NCBI GenBank assembly: GCA_001643675.2
Contig: LSRY02000025.1
Coordinates: 806,001-870,000, forward strand
Origin: Monocercomonoides exilis PA203
Taxonomy: Eukaryota > Protista > Preaxostyla
DNA: 64,000 bases
Direction of reading: 5' to 3'
In this document: positions 1-64,000 of the stretch, piece by piece
How positions within the stretch are numbered: the stretch's first letter is position 1
Layout of the letters: every line of letters begins with the position of its first letter
Position numbers and translations under genes: made by a program
The notes under the pieces: model-generated
The model's database searches: none
Told to the model about the DNA's origin: nothing
What the model saw: only the letters and a program-made list of their open reading frames with translations

Positions 1-611
1 AATGAAATAAAAAGATAGGAAGTTTTAAGTGAAAGATGTTTATTATGAAATAAAAACGAATTAAGAAAACACGATTTAGAGAGAAAATGGAAAAAGATAA
101 GTGCTTCATCAATTAGATTCGTCATTTGTGTTTCTATTGCTTTTCATTTTAGAATGTTGTATTATGCAGTGAAGCTAGGCTATGATCACTATCCATTTTG
201 CATGATTTTTTGTTGATAGAAACCGTTCTTGATTTTACACGAAATAACTTTTTCATTGAACACTTTTTTCTCAACATATTTTTGACCTTCAAAAATTGAA
301 AAGTTTCAAATTTTGTCCAAATCCACCATTAATTGCATATTTATCAACGAATAATGTTCAAATGAACTTTATCGTTTATTCTGAAAAAGAAAATGATAAC
401 TTTCATTTTGGAAAAAATTCGAAAATTGACTGAAAAATTTCCATCATTTTTGAAAATATTGTGATTAATCGCAATTTTTATATATGATAGTTTCTGACAA
501 AAATACATTAGAATATTTTCAAATATATCTGATAGAGGAAATAAATGTGATAACATGCAGACATGATAACATCAGAGGTTATTACAACCTCGCTTTTCTG
601 TTAAAGGCTCG

Positions 612-3498
612 ACTTTTTTCTGGGACTTTTTCCCTTATTGGCACTTTTTTTGTTTTTGCTTGCCAACAACCGAAAAACGCTGGATGGCTTTCGGCACATT
701 TAAAATCCTTTTTAACCAGTTTTATTCTATTTATTTACTGTTTTCTTTTTTCTTTTTGTTTTTTACACATATGGGTGATTATTTTTGAAATCATAACTTT
801 TTTCGGGGTGTTCATAATTTTGAATATCCATTGTCGTTAGTTAAATAATATTCATTCTAATAAATTATGTTTGTTTATCGTTTTTCAAAGCCACAATTTT
901 TCTCAAAAAAATCGTAAATGCACCATAAAATAGATCATTCACTTTTCAGTGTTCATTAATTGATATTTATTTCAAATATTCAAACCCAAAATTTTGACAG
1001 AAAAAATATGGTTTCAAAAATAATCACCCATATAGAAATAAAGATTTTTTGCTCATTTTAATAAGACTTTTATCAGCGAACCAGGTAGCTCAAAAGAAAT
1101 TCATAGCTTGTTTTGAATTGGATAAACTATAATATAACTATTTTTTAATTCTTTTTTTCACAAACACTTTTTTCTTGTTTTTTTTTTCACATTTCATTTT
1201 TTTGACAACATGCAAGGACAAAACTGATTATTTCTTTGTAAATATGATGAAATGATAAAAATAAAAATATGATATGAAAAATAAATACATTATTAATGAA
1301 GTGTTGTCAAAATAAAACCTTGATTTTTTCTATTTGCATACAATTTAACTTTGTCGCAAAAAAGGTTATGTGTAACTTATTGGGTACTAAAATTATCATT
1401 GAAATAATTTTGAATTATTTCGAAAATGCACTTCATTGTTGAAAATTTGATTAATAAATGTGTGATTGAGTTTCAACAATTGACAAATTTGTTTGTGAAT
1501 TTCAGTTTCATCACCAAAAATTAAACCAGAATTTTCAAATATTTATAGAAACATTAAAAATTTTCTTCATTCTCCAACGAATTTTCTTTTAAGAATAACT
1601 TTAATTAAAAAATCCTCAAATAAAATTATTTTTAGTAACAGAATCTGTTGATATTTCATCATTTTTGAAGTTTTCTTTTCATTATCCTGATAAATTTTTG
1701 AATGGATCTGTCCCACCATTTGAGTGATAATGATTTGAACATAATGTTCTGATTGGATTTTTCTTTAAAAATCATAATTTTTCAAAAACAAAAATATCAT
1801 TGGCAAATGGGCACTTTACCGGTACATCAAAATTTGCTTTATTTTATGATAAAAATGATTATCATTGTTTTAAATATATTAGTTCAAAATATTAAAGTAC
1901 GGAAATTATTCTGAGTAGAAAAAAATTTTTTCAAAAAAAAATTTATCAAAAATGTATTTTTTGGTACGAGAAATCTTTCATAAACAAAATTATTTGAAAG
2001 TTAACATTGAATTTTTTGTTATTTTCATCTCCTAAAAGAAGATTGCAAGAAAAAAGAAAACTGAATCTTTTTCTCAGCATCATCATCTTGATTTCCAATG
2101 AGTTTCGGCACCTCACAATAACTTGTTTTTAAATAACCCTAACCCTATATAATTTTTTTCAAATAAGAAAGGAATTCGTTAAACCGAATCCCTTAAATAG
2201 AAGATTTTTAATAATATCCTATAACATATGATATCTATTTATCTAATATTATATTTTTGCTGAACTCAATAAATTATTTTTCGGTTTCATAACATAATTT
2301 TTTCGCATGCATATTATTTTCCTATTTCATCTCTCAGTGAAATTAATAACAAATTCCAATCCATTTCTTCTTTATTAAATGCAAGAATCATCATGAAATT
2401 ACCTTTCTTTTGAGATAAGATATGTTTCAGTCAAGAAAAAAAGAAAATATTTCTCAAAAAATGTGATATTTTTTTGATCAAAGATTTTTTCAAAATATTC
2501 TTTAAAAACGTTTCCCACAAAATAAATAGCTTTAAATAGCAAATATGAGAATAATATAATGAAATAAATTGATTGTGTCGATTTTTGAATGTTCCGGTTT
2601 AATACCCATATGCCATATCATTCAATCAATGATGATATTCAAATTTGTCAATATTTGGTTACACATTGATAATAATTCACAATTGAAATCGGTACCCAAC
2701 ATGCCACATCTAACCAAAAGAAAAATGATCGTTGATCATTGAAAGTTGGTGCCATTTCAAAGTTAAATTGTATGCAAATAGAAAAAATCAAGGTTTTATT
2801 TTGACAACACTTCATTAATAATGTATTTATTTTTCATATCATATTTTTATTTTTATCATTTCATCATATTTACAAAGAAATAATCAGTTTTGTCCTTGCA
2901 TGTTGTCAAAAAAATGAAATGTGAAAAAAAAACAAGAAAAAAGTGTTTGTGAAAAAAAGAATTAAAAAATAGTTATATTATAGTTTATCCAATTCAAAAC
3001 AAGCTATGAATTTCTTTTGAGCTACCTGGTTCGCTGATAAAAGTCTTATTAAAATGAGCAAAAAATCTTTATTTCTATATGGGTGATTATTTTTGAAACC
3101 ATATTTTTTCTGTCAAAATTTTGGGTTTGAATATTTGAAATAAATATCAATTAATGAACACTGAAAAGTGAATGATCTATTTTATGGTGCATTTACGATT
3201 TTTTTGAGAAAAATTGTGGCTTTGAAAAACGATAAACAAACATAATTTATTAGAATGAATATTATTTAACTAACGACAATGGATATTCAAAATTATGAAC
3301 ACCCCGAAAAAAGTTATGATTTCAAAAATAATCACCCATATGTGTAAAAAACAAAAAGAAAAAAGAAAACAGTAAATAAATAGAATAAAACTGGTTAAAA
3401 AGGATTTTAAATGTGCCGAAAGCCATCCAGCGTTTTTCGGTTGTTGGCAAGCAAAAACAAAAAAAGTGCCAATAAGGGAAAAAGTCCCAGAAAAAAGT
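612..3498. repeat. Long near-perfect inverted repeat (arms 612-1353 and 2758-3498, ~1.4-kb spacer); foldback/TIR-like element or inverted duplication
   Basis: Left arm begins acttttttctgggacttt and right arm ends aaagtcccagaaaaaagt. Inner ends pair caatttaactttg with caaagttaaattg. Arms are 742 and 741 bp; the only difference I found is a T10/A9 homopolymer. No TSD seen. Confidence 0.95.
2080..2757 (-). pseudogene. Possible decayed protein-kinase relic inside the inverted-repeat spacer
   Basis: Minus strand reads MLGTDFNCELLSMCNQILTNLNIIID*MIWHMGIKPEH (like QI...IHRDIKPEN). About 400 nt further on there is a YLRD/GFGLT frameshifted DFGL-like string near 2175-2200. Stops and long spacing weaken the call. 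Confidence 0.25.
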
Positions 3499-3791
3499 TG
3501 ATTCTATATGATATTTTTTCGTTTCAAAATAAAAGATCCAAAAAAAGGGAGGGATTCAAAAATAACTGATCTTTTTTCAATAAAATAAAATAAATATAAA
3601 AATAAAAATAAAAACGAAAACGAAAACTGAGAATTTGAAAAAAAATATATCATTTTTTGAATAATTTTTTTTTTTAAAAAAGCAATAAATAAAAAATAAT
3701 ATATTCAACTACTATTTTGTGTTAACATTTCAATCTTAAACAACATTACTTACTTTCTAACATTTTCCGTTTTCATTAAAAAAGGAAAACA

Positions 3792-6700
3792 ATGCACTTC
3801 TGTCCATTAAAAACAATTCTGTATTGCATTTCTGTTTTCGAAGTTTTTGTCAAATCCGAACATTCCTTTTTGGAAAATGCTTCAACTAAAAAAATAGATA
3901 CAAATCAATTTGTTAAAGCTCCAAATGTTGAAACGCATATCTTTTCTATTGAAAAAGAAGGCGAACGAGAAACTTTTAATTGTCATAATTGCAATTCTTT
4001 GACCAATTCATTTGTCACCTGTAGATATATAGCATCAAACTCCTCGTTATCACTTTTGAAGCTTGATATTTCTTGGTCAAAGAATTGTCAAATCTTTTTT
4101 GCAAAAAGATGTTCACACATAAACATTTGCACGTGTTCTCTTCAAGAATATTTCAGTTTATCAATCCCATTTGAAAGCCACAAATCACAGCTGTTCTTCA
4201 ACAACTTTTCAATCAAGCAAATCGAATCAAAAAAATACACTCCACCAATTGCACGCATAATTGGAGAAATGTCTTCAATAGAGTTGCATTCTTCAACACT
4301 ACAAAATTTTCTGTTTGAAAAGACTGGGACATTTCTTCTCAATTGTTGCTTCTCTAACGTTGTGAGGAATTCATTTTTCAAAAACATAACGGTCAAATGC
4401 CAACTGAATAATGAAATTTGCACTGATGGTTCTGTCTTTGCTTCGGAAAAAAGTGTTATTGACTGCTGTCAAATTGAATCAACTGAAAATGCTCTTGTTG
4501 GCACAGTGATTTGTGGTATTCAGCAATCAAGGCATCTTCATTGCACAAATACGTCTATAATCGGAAACAAAAATAGCGATGATGTGCATAAAAATCCTGA
4601 ACAAATAATAACCTCTAATTCAGTAAACTTTAACTATTCTGAATGGATCAACTGCACATCCGCAACAAATGGTGGTGCCATTTCCATCACAGGAAGCGAT
4701 AATTCAACACTAAATCTCTCTTTTTGCTTCTTTTTTAACAACCAAGCTCTTCATGGGCGTGGAGGTGCAATTTATACTCTTTCAATTTCCACAATAAACA
4801 TAGATCATTCCATATTTCAAGAATGCAAAGCTCCAGATAACAGCTTTGATGAATCTGGTGGTGGAATATGCATCAAATGTCCTCAATCCACATACTCCGT
4901 TAATAACTGTTCATTTATCTGCTGTTTTTCCGGAAATGATGGTGCTGGACTGAGCATTGACAGTAAAAGTGCAACAATGGGTGGCGATGAATTATTAAAT
5001 AACCTGTTTTGTAATTGTTCGACTTCGCAATTACCTGCATCAACAGGCGGAGGAATTCAAATGTGGGCAATGGCAATTCCTCCAAAAATCAAAAACTGTT
5101 TTTTTCTTAACAATTTCGCTTTCAATGGCGGAGGGGGATTTGCCCTTCAAATTCCAAATCAATATTCTGAAAAAACAGTTTATTTTTGTTTTTTTCACTC
5201 AAATGGTCAAGGTCCAGATGGAACAGGTGGATGCGACATTCTCTTGCAGGATCAACAAATCAACATTATTGATTCAAGTTGTTATTCATCAAGAATTATT
5301 GGACAAAGAGTTGGAAAAAAGTATAACAGTCTCATTGATACTAGTACTTGGCTTCGAAATGATGGAGGAAGAATCAGATTCGTCTCCTCAGCGTTAACCA
5401 AACCAAATGCAAAAGACACATATGCATGCGGAATTAATGAGTCTCATCCGTGTGGCACCATCAGCCATTGCCTCACTCAGCTGATCCCGGATGTTGTGAA
5501 GGATGTCCAGATACTCACAGGAACGATTACAGAAACCAAAAGTGTGGATTGTGGCACAAACTCTTTCACGATATATGGCCAGAGTGGTTTGAGCACAACA
5601 GTGCAGACAGAATTGGAAGCAGCTGGGTTGTCTCTTTTTGCTGTCTCGACAGGCACATTGTCTGTCAGTGACTTTGCCCTTTTACACAGTTCGGCTCATC
5701 CGAATAACCGTGGGTCATGGCTGTTTGAGATAAATGGAGCAGGAGTAATGAGTATCAGCAGTCTGAACGTATCTATTGGAAGTGGACAATCAACAGAAAC
5801 AGCATTCACAACAGAGCTGATCAATGTTCAGAATGGTGTGCTGCAGATGGACAATGTGAACTGGGCAAAGACGATCTCCACAACTTCATTGTTTTCGCTT
5901 TCTTCGACAAATGAAATATCATTGACGCTTTCGGAGTGTGCCTTTGATGGGATTGAGAGAACAAATAGTGAAGCAGCTGTATTGACATTTTCCAATGATA
6001 AGGCAAACATGAATCTGGATTCTTGTTCATTTTCTGGTTGTGGGAGCACGGGCTCAGAGAATGGAGGATCAATGATGTTGTGTGTTGGGGATGCAAATGA
6101 AGTGAATGTGAAAGACGGGTCTTTTAATGGCTGCTATTGCTCGGTGACAAATGGACTCGGAGGAGGAATCCTTCTCCAGCTATTGAATGCAAATCCAAAT
6201 TTCAAAATCTCCTCTTCATTTGGAACGAACACAGCCAAATGGGGAAGAGACATCTTTGTCCTTTCACCAGACCTGGAAGAAACTGCAAGGTCACAAAAGA
6301 TTCAATGCGTAGCAGCCTCTTTGGACTCGTTTGACAAGGTGAGAGGATATGACAATGGAAACAACACTGTGGCCATCCCTCTGTGCATATATCTCCTTCC
6401 CACCCCGGAAGAAATATATGTGAGTAATACTGAGGCATCTGATCATTCTCATTGTGGAATAGTCCAATTCCCCTGTTTGACAATAAAGCACTCTCTCACA
6501 CGTCAAACAGAAACAAAGAAAGTTACTGCGAGTGGAATGATTATGATGGCTGATGAATTGGCTTTTGCCAATCAAAAGCATGAAATCCGAGGAAATGATG
6601 ATGAAAGTGGCTGGACAGTCTCTGATTCGAGTGCGACATCCAATTCAGCGATGTTAACAACAAGCGTTGAAACAGTCTTGTCAAAACTTATCTTCTCTCT

Positions 6701-9700
6701 TCCTTCTTCTTTTTCATCGCATTCCACTTTTATTTCGTCATCTTCTTCAACACTAACCCTATCACATTGCTCTTTAACTCTTCAAGATTCTTCATCAGAA
6801 CTGGTATCCTTATTCTTATCCATTGCCTCGGGAATCCTGACAATTGATTCGTTCTCAGCTTCGTCAATCACTTTGAGCGGAAATCCATTGATCTCATTAT
6901 CAGGAAGCATCACAAAGGCAGAATTAAAAAGCGTTCAACTGAATGCGATCGGAACATCTTTCACATCAGGACTATTTGAAGTGAAGAACAACGCTTCTCT
7001 TCAGGTGTGTGACAGCGTTGTTTCTTCAATTGCTCGATCGGAAGAGCTGGCATCCTCGCGTCTTATCTCCACAACAGATGCAAACAAAATTGTCATTATA
7101 CGCTCTGACATTTCGAACTTTGCTGTGAATAATCAGAACGGGGGAGCGATTGAATGCACACTTGAAAGTGGCTGTTCCTTTGTGTTTGAAGAGGGAACAA
7201 TGAGTTCATGCAAAAGTGAGGGAGGGAATGGAGGGGGATTGTGGGTGCGGGCAAAAAGCGGATCATCCCTCAGGATTGGCAATGTGACGGAAGCGCCTTC
7301 AAACAATGAAAATGAAAATGAAAATGAAAATGAACAGGAGGAAAAAGTGTGCTTCTCTCATTGTGAGGCATCAGCAAATGTTGATGGAGGCAAAGGATTT
7401 GGAGGAGGGGCCTGCTTGTATTTGGATGCTGGAGCATCTGATTTTGTATTGAAGAGCGTGAGATTTGATGGATGTTCAGGAAGGAAAGGGAAAGACTTGT
7501 TTTTGGATGCAAATGATCTGAGGGCTGTAACAAACACGGCAACAATCGGCTTCAATGTTGATGTGAATGAACTTCACAAGTTGAACGGGTTTGAGCGCTC
7601 AACGGCAAATGAAGAATTCGTGATACCACTTGTTGTGTATTTTTGGAACAACTTCACATCTCCTTGCCACGTTGGAGGGCAGAAGGCACATGATTTCAGT
7701 GGGTGTGGATTTGAGCAGGTTCCGTGTTGCACAATTACTCAGGCAGCAGATTTGAGGTTTTCTGGAAAAAACAAGTCGATAAAACTGCATTCGCCATTTT
7801 CATTTGTGGAAGAGCTGATCATGGATATAGATGAATGGAACGTGACTGGAGAAGGAAATATCTCAAGTTATGAGATAGCAGCTGACATTTCTGGTGCTCA
7901 AAAGGAGTATTTGAGATACACTGCCCAACCACCTTTGCTGAGTTGGTGTTTTCTGTTGCTGAAAGAATAGGATCTCACGAAAGCATTTTCCATTGCATTT
8001 CCAGCTCACTGACAATTCAGGATTGTGGGATTATTGCATCAAAAAATAGCTTGGATGTTTCCTTTGTGAAAGCGGAAAGAGGCAAGATTGCAATAAGCAA
8101 TACGTTTGGGAATGGAATCAGATGGCAGACAAGTGCAATCATTGCCAATGGAAGAAATGGAGGAGTCCCTTCAGTTGAAATTGCAGAAAGCCGCTTTTCA
8201 GGAAGTGGGGAGCAAAGCGGATGCTTGATGGAATGCAGAAGCATAAAGAGCTTGAACATCACCAAATGTGAAATGAAGACAATAGAAAGAGTAACTGGAA
8301 ATGGAGGTTGTATTTACATTGACATCAGCAATGATAACGGTGAAGGTGAGAGAGTTGATGTTACCGAATGTGTTTTTGATAGATGCTCTGTTTTGGCTGA
8401 TGAAAGCAGAGGAGGGGCAATGTTTTCTCAGTTGAAAGGAAACATTCAAATGAATGTTATTTCATGCACATTCATAGGATGCACAGCACCAACTGAAGAG
8501 GAGAAATCTGGCTTTGGAGGAGGGATGGCACTGAAGTTGATTGATGATTATTCTTTGTTTGTGATCTCATCTCCTGTTTTTGATTCTGATAAGCCGAATG
8601 TTGCAAGATATGGAAATGACCTGTTTGTCGAATCGCCAAGCCTGACAAAGAGCATCACAAATGCATCCCTTCCGTTTGTATGTAAGAATCTGAATGATAT
8701 TTCCTTGGATTCGATGAGAGGGTTTGATGGGAATGACACAACAAATGCCATTCCGCTGGTGTATTTCTGGATTGCACTTGGATCAGAGATATTTGTTGGA
8801 GGCGAAGGAAAAGATATGGGTGCCTGTGGGTTTTCGGATTGTCCTTGCCTGTCAATCGATTATTCTCTGGATCGATTGTCCGAAGGAAATGAAAGGGATA
8901 TAAACATCATTGGAAAAGGAGTTCTTCAGAAATGTGTTGATGTCAGCGGGGCTGCAATAAAATCAGATAATAGCCTCATTTGCTCCTTGGAGTGTCTCGC
9001 TTCGCTTGAAGGATCAGAGAAAGCAGCAATGAAGATTCAGGGAATTACAAACTTCGAACTGATAAACTTTGTGATGCCATCTTCATTCACTGGTGATGTT
9101 AAAAGTTTGATGCATGTTGGATCATGTGATGCGTTGTTGACTGTGAAGGACTGTTCATTCACAAAAATGGAAGAAAGTGAAGAAGAAATAATCAGCTATG
9201 GGCTGATCAAGGCAGATGGAGGCACAGTTCAATTGGAATTGGTGACAATGCAATCGCTGTCTTTTTCAAAGGATGTGATTTCTGTGTTATCTTCAACGAT
9301 GCTGAACATCAAAAATCTGACGATGAAGAATGTTGATCTGGATGGATCAAGTGGATTGAGCATTTCGAAGGGATCAAAAAGAGGAAAAAATGAAGATGAA
9401 CAAAACATTGTTGTTGAGTGGAGTGTATTCGAAGAAGTCACCCAGAACACGACGGATGACAATCCTGTCATTCGAAATGACAATGATGATGAGCCTTTGA
9501 AAATGGTTATACGAAACACAACGATGAAGAAGTGTGGTGGAACGAGGTGTGGAAAGGGAGGGGCGATGTTTGCCCTGTTGAACGAAGGAGGACACCTTGA
9601 CTGCTTGTTTTGCACGATTTCTGAGTGCTTCTGCTCAACCACAGGAAGAGGTGGGTGGCTGTTTCTGGAATGCACTTCAACAGCTGAGCAGCCTCTGAAG

Positions 9701-12700
9701 TTTGTATTATCCAACATCACATTCCGAGACAACGCTGCGTTCAGAGGGAGAGATGTGTATGCGAGATGCCGCTCAATCGAAAATCAAATTGCAGATGAGC
9801 AATTCTTGCTGGACTTCCGAGCTCCGTTTGTGAAGGATCTAGCAATGTGGGGCTGCACAACAGACTCGTTTGTGGGGGAAGAGGATCTGCTGCTGAGGGT
9901 TGTGAAATACCAGAGCGAGACGATCTTTGTGTCTTCTGCTGCAGACAACCACGAAGACAGCAAGCAATGTGGAGAGTTCGGCAAGCCTTGCGAGTCGCTG
10001 AATGAGGGGGTGCAGCACATCGTTCCGTCTCAATACTCCCAGCTGCTGGTGTCGCACCAGACAGCCATCTGCTCGCCATGCAGCGCAACCAGCGTGAGCA
10101 TCCGCTCGCTCGAGTCCCCTTCCTCTGCGCTCGTCCACCTCGACACCCCCATCCAGCACTGCCCAGCCATCCTCGCAACCTCTGCAAACGTCCGGATCGA
10201 GTGCCTCGACTTCCTCTTCAGCCCATTATTTTCGCACACAGGCAGTGCTGTTGTGTGCCACACCGATGGCCACCTCTCGCTCTCCTTTGTCCAGTTTGCT
10301 TCCTCTGCCACTTCATCAGCCACCTCTCCAGCTGCACACCCGGTGCTCCTCAACTCCTCCCTGCTCGCCATCGAGGGTGGCCACCTGACTGTCGACAACT
10401 GCTCCGTCCTGCACCTCGCGTTTGCTCTCCCGCCTTTCCTCCTCTCCACTGCCAACCGTGTCGCCCTCGCAAACATAAGCCTCCAGCACCTCCAGCTGTC
10501 AGCCAGCGCCTTCGAGTTCCGCCAGTGCCAGAGCGCCTCGGCACACAGCGTGGCAGCCGAACATCTGGTGTTTTCGCAGGGCAGCATCCTCTGCCTCCCT
10601 GCCACTGCCACGGGAGACATCGCCTTTTCCGGCTCGTCTTTCCGCAACTGCACAAACACACGCTCCAGCTCCAGCACCAGCACAAGCACAAGCACCTCCT
10701 TTGGCTCGTCTGTGCTTTCTGCGTCTTCCCCCTCTGCACACATGTCCCTGTCCAACTTCACCTGCTCGCAATGTGGCCCATCCCCTGGCAACGATGCTGA
10801 TGAACCGGCACAGCAGGGGAGCGTTGTGAGTGTGAGCAATGCAGCAGATCTCTCGCTGGCCATGTGTGTGTTTGAGGGAGCACCTTCAGAAACCACTGAA
10901 AGTGCAAATGAAAATGAAAATGGAAACAGAAACGGAAACAGAAACAGAAACAGCGCAGACAGCATCTGCTCGTGGAATGCATCGCTGGTCCATCTGTGCA
11001 ACACAACAGCAGCCATCAGCGATCTCACAGTGGCAAACGCATCTGACGGAGCGCTGTCTGTCTCGGGAGGCACTGTCCGCATGGACGATGCAAAGTTTGT
11101 GGGGAACAGCCCCTCTGCCCGCAGCAGCCCTTCGGCCAGCAGCTATCCGTCTGCCCGCCGGAACATCGCCTGCTCCGATGGGGCGTCGCTGACCCTGGCG
11201 AGCGTGAAAGGGGGAGACGGCGCGAAAGACAACACCTCTCTGTGGATACTGGACAGCGGATGCACGCTTGCCGGCATCCCCCGCCACAGGCTGTCTCCCT
11301 TCTTCATCCCAACACTCCATTCTGCACACGAGGCGGGAAACGAAGCAGATGAACAGAGCGAGGTCACAATCAGATTCCAGGGAGAGCTCCTCTTGCCCTG
11401 CAATCTGTCGTTCCTGCTGGCAACAACCATCGGAACCGAGGAATTGCTGCATCGGTACGAGTTCGATGCAAAAGGGCTTGTCTCGGAAAAGGAGGCCTTT
11501 GGGGAAATACAAGGGAGCATCCTTCGAGAGGCGCCAGCAGAGGCAGAGGTGTCTGTGTGTCTGCTCTTTGGCAATGCTGATGCTCCCTCAGCCACTGAGC
11601 CTTTCATCCTGAAGAACAAGAGCGATGGAAAAGCAAATGGAGACGAAAGAATTGTTGAAGGAGGAAAAGAAGGGAAATCTTATTGGTTGTTAATTGTGAT
11701 CGCTTGTTCAGTTTTCATAATGTTGTTGGCGATAATTGTTGTTTTGGCAGTCAGATGGAGAAAGCAAAAGAGAAGAACAGAAGAACTTGAAGTGATTGTG
11801 AATGATAACATCAGAAAAGATCCGAAGGCATTTGAGATGGTGACAATGGAAATGTCACCTGAGGAGCAGTGGAGAAGAGCCGAGAGAGAGGCAGAGAAGA
11901 AGAATGAAGAGAGAATCAAGAAAAGAGCATATGATACGAATATGCAGCATTCAGAGTCATCAGAGCATCTTCTATCTGAGAGTGGTTCCACTGAATACAT
12001 TCTGGGAAGAGACTCAGACAAGATTCCTGAATGGGCATTGGAGAAGGATGAAGAGGAAGAGACAAGAAAGAGATCTCCTTCTCCATCCATTTCATCCACT
12101 TCAACCACAGACACTTCAGACACTGAATCCACATTTGTTCGAGGGGGAAGATTTGTGCCCAACCACTTCGTCAATGTCGAATCTGGTGGATGCGATGAGC
12201 TGCTCTTCTCCGCATGAGAAGCTGATTGTGGATTTGAGGGATTCTCTGTTCATGCTGTTGCATGGAAGAAACGAGAAGAAGGAGATGGCAATTGGGAGCC
12301 TTCAACAAAGAGAGCAAACAGCTGCCCAAATCCTGTTCTGGGTGGCGAATGGGGCACTTCACTCGTTTGAAGAAATGGAAAATCCTCTTCAGTCATTATC
12401 CAATCTGAGTCCGCACATTGTTCTATTTTCAGAACACATGGTCATCTGCATTGTGATTCACTCTGACTTATTGTCTAATGATTCAGATTCTTCATCTATC
12501 TCTTCATCAACAGCTGTGACTTCTGCCAGTGATGATGACGATGAAGATTCTCTTCCCTCATCAGCATTTGAGGATGAAGATGACTTCAGGAAAGAGTGCT
12601 TGAGGTGGAAGGCACCAGAACTGCTGATCAACAAGAAGATGGGAGCAGCAAAGGAGTCAGTCTCGTTCTCGATTGGGATGATGCTGTGGGAGTGCTTGAC

Positions 12701-13034
12701 TCTGCAGATCCCGTTTGGGGAGTATGAGGCAGAGGTGGCAGGGCAGAAGATTGCGAACGGAGAGCGGCCAGCACTCGAGGCAGTGCAGTGCTCTTCCTTC
12801 TTTGGCCTTGTGAAGAGCTGTGTGTCCCAGTCGCCTGGTGCACGCCCCTCCCTTGTCCAGCTCAAAAGAGAGTTCATCGGGCGCTTCCCGCCTGGCGCAG
12901 CTGTCCTCACCCTCACAGACGCAGTCGACCTCGAAGACTCGACCGACGGACACAGGCAAGGCACAACATCCTTGGCCTTCTCAGCCAGCAGCACTGCCAA
13001 CGAAGCCCAGCCAACGGTCAACACCAAAATTTGA
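3792..13034 (+). CDS. Giant single-pass receptor-like protein (beta-helix-like ectodomain, TM, TKL-like pseudokinase), ~3,080 aa if two homopolymer frameshifts are repaired; may be a pseudogene
   Basis: ORFs 3792-7970, 7943-12217 and 11904-13034 join into a protein collinear with the intact paralog at 52025-59956. Frameshifts lie at AAAA 7900-7903 and GGGGG 12143-12147 (paralog has GGGG). GGAI/GGG repeats, five CG-x4/5-PC motifs, TM ~11681-11752, then LRWKAPE / SFSIGMMLWECLT / IPF / GERP / ARPS kinase C-lobe motifs. Confidence 0.85.
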
Positions 13035-13428
13035 GAATGAAAAAGAAATGGGGAAAAAAAAGTGTATTTGAAAGAAGAGAATTTCAATTGCGCTGGTGAT
13101 CATCGCCAGTGATTTTTGTTTTGTGTTTGTTTTTTCCCCCTAAAGTTTGCTAATTTGTTTGAGCAAAGCACATATTTTGCTCCTCTTGGCCTCATTTTCG
13201 CAGAACAGGCGATTCTCAACGACAGAGTTGCACTGCCATGTGCTTCTGCATCCTTGCTCAGGCTTGCGACAGCCAAGGGCTTTCCTCAAAGCCCTCCGGC
13301 AACCAATAATCGATTGTCTGAGCCAGGCCTTGCCAATTCGCATAACATCACCCTCGGCCTTCTTGGCCAAAGAATGGCACAAAAGCCAAACACAAAAGGG
13401 TATTCAATATGCATGAGGTTGGAGGCAT
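13035..13428 (+). repeat. Conserved 3' flank co-duplicated with the receptor gene (copy 1)
   Basis: Aligns closely with 59957-60346 up to gaggttggaggc, then diverges. Confidence 0.9.
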
Positions 13429-14115
13429 CATAAAAAATATTATTTCTTTCCTTTGTTTTGCTTTTCCATTTTTCGTTTCACTGCTTCAACAATAAAAGAT
13501 TGCAGCCACATCACTCTGAAGATACAATAATTATTGGTTTTTTTTTATTATTTTATTTTCCTTCTGTTTTTATTTTTCCTGCAACCAAAGAAATTCCTTT
13601 TCCATATTCCCTTGCTGATGCTCCTCCGATGCCTCTGGCTTCGATCCTATCTCCTGCATTGCGCTGGATTGCGCCAATTTTAGCGAAGCCAAAGCCATCT
13701 GAATATGCTGTCTTTTGTGGTGTCTTGCTGTGCCTGTTGCAACTCCCTTGCTTCCCCAAAGCAGCACAACGCCCATTCCATCTGTTCTCCTTGCTGGACA
13801 AAAGCAATCTCTTCCAGCCACTCATTCGAGTTGAGTGTGCACATGGCCCGCACGATTCGTTCCCTCTTCCCCGATGCTTTCTCTTTAAAAATCATCATAT
13901 TTGATTATGTGGATTATTTCTAATCTTTTAAAAAATTTATTCATTTTCATATGATTTAAAAAATTGAAATTATAGTCTATTTTTTAATTAAAAAAGGAAT
14001 AATCAAGCCAATAAAACAAATATTAGAACTTAAAGTTTGAATAAAACAAATAAAAACGAAAATTTAAAACACATCTATCACAATGGTAAAATAAGCAAAG
14101 CATATTTACATAATA

Positions 14116-17100
14116 TTACTGAAACGGATAAAGGTTATGTTGGGACGGAGGCGGCATAAGAGGAACAAGATGAGCCGTTTCAGGCGACAAAGAACCTTGA
14201 GACGGAGATAATTCTAACGAACTACATTCCATATGTGGATTTTCAATGCTCAAAGGCTGAAGAGGAGGATGATCAGAAGTTGAATGGGAAGAATGAATAG
14301 ACGGATTGGATTGGATTGGATAAGGAGAATGAGATGAGAAGAGGGTGTTCACTGGAAGTGGAGGATGATCCGATTGAGAAGTCTGAAAAGAATGACCGTC
14401 AGAAGCAGATGAGCTTGGTCTGCCTGTTGTTGGCGAGGCAGTCTGCTTCTCCCAGTCACTCTGACGAGGGTGATTGCCGGTACCGTCCTTGCTATTAATA
14501 CAGGTGCTATTGCTTCCGCCTCTAGCTGAAGAAGAAGAAGAAGAAGAAAACATAGCATCAGCAAATGATGAACCGTTGTTAAACACGAAACGTGCAACAT
14601 CGCCATTTGGTGAGTAGCAATGGAACAATTCTGAGCCAGGGCCAACAACGTCAACCATAACACAGTCGCTCTTCCGGATAAGCGAACCTGCTCTTTCCGT
14701 TGCAAGCGGCGAGTGTGTCAGAGATGGCTGTACTTGAGGAGAAAGCGAAGGAGAATTTGAAGATGAAAACGGATTCTGTTGTCGAGGGGAAAGAAGGAAG
14801 ATACTTGAGCGGTCTTCGGTGGAAAGTACAGGAAATACGATTGATTGGTTCTGTTGAGAAGGAAACGGAGGGTGTGAAGATACTAGCTGTGCTGATGAAG
14901 GCGAGGAATCAGGTGGAGGCGGGGGTAGTGGAGAAGGCTCAACTGTTGATGTGGAACGTGGCGGCTCAGTCTGGAGACGATCCAGAACTGGATCTATCGC
15001 AATTGACGGATTCAGCGGAGCAGTTTTCTGGTTCACGGTTGATGAGAGTGTGCGCTGGTGGTGCTGATGGCGATGCTGCAATTGAAGCTGCTGTTGGAGT
15101 TGCTGCTGCTGCTGTTGTGCACGGACGCTCATAAAATGAGAGGAGCTATTTTGCTGGCGGAAAATAAATGACTCGTTCTCATGAGGATAAATACGACTCT
15201 TCGAATCAGGAAGATCACTCGCTGTCAGTCCGTTCTCTGCATACAAAGCACGTTGATTCTGGTGAATGCAATCTGAATCGTTCGACGGAACCATCCACGA
15301 TGGTTGTGGGGCAGCTGATGTTTGGCTGCGGAAGGAAAGAGACGTGTTGTCCAGAGGCGAGCGGAGAATGCCTGGGAGTGCATTTTCCTTCATCAGAGGA
15401 AGAGCAGTTGCCTTTCTGCCTTTCACATCTTCTGTCGGTGGTAGAAGGAGATTTGAGTTCGCATCTACAACATGAGAAGTGAAGGAGATCGGATGTGGTT
15501 GTGGAGAAGGCGATGGTGCAGCAGCGAGATACATGGATGTCTTCAGATTTGCTTCGGGAACTTCACAGTAAGGAGGAGAAGATTGATCAGATGGAAAGCT
15601 GGAGGAGCAGCCAGAGGAATATGAGGAGCCTGTGGTGCCAGTCGAGGAATAAGAAGAAGAGTATGAGCGAGTAGAAACGTTGGAGTCGTCAGAGGATGAT
15701 TCGCTTTGCGAGGACTCGCGAGACGAGAGAGACGAAGTTGAAGTTGAAGTTGTGGTGGATGTGGTAGTGGAGAAAGAGCTGGATAGCACACTTGACTCTG
15801 ACGAATTTGAGCATGCAACAGACGCTGGACTTATCTGCGAATACTGTGTGTACACTAAAGACGGCATCTTTTGAGTTATGCGTTGCGGTTTTTGCTTCCG
15901 AGAACGTTCTTGAGTGGATGGGATGTTTAACTGGAGGATAGCTTCGTGTGGAAGAGGAGGCTGAGACGGCACTTGTATCGCAGTGATTGGCGTCAGCTCC
16001 TCTTCTTCCTCTTCTTCTTCGTCTTCCATTGCAGAAGTCTTGCTTCTGGTCATCTGCCCAATAATTGGTATCTCCTTTGGCATGGTGCTGCTTTGTGTTC
16101 TCTTCCCTTTCTTCAACTTCTTCTTCTTCTTCCTTCGAGTTGTTCCATGAGACGGAAATGTCGAGTCCACATTCGTCGATGGGGAGATCTGATCTGTCTT
16201 CGTGCTCTCCACTTTTTCTGTGCGCGAATTTGAGCCTGCTTCCGAATCGTTGCCTTCCATCAGCGGATGCATTGTGTACTCTGTCTCTGCAGAGTCTGCA
16301 TGTGTTGAGAGATATTGCGTTGACTCACCACCAGACGAGTTCGTTGAAGTCTGCATCGTCAACGGTGTATCAGAGCGGTTGTCTGAAACAAAGGAGGCAT
16401 TCGATTCAGATTGGATGAGTGTCTTTGAAGAGCCACAATCTGAAAGCAAGCTTTCTCTGCTGGCCTTTCGGTGGCTTGTTTTGATGCCTGGCAAATGTGA
16501 CGATGAATTCAAGTTGTCGTACACAAACGATGCTGAAAGATGCCTCGGATGAAGCGGTGCAATTGGTGCTTGCACAAATCCAGGCTCTTCTGACGGAGAT
16601 AGAATAAACGAAGATGTCGACGAAGTTCCTGCTGCAGAGGCAATTGACGATGCAGCAGACCCCATCGCCGGCTGTGGAGATGCGCTGAAATGTGTATGTG
16701 GCATCGATAGCTTGACAAGCCTTCTCCCTGTTTCATTTTCAAATACACTTTGTTCTGATTCTGTTAGCTTTGGGCTGATGTCTGGCCTCAAATGACTTCT
16801 GGGGCTGCCCTTTGGAGACAAGTCAAATGAATGTTTTGTCTGATATTCGCTTGTAATGCATTCATCCTCCAACTTCGATGTGGATGTGCGCAGTGATGAC
16901 GTAGACACTTGACTCTTCAAAGGAGGAGGCAGCAGCTGCTGATGCTGCCCCCTTCCCATCAACCCACTTGCTGCTGTGTGTGTGTGTCCGTGTGGATGCG
17001 ACTGAGTGCGGCGCATGCTTTCGTGCTGAGAAGGAGGACATGGCCTGATTGAGGGATGTGGAGTTAGCTGCCCTGGTTGTGTAGTGCTCTCTCTAGGTGA

Positions 17101-20100
17101 CTGGAGATTGGAAGAAGCTGAAGTCAAAGAAGGAGAAGGTGCAGTGAACAGAGTCGGCTGAAGAAGCTGAGCGTATGTTGCTGTTTGGAAGGGGTCTTGT
17201 ACATCTGAGTGGTGCCCGTGCTTCTTCTTGTTGCGCTGTGATTTGTGGCGCCTGTGTGAGTGCGAGTGTGAGTGAGAATGTGAATGCGAATGCGTTTTCT
17301 TCTCTCTCTCTTTGGCTGAGTGGTGTCTGCTGCGATGGTGCCAGTGAATGAAAGCAGGCGTTGCAGAAGACGATGAAGAGGAGTCTGTTGGAGATGTCTG
17401 AGGCGAAAAGGCTGTTGCGAATGAGCCAAACATGATACGATGCTCTTCTTGGAGCGTGCGCTTTCCGGTGTTTAACGGATCAGGCTGCTTCATCCCCATC
17501 TCAAAGATGTTGTTTGTGTGTGTTGCTTTGTGGTGCTTGCTTTTCCTCCTCTTCCTCTGCTGGATATGCTTCTCCATTGAAGACGATGTAGTCGACGAGG
17601 CAAGCGTGGCAGATGGATGTGCATAAAACAATGAGCCATCAATCATCCCTGCCCCATCCGCTGAGTCTTTCTGATCTGAATGTGCCGACGACGACAGAGG
17701 AGAAGAGGAAGGAGAAGACGCCTTTGCACTTGAGCTCAATCTGTGTGAAGAAGCGAGTGTTGGACTCTTTTTGTTGTTCTTCTCGTTTCGTTCGTCTTTT
17801 TTGTTGTACGTGATGATGTTTGTGTATGTTGGTGTGACAGGAGAAATGCTGGACTTGTCCTGTATCATGTATCGAGGGTCGCCTGGTGGAAACAGCACTG
17901 ACTGATCACCTGAATAGCGAGCATCCCCGTAGCTTGTGCCCAAATCGCTCTTGTGCCGCTGATGGCGAGATGAGGAAAGTGGATATTGTAACATATTACG
18001 TTGATCATCATCAGCAGACACAGTCAACCTGTCGTCTTCTGAGCCGTATTCGTCGTTTGCATTGGACCGGCCGATGATTGAGCCTTTATTGCCGCTGCTG
18101 CTGATGTTGTTGATGTTCAGCATGTTCCCTGCTCTTCCTGCTGGCTGTGATGGTCCTCCAGCAATACGATGGTGTGTCTGGTCAGCAACTGCTAATATCT
18201 GAGGGGCAGGTGTGGGAGATAGTGAAAAGAGGCTCTGATTAGACATAATGGGCGCAATCAGCTCGGATGTGAATGAAGGAGAGGTTGACGTTCTGCTTAA
18301 GAATTTCCTGACCGGCGCAGCATTAGTGGATGAGGCGAAGATGTTTTGCGCCTTCTCCAGCTTGTCGAACCCTTGAAATCCCACACGAAAGTTCTCATCA
18401 ACAAACTTTTCATATTCAATCCGGCTGGGTTGATGATTGTTTTGCTCTGATGAATCTGACACTTCCTCTTCTTCGCTGACATCTTCATATTCCTCGTCTT
18501 CCTCGTCTTCTCCTTCCTCTTCTTCATCAAAGCTTTCACCCGATCTCTTGTCTTCAGACAGAATGTGATGGATAATCTCGCCTGTGCTTCTGTTCAAGTA
18601 ACCTGATGATCCATTTGCATTGTTTTCCTGTCTATTCTCATTGGCGTTCCCTTTGTCTCTGCCTCCTCTCTCCTTCATCATCTGCATCGCAGCTGCACGA
18701 GACGGCAGAATATTCGATGTTCTTTCTGTGCCTGACACCGACGACGAAGACAAAGCAGACCGCTGCCTTTGAGAAGAACGCGACTGCCCGCTGTTGGAAT
18801 TGTAGGAAGAGGAATGGGAACCAGAGGGAGAATGAACAGACGATTGATTAGAGCCATCCTGGTCGCTGGGAACAGAATGCGCACGCAGCTTCCTTCGCAG
18901 CCTGGTTTTTCTTGTGCCTTTCGTTCTCCCTTTCTCTTTGGCTGCTTCTATTCCTCCTCCTCCTCCTCCTCCTCCTCTGTTTGTTTCTGTGGTGTTTTCG
19001 ATGGCTGCCATGTGAGGCGATGTTGTGTGCTGAGAGCGGAACTGGCCTGTGCCTTTGCCTCTTCCTCGCCACGTGTCAGTTGTGTCACTTTCATTCGCTA
19101 CTGAGTCTTCATCGTTGTCATCATCTCTGTACTTCCCTTTCTCTCTTCCTTTATTGTTGTGCATAGCTGATTCAATATCTGCTTCTTTAACTTTGCGTGA
19201 AATGGATGAAGGAATAACTGGGCTAGACAGCGACTTCTTAGTTAATATTCCTGCATTTTCATCTGCTTCGATTTCGCACTGAAGCAGAGAGATCAGCGGG
19301 ATCGCTGTTGTCGAGTGAGCTCCCACAGGAGAAGTGGCATTGCCTGAAGAAGAAGAAGAAGAAGATGCATTTGGCGCAAATGTGACTGTCTTTTGATGAT
19401 GCTCAGCTTTCGTCGAATGCAGAGGCATCGATCTGCGAGGTGGAGGAGGCACAAATCCCTCTGAAGACGCTGAAGACTGTGAAACCACAGTTGAAGGTGT
19501 TGATGATACAGAAGGATGCTCAGAGATACTTGATGTCATCGACTCCTCTGGCGCCAGATTTGGCGGAAGCGGAGCATTTGTGCACTCCGAAATGGCTGTT
19601 GGCAGACTCTCGATCGCTTCTGCTGCTTTGATGTCTGCAAAAGCGGGCTTGTTTTGAGGATCGTCGGCAGACGGGATGGGCAGTTTGTGGTCAGTTTTTG
19701 AAAGCATCGGAGACACAACTGGCTGTCTCTCAATGAATGCCATCAGATTGCCTCCATGGACACTGTCATCGTCCATTTCGGGTGTCATGTTGAGAGGTCT
19801 GTCTCCAGTCACCACGCCCGACAAGAGTGTCTGTCTTCTCACTTCTTTACTCCTCCCCCGCAGTGCAGGAGTGCACAAGGGAGAAGGAGGCGGTGTGTCT
19901 GAGTCAGGTGAGAATTGTGATTGAGTGGATTGGTTGGACTGATTTGACTGATTCGATCGATTTGATGCATCTGACACCTGGGCGTACTCCTGTGCCTGCT
20001 TCGGGGTGGGCTCTTGTGTGATGGCAGGTTGAGCAGGCAGCTGGTTGGTCGGGTGAATGGAGGAAGAGGTAGAGGCAGACTGCTGGCTGTCATCACGTGG

Positions 20101-21678
20101 TGAGAGTGACTGTGGGTTTCTGGGTGAGATGGACTTTGTCTCGTCTGCTCTCTGATGAGCTGGTCTGTCTGGAGGGATCAGTGCGCCTGTTGTGAAGCTG
20201 TGCACAATCACCTGCTCCTTCTCGCTCTTCTGCGGAGGCACCTGGTCTGCTGGCTGCGAGGGCTTGGGTGTCTTGTGGCGGTGTCTGTGGCCAGGGCGGT
20301 GGTGATGGATGAGGCTGCGGTTGCGGCAGCTGCCGAGTGTGGTGCACGTAACAGCAGCAGCTGACTCGGTCGCATCAGACGGGTCGTGTTTCTGGCTTTG
20401 GGTGGTTGATTTCGACTCCTTTCGTAAGATGATGCTTTCGGTGATGGAGGATTCCTTTTGAGGCATTGATTGTTGAACAATCTGCTCTTGTTCTTGTTCC
20501 TTTTGTTCTTGATCTTTTCTGACAGAAGCTTCGATTCTCTGACTCTCTCCTTTTGTATTCTGAACGCTCTGAGAAGTGTGAGCAGACTGAATAGAAGCAA
20601 TTTCCGGTGTAATAGCCAGCGCTTTGCTGTTTGAAAGAGGGGTTGTGCTTGGAATAGCAGCAGAAGGAGAAATAGGAGAAATCGGAGAGAGAGGGGAGAT
20701 AGCAGCCATTTTTGAGTGCTGTCTGTGTGTTGTGTTTGTGCTTTTGTGCGTCTTCCCACCAGAAGTCTGTGTCTTTCTGCTTCTGGATGAAGAGGAGCCT
20801 GTTGAGGATGAAGAAGAGGAGGAAGAAGAAGAGGAGGAGTTGCTGACTTGTGAAGCTATTCCATCGATGTTGCTTTTGACTGAACGCCATGTGGGTGACC
20901 TTCCATCTTGTTGTGTATGCCCCTTGCTGTTAGGAAGTTGACTAGCTTGATTATTAACATTACTCATATTATTATTATTAATGCTATTACTTCCATTATG
21001 ATGATGATGGTGATGGTGATGGTGATGGTGATGATGGCTATGCTGATGGCCATGCTGAAGAGAGCGTGATTTAGTCGACCGCGATGAATGAGTGGCGTGT
21101 GTGGAGTGTGTCTGTGAGGAAGACGGCGTCTCGCTTCCTTCAGAGCGGTGGAGGTGAACAGGCGCAGGGAGCATCATTGTGCCTATTTGAGTGAGCTGCT
21201 GCGGAGGATTGTCAGGCAGGCCGATGTTGTATGAGGAGACAGCAACAGAATCAGTGGTGATGATGAGGGTGGGGATGGCAGTAGTGTTGAGGGAGGAGAG
21301 AGGTTGAGATGATGATGATGATGAAATAGTTGTTGTGGAAGAAGAAGAAGACGATGATGAAGAAGAGGGAAGTTTGAGAGAAGTCGAAGTCGAAGCAGAA
21401 GTTGAAGGTGGCGATGGTAATGTCAATGAAGATGAAGCTACAACTGCTGCAGCAGCAGAAGATGAAGATGCTGATGCTGATGATAATGTTGATATTCCAT
21501 TCAATGTTTGTTGTCCATTGTTCTGTCTGTATTTCATTAGAGATGTGACCTGCTGCGGTGAATGCTTCTTTTTGGTAGGCATAAAAACAGAAGAGAACTC
21601 GTTTCGTTGTGATGAAAGAGGAGGAAGATGTTGAATGGGAAGACGAAGTGCCACACGCGATGGAATGGAATAATGAGA

Positions 21679-21709
<31 letters not shown>

Positions 21710-24700
21710 CAGGAAGAGGAGGAGGAGGAGGAGGAGGAAATTGAATAAGAAGAAGATGAAGATGATGATGATGAAGGATAAAAAGAAGAGGAAGAGGAAG
21801 AGGTGGATGCAAAGGAAGAATAAGGAGGACGAGGTGGAAGAGTGGTAAAAGAGAAAGGTGGGTGAGGTGTGACAGGCAATGGCTGAGATAAAGTTGCTGT
21901 GGAAGAAGAAGTGGAAGATGAGGAGGAGGAAGAAGATGGCCAAGTTTCTGCTTTAACCAAAGAAGGAACAGCAGAAGAAGAAGAAGATGATGATGACGAT
22001 GAATCTAATACTGTTGTTTTCAATTCTCTTCCATTTCCTTTCACCTTATTCTCAGGCGAGCTTGCCAGCTCAGGTGTCTTCTCCCAGCTGCCTCTGCCTT
22101 CTTTGCATTCCTGTGCTGATCGAAGAATGGTGCAGACAGCAGCTAACGAGGCATTATTGCTATTATTATTATTATTATTAAAACTATTATTACTGATATT
22201 GCTTCTATTATTATTAGCATTATTATTCATATTGCTTATATTTGTATTATTATTAGTATTATTATTGAGTGTTTTGCGTGGCTGGATGGGCGAAGAAAGA
22301 GAGCTGACAGAAGGTGAAGGAGAGAGCGTGAAGGAAAGAGCAGGGGAAGGGGTGGGGGGGATGGTGAGAGAGGAAGAAAGAGGAGAAATATCCAAAGAAG
22401 AAGAGGAGATGGATGAGGAAGAGGAAGAGGAAGAAGAAGAAGAGGAGGAGGAGGAGGAAGGATAAGAAGGACAAGAAGGAACAGGGGAAATGAATGGAGG
22501 ATTGAGTGTGGATGAGAATGAGTGGAAGGAAGGGGAAGATTCAAGTGAAAAAGAAGAAGAGGAAGAAGAAGAAGAAGAAGTTTGTATTCTATTATCATCA
22601 GAACCAACAGAAGGTGACAAAATCTTCTGAGGACACAGACTGATCACCCGCGTGTAGTACTGGCTGTCTCTTTCTTTCTTGTTCAAATCAGAGTTTTGAG
22701 GAAGAATAATTGCATTTTCATTCGACTCTTCTTCATTTTCTCCTTTCTCTCTTTCATTTTCTGTTAATTTTGTATCATTTTGTGTTTCTTTGGCTTGTGG
22801 GCTTATTCCTAAACTTGTATCAGATGAAACATAAGGCAAAATTGAATCCGAAGAAGAGGAAAGAGAAGGAGAGAGAGAAAGAGAGAGAGAAAGAGAAGAC
22901 GAAGAAGCAGAGGGCGCAAGTTGTTTCAATGATCCGTTTGTTGAAGTGGTGGAGACAGCGACAGAAGAAGGAGAAGAAGACAAGTCAATGCTATCGCGAT
23001 GATGCTGAGCAAAAGAGGCGAAGAATTGAGAAGTGCTGGCTATTTCGTGAGGAGGGAGAGGAAGCAGGACAGAAGGGGAAGGGGCGGATGTGGTGCGAGA
23101 AGGGGGAGAAGAGGAAGGGGGAGAAGAAGAAGGAGGGGTGGAAGAAGATGTGAGGGCATCTGAATGGGAAGATGGAGTGGCAGTGCGTTCGGGCAATGAA
23201 TGAAGAAGATCGTTGGTGGAGGATGGGGCTGGTGGAAGAGAGTGGGATGGGAGAGAAGAAGAGGAGGAAGAAGAAGAAGAAGAAGAGGAAGGGGAAGATG
23301 ATGAAGATGAAGAAGAGGAAGAAGAGGAAGAAGATGAAGCTGGAGGAATAAAAGAAGGAGAATGAGGAGGAGAAGAAGAAGAATTTGTAGGTGAGGTTTC
23401 TGGAGAATGCGAAGTTGCAGTGGAATGAGAAGGAGAAGCATTTGAATCAATTGAAGAAGAAGAAGAAGCAGAAGCAGAAGCAGAAGCAGAAGCAGAAGCA
23501 GAAGCAGAAGCAGAAGAAGAAGTCGAAGAAGCATCAGCTTGCTCAACAATTCCAGCAGTTGATGTTGCATATGCTGTCATCGTAGCATTTGCTGTTCTAT
23601 TTCCTCTTTCTCCTTCTCTTCCATTTCCATTCAAATTTTCATTTTCTCTTCTTCCTTCTTCTCCTTCTCTTCCTCCTTCTTCTCTTCCATTCCACACCCC
23701 ATTCCTCACTGCTGATGGTCTTGGATCCAGCTTTGCCCCGTCCCATCTGATTGATCCGAACTCGTCTTCTTGTTCTTCTTCGTATTTTCCTTTCTCTGAA
23801 GCACTAAAATCCATATTGCCGATCAAAAACAGCTCTTTTCCTTCGCCTGATTCTTCGCTTGTGGAACAGGTTATTTCTTCTTCTATCTCAATTGTTTCAT
23901 ATTCTGATGAGGAAGAAGAAGAAATTGCTGTTGTTGTTGAATCTGTTTCTTCTGTGCTTTCGCTTTCGTCACTTTCTTTTTCTTCTTTTTCTTCCTTTTT
24001 CTTTTCATTTTCTTTGCTTCCTTCTTTATCATTGTGCATTGTTGAAAAATTTTCCTTTTTCTCGTTTTCTCCTTCCACAAAATCCGTCTGACCGTACGAA
24101 AACTTCACATTTTCCTTTTGCTTTCCTTCTCCCTCCTCTTTCTCCTTCTCCTTCCTCCTCCTTCTCCTTCTCCTTCTCATCTTCCCCTTCCCTTTCCCCT
24201 TTCCATATCTTTGCTTTGCAGATGTCTTCTTTCTCCTCACCAATCTTTTCACAATTTTGTGCTTCTTTCTTCTTCTTCTCTGAAACACAGATGAACAACA
24301 ATAAGATGATTGGCCATAAGATGTGAGGGTGTATAATGAAGAAGGAGTAAGCATTGCATAAATATAAGGGTACGACGATGACAATGAAGAGGCATAACTA
24401 GAAGACAATGAAGAAATAGATGAAGAAGAAGAAGAAGAAGATGATGATGATGATGATGAAAAAGGCGAAACATAAGCAGGATATCCAAAGCTTCTCTGCA
24501 TATCGCCTTGTCCATAGACACCTCCCCATCCTCCTCCTTCTCTCATCCCATATCCAAAATATTCTCCATTCATCCCAAACTGCATTCTGTTCTTCGGTGG
24601 CGTGTCATACGCATCCCCATAGCCAGCAGGAATAACACCGTCATTGTATGAGGGAAGGCAATACCGCAAGTTCTGCGGGTTGCTCTCCTTGTTATTCGCA

Positions 24701-27700
24701 TTCGCGCCCATTTGTGGGGCTTCGGTGAATTTACTCCCTCTTTCTCTTTCTCTTTCTCTCTCTAACTGCATTTTCACATCCATATTCATGTTAATATTCA
24801 TGTTCATGTTCATGTTCATCTCATCCACATGTCCTAATCCTCCTCCTCTTTCTTCTTTCTCCATCTGTCCTTTCATTGCTGGCACTCCCACTCCCACTCC
24901 AACACCTGCTCCCACCCCTACACCTGCCCCAACACCCGCTCCAACACCTGCCCCAGCCTCCACCTTCACCTTCACCCCCTCCTCTTCCTCCTGCAGCAAC
25001 GTCGACAATCTGTTCTGCAGTGGTGGCGAGTGTTCAAAATGTGCATCTGAAATCCCTGTTGGCTGCTCCACCTGCTGCTCATCCATCTTCATCTGCTGCG
25101 AAGACAATGAAGTTATCCCTGGAAACAGATCCGCATACGGCGTGGGTGTGTTGATGGGGATGAATGGCGGGTGTGGCGAGATGCCTGGGCTGTATGGAGT
25201 GTTTGGCTGCGACTGCTGGCTCTGTTGACTGGAGGACGGAGTGATGCTGCCTCGTGACAGCATCCCGTCTTCCAGCATCATCAGATTCGTCTCGGCTTCG
25301 GGCTCTTTGAGAAAGTTAGGCTTGTCTGTGCGGATGGAGGAGTCTTCGGATGGTGCTGTTGAAGAAGTGGTAGAGGAAGAAGAAGAAGAACTTGAAGAGG
25401 AGGAAGAGGAAGAGGAAGAAGAAGATGATGATGATGAACCAGGTTTCCTCTCCTTCATCAACGAAGCCGACAGATCGTGTGATATTCCACCTCCAAAGTG
25501 TTCATCGTTGTTCTCTTCATCCATCTCTGTCTCTATCGCCAGCGACGGCACATTCCTCACATGCTTCATGAGTGGAGACAAAGGCAAGTCCATCTCCTCT
25601 TCGCTTCCCGACAGCATCCCATCAGACGCAGCATCGTTCTGTGAAGACTCTTCCACACACGCCATCATCGTCTGCTTTGAATGGAGCAAGCGACGTGGCG
25701 AGTCAACAGCAGAGACTGCCCCCAGATGTACGCTATTGGGGGCAGTGGAGCAGGCAGAGGAAGAAGGCGAGCTGGGGGAAGAGTGGTGGGGAAAGCTGAT
25801 GAGGAGAACGGGGGTGCTGGGGGTGACGTGGGGCTTGCTGTGCATGATGATGGTGGTGGTGGGCTGGATCGGGGTGGTTGGGGAAGAGGAGGTTGAGGAG
25901 GAAGAAGAGGAGGAGGAGGAAGATGAAGAAGAGGAAGAAGAAGAAGAGGATGAGGAAGAAGAAGAAGGTGGTGGTGGATGCCTTTGTGGTTGAGTGGGCG
26001 TTAGTTGTGTTGCAAAGGAAACTCCTCTGCGAGGTGAATGCTGAGGGGAGTGAAGGGGAGAGTGAAGAGGCGTGTCTGAAGGAGAAATGGAAGGTGAGAG
26101 GGAAGACGAATGAGAAGAGCCGATAGAAGAGGAGCGAGACTGAGGAGCCAATGGATACATTCCAAGTGGATGGGTGAGAGAAGGAGAGAGGGTGTGGGTG
26201 GCTTGTTGTGTGGAATAGGTGCTTGTGGGAGAAGTGTTGGAAGAGGAAGAGGAAGGAGAAGGGGAGAAATAAGAAGAGGAAGAAGAAGAGGAAGAAGAAG
26301 AAGATGATGATGATGCTGAAGAAACAAAAGAAGGAGGAGGGTAAAGAAGACTTCTATTGCCCACAAGAGATCCCTCATGGATAGCTCTGCCTGTCTGCAG
26401 ATAGCCAAATGGCAGGTGGGGCGCTGTTGTGTAGTGTGGTGTGTCTGAGTGGCGGTGGCGCCTGTGGTGGTGTCTGTGCCTGCTGCGTGAATGGGCTCTG
26501 GGCGAATGCTCTGTGTGATGCGGGTGAGAAGGATGAGAAGGATGAGAAAAATGAGAGGGTGCATTGTTGGGTTGTGTGGCGTGTGGGTTGGCTGAGAGCT
26601 GGTTGTCATAGAAATGCTGAATCAGCCTTCGATCGTTCTCCACTCCAAGAGCATTCTGTGGGTGTGTAAGTGAATGCTCAAATGCCATCTCTTGTTCTCT
26701 TCCTTCAAAACAGGAAGAAGACTGACGACTGCTCTTGTTGAGCAATGCCAGCTTCGACGCAGAAGACGAAGACTGTGCTAATCTGCCTGCTTCTCCTTTT
26801 GCACCTTCTTTTCCACCTTCTTCCTCTTCCTCCTCTTCCTCCTCTTCTGTTGTTGTTGTTGTTGTTGTTGGTCGCTGCACCGCCAGCAACTGATCAGCTG
26901 ATCTGTGAATGTGCGACGCCTCCGGGTGGAGCATCTCCTGTTCCTGTGGCATCTGCGGTGACTGCAGATTCGATGTGGGGAGGCTGTGAGAGGAAGAAGG
27001 AGAAGGAATTTTGCTGAACTCCAAGCGGAGCGCCCCTTCTTCCATTTGGCTGATTCGGCGGCTGTCTGCTGCTGCTTTGTGGATGATGTCGTGTTTCGAG
27101 GAGTGATGGAGAGATTTTGAGTATTTTGAGTGTGTGGGAAGAGGCACACGAAGCAGCGAGTGGTCAGAATTGGTTGAGTTTGATGAAGAAGTGGAATGAA
27201 CAGAATGTGTTGAATGCATCGAATGAGCATGGATTGAAGTGTCATGAAGAGGAAGATCAGATGAAGACGCAGATGTGCCAGACAAGGCAAGAGAAGGCGA
27301 GCACGGATCAGGCGACGTGAAGGGCGGGTTTAAAAGAGACAGCTGTTTTGGTGCAGCAGGCTCCTGTGACGTGTGTGACGTGGAGGATGTGGAGGTGTTG
27401 GCAGAAGTGGGAGAAGCGATAGAGGCGGAAGAGGAGAAGGCAGAGCGTGGGGTGGATGGTGCGGGCGTGGAGACAGACCGCCCGCGTGTTGAGTTGGTTG
27501 ATGTGGTGGTGGCAGCAGTGGCAGAGGTGGGTGGAGTGGCTGTGGTGGCAGACGTCGAGGGAGTGGCTGAGTCTGTCGGCGCAGACAGATCAGTCGACAC
27601 ATCTTCAGACTCTTTCGAGGCCTTTCCGGGCTTCTTCTTGCGACGCTCGCTTGTGGACGTCCGCTCAGTGAATGCACCTGAGAGCAGAGGAGATCTTCCC

Positions 27701-28708
27701 ATTGAGGATTCGCCTTTGACTTCTCTTTGCAGCTCCTTTTTGGATGTGTCGGTGGTGTGGTGGGGAGCAGTCATGTGGATCACTTTTTGCTCGATGAACA
27801 GCTGCTTCCGCTCGATCAGAAAGATCTTGCTGTCGAACAGGTCATCGCCCACGTGCTGGTAGCCAACCCACTTTTGCACAGCTCTTCCTAGCGCATACTG
27901 CTCGATGCAGAACGTAGATGAAGGGGAGGTTGGCAAAGGATCTGGATACTTGGCAAATGGCTCGGGTTCAATCCATTCACGCCATTCTGCCTCCCACTTC
28001 GCAAAAAATTCGCGTATAATAGCGGTGCGAAATAGCATGTAGCTGGCTTGTGGTACGAAACTATCAAGTTTTGAGTGCAACAATTTTGAAAAAAAAAATG
28101 ATCGAATATAAAAAAAAAAATATTGAAGGTAATACCATTTTGATTCTCCGTCAATCCAATTGCGCCTGAATTCTGGATTCGAATTTACATGATCAGACAG
28201 CAACGCCATTTCACGAGACGAATGGAAAAATTCTTCTGAAAACGTGTTTAAACTTTTCAAAATAACTGTATCGCTGTCAACCCAAATAATTGGATCATAT
28301 TCCGTCGAAAATTCCGCAATATCCAATTTGTACTATTTGTTTAAAAGTTAAATAATAAGGTTTAGACAAATATATGAGAATTATCGAGAAATTATTGATT
28401 GAGTTAAATATGCAATGTTCACACTTGTGTTGGGTACCATTTCTCAAAATGAGAAATTCCCTGTTTAAAGTGGATAGTCTTTGCTTGGGGAAACGCTGAT
28501 ATTATTCGACTTTGCAGATCTGCGAAAGGTTTGTCACTTGGAATAATTACCCCAATATTACAATTCATTGTAGTTTTTATCAATGACGTGATAGCGTTAA
28601 AAGTCATTTCAGAATCTACAAAATTTTCAATTAAAAAAAATGAGAATAATTGAGCAAACATTTCGGGCTACCATCGAAAATAAAGCAATATATAGGATTG
28701 AAGGGCAT
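14116..28708 (-). CDS. GT8-like (GT-A fold) glycosyltransferase domain fused to ~4,500 aa of Ser/Pro/His/Glu-rich low-complexity sequence, ~4,793 aa
   Basis: Exons 28708-28660, 28615-28425, 28332-28136 and 28060-14116 splice in frame (GT-AG introns of 44, 92 and 75 nt). Spliced N-terminus MPFNPIYCFIFDGSPKYSEMTFNAITSL...TQYKLDIAEFSTEYDPIIWVDSDTVILKSL...FVPQASYMLF...IEQYALG matches the GT8 motif order, including DxD and the DQ-x-x-L equivalent. Confidence 0.75.
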
Positions 28709-28871
28709 TGAGCAATTATTCTTGTCAAGTTCTACTGAGTAGAAAATCTTAACTTGATGTTTTCCTTCTTCTACTGGAATATACCGAAGATACGCCCAAT
28801 CCTTGATTATAAAAAATAATTATTGATCAATAGATATTATTTTGATTATTCGGTAATATTTATTTGCAAAA
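28709..28871. promoter_or_regulatory. Probable bidirectional promoter (163 bp between divergent ATGs)
   Basis: Head-to-head start codons at 28708 (-) and 28872 (+). No specific motif identified. Confidence 0.45.
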
Positions 28872-29652
28872 ATGTCTATTGGTGTAATCGAGATGGACGT
28901 GTGCAAATAGAAAATTTATTTATTTTAATTTAAATATATTTAGGATACAAAACAAAGAATTAGAAACATTCTAGAAAAAGAAAAAGAATTGAGAAAAGAA
29001 TCACAGCAAAATGGTTATTCTGATGGAAGTAATATTCACAAGTCAGTTGTTAACCCCAAGCCTATATCCGTGGCAGATAGGATTTATGCTGTTTTTATCT
29101 GTTTTGTTGCCTTCCTTTTGTTCAAATATACGAATTATCTCGATGTCGTTATGCATGATGAACGAATAAATAGGTATGATTATTCCTTAATTAGCTTTTT
29201 TATTTTCTTTTTTAAAATATTTTTTTAACTTTTTTCTGTTTTCAGATTTTGGATGAAAGCTGCTGAATTCAGTTTATCTGTATTTTTATGTTGTGCTTTC
29301 TATATTATGTTTAAGTCACATGACGCAAGAAAACTTCCACTAAATGTTTGCATTTTACATTTAAAACTTTATTTGTTTTATTCCGGCTGTTTTCTCTTCA
29401 TTTTTATTGTGATTATTTAAAGCAATATTCCGCAAGACATCCAAAAATGATACCTTTTGCATCATGTTGGATGGTTGCAACTATAATTTTGTACATCATC
29501 GCGCATTGGAATGCATATTCATTTTTGTGTGAACTTTTTTTTCAAATTTTTTTATATTGTAACTTACAAAACTTTCTTTTAGTTCGATTCTTATTGTTTT
29601 CGGATGGTGTTATTTAATTATTCACGCAGCATATTTATTGCCTGATTGGTAA
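28872..29652 (+). CDS. TMEM128-like small multi-pass membrane protein (5 exons)
   Basis: Four GT-AG introns splice to MSIGVIEMDDTKQ...YAVFICFVAFLLFKYTNYLDVVMHDERINRFWMKAAEFSLSVFLCCAFYIMF...QYSARHPKMIPFASCWMVATIILYIIAHWNAYSFFSILIVFGWCYLIIHAAYLLPDW*. Four hydrophobic segments and a Y-x3-H/YP-x2-IP...W-x2-W/Y-SF pattern resemble TMEM128. Confidence 0.6.
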
Positions 29653-30238
29653 TTTTTTCCCCAACTTATCAACGCTTCGATTTGGATTTTCGTTGATCGC
29701 TTCTGATCATAATTTTTTGTGAATGTGTTTGAGTGAAAATTATTTCCATTAAGCTTTTTTTATTCAAAGTCATTTTTGAAAAAATTAATTTTTAAGAAAA
29801 GAACATTCCCTTATCATTTTCTTCGAAAGGCAAAAATCTTTAAACAAAAAATTTCTCCAGCACTATTTGAAATTATAAACACTCTGTTATTTGGAGTTGC
29901 GAGGTGAAAAAACGATGAAAATGAAGTTTGAAGAAACTTTTTTGAACATAACACAAAATCATGTATTATTGAATTAGAGCTCATGAAGAAGAAGAAGAAG
30001 AATATTAAGAGAAGAATAAGTAGTAGCAAGATAAGAAAAAGCTAGAATTTTAGTACTCGTCTCCTCTCAATAAAAAAACAAAACAATTTTTATTTTCAAA
30101 AATAATTTAAAAATACAACAGAAAACATTTCTTTTTTCTTTCTCTTTTTTTTTTCAGTTGATGTTGTTGTCTGCTTCAAAATTTTCTTTTGAAATATCTT
30201 CCACTCTGAATCTTTTTCTATACTCAAGCACAAAGGTT

Positions 30239-32426
30239 TTACATATACTTCCCTGTTCTCTTCGCAAGAGGCAGAGGTCCATCAAACGTGTGTTTCTTTT
30301 GGCTCAGGACGCTCTTCTTCAGATAAGAATAGTCCTTTCCTGAGTACTTGTACGACATGGATGCATAGCTGCTGTCTGCCCACTCGATGTCAAAGTAGTT
30401 CGCATTCCACGTCTCTCCATAGCGTGTCACTGTGCCCATGACATCATACGGCCTTTGAATGAGCATTCACAGAAAAAGAATATATTTGACAAAAATAAAT
30501 AAATAAATAAAAAGGAAAAAATGATTCATTTGAAAGTTTCGGTGAAAATATAAAATATATGTGTATATATTCTTTGAATCATCATCAATAAATATTTGAA
30601 AAAAGTGGAGGAAAAAAAAATCACCAATTTCTTTTTCATCTCTTTTCATTTTTTGTCTCAAAAGCACACATCCAATAGTAACCACAGTTATCCTTATCAT
30701 TAGCCAAAAAGTCGAGCTGTGACTTGAGCGGCTGGAAGGCGTCTGCCACCATCGACGGCGGCACCTCTCTCAGAGTGAATGTTCCAGCAGTCTTTCCGTC
30801 TGATTTCTGGATCGTCACAAACTTCGCTGTGACAAGGCTGTTGGTGTCGTGTGTGAATGAATCGAGGAAGTAGCGATACTTCGTGGTGTCGCACTTGTAG
30901 CGAGAAGCGTTGTGGCACTCAAACTCAAACGGCTGGCGCAGCACACGAAGAAGCTCGTCAGCATACTCTTTCTTCAGACACATCTCAACAGATTTCTCTT
31001 CGTTGCTGGCACTGTTGCTTGTGCTGTTTCCGTTCTGCTTCATGGCTTCTCTCTTCTCCTTCACGAACCTTTCTCTCATCTCATTCGCCATCTTCTTCTC
31101 AGCACGTCCCATGTTCTTCATTTGCGTGGGGCCAGCCTGCAGGTCTGTGCAGCTCATCCAATTCTCTGGGTTACCTGGGTTGGGGCAGATGTACCGCTCG
31201 TCCCATGTGGAGATCTCCCCGAGCCAATACCCCAGCGAATGGGAGCCTCTGCCTCCTCGAGTCAGATGCGATGCAGGGTCCCACGGATAGAGCTGGTCGT
31301 GCCAGCTGTTCTTGATGGCAAACCCTCCTTTCTCTCCGTGGAGCGTGATCCACTCGTCGTTGTAGCCCACCATCTGCATCGCATGCCCGCCTTCTGCCAC
31401 AAAGTGGGTGTTCAAATACCACTCTCCGTCCATGTTGTACCCAGGCTGCTCAGTTCGCAGGCACAAATCATCCTCTGCGTGCTTTGTCACAAATGCCGGG
31501 CACTTCACTCGATCTTTCCATACTCCACACAGTGGCGAATAATCTCCACCTGCCTTTTGATCGTCTTTGTAGCACGGGATGTAATACACATTCGTCCATA
31601 CATCGGTGCTAAATGCCAGTGCCATATCTTTCTCGCGCATCAACTCCTTTGCGTCATCAATATCGTAAACAGTTTTCATATCAACGATATTAAATTTTAT
31701 TGGGTTCTTCTTGGACTTTATTGCTTTATCGAGATCATCGCATTTCCACTCGTCTTCGTCTTCTGGAAGATATGGACATAATGATTCTGGAAACAGTTTA
31801 TCATATAATTCTGGAAGATAATATAACTACAAATTCAATTTGAAAAAATTCATTATATTCAATAAAAACAAGAATCCAATACCCATGCAGGTTCTCCACC
31901 AGCAGTTGTGTTCATTTCTGGTCCGGCTTGTAGTTCTTTACAAACAGCATAATTTTTTGGATCTTGGCAAGCCTTTACTATCGAAATTCCAAAAGCTTGA
32001 ATCGAAAAAGGAACGTATTGGTCCTCTTTTAAAAAGCCTTTTAGTATTCCATTTCTTCGATAAGATTGCTCTAATGGCCCAACGAGCCCATGAACCCTTT
32101 TTGAATCATTTAAAAATTTCAAAGTTTATTAAAAAATTATTCTTGAAGAATAAAAAAATCGCAAACCAACAGGTTCCTCTATTTTCCTGAAATGTTTCTG
32201 GAGGAGGGAAGCTTGTTGCATATTTATGCTTGGGCCAATAGCGAGATGACACTACTGGCGTCTCTGGTTGAGTAGTATACACAAAAGCTGAAACAACCAC
32301 AGTGGCAATTCCAAGAATTAAAATTGCTACCAGAAAAATAATTGTGATAAATTTAAATATAGGATTTTTTTCTGGCTCTTTTTGCAGTTGTTTATAATCG
32401 ATTTCTTTCTCACTGGTTGTGTACAT
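30239..32426 (-). CDS. Papain-family (C1A-like) cysteine peptidase with N-terminal TM anchor (4 exons)
   Basis: Splicing restores QENRGTCW (oxyanion Gln and catalytic Cys), GGHAMQMVGY (His) and FAIKNSW (Asn). N-terminal hydrophobic FITIIFLVAILILGIATVVVSAFVY. Introns at about 32097-32166, 31827-31882 and 30453-30669. Confidence 0.85.
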
Positions 32427-32619
32427 TAAATAAAATACTGATCTTAAACATCATATGTATGTTTTTCTTTCTCATGAACATGAATCATATTTATTCATGT
32501 GAAACAAAAGTTTTTGATTGTATGCAAATTGGTTATAAAAGATTTGATATTTTTGCTTTATTCATTATTCTTTTCAGATCAAAAATTGTTTTTTGATCAC
32601 TTGCTCATTCTTGTTTCAC
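32427..32619. promoter_or_regulatory. Probable bidirectional promoter (193 bp between divergent ATGs)
   Basis: Head-to-head starts at 32426 (-) and 32620 (+). Confidence 0.4.
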
Positions 32620-34203
32620 ATGTCTATTCAGAGCTCAACATCCGCAGAATCTTCCATTCTCTATCAGTCAAATGATGCAGAAGAAGTTAATCCTTCTGAA
32701 TCTCCACTTCCAGCATCAAATGCACTATTTTTCCATCCAAATTCAAGGCAATTTCTTGATCAACAAGTTTCAAGAAGATTGCATGCTCAACATTCTGGGT
32801 CAGCATTTTTTGCACATCCCACATTCGAATTACGGACAACTTCTGAATGTGTTTGAATCTTATTTTTAATGATCTTTTTCGAGACTAATTTCTCTATTTA
32901 TTGGTGGATCGACATAAAATTATTCTTAATTTATTAGAAAAGGAGAAGAAAGAGATATGCTGTTGTTGCAATTAGTGATTCGTTGACAGATATTGTTATG
33001 AATGTCAGTGAAGCTCAGCTTGCATCTTTGGGTTTAACAAAAGGAGCATCATTTCCAATTGATGATGAAGTTACAAAAAAAATATTAAATCTTATGGAAA
33101 CTGTTCAAACCTCAAAGCATTCTGGTGGATCTCCAACAAATACAATTTTTTCTTGCTCAAGTCTTGGTCTCAAATGCGCTTATGTTGGATGTGTCGGAAA
33201 TGATGATAATGGTTATGATTATATAAACTCTTTACGAACAAATGACATTGATACCTATGTTTCCATTAAAAAGGGTAATTCGGCTGTATGCTACACTTTT
33301 ATTACTCCTGACGGACAGAGATCTTTTGGCTTGGATTTCGGAGTTACAAAGCAACTTGAGGAATATGAAATTCTTCATTCTCTGATAGAAGAAGCCCAAT
33401 TTCTTCATTTTTCTGCTTATGAACTTCGTGGCGATACGTCAATGAGCAAAGCGACGATGCATGCAGTGGAGCATGCCAGAGAAAATGGCACACAAATTAG
33501 CATTGATATGGGAGATGCATTTTTGATTGAAACTTGTTTCGACAAGCTTATGGAACTATTTCAGACTCCTGTTGACATTATATTTGCAAACGAAGAAGAA
33601 GCAAACGCGTTATGCAAAATTCTTAAGGAAAAAAGGCCGGAATTGTTTAAAAGCCCAGTGATGATTCCACAATCGTCTGATTCTCAAAAAAAGACTTTTC
33701 AGGAGCAGGAAGCAAAAGAATCTTCAAGTTCCTCTTCGTCTTTGATCACTCCAACTCCCGTTCATCCTGATGAACAGTCGTCAAGCTCCTCTGCGTCTCA
33801 GACTTCTCCATCTCTTCAACCGTCTGCTTCTTCAAATTTGCTTGCATCTGTGTCTCCATCGCTTTCTTCATCCTCCACTACTGAGCTTCCAACAATTCCT
33901 GAAGATTATATGCAGCTCCTCCGTTTCTGTCAGTTACTCATTGTGAAGTTCGGAGAAAAAGGATCTGTTGCAATCCGCCGTAAAGATCGGAAAATCGCTT
34001 ATTGCCCTGCTTACAAAGTCGATTGCGTCAGAGACACCAATGGAGCTGGAGATAATTTCCAAGCCGGTTTCTTTTATGGATATTTCAGAGCTCTTAGTTT
34101 GCCTACGTCGTTGAAGATTGGAAGTTTCTTGGCTTCAAAGGTTATTGGAAGAGGAGGAGCACAACCTTCAGTGCAAATCTCTGGAATCGAGTATTTAATC
34201 TAA
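32620..34203 (+). CDS. pfkB/ribokinase-family kinase, adenosine/inosine kinase-like (2 exons)
   Basis: Motifs GGSPTNT, GCVGNDDNG, ITPDGQRSF, FANEEEA, VKFGEKG and DTNGAGDNFQAGFFYG. Intron ~32851-32937 joins ...TTSEC to KRRRKRYAVVAISDSLTD. Confidence 0.85.
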
Positions 34204-34801
34204 GCGAAAAAACAAGGAAAAATATTTGGCAGATAAAAAGTTAATACGTGATAGATGGTTATGTGTATTTATTTTGAGGATACGAAATAGCAATTTCGTT
34301 TACAAATCAATTTGTTTTTGCTTCTTTCAAAATAATTTAAAAAATGCATTTTATTCCATGTTTTCTTTTCTTTTTAATTTTCAATTTGAACTTATTTTCG
34401 TTTTTATGAAGTTTTCGAGTTAGAAGGAGAAAGTTTTGTAAGGAAGTCTATTAATCGAAGATTTTAGGATGTGGAGAATAATTTGGAGAAAACTATTTTT
34501 TTTATTGATTTTTGGTCATGTGCAACGAGATCACTTTTTATATTAAGTAGTTTAATTTGTATGCATGACATTCTCTGTGTCTACACTCTCAATCCTTCTT
34601 CTCTATTTACATTTTTCATACATATAACATTTTATTAAGGGTATAATTTTGTTATATTCCTAAATAATATTTATATAGCACTTAAAATAAATAAAATAAT
34701 ATGGTGGTGTGTTTTAAATTTCACAAAAGGCGAAAAAATCTGATAAACTTAGTAAAAATTCCCTTAGGGTTTGATCAATGATACGTATCCATAATAAAAT
34801 A

Positions 34802-37529
34802 ATGAACAAAGAGCAAAATAAAATCAAGGGTATTTCGGAAATAGTAAAGGAAATCGTTGATTTGTACAATCAAGGAAAAGATATAGATCAATATTCTATC
34901 GTTTCTCGGATATGCGGTTTGTATACAGTTTGTTATTAAAGGAAAATGCGTTTTGTAATATATTTGTACAAAAACAAATTTGCTAAAAAATGTTTATCAA
35001 ATTGACTCCAATACCAGGAAAATACAGTATATCTGTACCAAAATTCACAGATATTATATTGGCAATACCTGATGATTATAGGTTTATTTTTTTTTCTTTT
35101 TGGCGAATGTTTTCTTTGACTTTTCAATAGAGAAAAAATATTACCAATTCTTAAAGTGAAGCCTGTTCGAACAGCATCTGGAGTTTGTCTTTTTAATAAT
35201 TTTTCTGCAATTTAATCTTTTATGTCATCTTTTGTTAAGATTGCTGCTGTTGCTGTTATGTGCAAGCCTCATAGATGTCCTCACATAGAAAGAGACGGTC
35301 ATTCATGCGTTTATTGTCCAGGAGGATTAGATTCTGATTTTGAATATTCTCCTCAATCTTACACTGGATATGAACCGACAACAATGAGAGCAATTCGAGC
35401 AAGATATGATCCATTCATTCAAACAAAGATGAGACTTGAGCAATTTGAACGATTGGGGCATAACACAGAGAAGGTGGAATTTATAGTTATGGGAGGTACA
35501 TTCATGAGTTTAACAACTGAGTATAGAGCACAATTTATACAAGCTCTTCACGATGCTCTATCTGGTCACACATCAACAAGCCTTGAAGAATCTGTGATGT
35601 TTTCAGAGCATTCAACTCATAAATGTGTTGGTATCACTATTGAAACAAGGCCAGATTATTGTCATGAAAATCACATCGATGATATGCTTAGCTATGGTAT
35701 TTGCTTTTTTTAAAAATATTAATAATTGTTGATTTTTGATTTCTACTTTTTTGTAAACGTAACAAATAGGATGCACAAGATTAGAGATAGGAATGCAATC
35801 TGTTTTTGAAGATGTTGTTAAATCAGTGAATCGGTTTGATAAAATTTTTTCATAAAAATAACCTAATTCGAAATTATTCTTTATCAATTATTATTTTTTC
35901 CAAAACCGTTTCTTATTTTTTAGAGGTCATACAATTGCAGATGTTATTGATTGCTTTCGTTTGTGCAAAGATGCTGGATACAAAGTTGTGGCTCACTTGA
36001 TGCCAAACCTTCCAGGTGTTAGCTTTGATAGAGATGTCGAAACATTCAGAGTATGTGCATCGCTATATCTCTTTTTCAATATATTTCTTACAAAAAACGT
36101 TCACATATCTTTTCATAATTACCTTTTTTGCAATTCATTTATTTCGTTTCAAATAAATTGCATGTCATTTGTCAACTTCAATGCAGATTCTTGCAGAAAA
36201 CCCTGATTTTCGACCTGATGGCCTGAAAATCTACCCCACATTGGTAATGAGAGGAACTGTGCTGTATGATGACTGGAAGACAAGGAAATATCGTTCGTAT
36301 CATCCAGGCGATCTGATCGATCTTCTGGCGCGAATGCTCTCCTTTGTGCCTCCTTGGGTCAGAGTGTACAGAATTCAGAGGTTTGTGCTGATGTGGAACC
36401 GATTGGTTTAACGGTTATATGAGGTTGTATTGTAATTGATGTTTTAAAAAGAATATAAAAATTGAGAATTTTCAGAAGTTTTTTTGAACAAAACTTTTTA
36501 TTGAATGCAATTTTTTTTTGTTTTAATTTTTATTTTTCATAATTTTCTAATTGAATTGTTCAGGGATATTCCAATGCCTCTTGTCACTTCAGGTGTTGAA
36601 GCAGGAAATCTTCGCGAAAAGGCGCTTAGACGAATGGAAGATTTTGGCTTAAGATGTCGAGATGTCAGGACAAGAGAAGTGGGAATTGTTGATATCCACA
36701 GCAGAGTTAAGCCGGAGAGGGTTGAATTGATCAGGAGAGATTACACTGCAAGCGACGGATGGGAAACATTCTTGGCGTATGAAGATCCTCAACAAGGTTT
36801 GCGAAGACAAGAAATAGAGTTTAAAAAAAGGAGATTTTTAGCTTTGCTTATTATTTTTGCACAATTCGTAATTTGGAACTTGATGCGAGTTTTTTATTAT
36901 TTTTTTCAAAATGTTGTCTATTACATATATATTTGCTTGGTTTTTTTTCTTTTATTTCAACATATTCTATTCATTCAGACATTTTGGTTGGTCTTCTTCG
37001 TCTGCGGAAATGTGCTTCAAGAACTTTTCGAAAAGAGCTAATAAGTGAAAAGAACATAAATGTCAAAACAAAAAAAGAACATTCCGTTAGCAATAAATCA
37101 ATGATGAATCTCACAAATTGTTGGGATGACAACGATTCAGAAGAAGAAATCGAGGAAGAAAATGAATATTTGAATGGCAACAAAATCTATGAAAACGAAA
37201 ACGGACTCGGAGTGGACGATGGCAATTCAATCAAAGCTGAATCTTCTTCGACAGATAAGCAGATTCCTTTTTCTTGTGAGCATGAGCCTCAGTCAATTGT
37301 GCGAGAGCTGCATGTTTATGGACAGGTTGTCTCAATTCACACAAGAGACACTAAGCAGTTTCAGCATCAAGGATACGGAATGCTCCTTATGGAAGAGGCA
37401 GAAAGAATCGCAAGGGAAGAACACGGATCAACCAGGCTTGCAGTGATAGCTGGTGTTGGCACAAGGGGATATTATAGAAGAATGGGATATGAATTAGAAG
37501 GTCCATATATGGTTAAATCGCTGGTTTGA
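34802..37529 (+). CDS. ELP3: Elongator complex catalytic subunit Elp3 (radical SAM + KAT; tRNA U34 modification), 9 exons
   Basis: Spliced motifs [123 protein letters not shown] and GPYM. Eight GT-AG introns keep frame. Confidence 0.97.
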
Positions 37530-38769
37530 AGAAAAAATGAGCGATTGTTGTTTGATTTAATTAAATAGTTGTTTTAAGGATCTGAGAAATAAGAAAAGCA
37601 AACAAACTAGCTTGAATTTTGAATATTATTTGATGCATTTACTTTTCATTGACATTTTTTTTATTTCTTTTTGAATAATTTATCACTTCATTTTTGTGAA
37701 ATATACGAATTGAACAGTGAATTCTATCCAAATGTATTGAACAAAAATGCATTTATTTGAGATCTTCAAAACATTCGAAAACTGTGATAGTGAAAAGAAA
37801 AATACGTATCAACAATCAGGTGAGTTTGTTGGGAATAATCAATGCTGAACCATGTCACTCTTTTTTCTTTTTCTGATTCCATCACCTATGTATTTTGATA
37901 AAATTCACTTTAAAATACATAATCAGAGTTTTCACAAGTAAAAAGAGTTTTTTTTTTTTTTTTTTTTTTTCCTGCAACAATCGATATTCACCAGATTTGA
38001 AAATATCCTCTATCATATGGGCGATTATTTTAGAAATCATTTTTTCTTTGAAAAATTTCAGTTTTCATTTTTTGTTATGACTTTATGTCAACGAACACAG
38101 AGAAGAAATAACTTCAACACAAATGGGTATTTTTTTTTGAAAAGTCACAAAATTTTAATTGATCTGAAAATCAGATCACAAATGATCAGAAAATGATGAT
38201 CATTCCGTTCCCATCATGTATTGTCATTTATTTCAATTTGTGGCTTATTTGACTAATTATAAAGTATTAAGTTTCAATTTAACTCATTTCATATAAACTT
38301 TTAGTTTAATTGTTGTATATGTATAAGTTCATATTCTTTTAGTTGTTATTCATAATGAACAATAAATTGCAATAATTTTCAACTATTTCATTTCATACGT
38401 TTTTATATATGTCTTATTTTATTGTTTATTAACTAACTCCTTTTTCATATTATTCAATTTCCAATAAAATAATGATAATACATATTTTTTCTTGTTATTC
38501 TTTTTCATATTTATGATTTTGAAGAATACAATATTAAAAAGATTGAAATACACGAATTCATTCAAAGATGTGCGAATAGAACGTATATACATGTAAAAAA
38601 ATGCTTCAAACAATCTTTCCATTGAAGAGTTCTTGTATTATTCAACAAGTTCACTCTTATTTCTCATCTTTCAGTTTTAATGATGTTTCAGATGCTTTGA
38701 CATTAACAGCATTAAAAGTATCATCATCAAAAGAGTACGACATAAAAAGTTAATTAAAAATTATTGTGG

Positions 38770-41700
38770 AAAAAGCGGTTGGCGTGTTCACGTGGGAAAT
38801 GCAATTGTTACAGCAAAGGAACGTTTTAGTGTGATGGGCTGTGCTGCTTAGGGTGTTGTGTATTCCACCGATGCTGCGATATCGGTGATGTTTTCGGTTT
38901 CGCTGATGGCTCTGCATCCTTCGCTTGCAGCGTCGATGGGAACGAAGTCGGGGAGGAAGTGAATGCGTTCACGTCGATCTACGATCTGTTTGACCCATCG
39001 AAGCAGCCGTCAAAGATAGAGCTGCTGGTGTCACGATCGCAACAGTCGAGGCGCGTGGAAGTTAAGCTGGTCAACAAAATGGGGAAGCGAATGGTTGCAG
39101 TGTGTGAAGTGGGGGAGATTGTGGAGAAGGGGCTGTCGGAGGTTGGGCTGAGGACGGAGGATGTGGTTCTGTCTCCAGCAGCGATTGCGCTGGCAATGCT
39201 GGAGAAGCGCGAAGAAGCAGAGGAAGCAAAAGAAAAAAAGAAAAAGAAAAAAAGAAGGAAAAAAAGTTTGCTGGAGAGAAGAAGATGAATAAAAAGGAAA
39301 AGTATGAAAAGGTGAAGCAGGAGATAAAGAAGAAGTATTTGGAGTTTCACATGAAGCTGCAAAAGATCATGGAAGATGAGAGGATTTTGAAGCTGATAAA
39401 CAAGCTGGAGGAGCGGCTGCAGGAGAAGGATAAGATCATATCGATGCAGGAGAGGAAGATTCTGCAGCTGAATGAGAAGTCTAACTCAGAAGAAAGGAGG
39501 TGAAGGAGGTGAATGAGGCGAAGGGACAGTTGGTGGCCACGAAGGAGAAGGCGGGGCTGATTGGTGTAAGGATTGAGAAGGAGAAGAAAGGCTGTTCTTT
39601 TCAGGGCGAAGTGGTGAGTATGGATGGCAAGCAGTAACTGATGTATCGGCTGTAACAATTGACACATCTCCTTCATTACTTTGTGCGTATAATGGGGTGG
39701 TTCCATCTTTGATTTCCTTGAATCTACTGTTGGGGCTGTGCGAAAACTGCCAGGAGAAGTTAACAGAGATCAACAAAAATGGAAGTGCTGTGATTCTTGG
39801 GCCAGACCTGAATGGGAAGGTTGCTGTTGCGAAAGTGGCGAGCGGGGTGAGTGTTGTGGGAGAAGCAAACAGCGGAGGTGGAGGTGGTGGTGGAAGAGAA
39901 GATGCAACGGTGCAGCAGAAGATGAACAAGATGGAGAAGGAAACGAAGATGCTGATTGCGCTGTCGAAAGTGCAGTAGCAGACGTTAAGCGAGCAGAAGG
40001 AGCTGTTCAAGGAGATGATTTAGAATCAGAAGACAACGCTTGCGTAATAGAAGAAGGATTAGAAGAAAATGAAGGCGTCGTATGAAGAGACGGTGCTGCG
40101 CCTGGTTGGGTAGGTGAATGAGCTGGATGAGCAGGTTGGGTTTGGGGACTTTGGAGGTGGCAAAGAAGGCGGGGCAGAGGAGAAAGATGAGAAGGAGAAG
40201 GATGCGGAGAGGAGGAGGAAGAACGAAAGTTGAGGCGGAAAATACGATGAAGCTGAGGAAGATGAAAAGGGAGAAGAAATAGATGAGAGCTAGCCGCATG
40301 GGTTTCATCCATCGCAGTGTAAAGATCTAATGAAAGAGTGAAAGGACTGGATGCTCGCTGTTGTTCCAAATTGTGAAGAAAAAGGGGTAGGGAAGGCGAT
40401 TATGTGCAGCGGCTGTACATGCTTCTTGAGCAGACAACAGACAGCCGAGACCGGGAAGAGTCGGAGTGGCCAGTGACTTCGCGTGGTGGAACGGGGCAGG
40501 GTTGTCTGTGGCAAGCGGGGCGCCTTTGCCAAATGGGAAGACAGAGATGAAGCGGCTGATGAGCACGGTGTCAGGTGTGCTGGGGCAAGTGGCGTACGAA
40601 ATGGTTTATGCGCTTCGGATGTCGCACATATATTAGTCGTCTATTCCGATTCAGCGGAGTCAGCAGTAGCTAAAGACAGGACTGCGATAGATGCTGGCGT
40701 GGACGCTGTCAACGATCCAGGGAATATAAAGAGAAGATATTAGCAGATTTGAGAAATGGCAGCTCTGGGTGGGAAGATGGGGTGCTTCCAAGTCAGTTGT
40801 TTTGGGGATATTTTGTGTATGCGGCTGGGGGAGAAGCACGCGGTGCAGAAGAAGAGCGAGGCGGCGCTGTGTGCGATGGTGTGCGAAGTGGAGCTGTTCT
40901 GGAAGGACTTTGCGAAGATGCGGTTGTTTGGTAGAATGTGCCGGAGGAGTTTCCTGGATGCGAGCTGTATGACTTCCTGTACTGCAACACTGTGCTGTTT
41001 GAAGGTGACCAGCAGCAGTTGTGGATGAAAGAGAAAGAGGACTTCTTGACTATGTCGTTACGGATGTGTCGGATGTGTATCAACATTGTGCTTGAAGGGG
41101 AATTGGGGAAGAAGATAAAGTTGTTTCTCGGGGAGTTGGAAGAAATTAAGTCGGATAATGGGGAGGCAGAAGCGTATGTGTTTCTTGGATTGTTGCTGAA
41201 CTTCTGAGAAAGAAGCTGCGAGGTTGAAAGAGGCGATGAATGCGCAGTCAGATGCGATATGCAGTGAAGATCCACTGATTTCATCATCTTCAGCAACATC
41301 ATCGTCAATGGGTGTGGCTTGTTGAGGCAATGCAAACGATGAAGTGGAGTCTCTTCCGCATGTGCAATCCACAGACGCTATTTGCGCTGTCCCTGAGGAT
41401 CTTCGAAGACGCTTGCTGGCTGTTTTGATGCTGTCTGCCATATTAAGTGTCGGTGCTGTGGGCATAAGAGGACAACGACTTTATCAAGCTGTACCAGCAG
41501 CAGCCGGACGTGTGTGATGCTGCTAACCGACGAGAGCCTCTATCATAGTCTGAGAACGTTGCGGTTGAAAAGACTGTGAGCTGTCACTTTGCACTGCGGA
41601 AGCAAACACCTGACGAATAGATGCGGGCGCTTTCGTTGGTGTCGGCTGGGACGTGGGTTAAGGTTGTGCTGAGGTGGAGTGTGGAGAGTGTGCAGCCGGA

Positions 41701-41880
41701 GATGTGGAAGAAAGAAGGGCTATGAGCGCTGTTCCGGATGGTTCTGCTGCTTGTGAAGGATTTTGTTGAGCTGTAGCTGTGGAGGGAATGATGTGGAAGG
41801 GGCGATCTGCATTTGGCTGCCGCTTGGGGAAGTGTATTGCATGGAGCCGTTTCACAAGGCTATTGAATGGCAGAAAAAGA
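38770..41880 (+). pseudogene. Decayed, GC-richer coiled-coil-like protein gene with many in-frame TAA/TAG stops and frameshifts
   Basis: Abrupt GC rise. Protein-like Lys/Glu/Gln-rich frames (e.g. MNKKEKYEKVKQEIKKKYLEFH..., QQKMNKMEKETKMLIALSKVQ*QTLSEQKELFKEMI*NQK...) are interrupted by stops. No family recognised. Confidence 0.6.
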
Positions 41881-41904
41881 AAGGAGGAGTCAATAAATTG
41901 TAAT

Positions 41905-42330
41905 GCATCATCTTCTTTTCCTTCCTTTTTTACCTTCCTCCTCCTCCTCTTCTTCTTCTTCTTCTTCGTCTTCAACTTCTTCTACGTTTTCTCCTTTCCT
42001 TCCAGCTATGCCATCTTCAACTTCTTCTTCTCGTTCTTCTTCTTCTCCATTTAACTCTTCTTCTTCTTCTTCTTCTTCTCATTCGCTATCACACCTTTCC
42101 TTCTCTCCCCCTACTTTCTCTGATTCTCATCCTTTCCCGCCTCCTCCACGCTTTGCACTCGACATGGCACATTCTCCCTTATCTTCGCACATCCACCCTC
42201 CGCCTGCCTCATTTAACAAACAAACAGAACACGGCTCAGCAAGTTCCTCACATTTTTCTCATTTGTCTTTTTCTCCTCTTCCTCCTCTTTCTTTTTCTTC
42301 TTTTTCTTCCTCTTCTTCCTCTTTTTTCTT
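41905..42330. repeat. Pyrimidine-rich low-complexity tract (CTT/CCT repeats)
   Basis: Runs of ttc/ctc/ctt. The minus strand would give poly-Glu-like sequence. Confidence 0.7.
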
Positions 42331-42424
42331 ATTGTGTTAATTATCTTTCAAAAATTATTTTGAAAAAATGATAATATAATTAACATAGAGAATGCAACAT
42401 TTATTCATTTTCTATTATATTTCT

Positions 42425-43378
42425 TTAAAAAAACGCTCGAAAAGAAGAAGTTGTTGAAATTGAAGAGGGCGAAGTCGAAGGTGAATGAAAAGTGGCGGGA
42501 GAAGCAAAAAGAGAAGAGGCTCCTTTTGAATTCCTCGAGGAGTTCTTGAATGAGGAGCTTCTTTCCAAAACACTTCCCGAAGTTGAGCTACCAATCGAAA
42601 TGATACAACCTCCAGACAGCTTCACTCCATCAGCAGATATTCCATTGTGTGCAACGCTTCCACAGTTGCCAATCTCAAATACATTGGTTGTTGCTTCAAT
42701 CTGTTCCAGTTTCACATTTATAATATTTATCTCATCTCCATTTAACAGAAACGAAGACTTCTTGAATGAAAGGAACGATACTGAGCAGTTGTCAACATGA
42801 AGAATTCCATTTTCGATGCTCAACAATGTTGAATTGAGAACAACAGATTCAATGTTTTCTGATTCCCCAACCGGAGAAAAATAAACAGATGAAAGGGAAA
42901 GTTGTCCACTTGTTTCATGAATAATAGAACTGCCCAAATACGTAAACAACTGACCAAAGTTGAATTTCAATCTTTCAATACGAACTTTTTCTGAGGTTGT
43001 GAAAAGACTTCCCTCTTTACCAACAATTGTTGAGTTCAGATACACCAAAGCAGCTGAGGGAATTTCCAATGAGTGAATGCTAACATTCTGCACGCTGCAT
43101 TCTCTGTTGATGATTGTTTCCTCTGATATCAACATCTGTGAGTATAGAGATGGAATAATGTGTTGAATTCCAACATTCAGCGATTGGCAAGGAACACTGA
43201 ACTCCCCACATTGCTTGCTATCTCCATGATTATCTGCAACAGAAGAAACAAATATCGTCTCGCTCTGGTTTTTCACAACACTCAACAAAAGATCTTCTTC
43301 CCCCACAAACAAATCTGTTGAACATCCCCACATTGCCAGCTCCAAAACAAACAGTGCTTTGAAATATGCAGCAAACAT
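42425..43378 (-). pseudogene. Orphan fragment (one ectodomain module) of the receptor-pseudokinase family
   Basis: YFKALFVLELAMWGCSTDLFVGEEDLLLSVVKNQSETIFVSSVADNHGDSKQCGEFSVPCQSL aligns with DFRAPFVKDLAMWGCTTDSFVGEEDLLLRVVKYQSETIFVSSAADNHEDSKQCGEFGKPCESL (9812-10000; 56732-56920). No signal peptide, TM or kinase part. Confidence 0.85.
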
Positions 43379-44265
43379 GTAAATCTGAAAAAAAATTCAT
43401 TTTTCTATAATTAAATTTTGTATTCTTTAAAAAGATAGATGAAAACTGTTTGATTTGCACACTTTTCATCTTAATCAAAGTTGTGGGGGTAATCTTTGTA
43501 TAAATTAAAATTCTTGGAACATTCTGTGACACGAAAAATTATAATCAAATGAGAATTCGAATTAACATTGAAAATCAAGTTTATCAGGGAAAACAATCGA
43601 AGAATACCTTGTTTATTTCAGAAATCCACAATTATGAAACTATTCATGCTAATAAAACCTTTTCACTTTGAAATACTGAAATTTTTATATTGATCAAAAT
43701 GAATGATATATAATACTTTGATCCAAATTGTTTTTTTCCGAAAAAAAGTTTGTTATGAATCAACAAATATGATTGTGAAAGATATATTTTTTCATTTGTA
43801 TTATGGAAACGGAGTGTTTTATAATTAACTTCCATGGGTCAGATTTCTGATCTGTGGTGACTTTTCATAAAAAAATACCCAAATCATTTCTGTCTTTCTT
43901 TCACATCAAAGGATGTATTTTGATTCAACAAAATAAACAAAACATTTCTATAATAATCCTTTTCTCGAATTCATAAAATTCTCATTATTGTGCACGCCCC
44001 GAAAAAAGCAATGATTTCAAATAATCACAAAATAGATAATTAAAATAAAATAAAAATATTTGACACATATTTGTGTAATTCTTTTTGTTGAGTTGTGAAC
44101 GTTAAATACCCTTGGTGAAAAAATAGGTGGTTCTGGACTTTAAATTGGTGCTGTTTTTGATAACATTTATATCCACTTAATGTTTTTCGAACATTTTGGT
44201 AAACATTTTGCAGGATAATGAAGAATTTCAATGATTGAATTAAACAAATGATAAAACAAATGTGA

Positions 44266-45614
44266 CAAAATATTTGACTTCATGAATTTTCATTGAAAAA
44301 TTATGCATTTCTGATGAACTTTTTGTGATCAAAGTACACAATTAAAATGTGTCCATTTTTTGACATTATTGAAATGTTGGAAAACTTTTTTTTTTCAACT
44401 ATGCTTTTTTTCGGAGATGAAAATCAAATTTTTTTCGAAATCTGACAATGAGAAATAAAGTTATAAGAAAAGCTATTTTTCAATGCCTGGTGCAAAAAAT
44501 GCTTGAAAGTCAATATTTTTCCCCATATTCATTTATGTTTTAGCTAAAACATTTGTTTTTGAAATGGCTTTGAAGAAATTTATCAAAAAAACACATAATC
44601 TCTATTCAATGACAAACAACCTTTGCAAAATCAACACACCGAAAAATTTCATGATTTCAAAAATATTAACCCATTACTACATCAATGATAGCTATTAACA
44701 TATAAGAAAATACAATTTATTATGAAATCTGAAAATGTTTAATAAAAGAAAGAGAAAAACAGAAATTTAATTCTTCATGCAAAAAAAAGCTTGAAAGTCT
44801 ATATTGTCCTACACATATACAACTCTATCTCAATTTTTCTGTTTCTTGCGTTGATCCATTAATCTAGCGAGAATTAAAAAAAATATTCCAAAGTCATTGC
44901 GTTTGTCTTTCACTGTGCACTCCACATTTAAGTTTGAATAAATTAATGTTCACGGTTTTCAAATCTGAGGTGGCAAACAAATATGAGGAAAATTTTTTGT
45001 ATGTTATGAATTGAAACGAACAATCGAGCAATTATTTAACCGAAGGAAATCCACACAACGTTGCCTCCTTCAATCATTCATAATGCATTTAATCGAAGTG
45101 TAGTTTTGTTCAATTATTTTTGGATAGTTCTTTTGAAACAGCCAGAACCATCATTTCTCACTTTTCCCACTCTATGAAACAGATTCATCTTTTATTGCTT
45201 GAGTATTACAAGCAAAAAACTTTTTGGAGGATAAGAGAGTAATTTGGAAAAGAATATTGAGACTTTTTTAGAAATGGATAAAATCGAAAAGAAAGAAATG
45301 AAACATTTCTCAGAAAATTTTCTGAAAATGATAGAAAAACAAAAACAAGGGGGGGAAAATATGGACTTTCAAGCTTTTTTTGCACAAAGCATGAAAAAAT
45401 AGAATCACTTATATCATTTTTATACGAAACCGGATTTCGTAATCTATTTGATTTTCATATCTGAAAACAAACATTATTGATATTACTGTATAATGTTTTG
45501 TGAGATCAAACGAATTTCAAAAAATGGACCCATTTATTTCAAATTTTTTGATCACAAAAAGATCATCAGAGACGCATAATTTTTCAATAAAAATGCCTGA
45601 AGTCAAATATTTTG
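44266..45614. mobile_element. Imperfect inverted-repeat element (~260-bp arms 44266-44524 and 45349-45614, ~0.8-kb spacer); non-autonomous TIR-like element
   Basis: caaaatatttgacttcatgaattttcattgaaaaattatgcatttctgatgaactttttgtgatcaa pairs with the reverse complement of 45548-45614. gcttgaaagtcaatatttttcccc pairs with ggggaaaatatggactttcaagc. No TSD or transposase seen. Confidence 0.6.
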
Positions 45615-45973
45615 ATTTAATAAAATGTGCTGTTTCAATAAACGAGAAGATCTAATCATTTACAAGTGATAAAGGTGAAAGAAATATTGCTCTGAACAAA
45701 AATTCTGATTTTTGTTTTCTTTTCAAATTAATCAATTTTTCGATAACCTTTTCTCTTTATTTTTTGTTCATACATAAAAAAAGTCAAAATAAAACAAAGA
45801 CCATATTTATCTTTTGTTCCATTCGACTGAACAGAAACAATAAGAGAAAGAAAATTGTGAAAATGTTTTTTCAAAAAAGTTTCAGTTTATCACACAAACC
45901 AAACAAAGAATTCAAAACATTTGCTGACTCACCTTTCCCCAAAAGAATGAATGAGCACAGGTTGCTGGTGTCA

Positions 45974-45976
45974 AAG

Positions 45977-46006
<30 letters not shown>
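45974..46006 (+). repeat. (AAG)11 microsatellite
   Basis: Direct reading. Confidence 0.9.
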
Positions 46007-46007
<1 letters not shown>

Positions 46008-46780
46008 TGATGAAGAAAAGCTATGATTTTCATCGCTCACAGAAGGAGCTGAAGATATTAAAGAGATTATTCAACTGCTTTTCAGAGGCAAAATAATTGG
46101 TGTTTCCACCAAAAGAACCATATCAGTCAAATTGAAATTTGATGAAAAACAATTGAAAGAAGATTATTCGAAAAATTCAGCTCTTCCATCTCAGTCAAAG
46201 CGGCTTTCGCTTTGCTCCATTTGATAAAAACAGAAAAAAAATATCTTCTCAATCCAATAAGTGTAATATTTCCTCTTTCTTTCTTCAATCTCTCTTTCTT
46301 CATCCACAAACAGCAGAATTCCAAATTGAAGCATACAAACAGGAAGAGATCCATTCAGAAGATGTGTTGTTGAATGTGCCAATGAATGAAGAAGGTGGAT
46401 TTTTGGAAACAACTTCATTTCAAAGCACGATGACAGAGAAACCACAAACAAGGCATCGGATCTTTTGGTGGGAAGAGAACACAAAGGCAATTGCGCTGGC
46501 AACCTGAGAAATGGAGAAAGAGGAATTGAAGATCCCAAGAAAAGTTATGATGAGGGATTTGAGGAGTTGTAATCACAGTGACTGCAATGAAGAAGAAGAG
46601 GATTTCCGAATGGAAGTTGATGGAACATGTGTCGAAGATGAAGATGTGAATGAGGAAAAATACACAACAATAAAACAAATATGAATGCAAATAAAAGAAA
46701 TTAAATTTAAAAAATGAATAATACAAATATTAAACCGGAAGAGGACGATTGCCATGATGAAAACTGAAACGAAAGGTTAA
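46007..46780 (+). pseudogene. Decayed acidic-protein coding remnant
   Basis: Purine-rich protein-like frame (EDVLLNVPMNEEGGFLETT...IFWWEENTKAIALAT*EMEKEE...CNEEEEDFRMEVDG) broken by stops. Confidence 0.35.
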
Positions 46781-46920
46781 AAAAAAATTATTCGAAATTA
46801 GCTGCAACAAATTCAAGAAAAATTCAAGAAAAAAAAAGAAGAATAGGAAGAATAAAACTCTGATGAATATCTTGAAACAGTGGAGAAAATCATTTCTTGT
46901 TTGCTATTATTTCATGATTC

Positions 46921-48490
46921 TTAATGATGAATTAAATAATCGTTGAGATCATTTGATAGCCTCCAAATACCAGCAAAATAAAAATTTGATCGATAGAAGC
47001 TGATAACAATATCTTCATATCCTTCTTCTTCCATCTTCTCACGCAGCTTTCGATACAGCATCATTTTCTGCTTTGCCTTTTCACTTTCTTCCTTCGCCTT
47101 TCCATTCAGCCAGCTCCAGGCAAACCAAACAAACGAAGACAAGCTATTTTTCTTTTCCATTTTTCTGCTCAATATTCGAGAAAGCTTATAAAAAACTCTT
47201 CTGCCGAAAGTTAAAAGTTCATCATTAATTGTTGGCTGAAGCATTTCCTCCAAAATGAAATCGATAGCCTCTTCACATGGCAAATAATCCTCAGATTCTG
47301 CTTTTTTCAAAATGATATTATCCAAAAACAAATTGCTATTTTCATAGACTTTTCTGTGATTGCACTTCGCTGCTCTGCACAGATCTATGATGCATCTTGT
47401 CAATCTGACATATTCCTCATTCTGTATTTTGCCTAATCTACCAAAGACATCCAAAGCATCGAGCCATCTCTCCAAAATGATTCTTTCTTTCATTTCTTTG
47501 TCTTCTTTTCTCTTCCAATCCACACATTCTTTCAGAGCTTCCATTTCTCTTGCAGCTTCCCTCACAAAATGCAGCTCATTCACGATCACTTTTTTTAAAG
47601 TTTGATCTTCGTTAAATCTTTCAATCAAAAATTCCCAAGCCGATTGATAGGCAAGTCTTGTCAAGTTGTGATGTTCTTGATGACATTGAATAATCTCTGT
47701 AATCTTATTTAAATATAGCCTTTGTTTAACTTCCTTATGATGATGATAATAATAAAAATAAGAAAGAAGAAATGATACCAAAAATGAAACAGAAGTGAGC
47801 ACACAAAATCGCTATAAATGTTTCTCAAAGCCAACAAAGCCATTTCCACTTCTTTTTGTGTCTCTTCGTCTTCCTCTTTTTTCAATGCAACATCCAGAAG
47901 GCATCTCACACAAATACGAAATATTTTAGGCAAATAGTTGTAACTGAGTGAAAGATAGCATTCACAAAGATCAACCAGCAGATGCTCGTTCTTTTCTTCG
48001 TTTTTCTTTTCTTCTTCAATTATCATCTTTTCAATTCTGCTACTCAGCATGCCAAAATAAAAAGTATTGCTTCCCACATGTTTGGAGTGAGTGTAACATC
48101 CAAAATGCTTCATCAACACGGATACCTTACCAATAGATAGTTTCTTTTCATTTATCATTTTGCAAATTGCTCCAATCGGATTTGTTAATAAAATTTTTCT
48201 TGATTCTTCTTCATTCGTTTCATAAAGCATTTCATTCATCTCATCTATTTTCTGTTTTTGCCCTTCCTCATCGCAATATTCAAGTTCATGAAGCAATTCT
48301 TTAAAATAATAAAAATTACGAGAAATAGCAAGTTTGTTAAATATAAAAGAAACAACAAACTTGTGAACTTTTCTGTAAGATCTGATTTGAATTCTTCATA
48401 AACGCTTTCATCATTATCTTCTTCTTCCTCTTCCTTTTCTTCGTATTCCTTGTCTTCTTCAATGCAGTTAACTGGACTTATTCTGCTCAT
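46921..48490 (-). CDS. Lineage-specific multigene-family helical protein, ~478 aa (3 exons)
   Basis: Exons 48490-48361, 48298-47805 and 47733-46921 splice in frame (introns 62 and 71 nt). Contains EEKKNEEKNEHLLVDLCECY, ETQKEVEMALLAL, LTRLAYQSAWEFL and KMEEEGYED motifs, which I recall from repetitive Monocercomonoides hypothetical proteins. Confidence 0.75.
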
Positions 48491-48799
48491 TGCATATTCT
48501 GAATATTTATAAAATAACACCAGTTGAACAAACAAGACAATCAACAAATGCAAACATCATTGATTGTATCGCAAAATAAAAACGAAACAAACACAATACC
48601 AATTGCTAAACTTTATAAGAAAACTGAAAAAGACAGAATGTTCTCCAAATTCAACAATCTTGTCTGGAAAATGCTCGAAAAGCAAATCTTTTCCTTCTCT
48701 TTGATCAAACCAACAGGAAATCATAAAGAGAAATCATTGATTATTTTTGAAACGTTTTGTTTCATAAGTTGGACTTTTAATTGATTTACTGATGGTGCA

Positions 48800-51700
48800 C
48801 AAAATTAATGCAATGAAATGGAAGTTGGTAGAGGAATGAATGAAAGCTTTCAGAACCAAATTCAGCAAAAAGAGAAAACCATTTATCTTCTTTTTGCCAA
48901 GCGGATAAAGTCTTGAGACAAGGGAACCGAATATTGGCGCACTTGGAATTTAATATTATCCGTGTTCTTGAACAACTTTCATTTTCATTTTAAATGATTC
49001 ATGGTGCTTTTGAAGATGAAGGAATTGAAAAAGGTAAAGTCAAAACGGATTGACGTTTTCAAAACAAAAATTGTGCAAATGGCAGAAAGATATGGAAAAT
49101 ATGTTTCATCGCAAAATAGGCAAATGATACAAATCATTTAAGGATATCTCCTGGAGCAAAGACGGCAGGTTTCATGATCAGTGAAACAGCAGTAATAATT
49201 GATGCTAACTTTTTTCTTTGGGGTTCTTCGAACTCTTTTGCAGCAAGAACAGCCATTTTATTTCTATTGAGCGAAAAATGGATGGGAAATGGGACAAAGA
49301 CAGTTGTGCCATGAAAAGCATTCATGAATCAAGCGAACAAACAACACTTTCTTCAATTTACGAAAAAAGCCAGAAGTTATAAATCAGAGAATTCAGGTGC
49401 TGTTCCAAAGGAATGAAGAGAGCGAAAGGCGCTCTGATTCGTTGCCCCAGTCTTCTTTATGTTTCAGCTCAATCTTCTTTGAACAGACTTGAAATATTTC
49501 TCCGAACTTCGATAGCCACATCTTTATTCAAGAACACATCAACATGAAAGGACACACCACAAAAGAGTCTCTTCAACTCTTCTTTTTTCTCCCTATAAAC
49601 AGAGCAACCAACAGAATAAACCTCTGCCTTTTCAGTCAATACTCTTCTGATTCTCTCAAAATGCATCATCAACAGCACCATATTCTTCACCAGACTTTTT
49701 TCTTTACAAAAATTTTCAACGTTTGTGGTCGTACTGGCAATTTAACAGCCATCATTCACAGCCACAATCATTCTCACAGAAGTCTATTTTGCCTGTCTGT
49801 GTTCTTCTGTTGGATACGCCGATAGAAAGAGGTTTTTGACAAGAAACTCAATATATTCTACTCATGTTTCTACAAGCTTTGAGAAGAATGAAGATCGGCT
49901 CCTTCTCCAATTTTAGGTGCCTTTTGTCAAAAATGATATTGTTTTGCCATGCAACAATACAGAATGCAGCGAGATTAGCATCTGCACACTTTTCTTTCTG
50001 AATGAACAGAGATTTATTCAAAGGGAATTGAATTGCAGGCGATCTCTTGAAACAGACGTTGTTTCCCTGCAGCCGAATAGAAACAGGCAGAAATGACCAA
50101 TTTTATGCTATCAGAACGAAGAGACAGATCAGAAGAAATTTGTCATTGAAACATTATTGGTTCATATTCTTTGTCTGCTCAGACGAGGAAGAGGGGCAGA
50201 CGCACTTTCTGAAGAAATACTCTTTTCAGATTGATTCTTAATCTTCCCACAAACAATGGGCTTATGCGGCATTCACAAAGAAAATGAAAGGAAAATATCC
50301 TCAAGGACAATTTCCATTCATTTCGATCTTCCTCTTCTTCCAGTCAATCTTTGCAACACTTCACATCTTTTTTTTCTTTCATCATTTTTCATGTTGTCAG
50401 TCAACTTCAATGGATCACTCTTCATTTACGATCTTTGTTCATCTTCTGTCACAAAGAGCGGTGGAGAGGAAAAAGAAATAGCAGGGGAAAAAAGGAAGAT
50501 GCTGTTCAACCAAAGATTATAATTGATATGGTGTTGGTGAAGCACCGAGAAAAGGAATCTTCCAACAGAATTGCATTGCCTTGAATTCCTTCCTGTTTTC
50601 ATAGAGCTGCTTGATGCAAAGAGTCTGCTCTGTCACACTTTATGCTCTTCTTCATCATTATTGTTGCCATCATCATCTTCCTCCTCCACTTCTTCCAATT
50701 CAAAAAATCCAGCAACGGCTTCTTTTGTTCTTAACAGCTCTTTCTCCACATCATCTTCTTCTCCTTCTTCTCCTTCTTCTCCTTCTTCTCCTTCTTCTCC
50801 TTCTTCTCCTTCTTCTCCTTCTTCTCCTTCTTCTCCTCCTCCTCCTCCTTCTCCTTCTTCTGTTTCTCCGCCAATCCTATCAACACAACAACCTGTTTCA
50901 GTGCTATCTTTATCATCAACATCATCATATCGAAATCCTTTTCTTCCTCTTCTTTATTTTTTAATTCTTCTTTCTCTTCGTTCCTTCTGCATTGCAAGCA
51001 TCTTCACCTGAAAATTACAAAGATTTAATTTCAATCCAAATGACAAATAAATCATTCTCAAAGGCTTTTCTGATTCAATTACTTCTTCGGAGCTACTTTG
51101 CCCTCTTTCGCACAAAATATTCCTATTTCATTTGCTGCAGCCGTCTTTCAACAGACCACTTCATCAGCAACCTCTCCTTTTGGATCGTCCTGTTAAATGC
51201 ACCACACACAGCTGTTCATGATGCGAGATGAGAGCTTTGTTCCATCATCCATTTTGTTAAATGATACACATCACATCCTCAGAAACCATCACCATTTGTG
51301 GAGATAGAAATATTTTTGTGAGACAGCAAGGTATTTGTGTTTGTGCCAAAGGAGCACACTAAGAACACAAAATGAGAGAAGCAGAGAAGAATGAAATTGT
51401 TGGAATAAAAACTCTTTGATCAGAAAAAATAACTTGAGAGGACAAGCATTTGAGAAAAGCAGTTTTGGAGAAGATGATGACGCATGATGTGACCAGACAA
51501 AAGGAATGATTCTGAGGATGAAGACAAGAAAAGACAATACGAAAAAACGGTAAAGTTTGCAAGCATGCGTCTTGCTACTTAACATTTATATGAAAGATGA
51601 TGATTACAGGCAAATGAGACTCGACAATTGATAAAGCAATTTACACATTCAGAAAGCTCCACCTTGAAGAAGAAACGAAACAACCTCAATGAAATGTTCA

Positions 51701-51800
51701 TGAAAAAGGAATTTTGAAGAAAGTGATCGAAGAGCAAAGGAGAACATTTTATTTGCAAAGAGATATGCCCATATAAGATTATTGAAAGTTTACTCATTTT
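48800..51800. pseudogene. Patchwork of decayed coding-like fragments, no recognisable family
   Basis: GC content above the intergenic level, short stop-ridden protein-like frames on both strands, and an acidic G/E-rich remnant on the minus strand at 50640-50930. Confidence 0.3.
50757..50837. repeat. 9-bp tandem repeat (TTCTCCTTC)n, encoding GEE repeats on the minus strand
   Basis: About eight consecutive tcttctcct units. Confidence 0.9.
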
Positions 51801-52024
51801 TGATGAAAATTTTCACATTTGACATTTTCATTTGCTTTTTTCTTCAATTGAAAAGAAGGAATCTATTAGCATCATTGTTCAAATGATTTTAATGATTCAG
51901 CAATATTCATAAACCAAACATTCTTTGTTTAATGTTCTGATATTTTAGCGGTTTATTGAAAAGAATAATTATGGATCGTGCGTATAATAGATATTTTTTT
52001 CAAAAAGACATAATATTCCTTGTG

Positions 52025-55000
52025 ATGTGGGTGCATTTGTCTTTTTTGGCATGCTTGTTTCTTGTTAACATTTTTGAGGCATGGGGTGCCACACATATTC
52101 CTTCGCTAAAAAATCCAGTTGCAAGCACAGATTTACTTTTTGATAATTTCCCTGTTTATTCGAATCAAGACGGTCTAAAAGATGTATATTTTCTTACAAA
52201 AAACACCAATATAAATACGATCGAGTCAAATGTTTCATTAGCGTTGAAAGGATGGCAGAATGGTGCATCGACTTCAATTAATTCATTTTTTGGATTTTGC
52301 AATTCTACAATTGGATTGAAAAGTGTAACTCTTGAACACGCATCTTCACCGTTTGCTCTAATAAAAGAAAAGTCATGTGTCACACTGGATTCGTGTCTTT
52401 TTCAACAAAAGCTGGAATCTCCGTTTGATTTGCAAAGTGGGACAATCTGCTTCACAAACATGACTTTGATCCCCCAAACAAATGTTAACCCCTCCAGTCT
52501 CATATTTTCATCGGATTATTCAAATACTGCTATTTTGAGGGATTCCATTCTTTCGGATCTGGCTGTTTCGTCATCAAACTATTTTCTATTATCTGGAAAG
52601 GGCAAAAGCGAACAGATCAATGACTGTGTCTTCGAAAACGTGTCTGTGAAATCTGACAAGAACAGTGATTTTCAAATGGAGCATTCATGCCTGTTGAGTT
52701 TAATGGAAAATGCACTCATTTATTCATGTGTAAATGTCTTTGAAGGAGGGATCTCGAGTGGTTCGCACTCTTCACAGGAATTTATCTGCAAAAACACAAC
52801 GATAAGCAACGGGAAAAGAGAAATGAATGCTCTTGAGAAAAAAGGGCAAATGAATTTAACAAATAGCCAATCATTTTCGTTGTGCGAATGGGAAGATTGC
52901 ACAGCACCACAAGGGGGAGCTCTTTTTGTGTATAACAATGAAGATGCAATTCTCACAGTTGAAAATTGTTCTTTCACAAAATGCAATGCTTCTTCCACAA
53001 GAGGCGGGGGAATATATGCGTTGAAAATTGCTGAATGTTCTGTGCGAAATTCCATATTCAAGAACTGTTCTTGTGAAGCTACAACAAATTATGGAGGAGG
53101 AGGCATTCAGTTTGAAAGTATTTATGTTCAATCAATAGTTGAAGATTGTTTGTTTCAAAAATGTTCTTCTGGAAACGATGGAGGAGCAATTGATCTTCGC
53201 CCAACGATGACAAAAAAACAGAAAAATTGCATTGTCAATTCATTATTTGTATTTTGTTATGCCAACAGTTCCGTGGATGGAAGTAGTGGAGCAATTGAGC
53301 ATTGGAATCCAACGGACAAAGTGGTAATTTCGAATTGTCTCTTTTGTCATTGTCATTCAATGTGTGGAGGAGGGGCTGTCTGCCAAATGACAAACGAAAA
53401 TAATAATGGCATCTTGTTTTATTACTGCTTTTTTCACAATAACACGTGCGAAAAAGGAGGAAACGATGTTGTTCTTCAAGACTCAACATTGAACAACATT
53501 GATCAAAGCTGCTATTCAACAACACAAACAGAAAATAGAGTGAGTTCAAATTCCAATTCAATTGAAGATAAAAGCGAATGGCTTCGAAATGATGGAGGAA
53601 GAATCAGATATGTCTCCTCAGTGTTGACCAAACCAAATGCAAAAGACACATATGCATGCGGAATTAATGAGTCTCATCCATGTGGCACCATCAGCCATTG
53701 CCTCACTCAGCTGATCCCGGATGTTGCGAAGGATATCCAGATACTCGCAGGAACGATCACAGAGACCAAAAGTGTGGATTGTGATGCCAACACTTTCACA
53801 ATATATGGCCAGAGTGGTTTGAGCACAATAGTGCAGACAGAATTGGAAACAGCTGGGTTGCCTCTTTTTGCTGTCTCGACAGGCACATTGTCTGTCAATG
53901 ATCTTTCCCTTGTGCATGACTTTATCCATCCCAATAATCAAGCTTCAAGGCTATTTGAGATTTCTGGAGCAGGAGAGATGCATGTGAGCAGACTGAACAT
54001 TTCAACGGGAAGTGGACAATCAACAGAAACAGCATTTTCGACAGAGCTGATCAATGTCCAGAATGGTATGCTGCAGGTGGACAATGTGAACTGGGCAAAG
54101 ACGATCTCCACAACTTCATTGTTTTCGCTTTCTTCTGCAAATGAAATTTCATTGACACTTTCAGAATGCACCTTTGATGGGATTGAGAGAACAAACAGTG
54201 GAGCAGCTGTAATCTCGTTTTCCAACAACAAGGCAAACATTAAGCTGAATTCATGTTCATTTATGGGATGTGGAAGCAGAACATCAGCTGATGGAGGATC
54301 GATGATGCTATGTGCAGGAAATGGAAATGAAGTGAAGGTGAATGGCGGATCTTTCGATGGATGCTTTTGTTCGGCATCCAATGGTCTTGGGGGTGGAATT
54401 CTTCTTCGATTATCGACTGGAAGTCCAAATATCCTGATCTCCTCTTCATTTGGAACGAACACAGCCAAATGGGGAAGTGACATCTTTATCCTTTCACCAG
54501 ACCTGGAAGAAACTGCAAGGTCACAAAAGATTTCATGCGTGACAGGTTCAATGGATTCTGTTGACAAGGTTAGAGGATACGACAACGGAAATACGAGTGT
54601 GGCCATTCCTCTGTGCATCTATCTCCTTCCCACCCCAGAAGAAATATATGTGAGCAACTTCGAGGCATCTGATCACTCACATTGTGGAATAGTCCAATTC
54701 CCCTGTTTGACAATAAAGTACTCTCTCACACGTCAAACAGAAACAAAGAAAGTTGCTGTGAGTGGAATGATTATGATGGCTGATGAACTGACTTTTGCCA
54801 ATCAGAAGCATGAAATCCGAGGAAATGATGATGAAAGTGGCTGGACAGTCTCTGATTCGAGTGCAACATCCAATTCAGCGATGATAACAATAAATGCGGA
54901 AACAGTATTATCGATACTTCTCTTCTCTCTTCCTTCTTCTTTTTCATCACATTCCACTTTTGTTTCATCATCTTCTTCAACACTGACCCTATCACATTGT

Positions 55001-58000
55001 TCTTTAACTCTTCAAGATTCTTCATCAGAACTGGTATCCTTATTCTTATCCATTGCCTCGGGAATCCTGACAATTGATTCGTTCTCAGCTTCATCAATCA
55101 CTTTGAGAGGAAATCCGTTGATCTCTTTGTCTGGAAGTGGTTCAAAGGCAGAGTTGATGGGCAATCAGTTGTTGAGCATGACTGAATGCAATTTCACAAA
55201 AATAAGAAGAACAGCTGGAAGTGGAGGCTGCGTGAGCATTGACAACAGCGATGATGAAGATTCAAATTCAGAAATAAATATTGAAGAATGTGATTTTGAT
55301 GGATGCGCTGTGCTTGATGATGGAAGCAGAGGAGGGGCAATGTTTTCTCAGTTGAAAGGGAATACTCAATTGAATATTATTTCATGCACATTCGCAGGAT
55401 GCACTGCACCAACTGAAGAGGAGAAATCTGGCTTTGGAGGAGGGATGGCACTGAAGTTGATTGATGATTATTCTTTGTTTGTGATCTCTTCACCTGTTTT
55501 TTGTTCAGATAAACCAAATATTGCAAAATACGGAAATGACCTGTTTGTTGAATCGCCAAGCCTGACAAAGAGCATCACAAACACCTCCCTTCCGTTTGTA
55601 TGTAAGAATCTGAATGATATTTCCTTAAATTCTATGATGGGTTTCGATGGGAATGATAAAGAAAATGCCATCCCGCTGGTGTATTTCTGGATTGCACTTG
55701 GATCAGAGATATTTGTTGGAGGTGAAGGAAAAGATATGGGTGCCTGTGGGTTTTCGGATTGTCCTTGCCTGTCAATCGATTATTCTCTGGATCGATTGCC
55801 TGAGGGAAACGAAAGGAATATAAACATCATTGGAAAAGGAGTTCTTCAGAAATGTGTGGATCTCAGCGGGGCTGCAATAAAATCAGATAATAGCCTCATT
55901 TGCTCCTTGGAATGTCTCGCTTCGCTTGAAGGATCAGAGAAAGCAGCAATGAAGATTCAGGGAATTACAAACTTCGAACTGATAAACTTTGTGATGCCAT
56001 CTTCATTCACTTGTGATGTTAAAAGTTTGATAAATGTTGGATCAAGTGATGCGTTGTTGACTGTGAAGGACTGTTCATTCACAAAAATGGAAGAAAGCAG
56101 AGAAGAAATAATCAGCTATGGGCTGATTAAAGCAGATGGAGGCACAGTTCAATTGGAATTGGTGGCAATACAATCGCTGTCTTTTTCAAAGGATGTGATT
56201 TCTGTGTTATCTTCAACGATTCTGAACATCAAAAATCTGACGATGAGGAATATTGATCTGGATGGAGCAAGCGGATTGAGCATTTCAAAGATTTCAAGAA
56301 GAGGAAAAAATGAAATTGAACAAGATGTTGTCATTGAGTGGAGTGTATTCGAAGAAGTCACCCAGAACACAACTGCTGATATTTCTGTCATTCGAAATGA
56401 CAATGATGTTGAGCCATTGAAAATGGTGATACGAAACACAACGATGAAGAGATGTGGGGGAACGAGGTGCGGAAAGGGAGGGGCAATATTTGCCCTGTTG
56501 AACGAAGGAGGAAAGTTTGACTGCTCATTTTGCACGATTTCTGAGTGCTTCTGCTCAACCACAGGAAGAGGTGGCTGGCTGTTTCTGGAATGCACCTCGA
56601 CAGCTGAACAGCCTCTGAAGTTTGTGCTGTCGAATATCACATTCAAGGATAACTCAGCGTTCAGAGGGAGAGACGTGTATGTGAGATGCCACTCACTCGA
56701 AACTCAAATTGCAGATGAACAGTTCTTGTTGGATTTCAGAGCGCCGTTTGTGAAGGATCTAGCAATGTGGGGCTGCACAACCGACTCGTTTGTGGGGGAA
56801 GAGGATCTGCTGCTGAGGGTTGTGAAATACCAGAGCGAGACGATCTTTGTGTCTTCTGCTGCAGACAACCACGAGGACAGCAAGCAATGTGGAGAGTTCG
56901 ACAAGCCTTGCGAGTCGCTGAACGAGGGGGTGCAGCACATCGTTCCGTCTCAATACTCCCAGCTGCTGGTGTCGCACCAGACAGCCATCTGCGCGCCATG
57001 CAGCGCAACCAGCGTGAGCATCCGCTCGCTCGAGTCCCCGTCCTCTGCGCTTGTCCGTCTCGACACCCCCATCCAGCACTGCCCAGCCATCCTCGCAACC
57101 TCTGCAAACGTCCGGATCGAGTGCCTCGACTTCCTCTTCAGCCAATCCTTTTCGCACACAGGCAGTGCTGTTGTGTGCCACACCGATGGCCACCTCTCGC
57201 TCTCCTTTGTCCAGTTTGCTTCCTCTTCCCCTTCATCAGCCACCTCGCCAGCTGCACACCCGGTGCTCCTCAACTCCTCCCTGCTCGCCATCGAGGGTGG
57301 CCACCTGACTGTCGACAACTGCTCCGTCCTGCACCTCGCGTTCGCTCTCCCGCCTTTCCTCCTCTCCGCTGCCAACCGTGTCGCCCTCGCAAACATAAAC
57401 CTCCAGCACCTCCAGCTGTCAGCCAGCGCCTTCGAGTTCCGCCAGTGCCAGAGCGCCTCGGCACACAGCGTGGCAGCCGAGCATCTGGTGTTTTCGCAGG
57501 GCAGCATCCTCTGCCTCCCCGCCACTGCCACCTCCACAGGAGACATTGCCTTTTCCGGCTCGTCTTTCCGCAACTGCACAAACACACGCTCCAGCTCCAG
57601 CACCAGCACCAGCACAAGCACAAGCACCTCCTTTGGCTCGTCTGTGCTTTCTGCGTCTTCCCCCTCTGCGCACATAGCCCTGTCCAACTTCACCTGCTCG
57701 CAATGTGGCCCATCCTCTGACAACGATGCACGTGAACCTGCACAGCAGGGGAGCGTTGTGAGTGTGAGCAATGCAGCTGATCTCTCGCTGGCCATGTGTG
57801 TGTTTGAGGGAGCACGTTCAGAAACAGCTGCAAGTGCAAATGAGAATGGAAATGGAAACAACGCAGACAGCATCTGCTCATGGAATGCATCGCTGGTCCA
57901 TCTGTGCAACACAACAGCAGCCATCAGCGATCTCACAGTGGCAAACGCATCGGATGGAGCGCTGTCTGTCTCGGGAGGCACTGTCCGCATGGACGATGCA

Positions 58001-59956
58001 AAGTTTGTGGGCAACAGCCCCTCTGCCCGCAGCAGCCCTTCGGCCAGCAGCTATCCGTCTGCCCGCCGGAACATCGCCTGCTCCGATGGGGCGTCGCTGA
58101 CGCTGGCGAGCTTGAAAGGGGGAGACGGCGCGAAAGACAACACCTCTCTGTGGATACTGGACAGCGGATGCACGCTTGCCGGCATCCCCCGCCACAGGCT
58201 GTCTCCCTTCTTCATCCCAACACTCCATTCCGCCCACGAGGCGGGAAACGAAGCAGAAGCAATGAGCGAGGTCACAATCAGATTCCAGGGAGAGCTCCTC
58301 TTGCCGTGCAATCTGTCGTTCCGGCTGGCAACAACCATCGGAACAGAGGAATTGCTGCATCGGTACGAGTTCGATGCAAAAGGGCTTGTCTCGGAAAAGG
58401 AGGCCTTTGGGGAAATACAAGGGAGCATCCTTCGAGAGGCGCCAGCAGAGGCAGAGGTGTCTGTGTGTCTGCTCTTTGGCAATGCTGATGCTCCCTCGGC
58501 CACTGAGTCTTTCATCCTGAAGAACAGAAGTGCACCCAAGGCAAATGGAGATGAAAGAATTGTTGAAGGAGGAAAGAAAGAAAAATCAATATGGCCGATT
58601 ATTGTTATCATTGTGTGCATAATATGCATTATACTGCTTGTAGTCATTGTTGTTCTGGCTGTTCGTTGGAGGAAGGCAAGGAATGAGAACAAAGATCTAA
58701 GAGAGATTGTGAATGACACGGTGAAGAAAGATCCGAAGCTGATTGAGATGGTAACAATGGAAATGTCACCTGAGGAGCAGTGGAGGAGAGCTGAGAGAGA
58801 GGCAGAGAAGAAGAATGAAGAGAGGATCAAGAAAAGAGCATATGATACGAATATGCAACATTCAGAATCGTCGGAGTATCTTTTGGCTGAGAGTGGCTCC
58901 ACTGAATACATTCTGGGAAGAGACTCAGATAAGATTCCTGAATATGCATTGAAGAAAATAATTGAGGAGGGAGAAGAAGAAGAGACAAGAAAGCGAACTC
59001 CTTCACCTTCTATTTCATCCACTTCAACCACAGACACTTCGGACACTGAATCCACATTTGTTCGAGGGGAAGATTTGTGCCCGACAACCTCATCCATGTC
59101 GAATCTGGTGGATGCAATAGCATGCTCTTCTCCTCATGAGAAGCTGATTGTGGATTTGAGGGATTCATTGTTCATGCTGCTTCATGGAAGAAATGAGAAG
59201 AAGGAGATGGAAATTGGGAGCCTTCAACAAAGGGAGCAAACAGCTGCTCAAATCCTGTTCTGGGTGGCGAATGGGGCACTTCACTCGTTTGAAGAAATGG
59301 AAAATCCACTCTCTTCACTTGCCAATCTGAGTCCTCACATTGTGCTGTTTTCAGAACACATGGTCATCTGCATTGTGATGCACTCTGACTTATTGTCTAA
59401 TGATTCTGATTCATCGTCCGTCTCATCATCGACTGTTGCAACTTCTGCCAGTGATGATGACGATGAAGATTCTCTTCCTTCATCAGCGTTTGAGGATAAG
59501 GATGACTTCAGGAAAGAGTGTCTGAGGTGGAAGGCGCCTGAGCTGCTGATCAACAAGAAGATGGGAGCAGCAAAGGAGTCAGTCTCGTTCTCTATTGGGA
59601 TGATGCTGTGGGAGTGCCTGACGCTGCAGATCCCGTTTGGGGAGTATGAGGCAGAGGTGGCTGGGCAGAAGATTGCGAACGGAGAGCGGCCAGCACTCGA
59701 GGCAGTGCAGTGCTCTTCCTTCTTTGTTCTGGTGAAGAGCTGTGTGTCCCAGTCGCCTGGTGCACGCCCCTCCCTTGTCCAGCTCAAAAGAGAGTTCATT
59801 GGGCGCTTCCCGCCTGGCGCAGCTGTCCTCACCCTCACAGACGCAGTCGACCTCGAAGACTCGACCGGTGGGCGCAGGCAAGGCACAACATCCTTTGCCT
59901 TCTCAGCCGGCAGCACTGCCAACGAAGCCCAGCCAACGGTCAACACCAAAATTTGA
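52025..59956 (+). CDS. Giant single-pass receptor-like protein with TKL-like pseudokinase, intact paralog, ~2,643 aa
   Basis: Uninterrupted ORF. Likely ATG at 52025 gives the signal-like MWVHLSFLACLFLVNIFEAWG. GGAL/GGGI/GGAI repeats, four CG-x4/5-PC motifs (~53657, 54682, 55745, 56888), TM ~58589-58663, then RWKAPE / SFSIGMMLWECLT / GERP / ARPS. Confidence 0.92.
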   Translation: MWVHLSFLACLFLVNIFEAWGATHIPSLKNPVASTDLLFDNFPVYSNQDGLKDVYFLTKNTNINTIESNVSLALKGWQNGASTSINSFFGFCNSTIGLKSVTLEHASSPFALIKEKSCVTLDSCLFQQKLESPFDLQSGTICFTNMTLIPQTNVNPSSLIFSSDYSNTAILRDSILSDLAVSSSNYFLLSGKGKSEQINDCVFENVSVKSDKNSDFQMEHSCLLSLMENALIYSCVNVFEGGISSGSHSSQEFICKNTTISNGKREMNALEKKGQMNLTNSQSFSLCEWEDCTAPQGGALFVYNNEDAILTVENCSFTKCNASSTRGGGIYALKIAECSVRNSIFKNCSCEATTNYGGGGIQFESIYVQSIVEDCLFQKCSSGNDGGAIDLRPTMTKKQKNCIVNSLFVFCYANSSVDGSSGAIEHWNPTDKVVISNCLFCHCHSMCGGGAVCQMTNENNNGILFYYCFFHNNTCEKGGNDVVLQDSTLNNIDQSCYSTTQTENRVSSNSNSIEDKSEWLRNDGGRIRYVSSVLTKPNAKDTYACGINESHPCGTISHCLTQLIPDVAKDIQILAGTITETKSVDCDANTFTIYGQSGLSTIVQTELETAGLPLFAVSTGTLSVNDLSLVHDFIHPNNQASRLFEISGAGEMHVSRLNISTGSGQSTETAFSTELINVQNGMLQVDNVNWAKTISTTSLFSLSSANEISLTLSECTFDGIERTNSGAAVISFSNNKANIKLNSCSFMGCGSRTSADGGSMMLCAGNGNEVKVNGGSFDGCFCSASNGLGGGILLRLSTGSPNILISSSFGTNTAKWGSDIFILSPDLEETARSQKISCVTGSMDSVDKVRGYDNGNTSVAIPLCIYLLPTPEEIYVSNFEASDHSHCGIVQFPCLTIKYSLTRQTETKKVAVSGMIMMADELTFANQKHEIRGNDDESGWTVSDSSATSNSAMITINAETVLSILLFSLPSSFSSHSTFVSSSSSTLTLSHCSLTLQDSSSELVSLFLSIASGILTIDSFSASSITLRGNPLISLSGSGSKAELMGNQLLSMTECNFTKIRRTAGSGGCVSIDNSDDEDSNSEINIEECDFDGCAVLDDGSRGGAMFSQLKGNTQLNIISCTFAGCTAPTEEEKSGFGGGMALKLIDDYSLFVISSPVFCSDKPNIAKYGNDLFVESPSLTKSITNTSLPFVCKNLNDISLNSMMGFDGNDKENAIPLVYFWIALGSEIFVGGEGKDMGACGFSDCPCLSIDYSLDRLPEGNERNINIIGKGVLQKCVDLSGAAIKSDNSLICSLECLASLEGSEKAAMKIQGITNFELINFVMPSSFTCDVKSLINVGSSDALLTVKDCSFTKMEESREEIISYGLIKADGGTVQLELVAIQSLSFSKDVISVLSSTILNIKNLTMRNIDLDGASGLSISKISRRGKNEIEQDVVIEWSVFEEVTQNTTADISVIRNDNDVEPLKMVIRNTTMKRCGGTRCGKGGAIFALLNEGGKFDCSFCTISECFCSTTGRGGWLFLECTSTAEQPLKFVLSNITFKDNSAFRGRDVYVRCHSLETQIADEQFLLDFRAPFVKDLAMWGCTTDSFVGEEDLLLRVVKYQSETIFVSSAADNHEDSKQCGEFDKPCESLNEGVQHIVPSQYSQLLVSHQTAICAPCSATSVSIRSLESPSSALVRLDTPIQHCPAILATSANVRIECLDFLFSQSFSHTGSAVVCHTDGHLSLSFVQFASSSPSSATSPAAHPVLLNSSLLAIEGGHLTVDNCSVLHLAFALPPFLLSAANRVALANINLQHLQLSASAFEFRQCQSASAHSVAAEHLVFSQGSILCLPATATSTGDIAFSGSSFRNCTNTRSSSSTSTSTSTSTSFGSSVLSASSPSAHIALSNFTCSQCGPSSDNDAREPAQQGSVVSVSNAADLSLAMCVFEGARSETAASANENGNGNNADSICSWNASLVHLCNTTAAISDLTVANASDGALSVSGGTVRMDDAKFVGNSPSARSSPSASSYPSARRNIACSDGASLTLASLKGGDGAKDNTSLWILDSGCTLAGIPRHRLSPFFIPTLHSAHEAGNEAEAMSEVTIRFQGELLLPCNLSFRLATTIGTEELLHRYEFDAKGLVSEKEAFGEIQGSILREAPAEAEVSVCLLFGNADAPSATESFILKNRSAPKANGDERIVEGGKKEKSIWPIIVIIVCIICIILLVVIVVLAVRWRKARNENKDLREIVNDTVKKDPKLIEMVTMEMSPEEQWRRAEREAEKKNEERIKKRAYDTNMQHSESSEYLLAESGSTEYILGRDSDKIPEYALKKIIEEGEEEETRKRTPSPSISSTSTTDTSDTESTFVRGEDLCPTTSSMSNLVDAIACSSPHEKLIVDLRDSLFMLLHGRNEKKEMEIGSLQQREQTAAQILFWVANGALHSFEEMENPLSSLANLSPHIVLFSEHMVICIVMHSDLLSNDSDSSSVSSSTVATSASDDDDEDSLPSSAFEDKDDFRKECLRWKAPELLINKKMGAAKESVSFSIGMMLWECLTLQIPFGEYEAEVAGQKIANGERPALEAVQCSSFFVLVKSCVSQSPGARPSLVQLKREFIGRFPPGAAVLTLTDAVDLEDSTGGRRQGTTSFAFSAGSTANEAQPTVNTKI

Positions 59957-60346
59957 GAATGAAAAAGAAATGAGAAAAAAGAATGTGTATTTGAAAGAAG
60001 AGAATTTCAATTGCGCTGGTGATCATCGCCAGTGATGTTTGTTTTGTGTTTGTTTTTATCCTTAAGTTTGCTAATTTGTTTGAGCAAAGCACATATTTTG
60101 CTCCTCTTGGGTTCATTTTTGCAGAACAGGCGATTCTCAACGACAGAGTCGCACTGTCATGTGCTTCTGCATCCTTGCTCAGGCTTGCGACAACAAAGGG
60201 CTTTCCCAAAAGCCCTCCAGCAACCAATTATCGATTGTCTGAGCCAGGCCTTGCCAATTCGCATTGCATCACCCTCGGACTTCTTGGCCAAAGAATGGCA
60301 CAAAAGCCAAACACAAAAGGGTATTCAATATGCTGAGGTTGGAGGC
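59957..60346 (+). repeat. Conserved 3' flank co-duplicated with the receptor gene (copy 2)
   Basis: Aligns with 13035-13428. Confidence 0.9.
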
Positions 60347-61038
60347 TTCGACAATTATATTTTTGTATGTTAGCTTTAATGATTAATTTGTCTTATTTTG
60401 TTCGGTTTCTGCTCATTTTGCTCTTCATTATTTATCTGAGCTTATTCAACTTTTCTTCTTCGTTTTTGGATGCAGCAAAGTTTTTACAAATTTCAGCCAT
60501 TCATTCACACATTCTGTGAATTTGATCTTCATTTTGATAATTGAAATATGTATTTCCACTGTATCCTTTTTTTTGTAATAATTACAGTTGTTTTAATAGT
60601 TTTCGTTTTCCTTATTCAGCGAAAATTCAATTCAATCAAACTTAAATCTTTTCACTAATTTCAGTCAATTTATAAAATTACTTAGTATTAATATTTTTCT
60701 TTCGTTCACGTATTTGGAAATTTTTGTTGCTTATAACTTTGTATAGTCAAATAGCATTATTGTAAATCACATTTTGAGATTGAGTGTGTTTTTTTAGTGT
60801 TGATTGAAAAGTAACTTTTTTTTCAATTTTTGTTCATTATTAGTCAGTCAAAATTATAGAATTCAGCAAAGCAAATTATTTATTTTTATATTTATTTTTA
60901 AAGGACGAAAGGAACATGCAAAAAGGTCATGCGGATTTTGCATCTGTTCTTATCAACACTGCAACAAATCAAATCCAAAGATCATAATCAACTGATTAAC
61001 TTCGACAATGATGATTCAGTAATAAAAATATCGTTTTT

Positions 61039-61079
<41 letters not shown>

Positions 61080-61209
61080 TATTTATTGTCACCCAAAAAA
61101 TTAATCAGTGCTCAACAAAATAAAACGGGACGAAAAAGTTCTTTCTCTCTAGAGTTCTTTAAGAAAAAAAATAAATAACAGAAAACTTTCAAAGTATTTT
61201 TATAAACTA

Positions 61210-61586
61210 CAGTTTGCGCAAAAAATACCGGACATCGCAAAAAATACCGGACAAGATCGATATCTCAATAACCGCAAGAAGAAAAATTCTGACAATTTTC
61301 CTCAAAACGTATCTCATCAATGCAAACTCGCGTGACATAAAAGACTTTTAGGACAGCTTCGCTTGAGCTCAGAAAAAATTATTTTCAAAATATCGGAGAA
61401 ATTGGATTTTGAGTTTCTCCGAGATTTTTAAAATTATTTTCTCTGAGCATAAACGAGGAAGTAATGAAAGTCTTATACGTCACGTGAGTTTGTATTGATG
61501 AGGTATATCTTTAGGAAAATTGTCAGAATTTTTCCTCTTGCGGTTATTGAGATATCGATCTTGTCCGGTATTTTTTGCGATATCTG
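61210..61586. mobile_element. Tc1/mariner-type hairpin MITE (377 bp) with TA target-site duplication
   Basis: TA|CAG...CTG|TA ends (TA at 61208-9 and 61587-8). Arms pair almost to the centre (cgcaaaaaataccggacaagatcgatatctcaataaccgcaaga with its reverse complement at ~61536-61579), leaving a ~12-nt loop near 61402-61413. An 18-bp subterminal motif is duplicated in the left arm. Confidence 0.8.
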
Positions 61587-62058
61587 TAACAATCACCAAG
61601 TTAAATTTTTATTGTCCAAAATTATTCATTAAAAACAATATTTTCAATACTAAAAATAGATTTTTGTGTTTTATTTTGTTGAACAAATTTATTTAAACAC
61701 AAATCTGCAAAATCCAAAAATTGTAATTAAAGAACAAAATATTCTGTTTTTATTGAAAAAAACTACATATAGAGAAAATAATTGTGATAATAAATTTTTA
61801 TCTTTTTAATAGCACAAAATTGAAAATGTATGAAAAAAAGGAAAAAATGTTCTTGCACACAAAAATGTGACTATTTCTTGGGTGAGTATTTATGAAATCA
61901 TAACCTTTTTTTGTGTGTAATTATTTCAAAGATTGTTTGCCTTTGGGAAGAGATTTTGTTTTCAAATGCAAAAATTATCATAACTATATCAAAAACAAAT
62001 TCATGATCAGAAATAAAAATAAAGAGGTCTTGAATAAGCCTGTTCACTTTTCAGTGTT

Positions 62059-62606
62059 CATATGGGTAAAAATATTTCACTTCAGGCATATTCATTGAAA
62101 AATTATGCACTTTTCATTGACTATTTTTTATCAAAAAATAATACAAAAATGGTTCTATTTTTTGACATTCGTGAAATGATGTAAAATTTTATGTTTTGAT
62201 TTCAATAGCGCATGTATCAGGATATGAAAATATAATTTATTTCAAAATCTGAGAAAGTGAAATATAGTTGTGAGAGAAACAATTTTTTCTAGCTTTGTGC
62301 ATAAAAAGCTTGAAAGTCCGTATTTTCCCCCATATGGGGAAAAATATACAACTTCAGGTATTTTCATAGAAACATTATGCACTTTTTGTTGACTTTTTTA
62401 TATCAAAAAACACAACAAAAATAGTTCCATTTTTTGACATTTGTGAAATGTGGGAAAACTTTCTGTTTTGATTTCAATGATGTTTGTTTACAAATATGAA
62501 AATCAAATTTATCTTGCAATATTTTTTAGTTAAAAAATGTTGTAAGTGAAACTATTTTTTTGTGCTTTGTGCAAAAAATGCATGAAAGTCCGTGTTTTCC
62601 CCCATT
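62059..62606 (+). repeat. Two tandem ~270-bp units of the same family as the 44266-45614 arms
   Basis: Units share cttcagg..tt..cat.gaaa.attatgcactttt...ttttttgacatt.gtgaaatg...ctttgtgca.aaaa.gc.tgaaagtccgt.ttttcccc. The junction is the palindrome ttttcccccatatggggaaaa. Confidence 0.8.
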
Positions 62607-63063
62607 TGTTGACATTCAATAGAAATAAATGAACAAAAAATTTCAAAAGAGAACAAAACTTATTATCAAAATATATAATCACCGACATATTGATAATATT
62701 TGAAGCGATTATTTCCGATTGAGACTGTATTGTCAAATTTGACAGAAGGTTGAAAAATTTTCAATACACAAAAGTTTGTTATATCAAAGAATTTAAAAAA
62801 TTTATTCAGGTGTTGAAATCTTCATGTTTAAATAGAATCCATTTTTTTGCAACTGAATCTTTATTTATTAATTTCATGATTTATTCTTTCACTAATTTAA
62901 CTTGTCTTCTTTTTTCCTATCATTTTTTTAGGTTTATTAATTCAATTTGTTTCAATTATTATTTAATTTATTTTCATTTTATTATTATATTTTTTAAAAA
63001 ATGAATTGACATAAATGACTCTTCTTTGTTCAGCTGAAAGAATTTATTTCACTAACAGACTTC

Positions 63064-63107
<44 letters not shown>

Positions 63108-63316
63108 ATTACAATATCGATTGTGTTTCTTTCACGATCTGATTTACTTTTTTTTCTGTTGAGTGGAAAGAAAATTTGCACAATAATTTTTTTTATTTTT
63201 TGTAATGAACGAAAAATTGAAAAAATTGTGAAATGGAATTGAAATGATGAAATGTTATTTAAGAAATAACAAACAACGTATTATTTTACGGATCACTTGA
63301 TGTACAAAACAACTCA

Positions 63317-64000
63317 TTAATTTTGAAAGTTCTTAAAGAAAATCAGGTTCATGTCCATTGCATCAAATCCTCCCTCTTCTTCCATCTTTTCAACCCATTT
63401 TCTATGAAGCTCCATCATTTGCTTTATCTGTTGTTCTCGAGACCGACATACACAATTACAACAAATTGGTAAACGAGAAGAATTATAATTTTTCTCAATG
63501 TCTGTATCCATTTTATTCTTTTCACTTACTGTTTTTCCTTTGATTTCATTTATGCTATTTTCTTGTATTATCAAACAATTCACTCTCTGTTTCATCTTTT
63601 TCAATGTCAAATAAGATGTATGAACAATTTCCGCACACAGCTCTTCGTAGCCAAGCAAATTCCACAAAAAGCACATCACCAACCTGCTCCACACACTTCC
63701 AACAGAAGAAACACACGCATTGATTGCAAGTTCCTCCGCAATGCGAAGAGCAGCATAGCGCAAAAGTTGCGAATTGGAGCGTGTGAGACGCAGAACAAGC
63801 GGAAGAAGAACACGTGACGATAAAATGTAAAGAAGAGGCAGCTTCTGCGTGTTTTGAACGTTGACACTGCCTTCATTTGATGTGTGACCATCTGAATCTG
63901 CTGAGCCTTTTAACGACACTTCAATTGCACAATGCAGAAGTCGAAGCGCCGAATACAGCACTCCAAACTCGCTCATCATCTGTTTCGAATCTTCTTCGCT
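63317..64000 (-). CDS. 3' end of a lineage-specific helical protein, 5' end outside the window
   Basis: Open frame running to the window edge. Ends with KMEEEGGFD, echoing KMEEEGYED of the 46921-48490 protein. Confidence 0.55.
   Translation of the reverse strand, partial: SEEDSKQMMSEFGVLYSALRLLHCAIEVSLKGSADSDGHTSNEGSVNVQNTQKLPLLYILSSRVLLPLVLRLTRSNSQLLRYAALRIAEELAINACVSSVGSVWSRLVMCFLWNLLGYEELCAEIVHTSYLTLKKMKQRVNCLIIQENSINEIKGKTVSEKNKMDTDIEKNYNSSRLPICCNCVCRSREQQIKQMMELHRKWVEKMEEEGGFDAMDMNLIFFKNFQN

Follow-up and report, generated by a model that had tools for sequence, protein, structure and literature searches.

Genes and features at the locus

The window, that is, the whole stretch of 64,000 nucleotides that was analysed, comes from Monocercomonoides exilis (assembly of 82.3 Mb in 101 contigs) and holds two paralogous genes, A and B, together with a solitary fragment of the same family. 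In the following list L003 is the gene next to A and L001 a further paralog.

3792–13034, + strand: paralog A, split at two homopolymer runs
3792–5348, + strand: A, signal peptide and tip beta-helix domain, 519 codons in a continuous ORF
5349–5402, + strand: A, tip/stalk junction (WLRNDGG and the next 11 codons), from the sequence comparisons A/B, A/L001 and A/L003
5403–13921, + strand: inverted-repeat arm common to A and L003 (stalk modules, membrane span, tail and 887 nt of 3' flank)
6907–8366, + strand: A, extra (fifth) stalk module of 1.46 kb, absent from B
7895–7899, + strand: A-run at the first frame break; L003 has one more A, and the extra A is found in every RNA-library contig (four runs)
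11681–11752, + strand: A, transmembrane segment, a hydrophobic run immediately before RWRK
12139–12143, + strand: G-run at the second frame break; L003 has one G fewer and is in frame
12588–12872, + strand: A, putative kinase C-lobe remnant (PF07714 positions 164–257)
42491–43375, − strand: solitary fragment of a family gene, with 48% identity to residues 1585–1884 of B, the start of the last stalk module
51971–59956, + strand: paralog B, ORF
51971–53578, + strand: B, signal peptide and tip beta-helix domain (ORF, AF2, Foldseek)
53579–53599, + strand: B, WLRNDGG junction codons, where the confidently predicted tip domain of the AF2 model ends
53579–58582, + strand: B, stalk of four beta-helix modules (CG..PC at residues 563, 905, 1259 and 1640)
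58598–58663, + strand: B, transmembrane segment, a single helical span
58664–59953, + strand: B, cytoplasmic tail (helical juxtamembrane part, disordered acidic/Ser-rich stretch, apparently dead kinase C-lobe)

Both genes are members of the largest gene family of M. exilis, which has been counted as protein tyrosine kinases, or TKL (Karnkowska 2019, PMC6759080; Treitli 2021, PMC8767320), and whose genes overlap unclassified repeats (PMC8767320). That this is the same family follows from the database names, the PF07714 match, a copy number in the hundreds and the repeat overlap just mentioned. Outside Streblomastix, all eukaryotic matches of the tip search (85 of 85) were MONOS_ proteins, most of them with PF07714; family members are mostly named "uncharacterized protein" in the databases, some 'putative Protein tyrosine and serine/threonine kinase'. 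The genome contains 83 or more scored paralogs whose ORFs span approximately 2,500–2,650 codons.

A and B are type I membrane proteins, in which a signal peptide is followed by the tip beta-helix, four to five further beta-helix modules, one membrane span and a tail of approximately 430 residues. Each stalk module opens with a CG..PC..I motif, giving five CG..PC in A and four in B, and the extra module of A is 60–65% identical to its equivalent in the long-form paralogs P0013 and P0022. The tip class of A is unique in the genome, with its nearest genomic relatives at 36–44% identity. The last stalk module of B (residues ~1620–2170) is GC-rich and rich in Ser and Ala, and falls into deeply different classes among the paralogs. 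The public gene model of B begins only at codon 464.

Ectodomain and cytoplasmic tail

Structure prediction supports the assignment of the ectodomain as a right-handed parallel beta-helix, as had been proposed from the sequence. The AF2 model of the B tip reached pLDDT values of 80–95 over residues ~105–540, with short strands arranged in triplets and a drop exactly after WLRNDGG. Foldseek searches with this model retrieved PL6 alginate lyases (E 2e-5, probability 0.98) as well as AlgE4, antigen 43 (Ag43) and tailspikes, at TM-scores that were low (0.13–0.21) because the query contained two domains. Similarly, the closest clusters in the Atlas feature search bear DUF1565, Chlam_PMP or Beta_helix. 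Each tip carries five to six G[GA][AG][ILVMF] motifs spaced 28–35 residues apart (GG[AG][ILV]-type motifs at ~30 residues), which agrees with the GGA(I)-type repeats described earlier. The Pmp kinship suggested along with these repeats was not borne out at the level of Pfam: no ectodomain piece gave a match above threshold, and Chlam_PMP (PF02415) scored 10.3–14.8 bits in the tips and one stalk module, below its cut-off of 20.6. An autotransporter match was likewise absent from the Pfam search, the C-terminal end consisting of the membrane span and cytoplasmic tail instead of a barrel.

The tail alignments support a pseudokinase of which only the C-lobe would survive, in line with the original prediction. 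PF07714 matched the tails with 32–36 bits (cut-off 23.1), in B at 59501–59794, and the matches were limited to profile positions 161–257 of 258; the sequence relatives in the PDB are the C-lobes of ILK (best), DLK, RYK and TAK1. In an alignment of 30 tails, 27 show LAN..SPH where HRD..N would be expected and MHS at the DFG position, and the remaining three, of class II, have neither motif; no tail deviates at APE or at the arginine of subdomain XI. AF2 predicted no beta-rich N-lobe for the tail. The earlier note had also regarded the signalling tail as homogenised at the DNA level. This is ruled out by its synonymous divergence (dS) of 1–2, which means that its strong conservation reflects constraint on the protein and not homogenisation of the DNA. 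With only the C-lobe left and the catalytic residues gone, the A/B protein most probably works at the cell surface, as a binding protein or a receptor, and its tail would serve as a scaffold rather than as an enzyme; ligand, location and tail role are inferred.

The switch between tip and stalk

The first ~1.55 kb of A and B gave no nucleotide match in blastn, after which 5349–6907 aligned to 53579–55137 at 88% and 8366–13426 to 55286–60346 at 92% identity. The switch lies exactly at 5349/53579, within the WLRNDGG codons, where a 30-nt string is identical in both genes. The tips are only 28% identical as proteins, although the anchors SGNDG, CFFH, LQD and SCYS occur in both translations; the abrupt passage from divergent tips to near-identity was thus correctly described beforehand. 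Of the divergent patches named at the same time, ~5680–5780 and ~11665–11835 coincide with 60-nt windows of less than 80% identity (~5650–5770, 5980–6220, 10874–10990, 11624–11830 and 12011–12100), but 8240–8405 is simply the end of the extra module of A. Homology extends beyond the stop codon for ~390 nt between A and B, and for 887 nt between A and both L003 and L002.

L003 is the head-to-head neighbour of A (C20:794670–803186, minus strand), and the two form an inverted repeat of ~8.5 kb overall. Over the 7.3 kb compared they differ at four places, three homopolymer indels and one substitution; the stalk of A is 99.95% identical to L003, and 99% identity continues to 13921, a repeat end that is also common to L002; the flanks of the two arms differ. 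The tips of A and L003, on the other hand, are 29% identical. The position at which A switches depends on the partner, being 5349 against B and L001, and 5403 against L003. Such a sharp contrast of tip and stalk is peculiar to A and L001, whereas in the B-like paralogs tip divergence exceeds that of the stalk by a moderate margin only.

Recombination across the family

Of the several hundred family members, the analysis covered 20 paralog loci, 8 loci from the tip search and 43 full-length proteins; since the paralogs were picked by similarity to B, frequencies of chimeras and breakpoints are rough. In AU tests on six gene segments, the tree of each segment was rejected by all others (p ≤ 0.003). 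Over-long identical tracts were found in 80 of 190 pairs, against 0.4 expected in a permutation test that is inflated at residues 1620–2170, where deep classes make polymorphic sites dense. The nearest neighbour of B varies along the gene, and for one and the same set of paralogs the synonymous divergence shifts three- to fourfold. It is ~0.5 in the stalk modules within a subfamily, and an old divergence of 1–2 is kept in the tail, the last stalk module and the C-terminal part (half) of the tip. A second tail class unites L009 and L020, despite ectodomains from different clades.

L001 combines a tip of subfamily II (70–74%) with a stalk of subfamily I (92%), switching inside WL(P/R)N|GGR, and its tip class occurs in eight other genes. 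The junctions of A, L001 and A/L003 all fall at residues 531–556, within ~20 codons or less of WLRNDGG, and the comparisons support two tip exchanges between subfamilies or classes having taken place at this junction, in A and in L001. Other junctions were located at ~320–370 (P0050), ~830–860 (P0058), ~1620–1650 and ~2170–2240, mostly at module borders. A clustering of breakpoints at WLRNDGG, which the original prediction had named as support for its model, did not emerge clearly: painting with a copying model placed breakpoints along the whole gene with no dominant peak at 536. With its light switch penalty this painting is noisy where several donors are equally distant, and it is used for this point only. 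The idea of exchangeable tips holds for A and L001, but across the family tip and stalk identities are correlated (Spearman 0.77), hence most genes are not tip chimeras. Nor is the stalk constant and homogenised, except within a subfamily; constancy across the family is ruled out by the ~40% identity between the stalks of subfamilies I and II.

The results demonstrate that A and B are real patchworks produced by exchange of DNA among family members, tip swaps included, and on this point the predicted mosaicism by recombination or gene conversion was supported. No sign of diversifying selection on the tip was found: in 15-codon windows of the tip helix dN/dS had a median of 0.24 and a maximum of 0.73, values that at window level speak against a tip made hypervariable by positive selection, and dN/dS was 0.1–0.4 everywhere except at the pre-helix residues 41–70, where it was ~1.

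Origin of the mosaic genes

The best explanation, to which we assign a probability of roughly 85%, is module shuffling and gene conversion over evolutionary time in a family of beta-helix receptor-pseudokinases. Ectopic homologous recombination between paralogs produced the mosaic genes in three forms, namely short conversion tracts of 130–360 nt, long conversion or duplication events, one of which yielded the ~8.5-kb repeat of A and L003, and crossovers at or near module borders that re-assort the tip, extra module, last stalk module and tail. The WLRNDGG linker is one such border, an island of homology between tips that otherwise cannot be aligned, at which the deep swaps of A and L001 are joined. 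The stalk modules of a subfamily are partly homogenised, in contrast to the regions of old synonymous divergence (tail, last stalk module and C-terminal tip half), which are under purifying selection.

A different account of A itself arises from its three ORFs in the assembly, with breaks near 7899 and 12143 that the public model can span only by artificial introns. A could accordingly be a decaying pseudogene with two real frameshifts, left behind by duplication and not functioning as a receptor. This is unlikely, as both breaks are single-base homopolymer differences from the otherwise identical and in-frame L003 copy, all RNA-library contigs have the in-frame length at 7899, and the tip retains an intact ORF and every family-invariant residue. 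The 7899 break is probably an assembly error, and both frameshifts are most likely homopolymer errors of nanopore sequencing, in which case A would be an intact gene of ~3,080 codons. Such errors raise the further question of whether the abrupt junctions, and likewise the close match between A and L003, might themselves stem from mis-joined or over-polished nanopore contigs, given that the three A/L003 indels resemble nanopore errors and that family genes overlap unclassified repeats (PMC8767320). The RNA data, bulk contigs of four runs labelled 'synthetic metagenome', show expression weakly; exact contigs lie on the A tip at 4307–5077 at low depth, and none from these four runs crosses the A junction (depth 0 at 5192–5391), so that the chimeric join of A rests on one nanopore assembly. 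A search for an independent protein of the 454 assembly across this junction found a single model, P0090 (MONOS_17641), which itself goes back to the nanopore assembly and crosses the frameshift by an artificial intron. An artefact is nevertheless very improbable, because the junctions are in frame and at a domain linker, the independent gene L001 has a similar junction with a tip class known from other genes, exact RNA-library contigs cover the unique tip of A and the extra module specific to A and L003, and the repeat arms have different flanks and a defined end at 13921 common to L002.

Differences in evolutionary rate alone, with a tip evolving faster than a constrained stalk and blocks that merely reflect uneven selective constraint, might be invoked because purifying selection is stronger on the stalk and tail than on the N-terminal 100 residues. 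Against this stand the single A/L003 substitution in 7.3 kb beside such divergent tips, the mutual rejection of the segment trees, the shift in synonymous divergence along the gene and the continuation of homology into the non-coding 3' flank, and an absence of recombination is hardly conceivable. At the opposite extreme, the mosaic structure and the tip swaps at one junction could belong to a programmed system resembling antigenic variation, with frequent switching, WLRNDGG as a recombination site, silent donors and one or few genes active per cell. The gut habitat would suit such a system, the solitary fragment at 42491–43375 could be a donor, and the long conversion between A and L003 was very recent. 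Yet dN/dS of the tip helix never exceeds 0.73, breakpoints are scattered along the gene, tip and stalk co-vary in most genes, RNA-library contigs match the tip of A and many stalk variants at once, no expression site, dedicated repeat or nuclease was seen, and M. exilis counts as a commensal (PMC6759080). We consider programmed diversification quite improbable, and equally so that WLRNDGG is a functional recombination joint through which growing populations re-pair tips with stalks at an appreciable rate. If this were true, a free-swimming gut commensal would diversify its receptors at the somatic or population level, and the A/L003 event would be a snapshot of the process. Nothing in the family mosaics points to diversification machinery of a new kind.

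Comparison with known families

The EhTMK proteins of Entamoeba histolytica are single-pass receptors with kinase-like tails and proposed roles in sensing and phagocytosis (PMC2880585, PMC2211552). Like the present genes they form a large protist family in which the ectodomain varies and the tail resembles a kinase, including some inactive, near-identical and truncated copies. Their ectodomains, in contrast, have Cys-rich CXXC repeats in place of beta-helices, and many EhTMKs have full kinase domains; sequence kinship does not go beyond the kinase fold. With chlamydial Pmp and Trichomonas Pmp-like/BspA proteins (PF02415; PMC6701047) the family shares GGA(I/L/V)-type motifs, the F..N or F..C spacing and a parallel beta-helix, and with the latter also the expansion of surface families in a mucosal metamonad (PMC6701047). 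It differs from Pmp in that PF02415 stays sub-threshold, there is no autotransporter barrel, and the M. exilis helix runs through several modules (2,200 residues) and is joined to a pseudokinase tail. The tail is comparable to ILK and RYK, catalytically dead scaffolds of the TKL/TK group and the best solved sequence relatives, but these retain the full two-lobed fold, whereas only a C-lobe is recognisable in the present tails.

Segmental gene conversion has also moulded the mosaic surface antigens of other parasites (trypanosome VSG, Plasmodium var, Giardia VSP), which are expressed in a mutually exclusive way, switch rapidly and are under diversifying selection. These families and the present one have in common block-wise mosaics, gene fragments and near-identical copies in local clusters; the window-level dN/dS of the present family speaks against diversifying selection. 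Literature searches on Monocercomonoides brought up no relevant paper on a pseudokinase or on gene conversion, and the papers on the M. exilis PTK/TKL family leave the ectodomain unmentioned, to which the present analysis adds beta-helix modules, recombinant mosaics and a tail without catalytic motifs or N-lobe.

Conclusions

The largest gene family of M. exilis, the first eukaryote known to lack mitochondria, goes under the plain name "tyrosine kinases" in the literature. All members examined here are predicted to be giant beta-helix surface proteins, from which public gene models often omit the outermost domain. With a dead tail reduced to a C-lobe, the expected role of the family would shift to binding and scaffolding and away from phosphorylation, and such tails would correct the kinome count of M. 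exilis. The family is also a clean case from nature of protist receptors evolving by module-level shuffling together with gene conversion.

Structure of paralogs A and B

In the window (C20:806001-870000), AT-rich spacers (24-30% GC) separate GC-richer long ORFs, which include two giant genes, each encoding an N-terminal beta-helix tip, a stalk of further beta-helix modules that each open with CG..PC, and a cytoplasmic tail.

Features of paralogs A and B (window coordinates)
3792-13034, + strand: paralog A, three overlapping ORFs
51971-59956, + strand: paralog B, single ORF of 2,661 codons from the first ATG
6907-8366: extra module of A, 1.46 kb
~5650-5770: divergent patch between A and B
5980-6220: divergent patch
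10874-10990: divergent patch
11624-11830: divergent patch, membrane span and juxtamembrane part
12011-12100: divergent patch

The first 1.55 kb of A gave no blastn match to B, and the two tips share 28% protein identity. Blastn then aligned 5349-6907 of A with 53579-55137 of B at 88% identity, and 8366-13426 with 55286-60346 at 92% identity, the latter block extending 390 nt past the stop. A 30-mer opening with the codons of the tip/stalk linker motif WLRNDGG is identical at both sites and, together with the blastn blocks, bears out the abrupt switch at 5349/53579 described in the original prediction, whose listed tip anchors were also found in the translations of both genes. The divergent patches it reported are real, except that the third (~8240-8405) is the edge of A's extra module. 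There are five CG..PC module starts in A and four in B, and the extra module shares 60-65% identity with its counterpart in the long-form family proteins P0013 and P0022. Homology continues for 0.4-0.9 kb past the stop codons (13035-13921 in A and 59957-60346 in B, + strand), and the end point 13921 is common to the paralog loci L003 and L002, which places the 3' UTR and flank inside the unit that was duplicated or converted.

The frame breaks of A at 7899 and 12143 are one-base homopolymer differences from the otherwise identical L003, whose own break (A-equivalent 10006) is likewise a one-base homopolymer difference from A. In four RNA libraries, consisting of contigs from "synthetic metagenome" libraries that reach 7899 and not 12143, every contig overlapping 7899 had the in-frame length. 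Exact contigs match the extra module and, at low depth, positions 4307-5077 of the unique tip of A. Since A and L003 are indistinguishable downstream of 5403 and no contig in the four libraries bridges 5192-5391, the expression of A and the joining of its tip to its stalk are weakly supported.

Recombination within the family

Twenty paralog loci and eight loci around relatives of A's tip were compared. The genome contains no close relative of A's tip: the best ones are 36-44% identical, and their stalks are 67-76% identical to that of A. From 5403 onward, A and its head-to-head inverted neighbour L003 differ over 7.3 kb at four positions, one a substitution and three homopolymer indels, and the repeat continues at 99% to 13921, 887 nt beyond the stop; L003 has a tip similar to the L002 tip, with 29% identity to that of A. 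The nearest neighbour of B also shifts, from L004/L008 (residues 1-290) to L002 (388-535) and, beyond, to L001, A or L002. Maximum-likelihood trees of six gene segments disagree, and in AU tests each segment rejected the trees of all others (delta lnL 130-1,886, p <= 0.003). In a GENECONV-like permutation test of longest identical runs, which is inflated in the class-structured last module, p was <= 0.002 in 80 of 190 pairs compared to 0.4 expected, and 13 pairs exceeded the global 95% limit, among them A/L008 with a clean 210-nt identical tract, where polymorphic sites otherwise match at 60%. Across 43 full-length proteins, tips and stalks are both ~35-40% identical between deep subfamilies; L001 is a chimera of a subfamily-II tip (70-74%) and a subfamily-I stalk (92%) that switches inside WL(P/R)N-GGR, and P0058 and P0050 switch class at residues ~830-860 and ~320-370, respectively. 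The A/L003 repeat, shifting neighbours, conflicting trees, over-long identical tracts and chimeras all show that the recombination proposed from the sequence is right.

At least eight family genes lie at ~490-1,280 kb of contig C20. Six of them, at about 490-895 kb (L004, L001, L003, A, B and L002, within ~400 kb), have a common class of last stalk module (residues ~1620-2170) with 96-99% identity, which is absent from the 14 other sequenced paralogs and ~50% identical to the module of the remaining genes, including L006 and L008 on C20. This suggests regional homogenisation.

Breakpoints and selection

Class-level junctions fall mostly at or near module borders (residues 531-556, three events; 830-860; 1620-1650; 2170-2240), with small switches all along the gene and no dominant peak at residue 536. 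The common tip/stalk junction at WLRNDGG is explained by a homology island at the domain linker, without a dedicated mechanism: conversion tracts begun in the stalk must end where tip homology ends, and survivors are restricted to in-frame, domain-preserving joins.

dN/dS and dS along the gene
Tip, N-terminal half: dN/dS 0.38
Tip, C-terminal half: dN/dS 0.33
Stalk: dN/dS 0.24-0.25
Last module: dN/dS 0.31
Tail: dN/dS 0.18, dS 0.9-2
Tip helix, 15-codon windows: dN/dS median 0.24, maximum 0.73
Pre-helix residues 41-70: dN/dS about 1
Stalk modules, residues 606-1620: dS 0.36-0.78
Tip residues 350-490: dN/dS 0.10-0.24, dS 1.3-2.1

By segment and by window along the gene, dN/dS gave no signal of diversifying selection. 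The tip classes are ancient lineages that have stayed separate, and the dS of the stalk modules indicates that the stalk is partly homogenised at the DNA level. The reading of the family as a surface-diversification system is unsupported.

Ectodomain and tail

Residues 20-900 of B were modelled with AlphaFold from 26 paralogs. The model contains an all-beta coil domain at residues ~105-540 (pLDDT 80-95), a low-confidence linker beginning directly after WLRNDGG, and a second coil domain (pLDDT 60-78). Its Foldseek matches are right-handed parallel beta-helices, namely PL6 alginate lyases (E 2e-5), AlgE4 epimerase, antigen 43 and phage tailspikes, with low TM-scores because the query contains two domains. 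Chlam_PMP was matched in the ectodomain below threshold only; in an Atlas feature search, DUF1565, Chlam_PMP and Beta_helix clusters adjoin the family's own Preaxostyla cluster. The N-terminus of B is hydrophobic, and a single span crosses the membrane at residues 2210-2231. The modular ectodomain, CG..PC starts included, recurs in three Streblomastix strix proteins at 21-28% identity, so this architecture is at least oxymonad-wide.

The sole Pfam match, to positions 161-257 of the PF07714 profile, is a C-terminal kinase C-lobe. In an alignment of 30 tails, SLANLSPH replaces HRDLKxxN and MHS replaces DFG; APE and the late arginine never vary. AlphaFold predicts the C-lobe helices and one further helix but no N-lobe, and the closest solved relative is the pseudokinase ILK; the label receptor-pseudokinase is correct. 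The tail is ~80% identical whatever the ectodomain, and tail and ectodomain identities are uncorrelated (Spearman about 0); the tail is maintained by protein-level constraint. A second, shorter tail class (L009, L020, P0057) shares ~23% identity with the common class and retains RWKAPE along with the C-lobe helices; the ectodomains that bear it belong to different clades.

Family size, annotation and neighbourhood

One stalk segment searched against the 82.3-Mb assembly (101 contigs) yielded at least 83 scored paralogs among 5,557 first-look candidates, most in ORFs of 2,500-2,650 codons. Database matches outside Streblomastix are all MONOS_ proteins of Monocercomonoides exilis. The public B model (2,198 aa) begins only at codon 464 of the open frame, which leaves out the signal peptide and most of the tip (51971-53360, +); public models of the family often begin inside the tip, several others at codons 218-267. 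The ORF upstream of the annotated starts carries a signal peptide, family-invariant residues and a dN/dS of 0.2-0.4. Tips are thus under-annotated in the public proteome.

Other features of the window
14116-28326, - strand: single 4,736-codon ORF, 22% serine with His/Ser/Pro runs, a giant, mostly low-complexity protein; no Pfam match in any third
32983-34203, + strand: PfkB-family carbohydrate kinase gene (E 6e-40), between A and B
42491-43375, - strand: lone family fragment of 317 codons that belongs to another module class; it matches B residues 1585-1884, where the last stalk module starts, at 48% identity, and is surrounded by no tip, stalk or tail
46921-47802, - strand: ORF with a weak DUF1759 match (retroelement Gag-like), between A and B

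Relation to known families

The genome papers list 332 tyrosine kinases, 320 TKL, as the largest family, overlapping "unclassified repeats" (PMC6759080, PMC8767320); the family is already known, but solely as a count of "kinases". A literature search on Monocercomonoides found no paper on its ectodomain, dead tail or mosaicism. Expanded protist surface families include the Entamoeba TMKs (PMC2880585, PMC2211552) and trichomonad Pmp/BspA proteins (PMC6701047), and the M. exilis family probably works like these. In its evolution, through birth-and-death, local gene conversion and module shuffling, it resembles other multigene surface families. The results offer a helpful re-annotation and a tidy illustration rather than a new mechanism.
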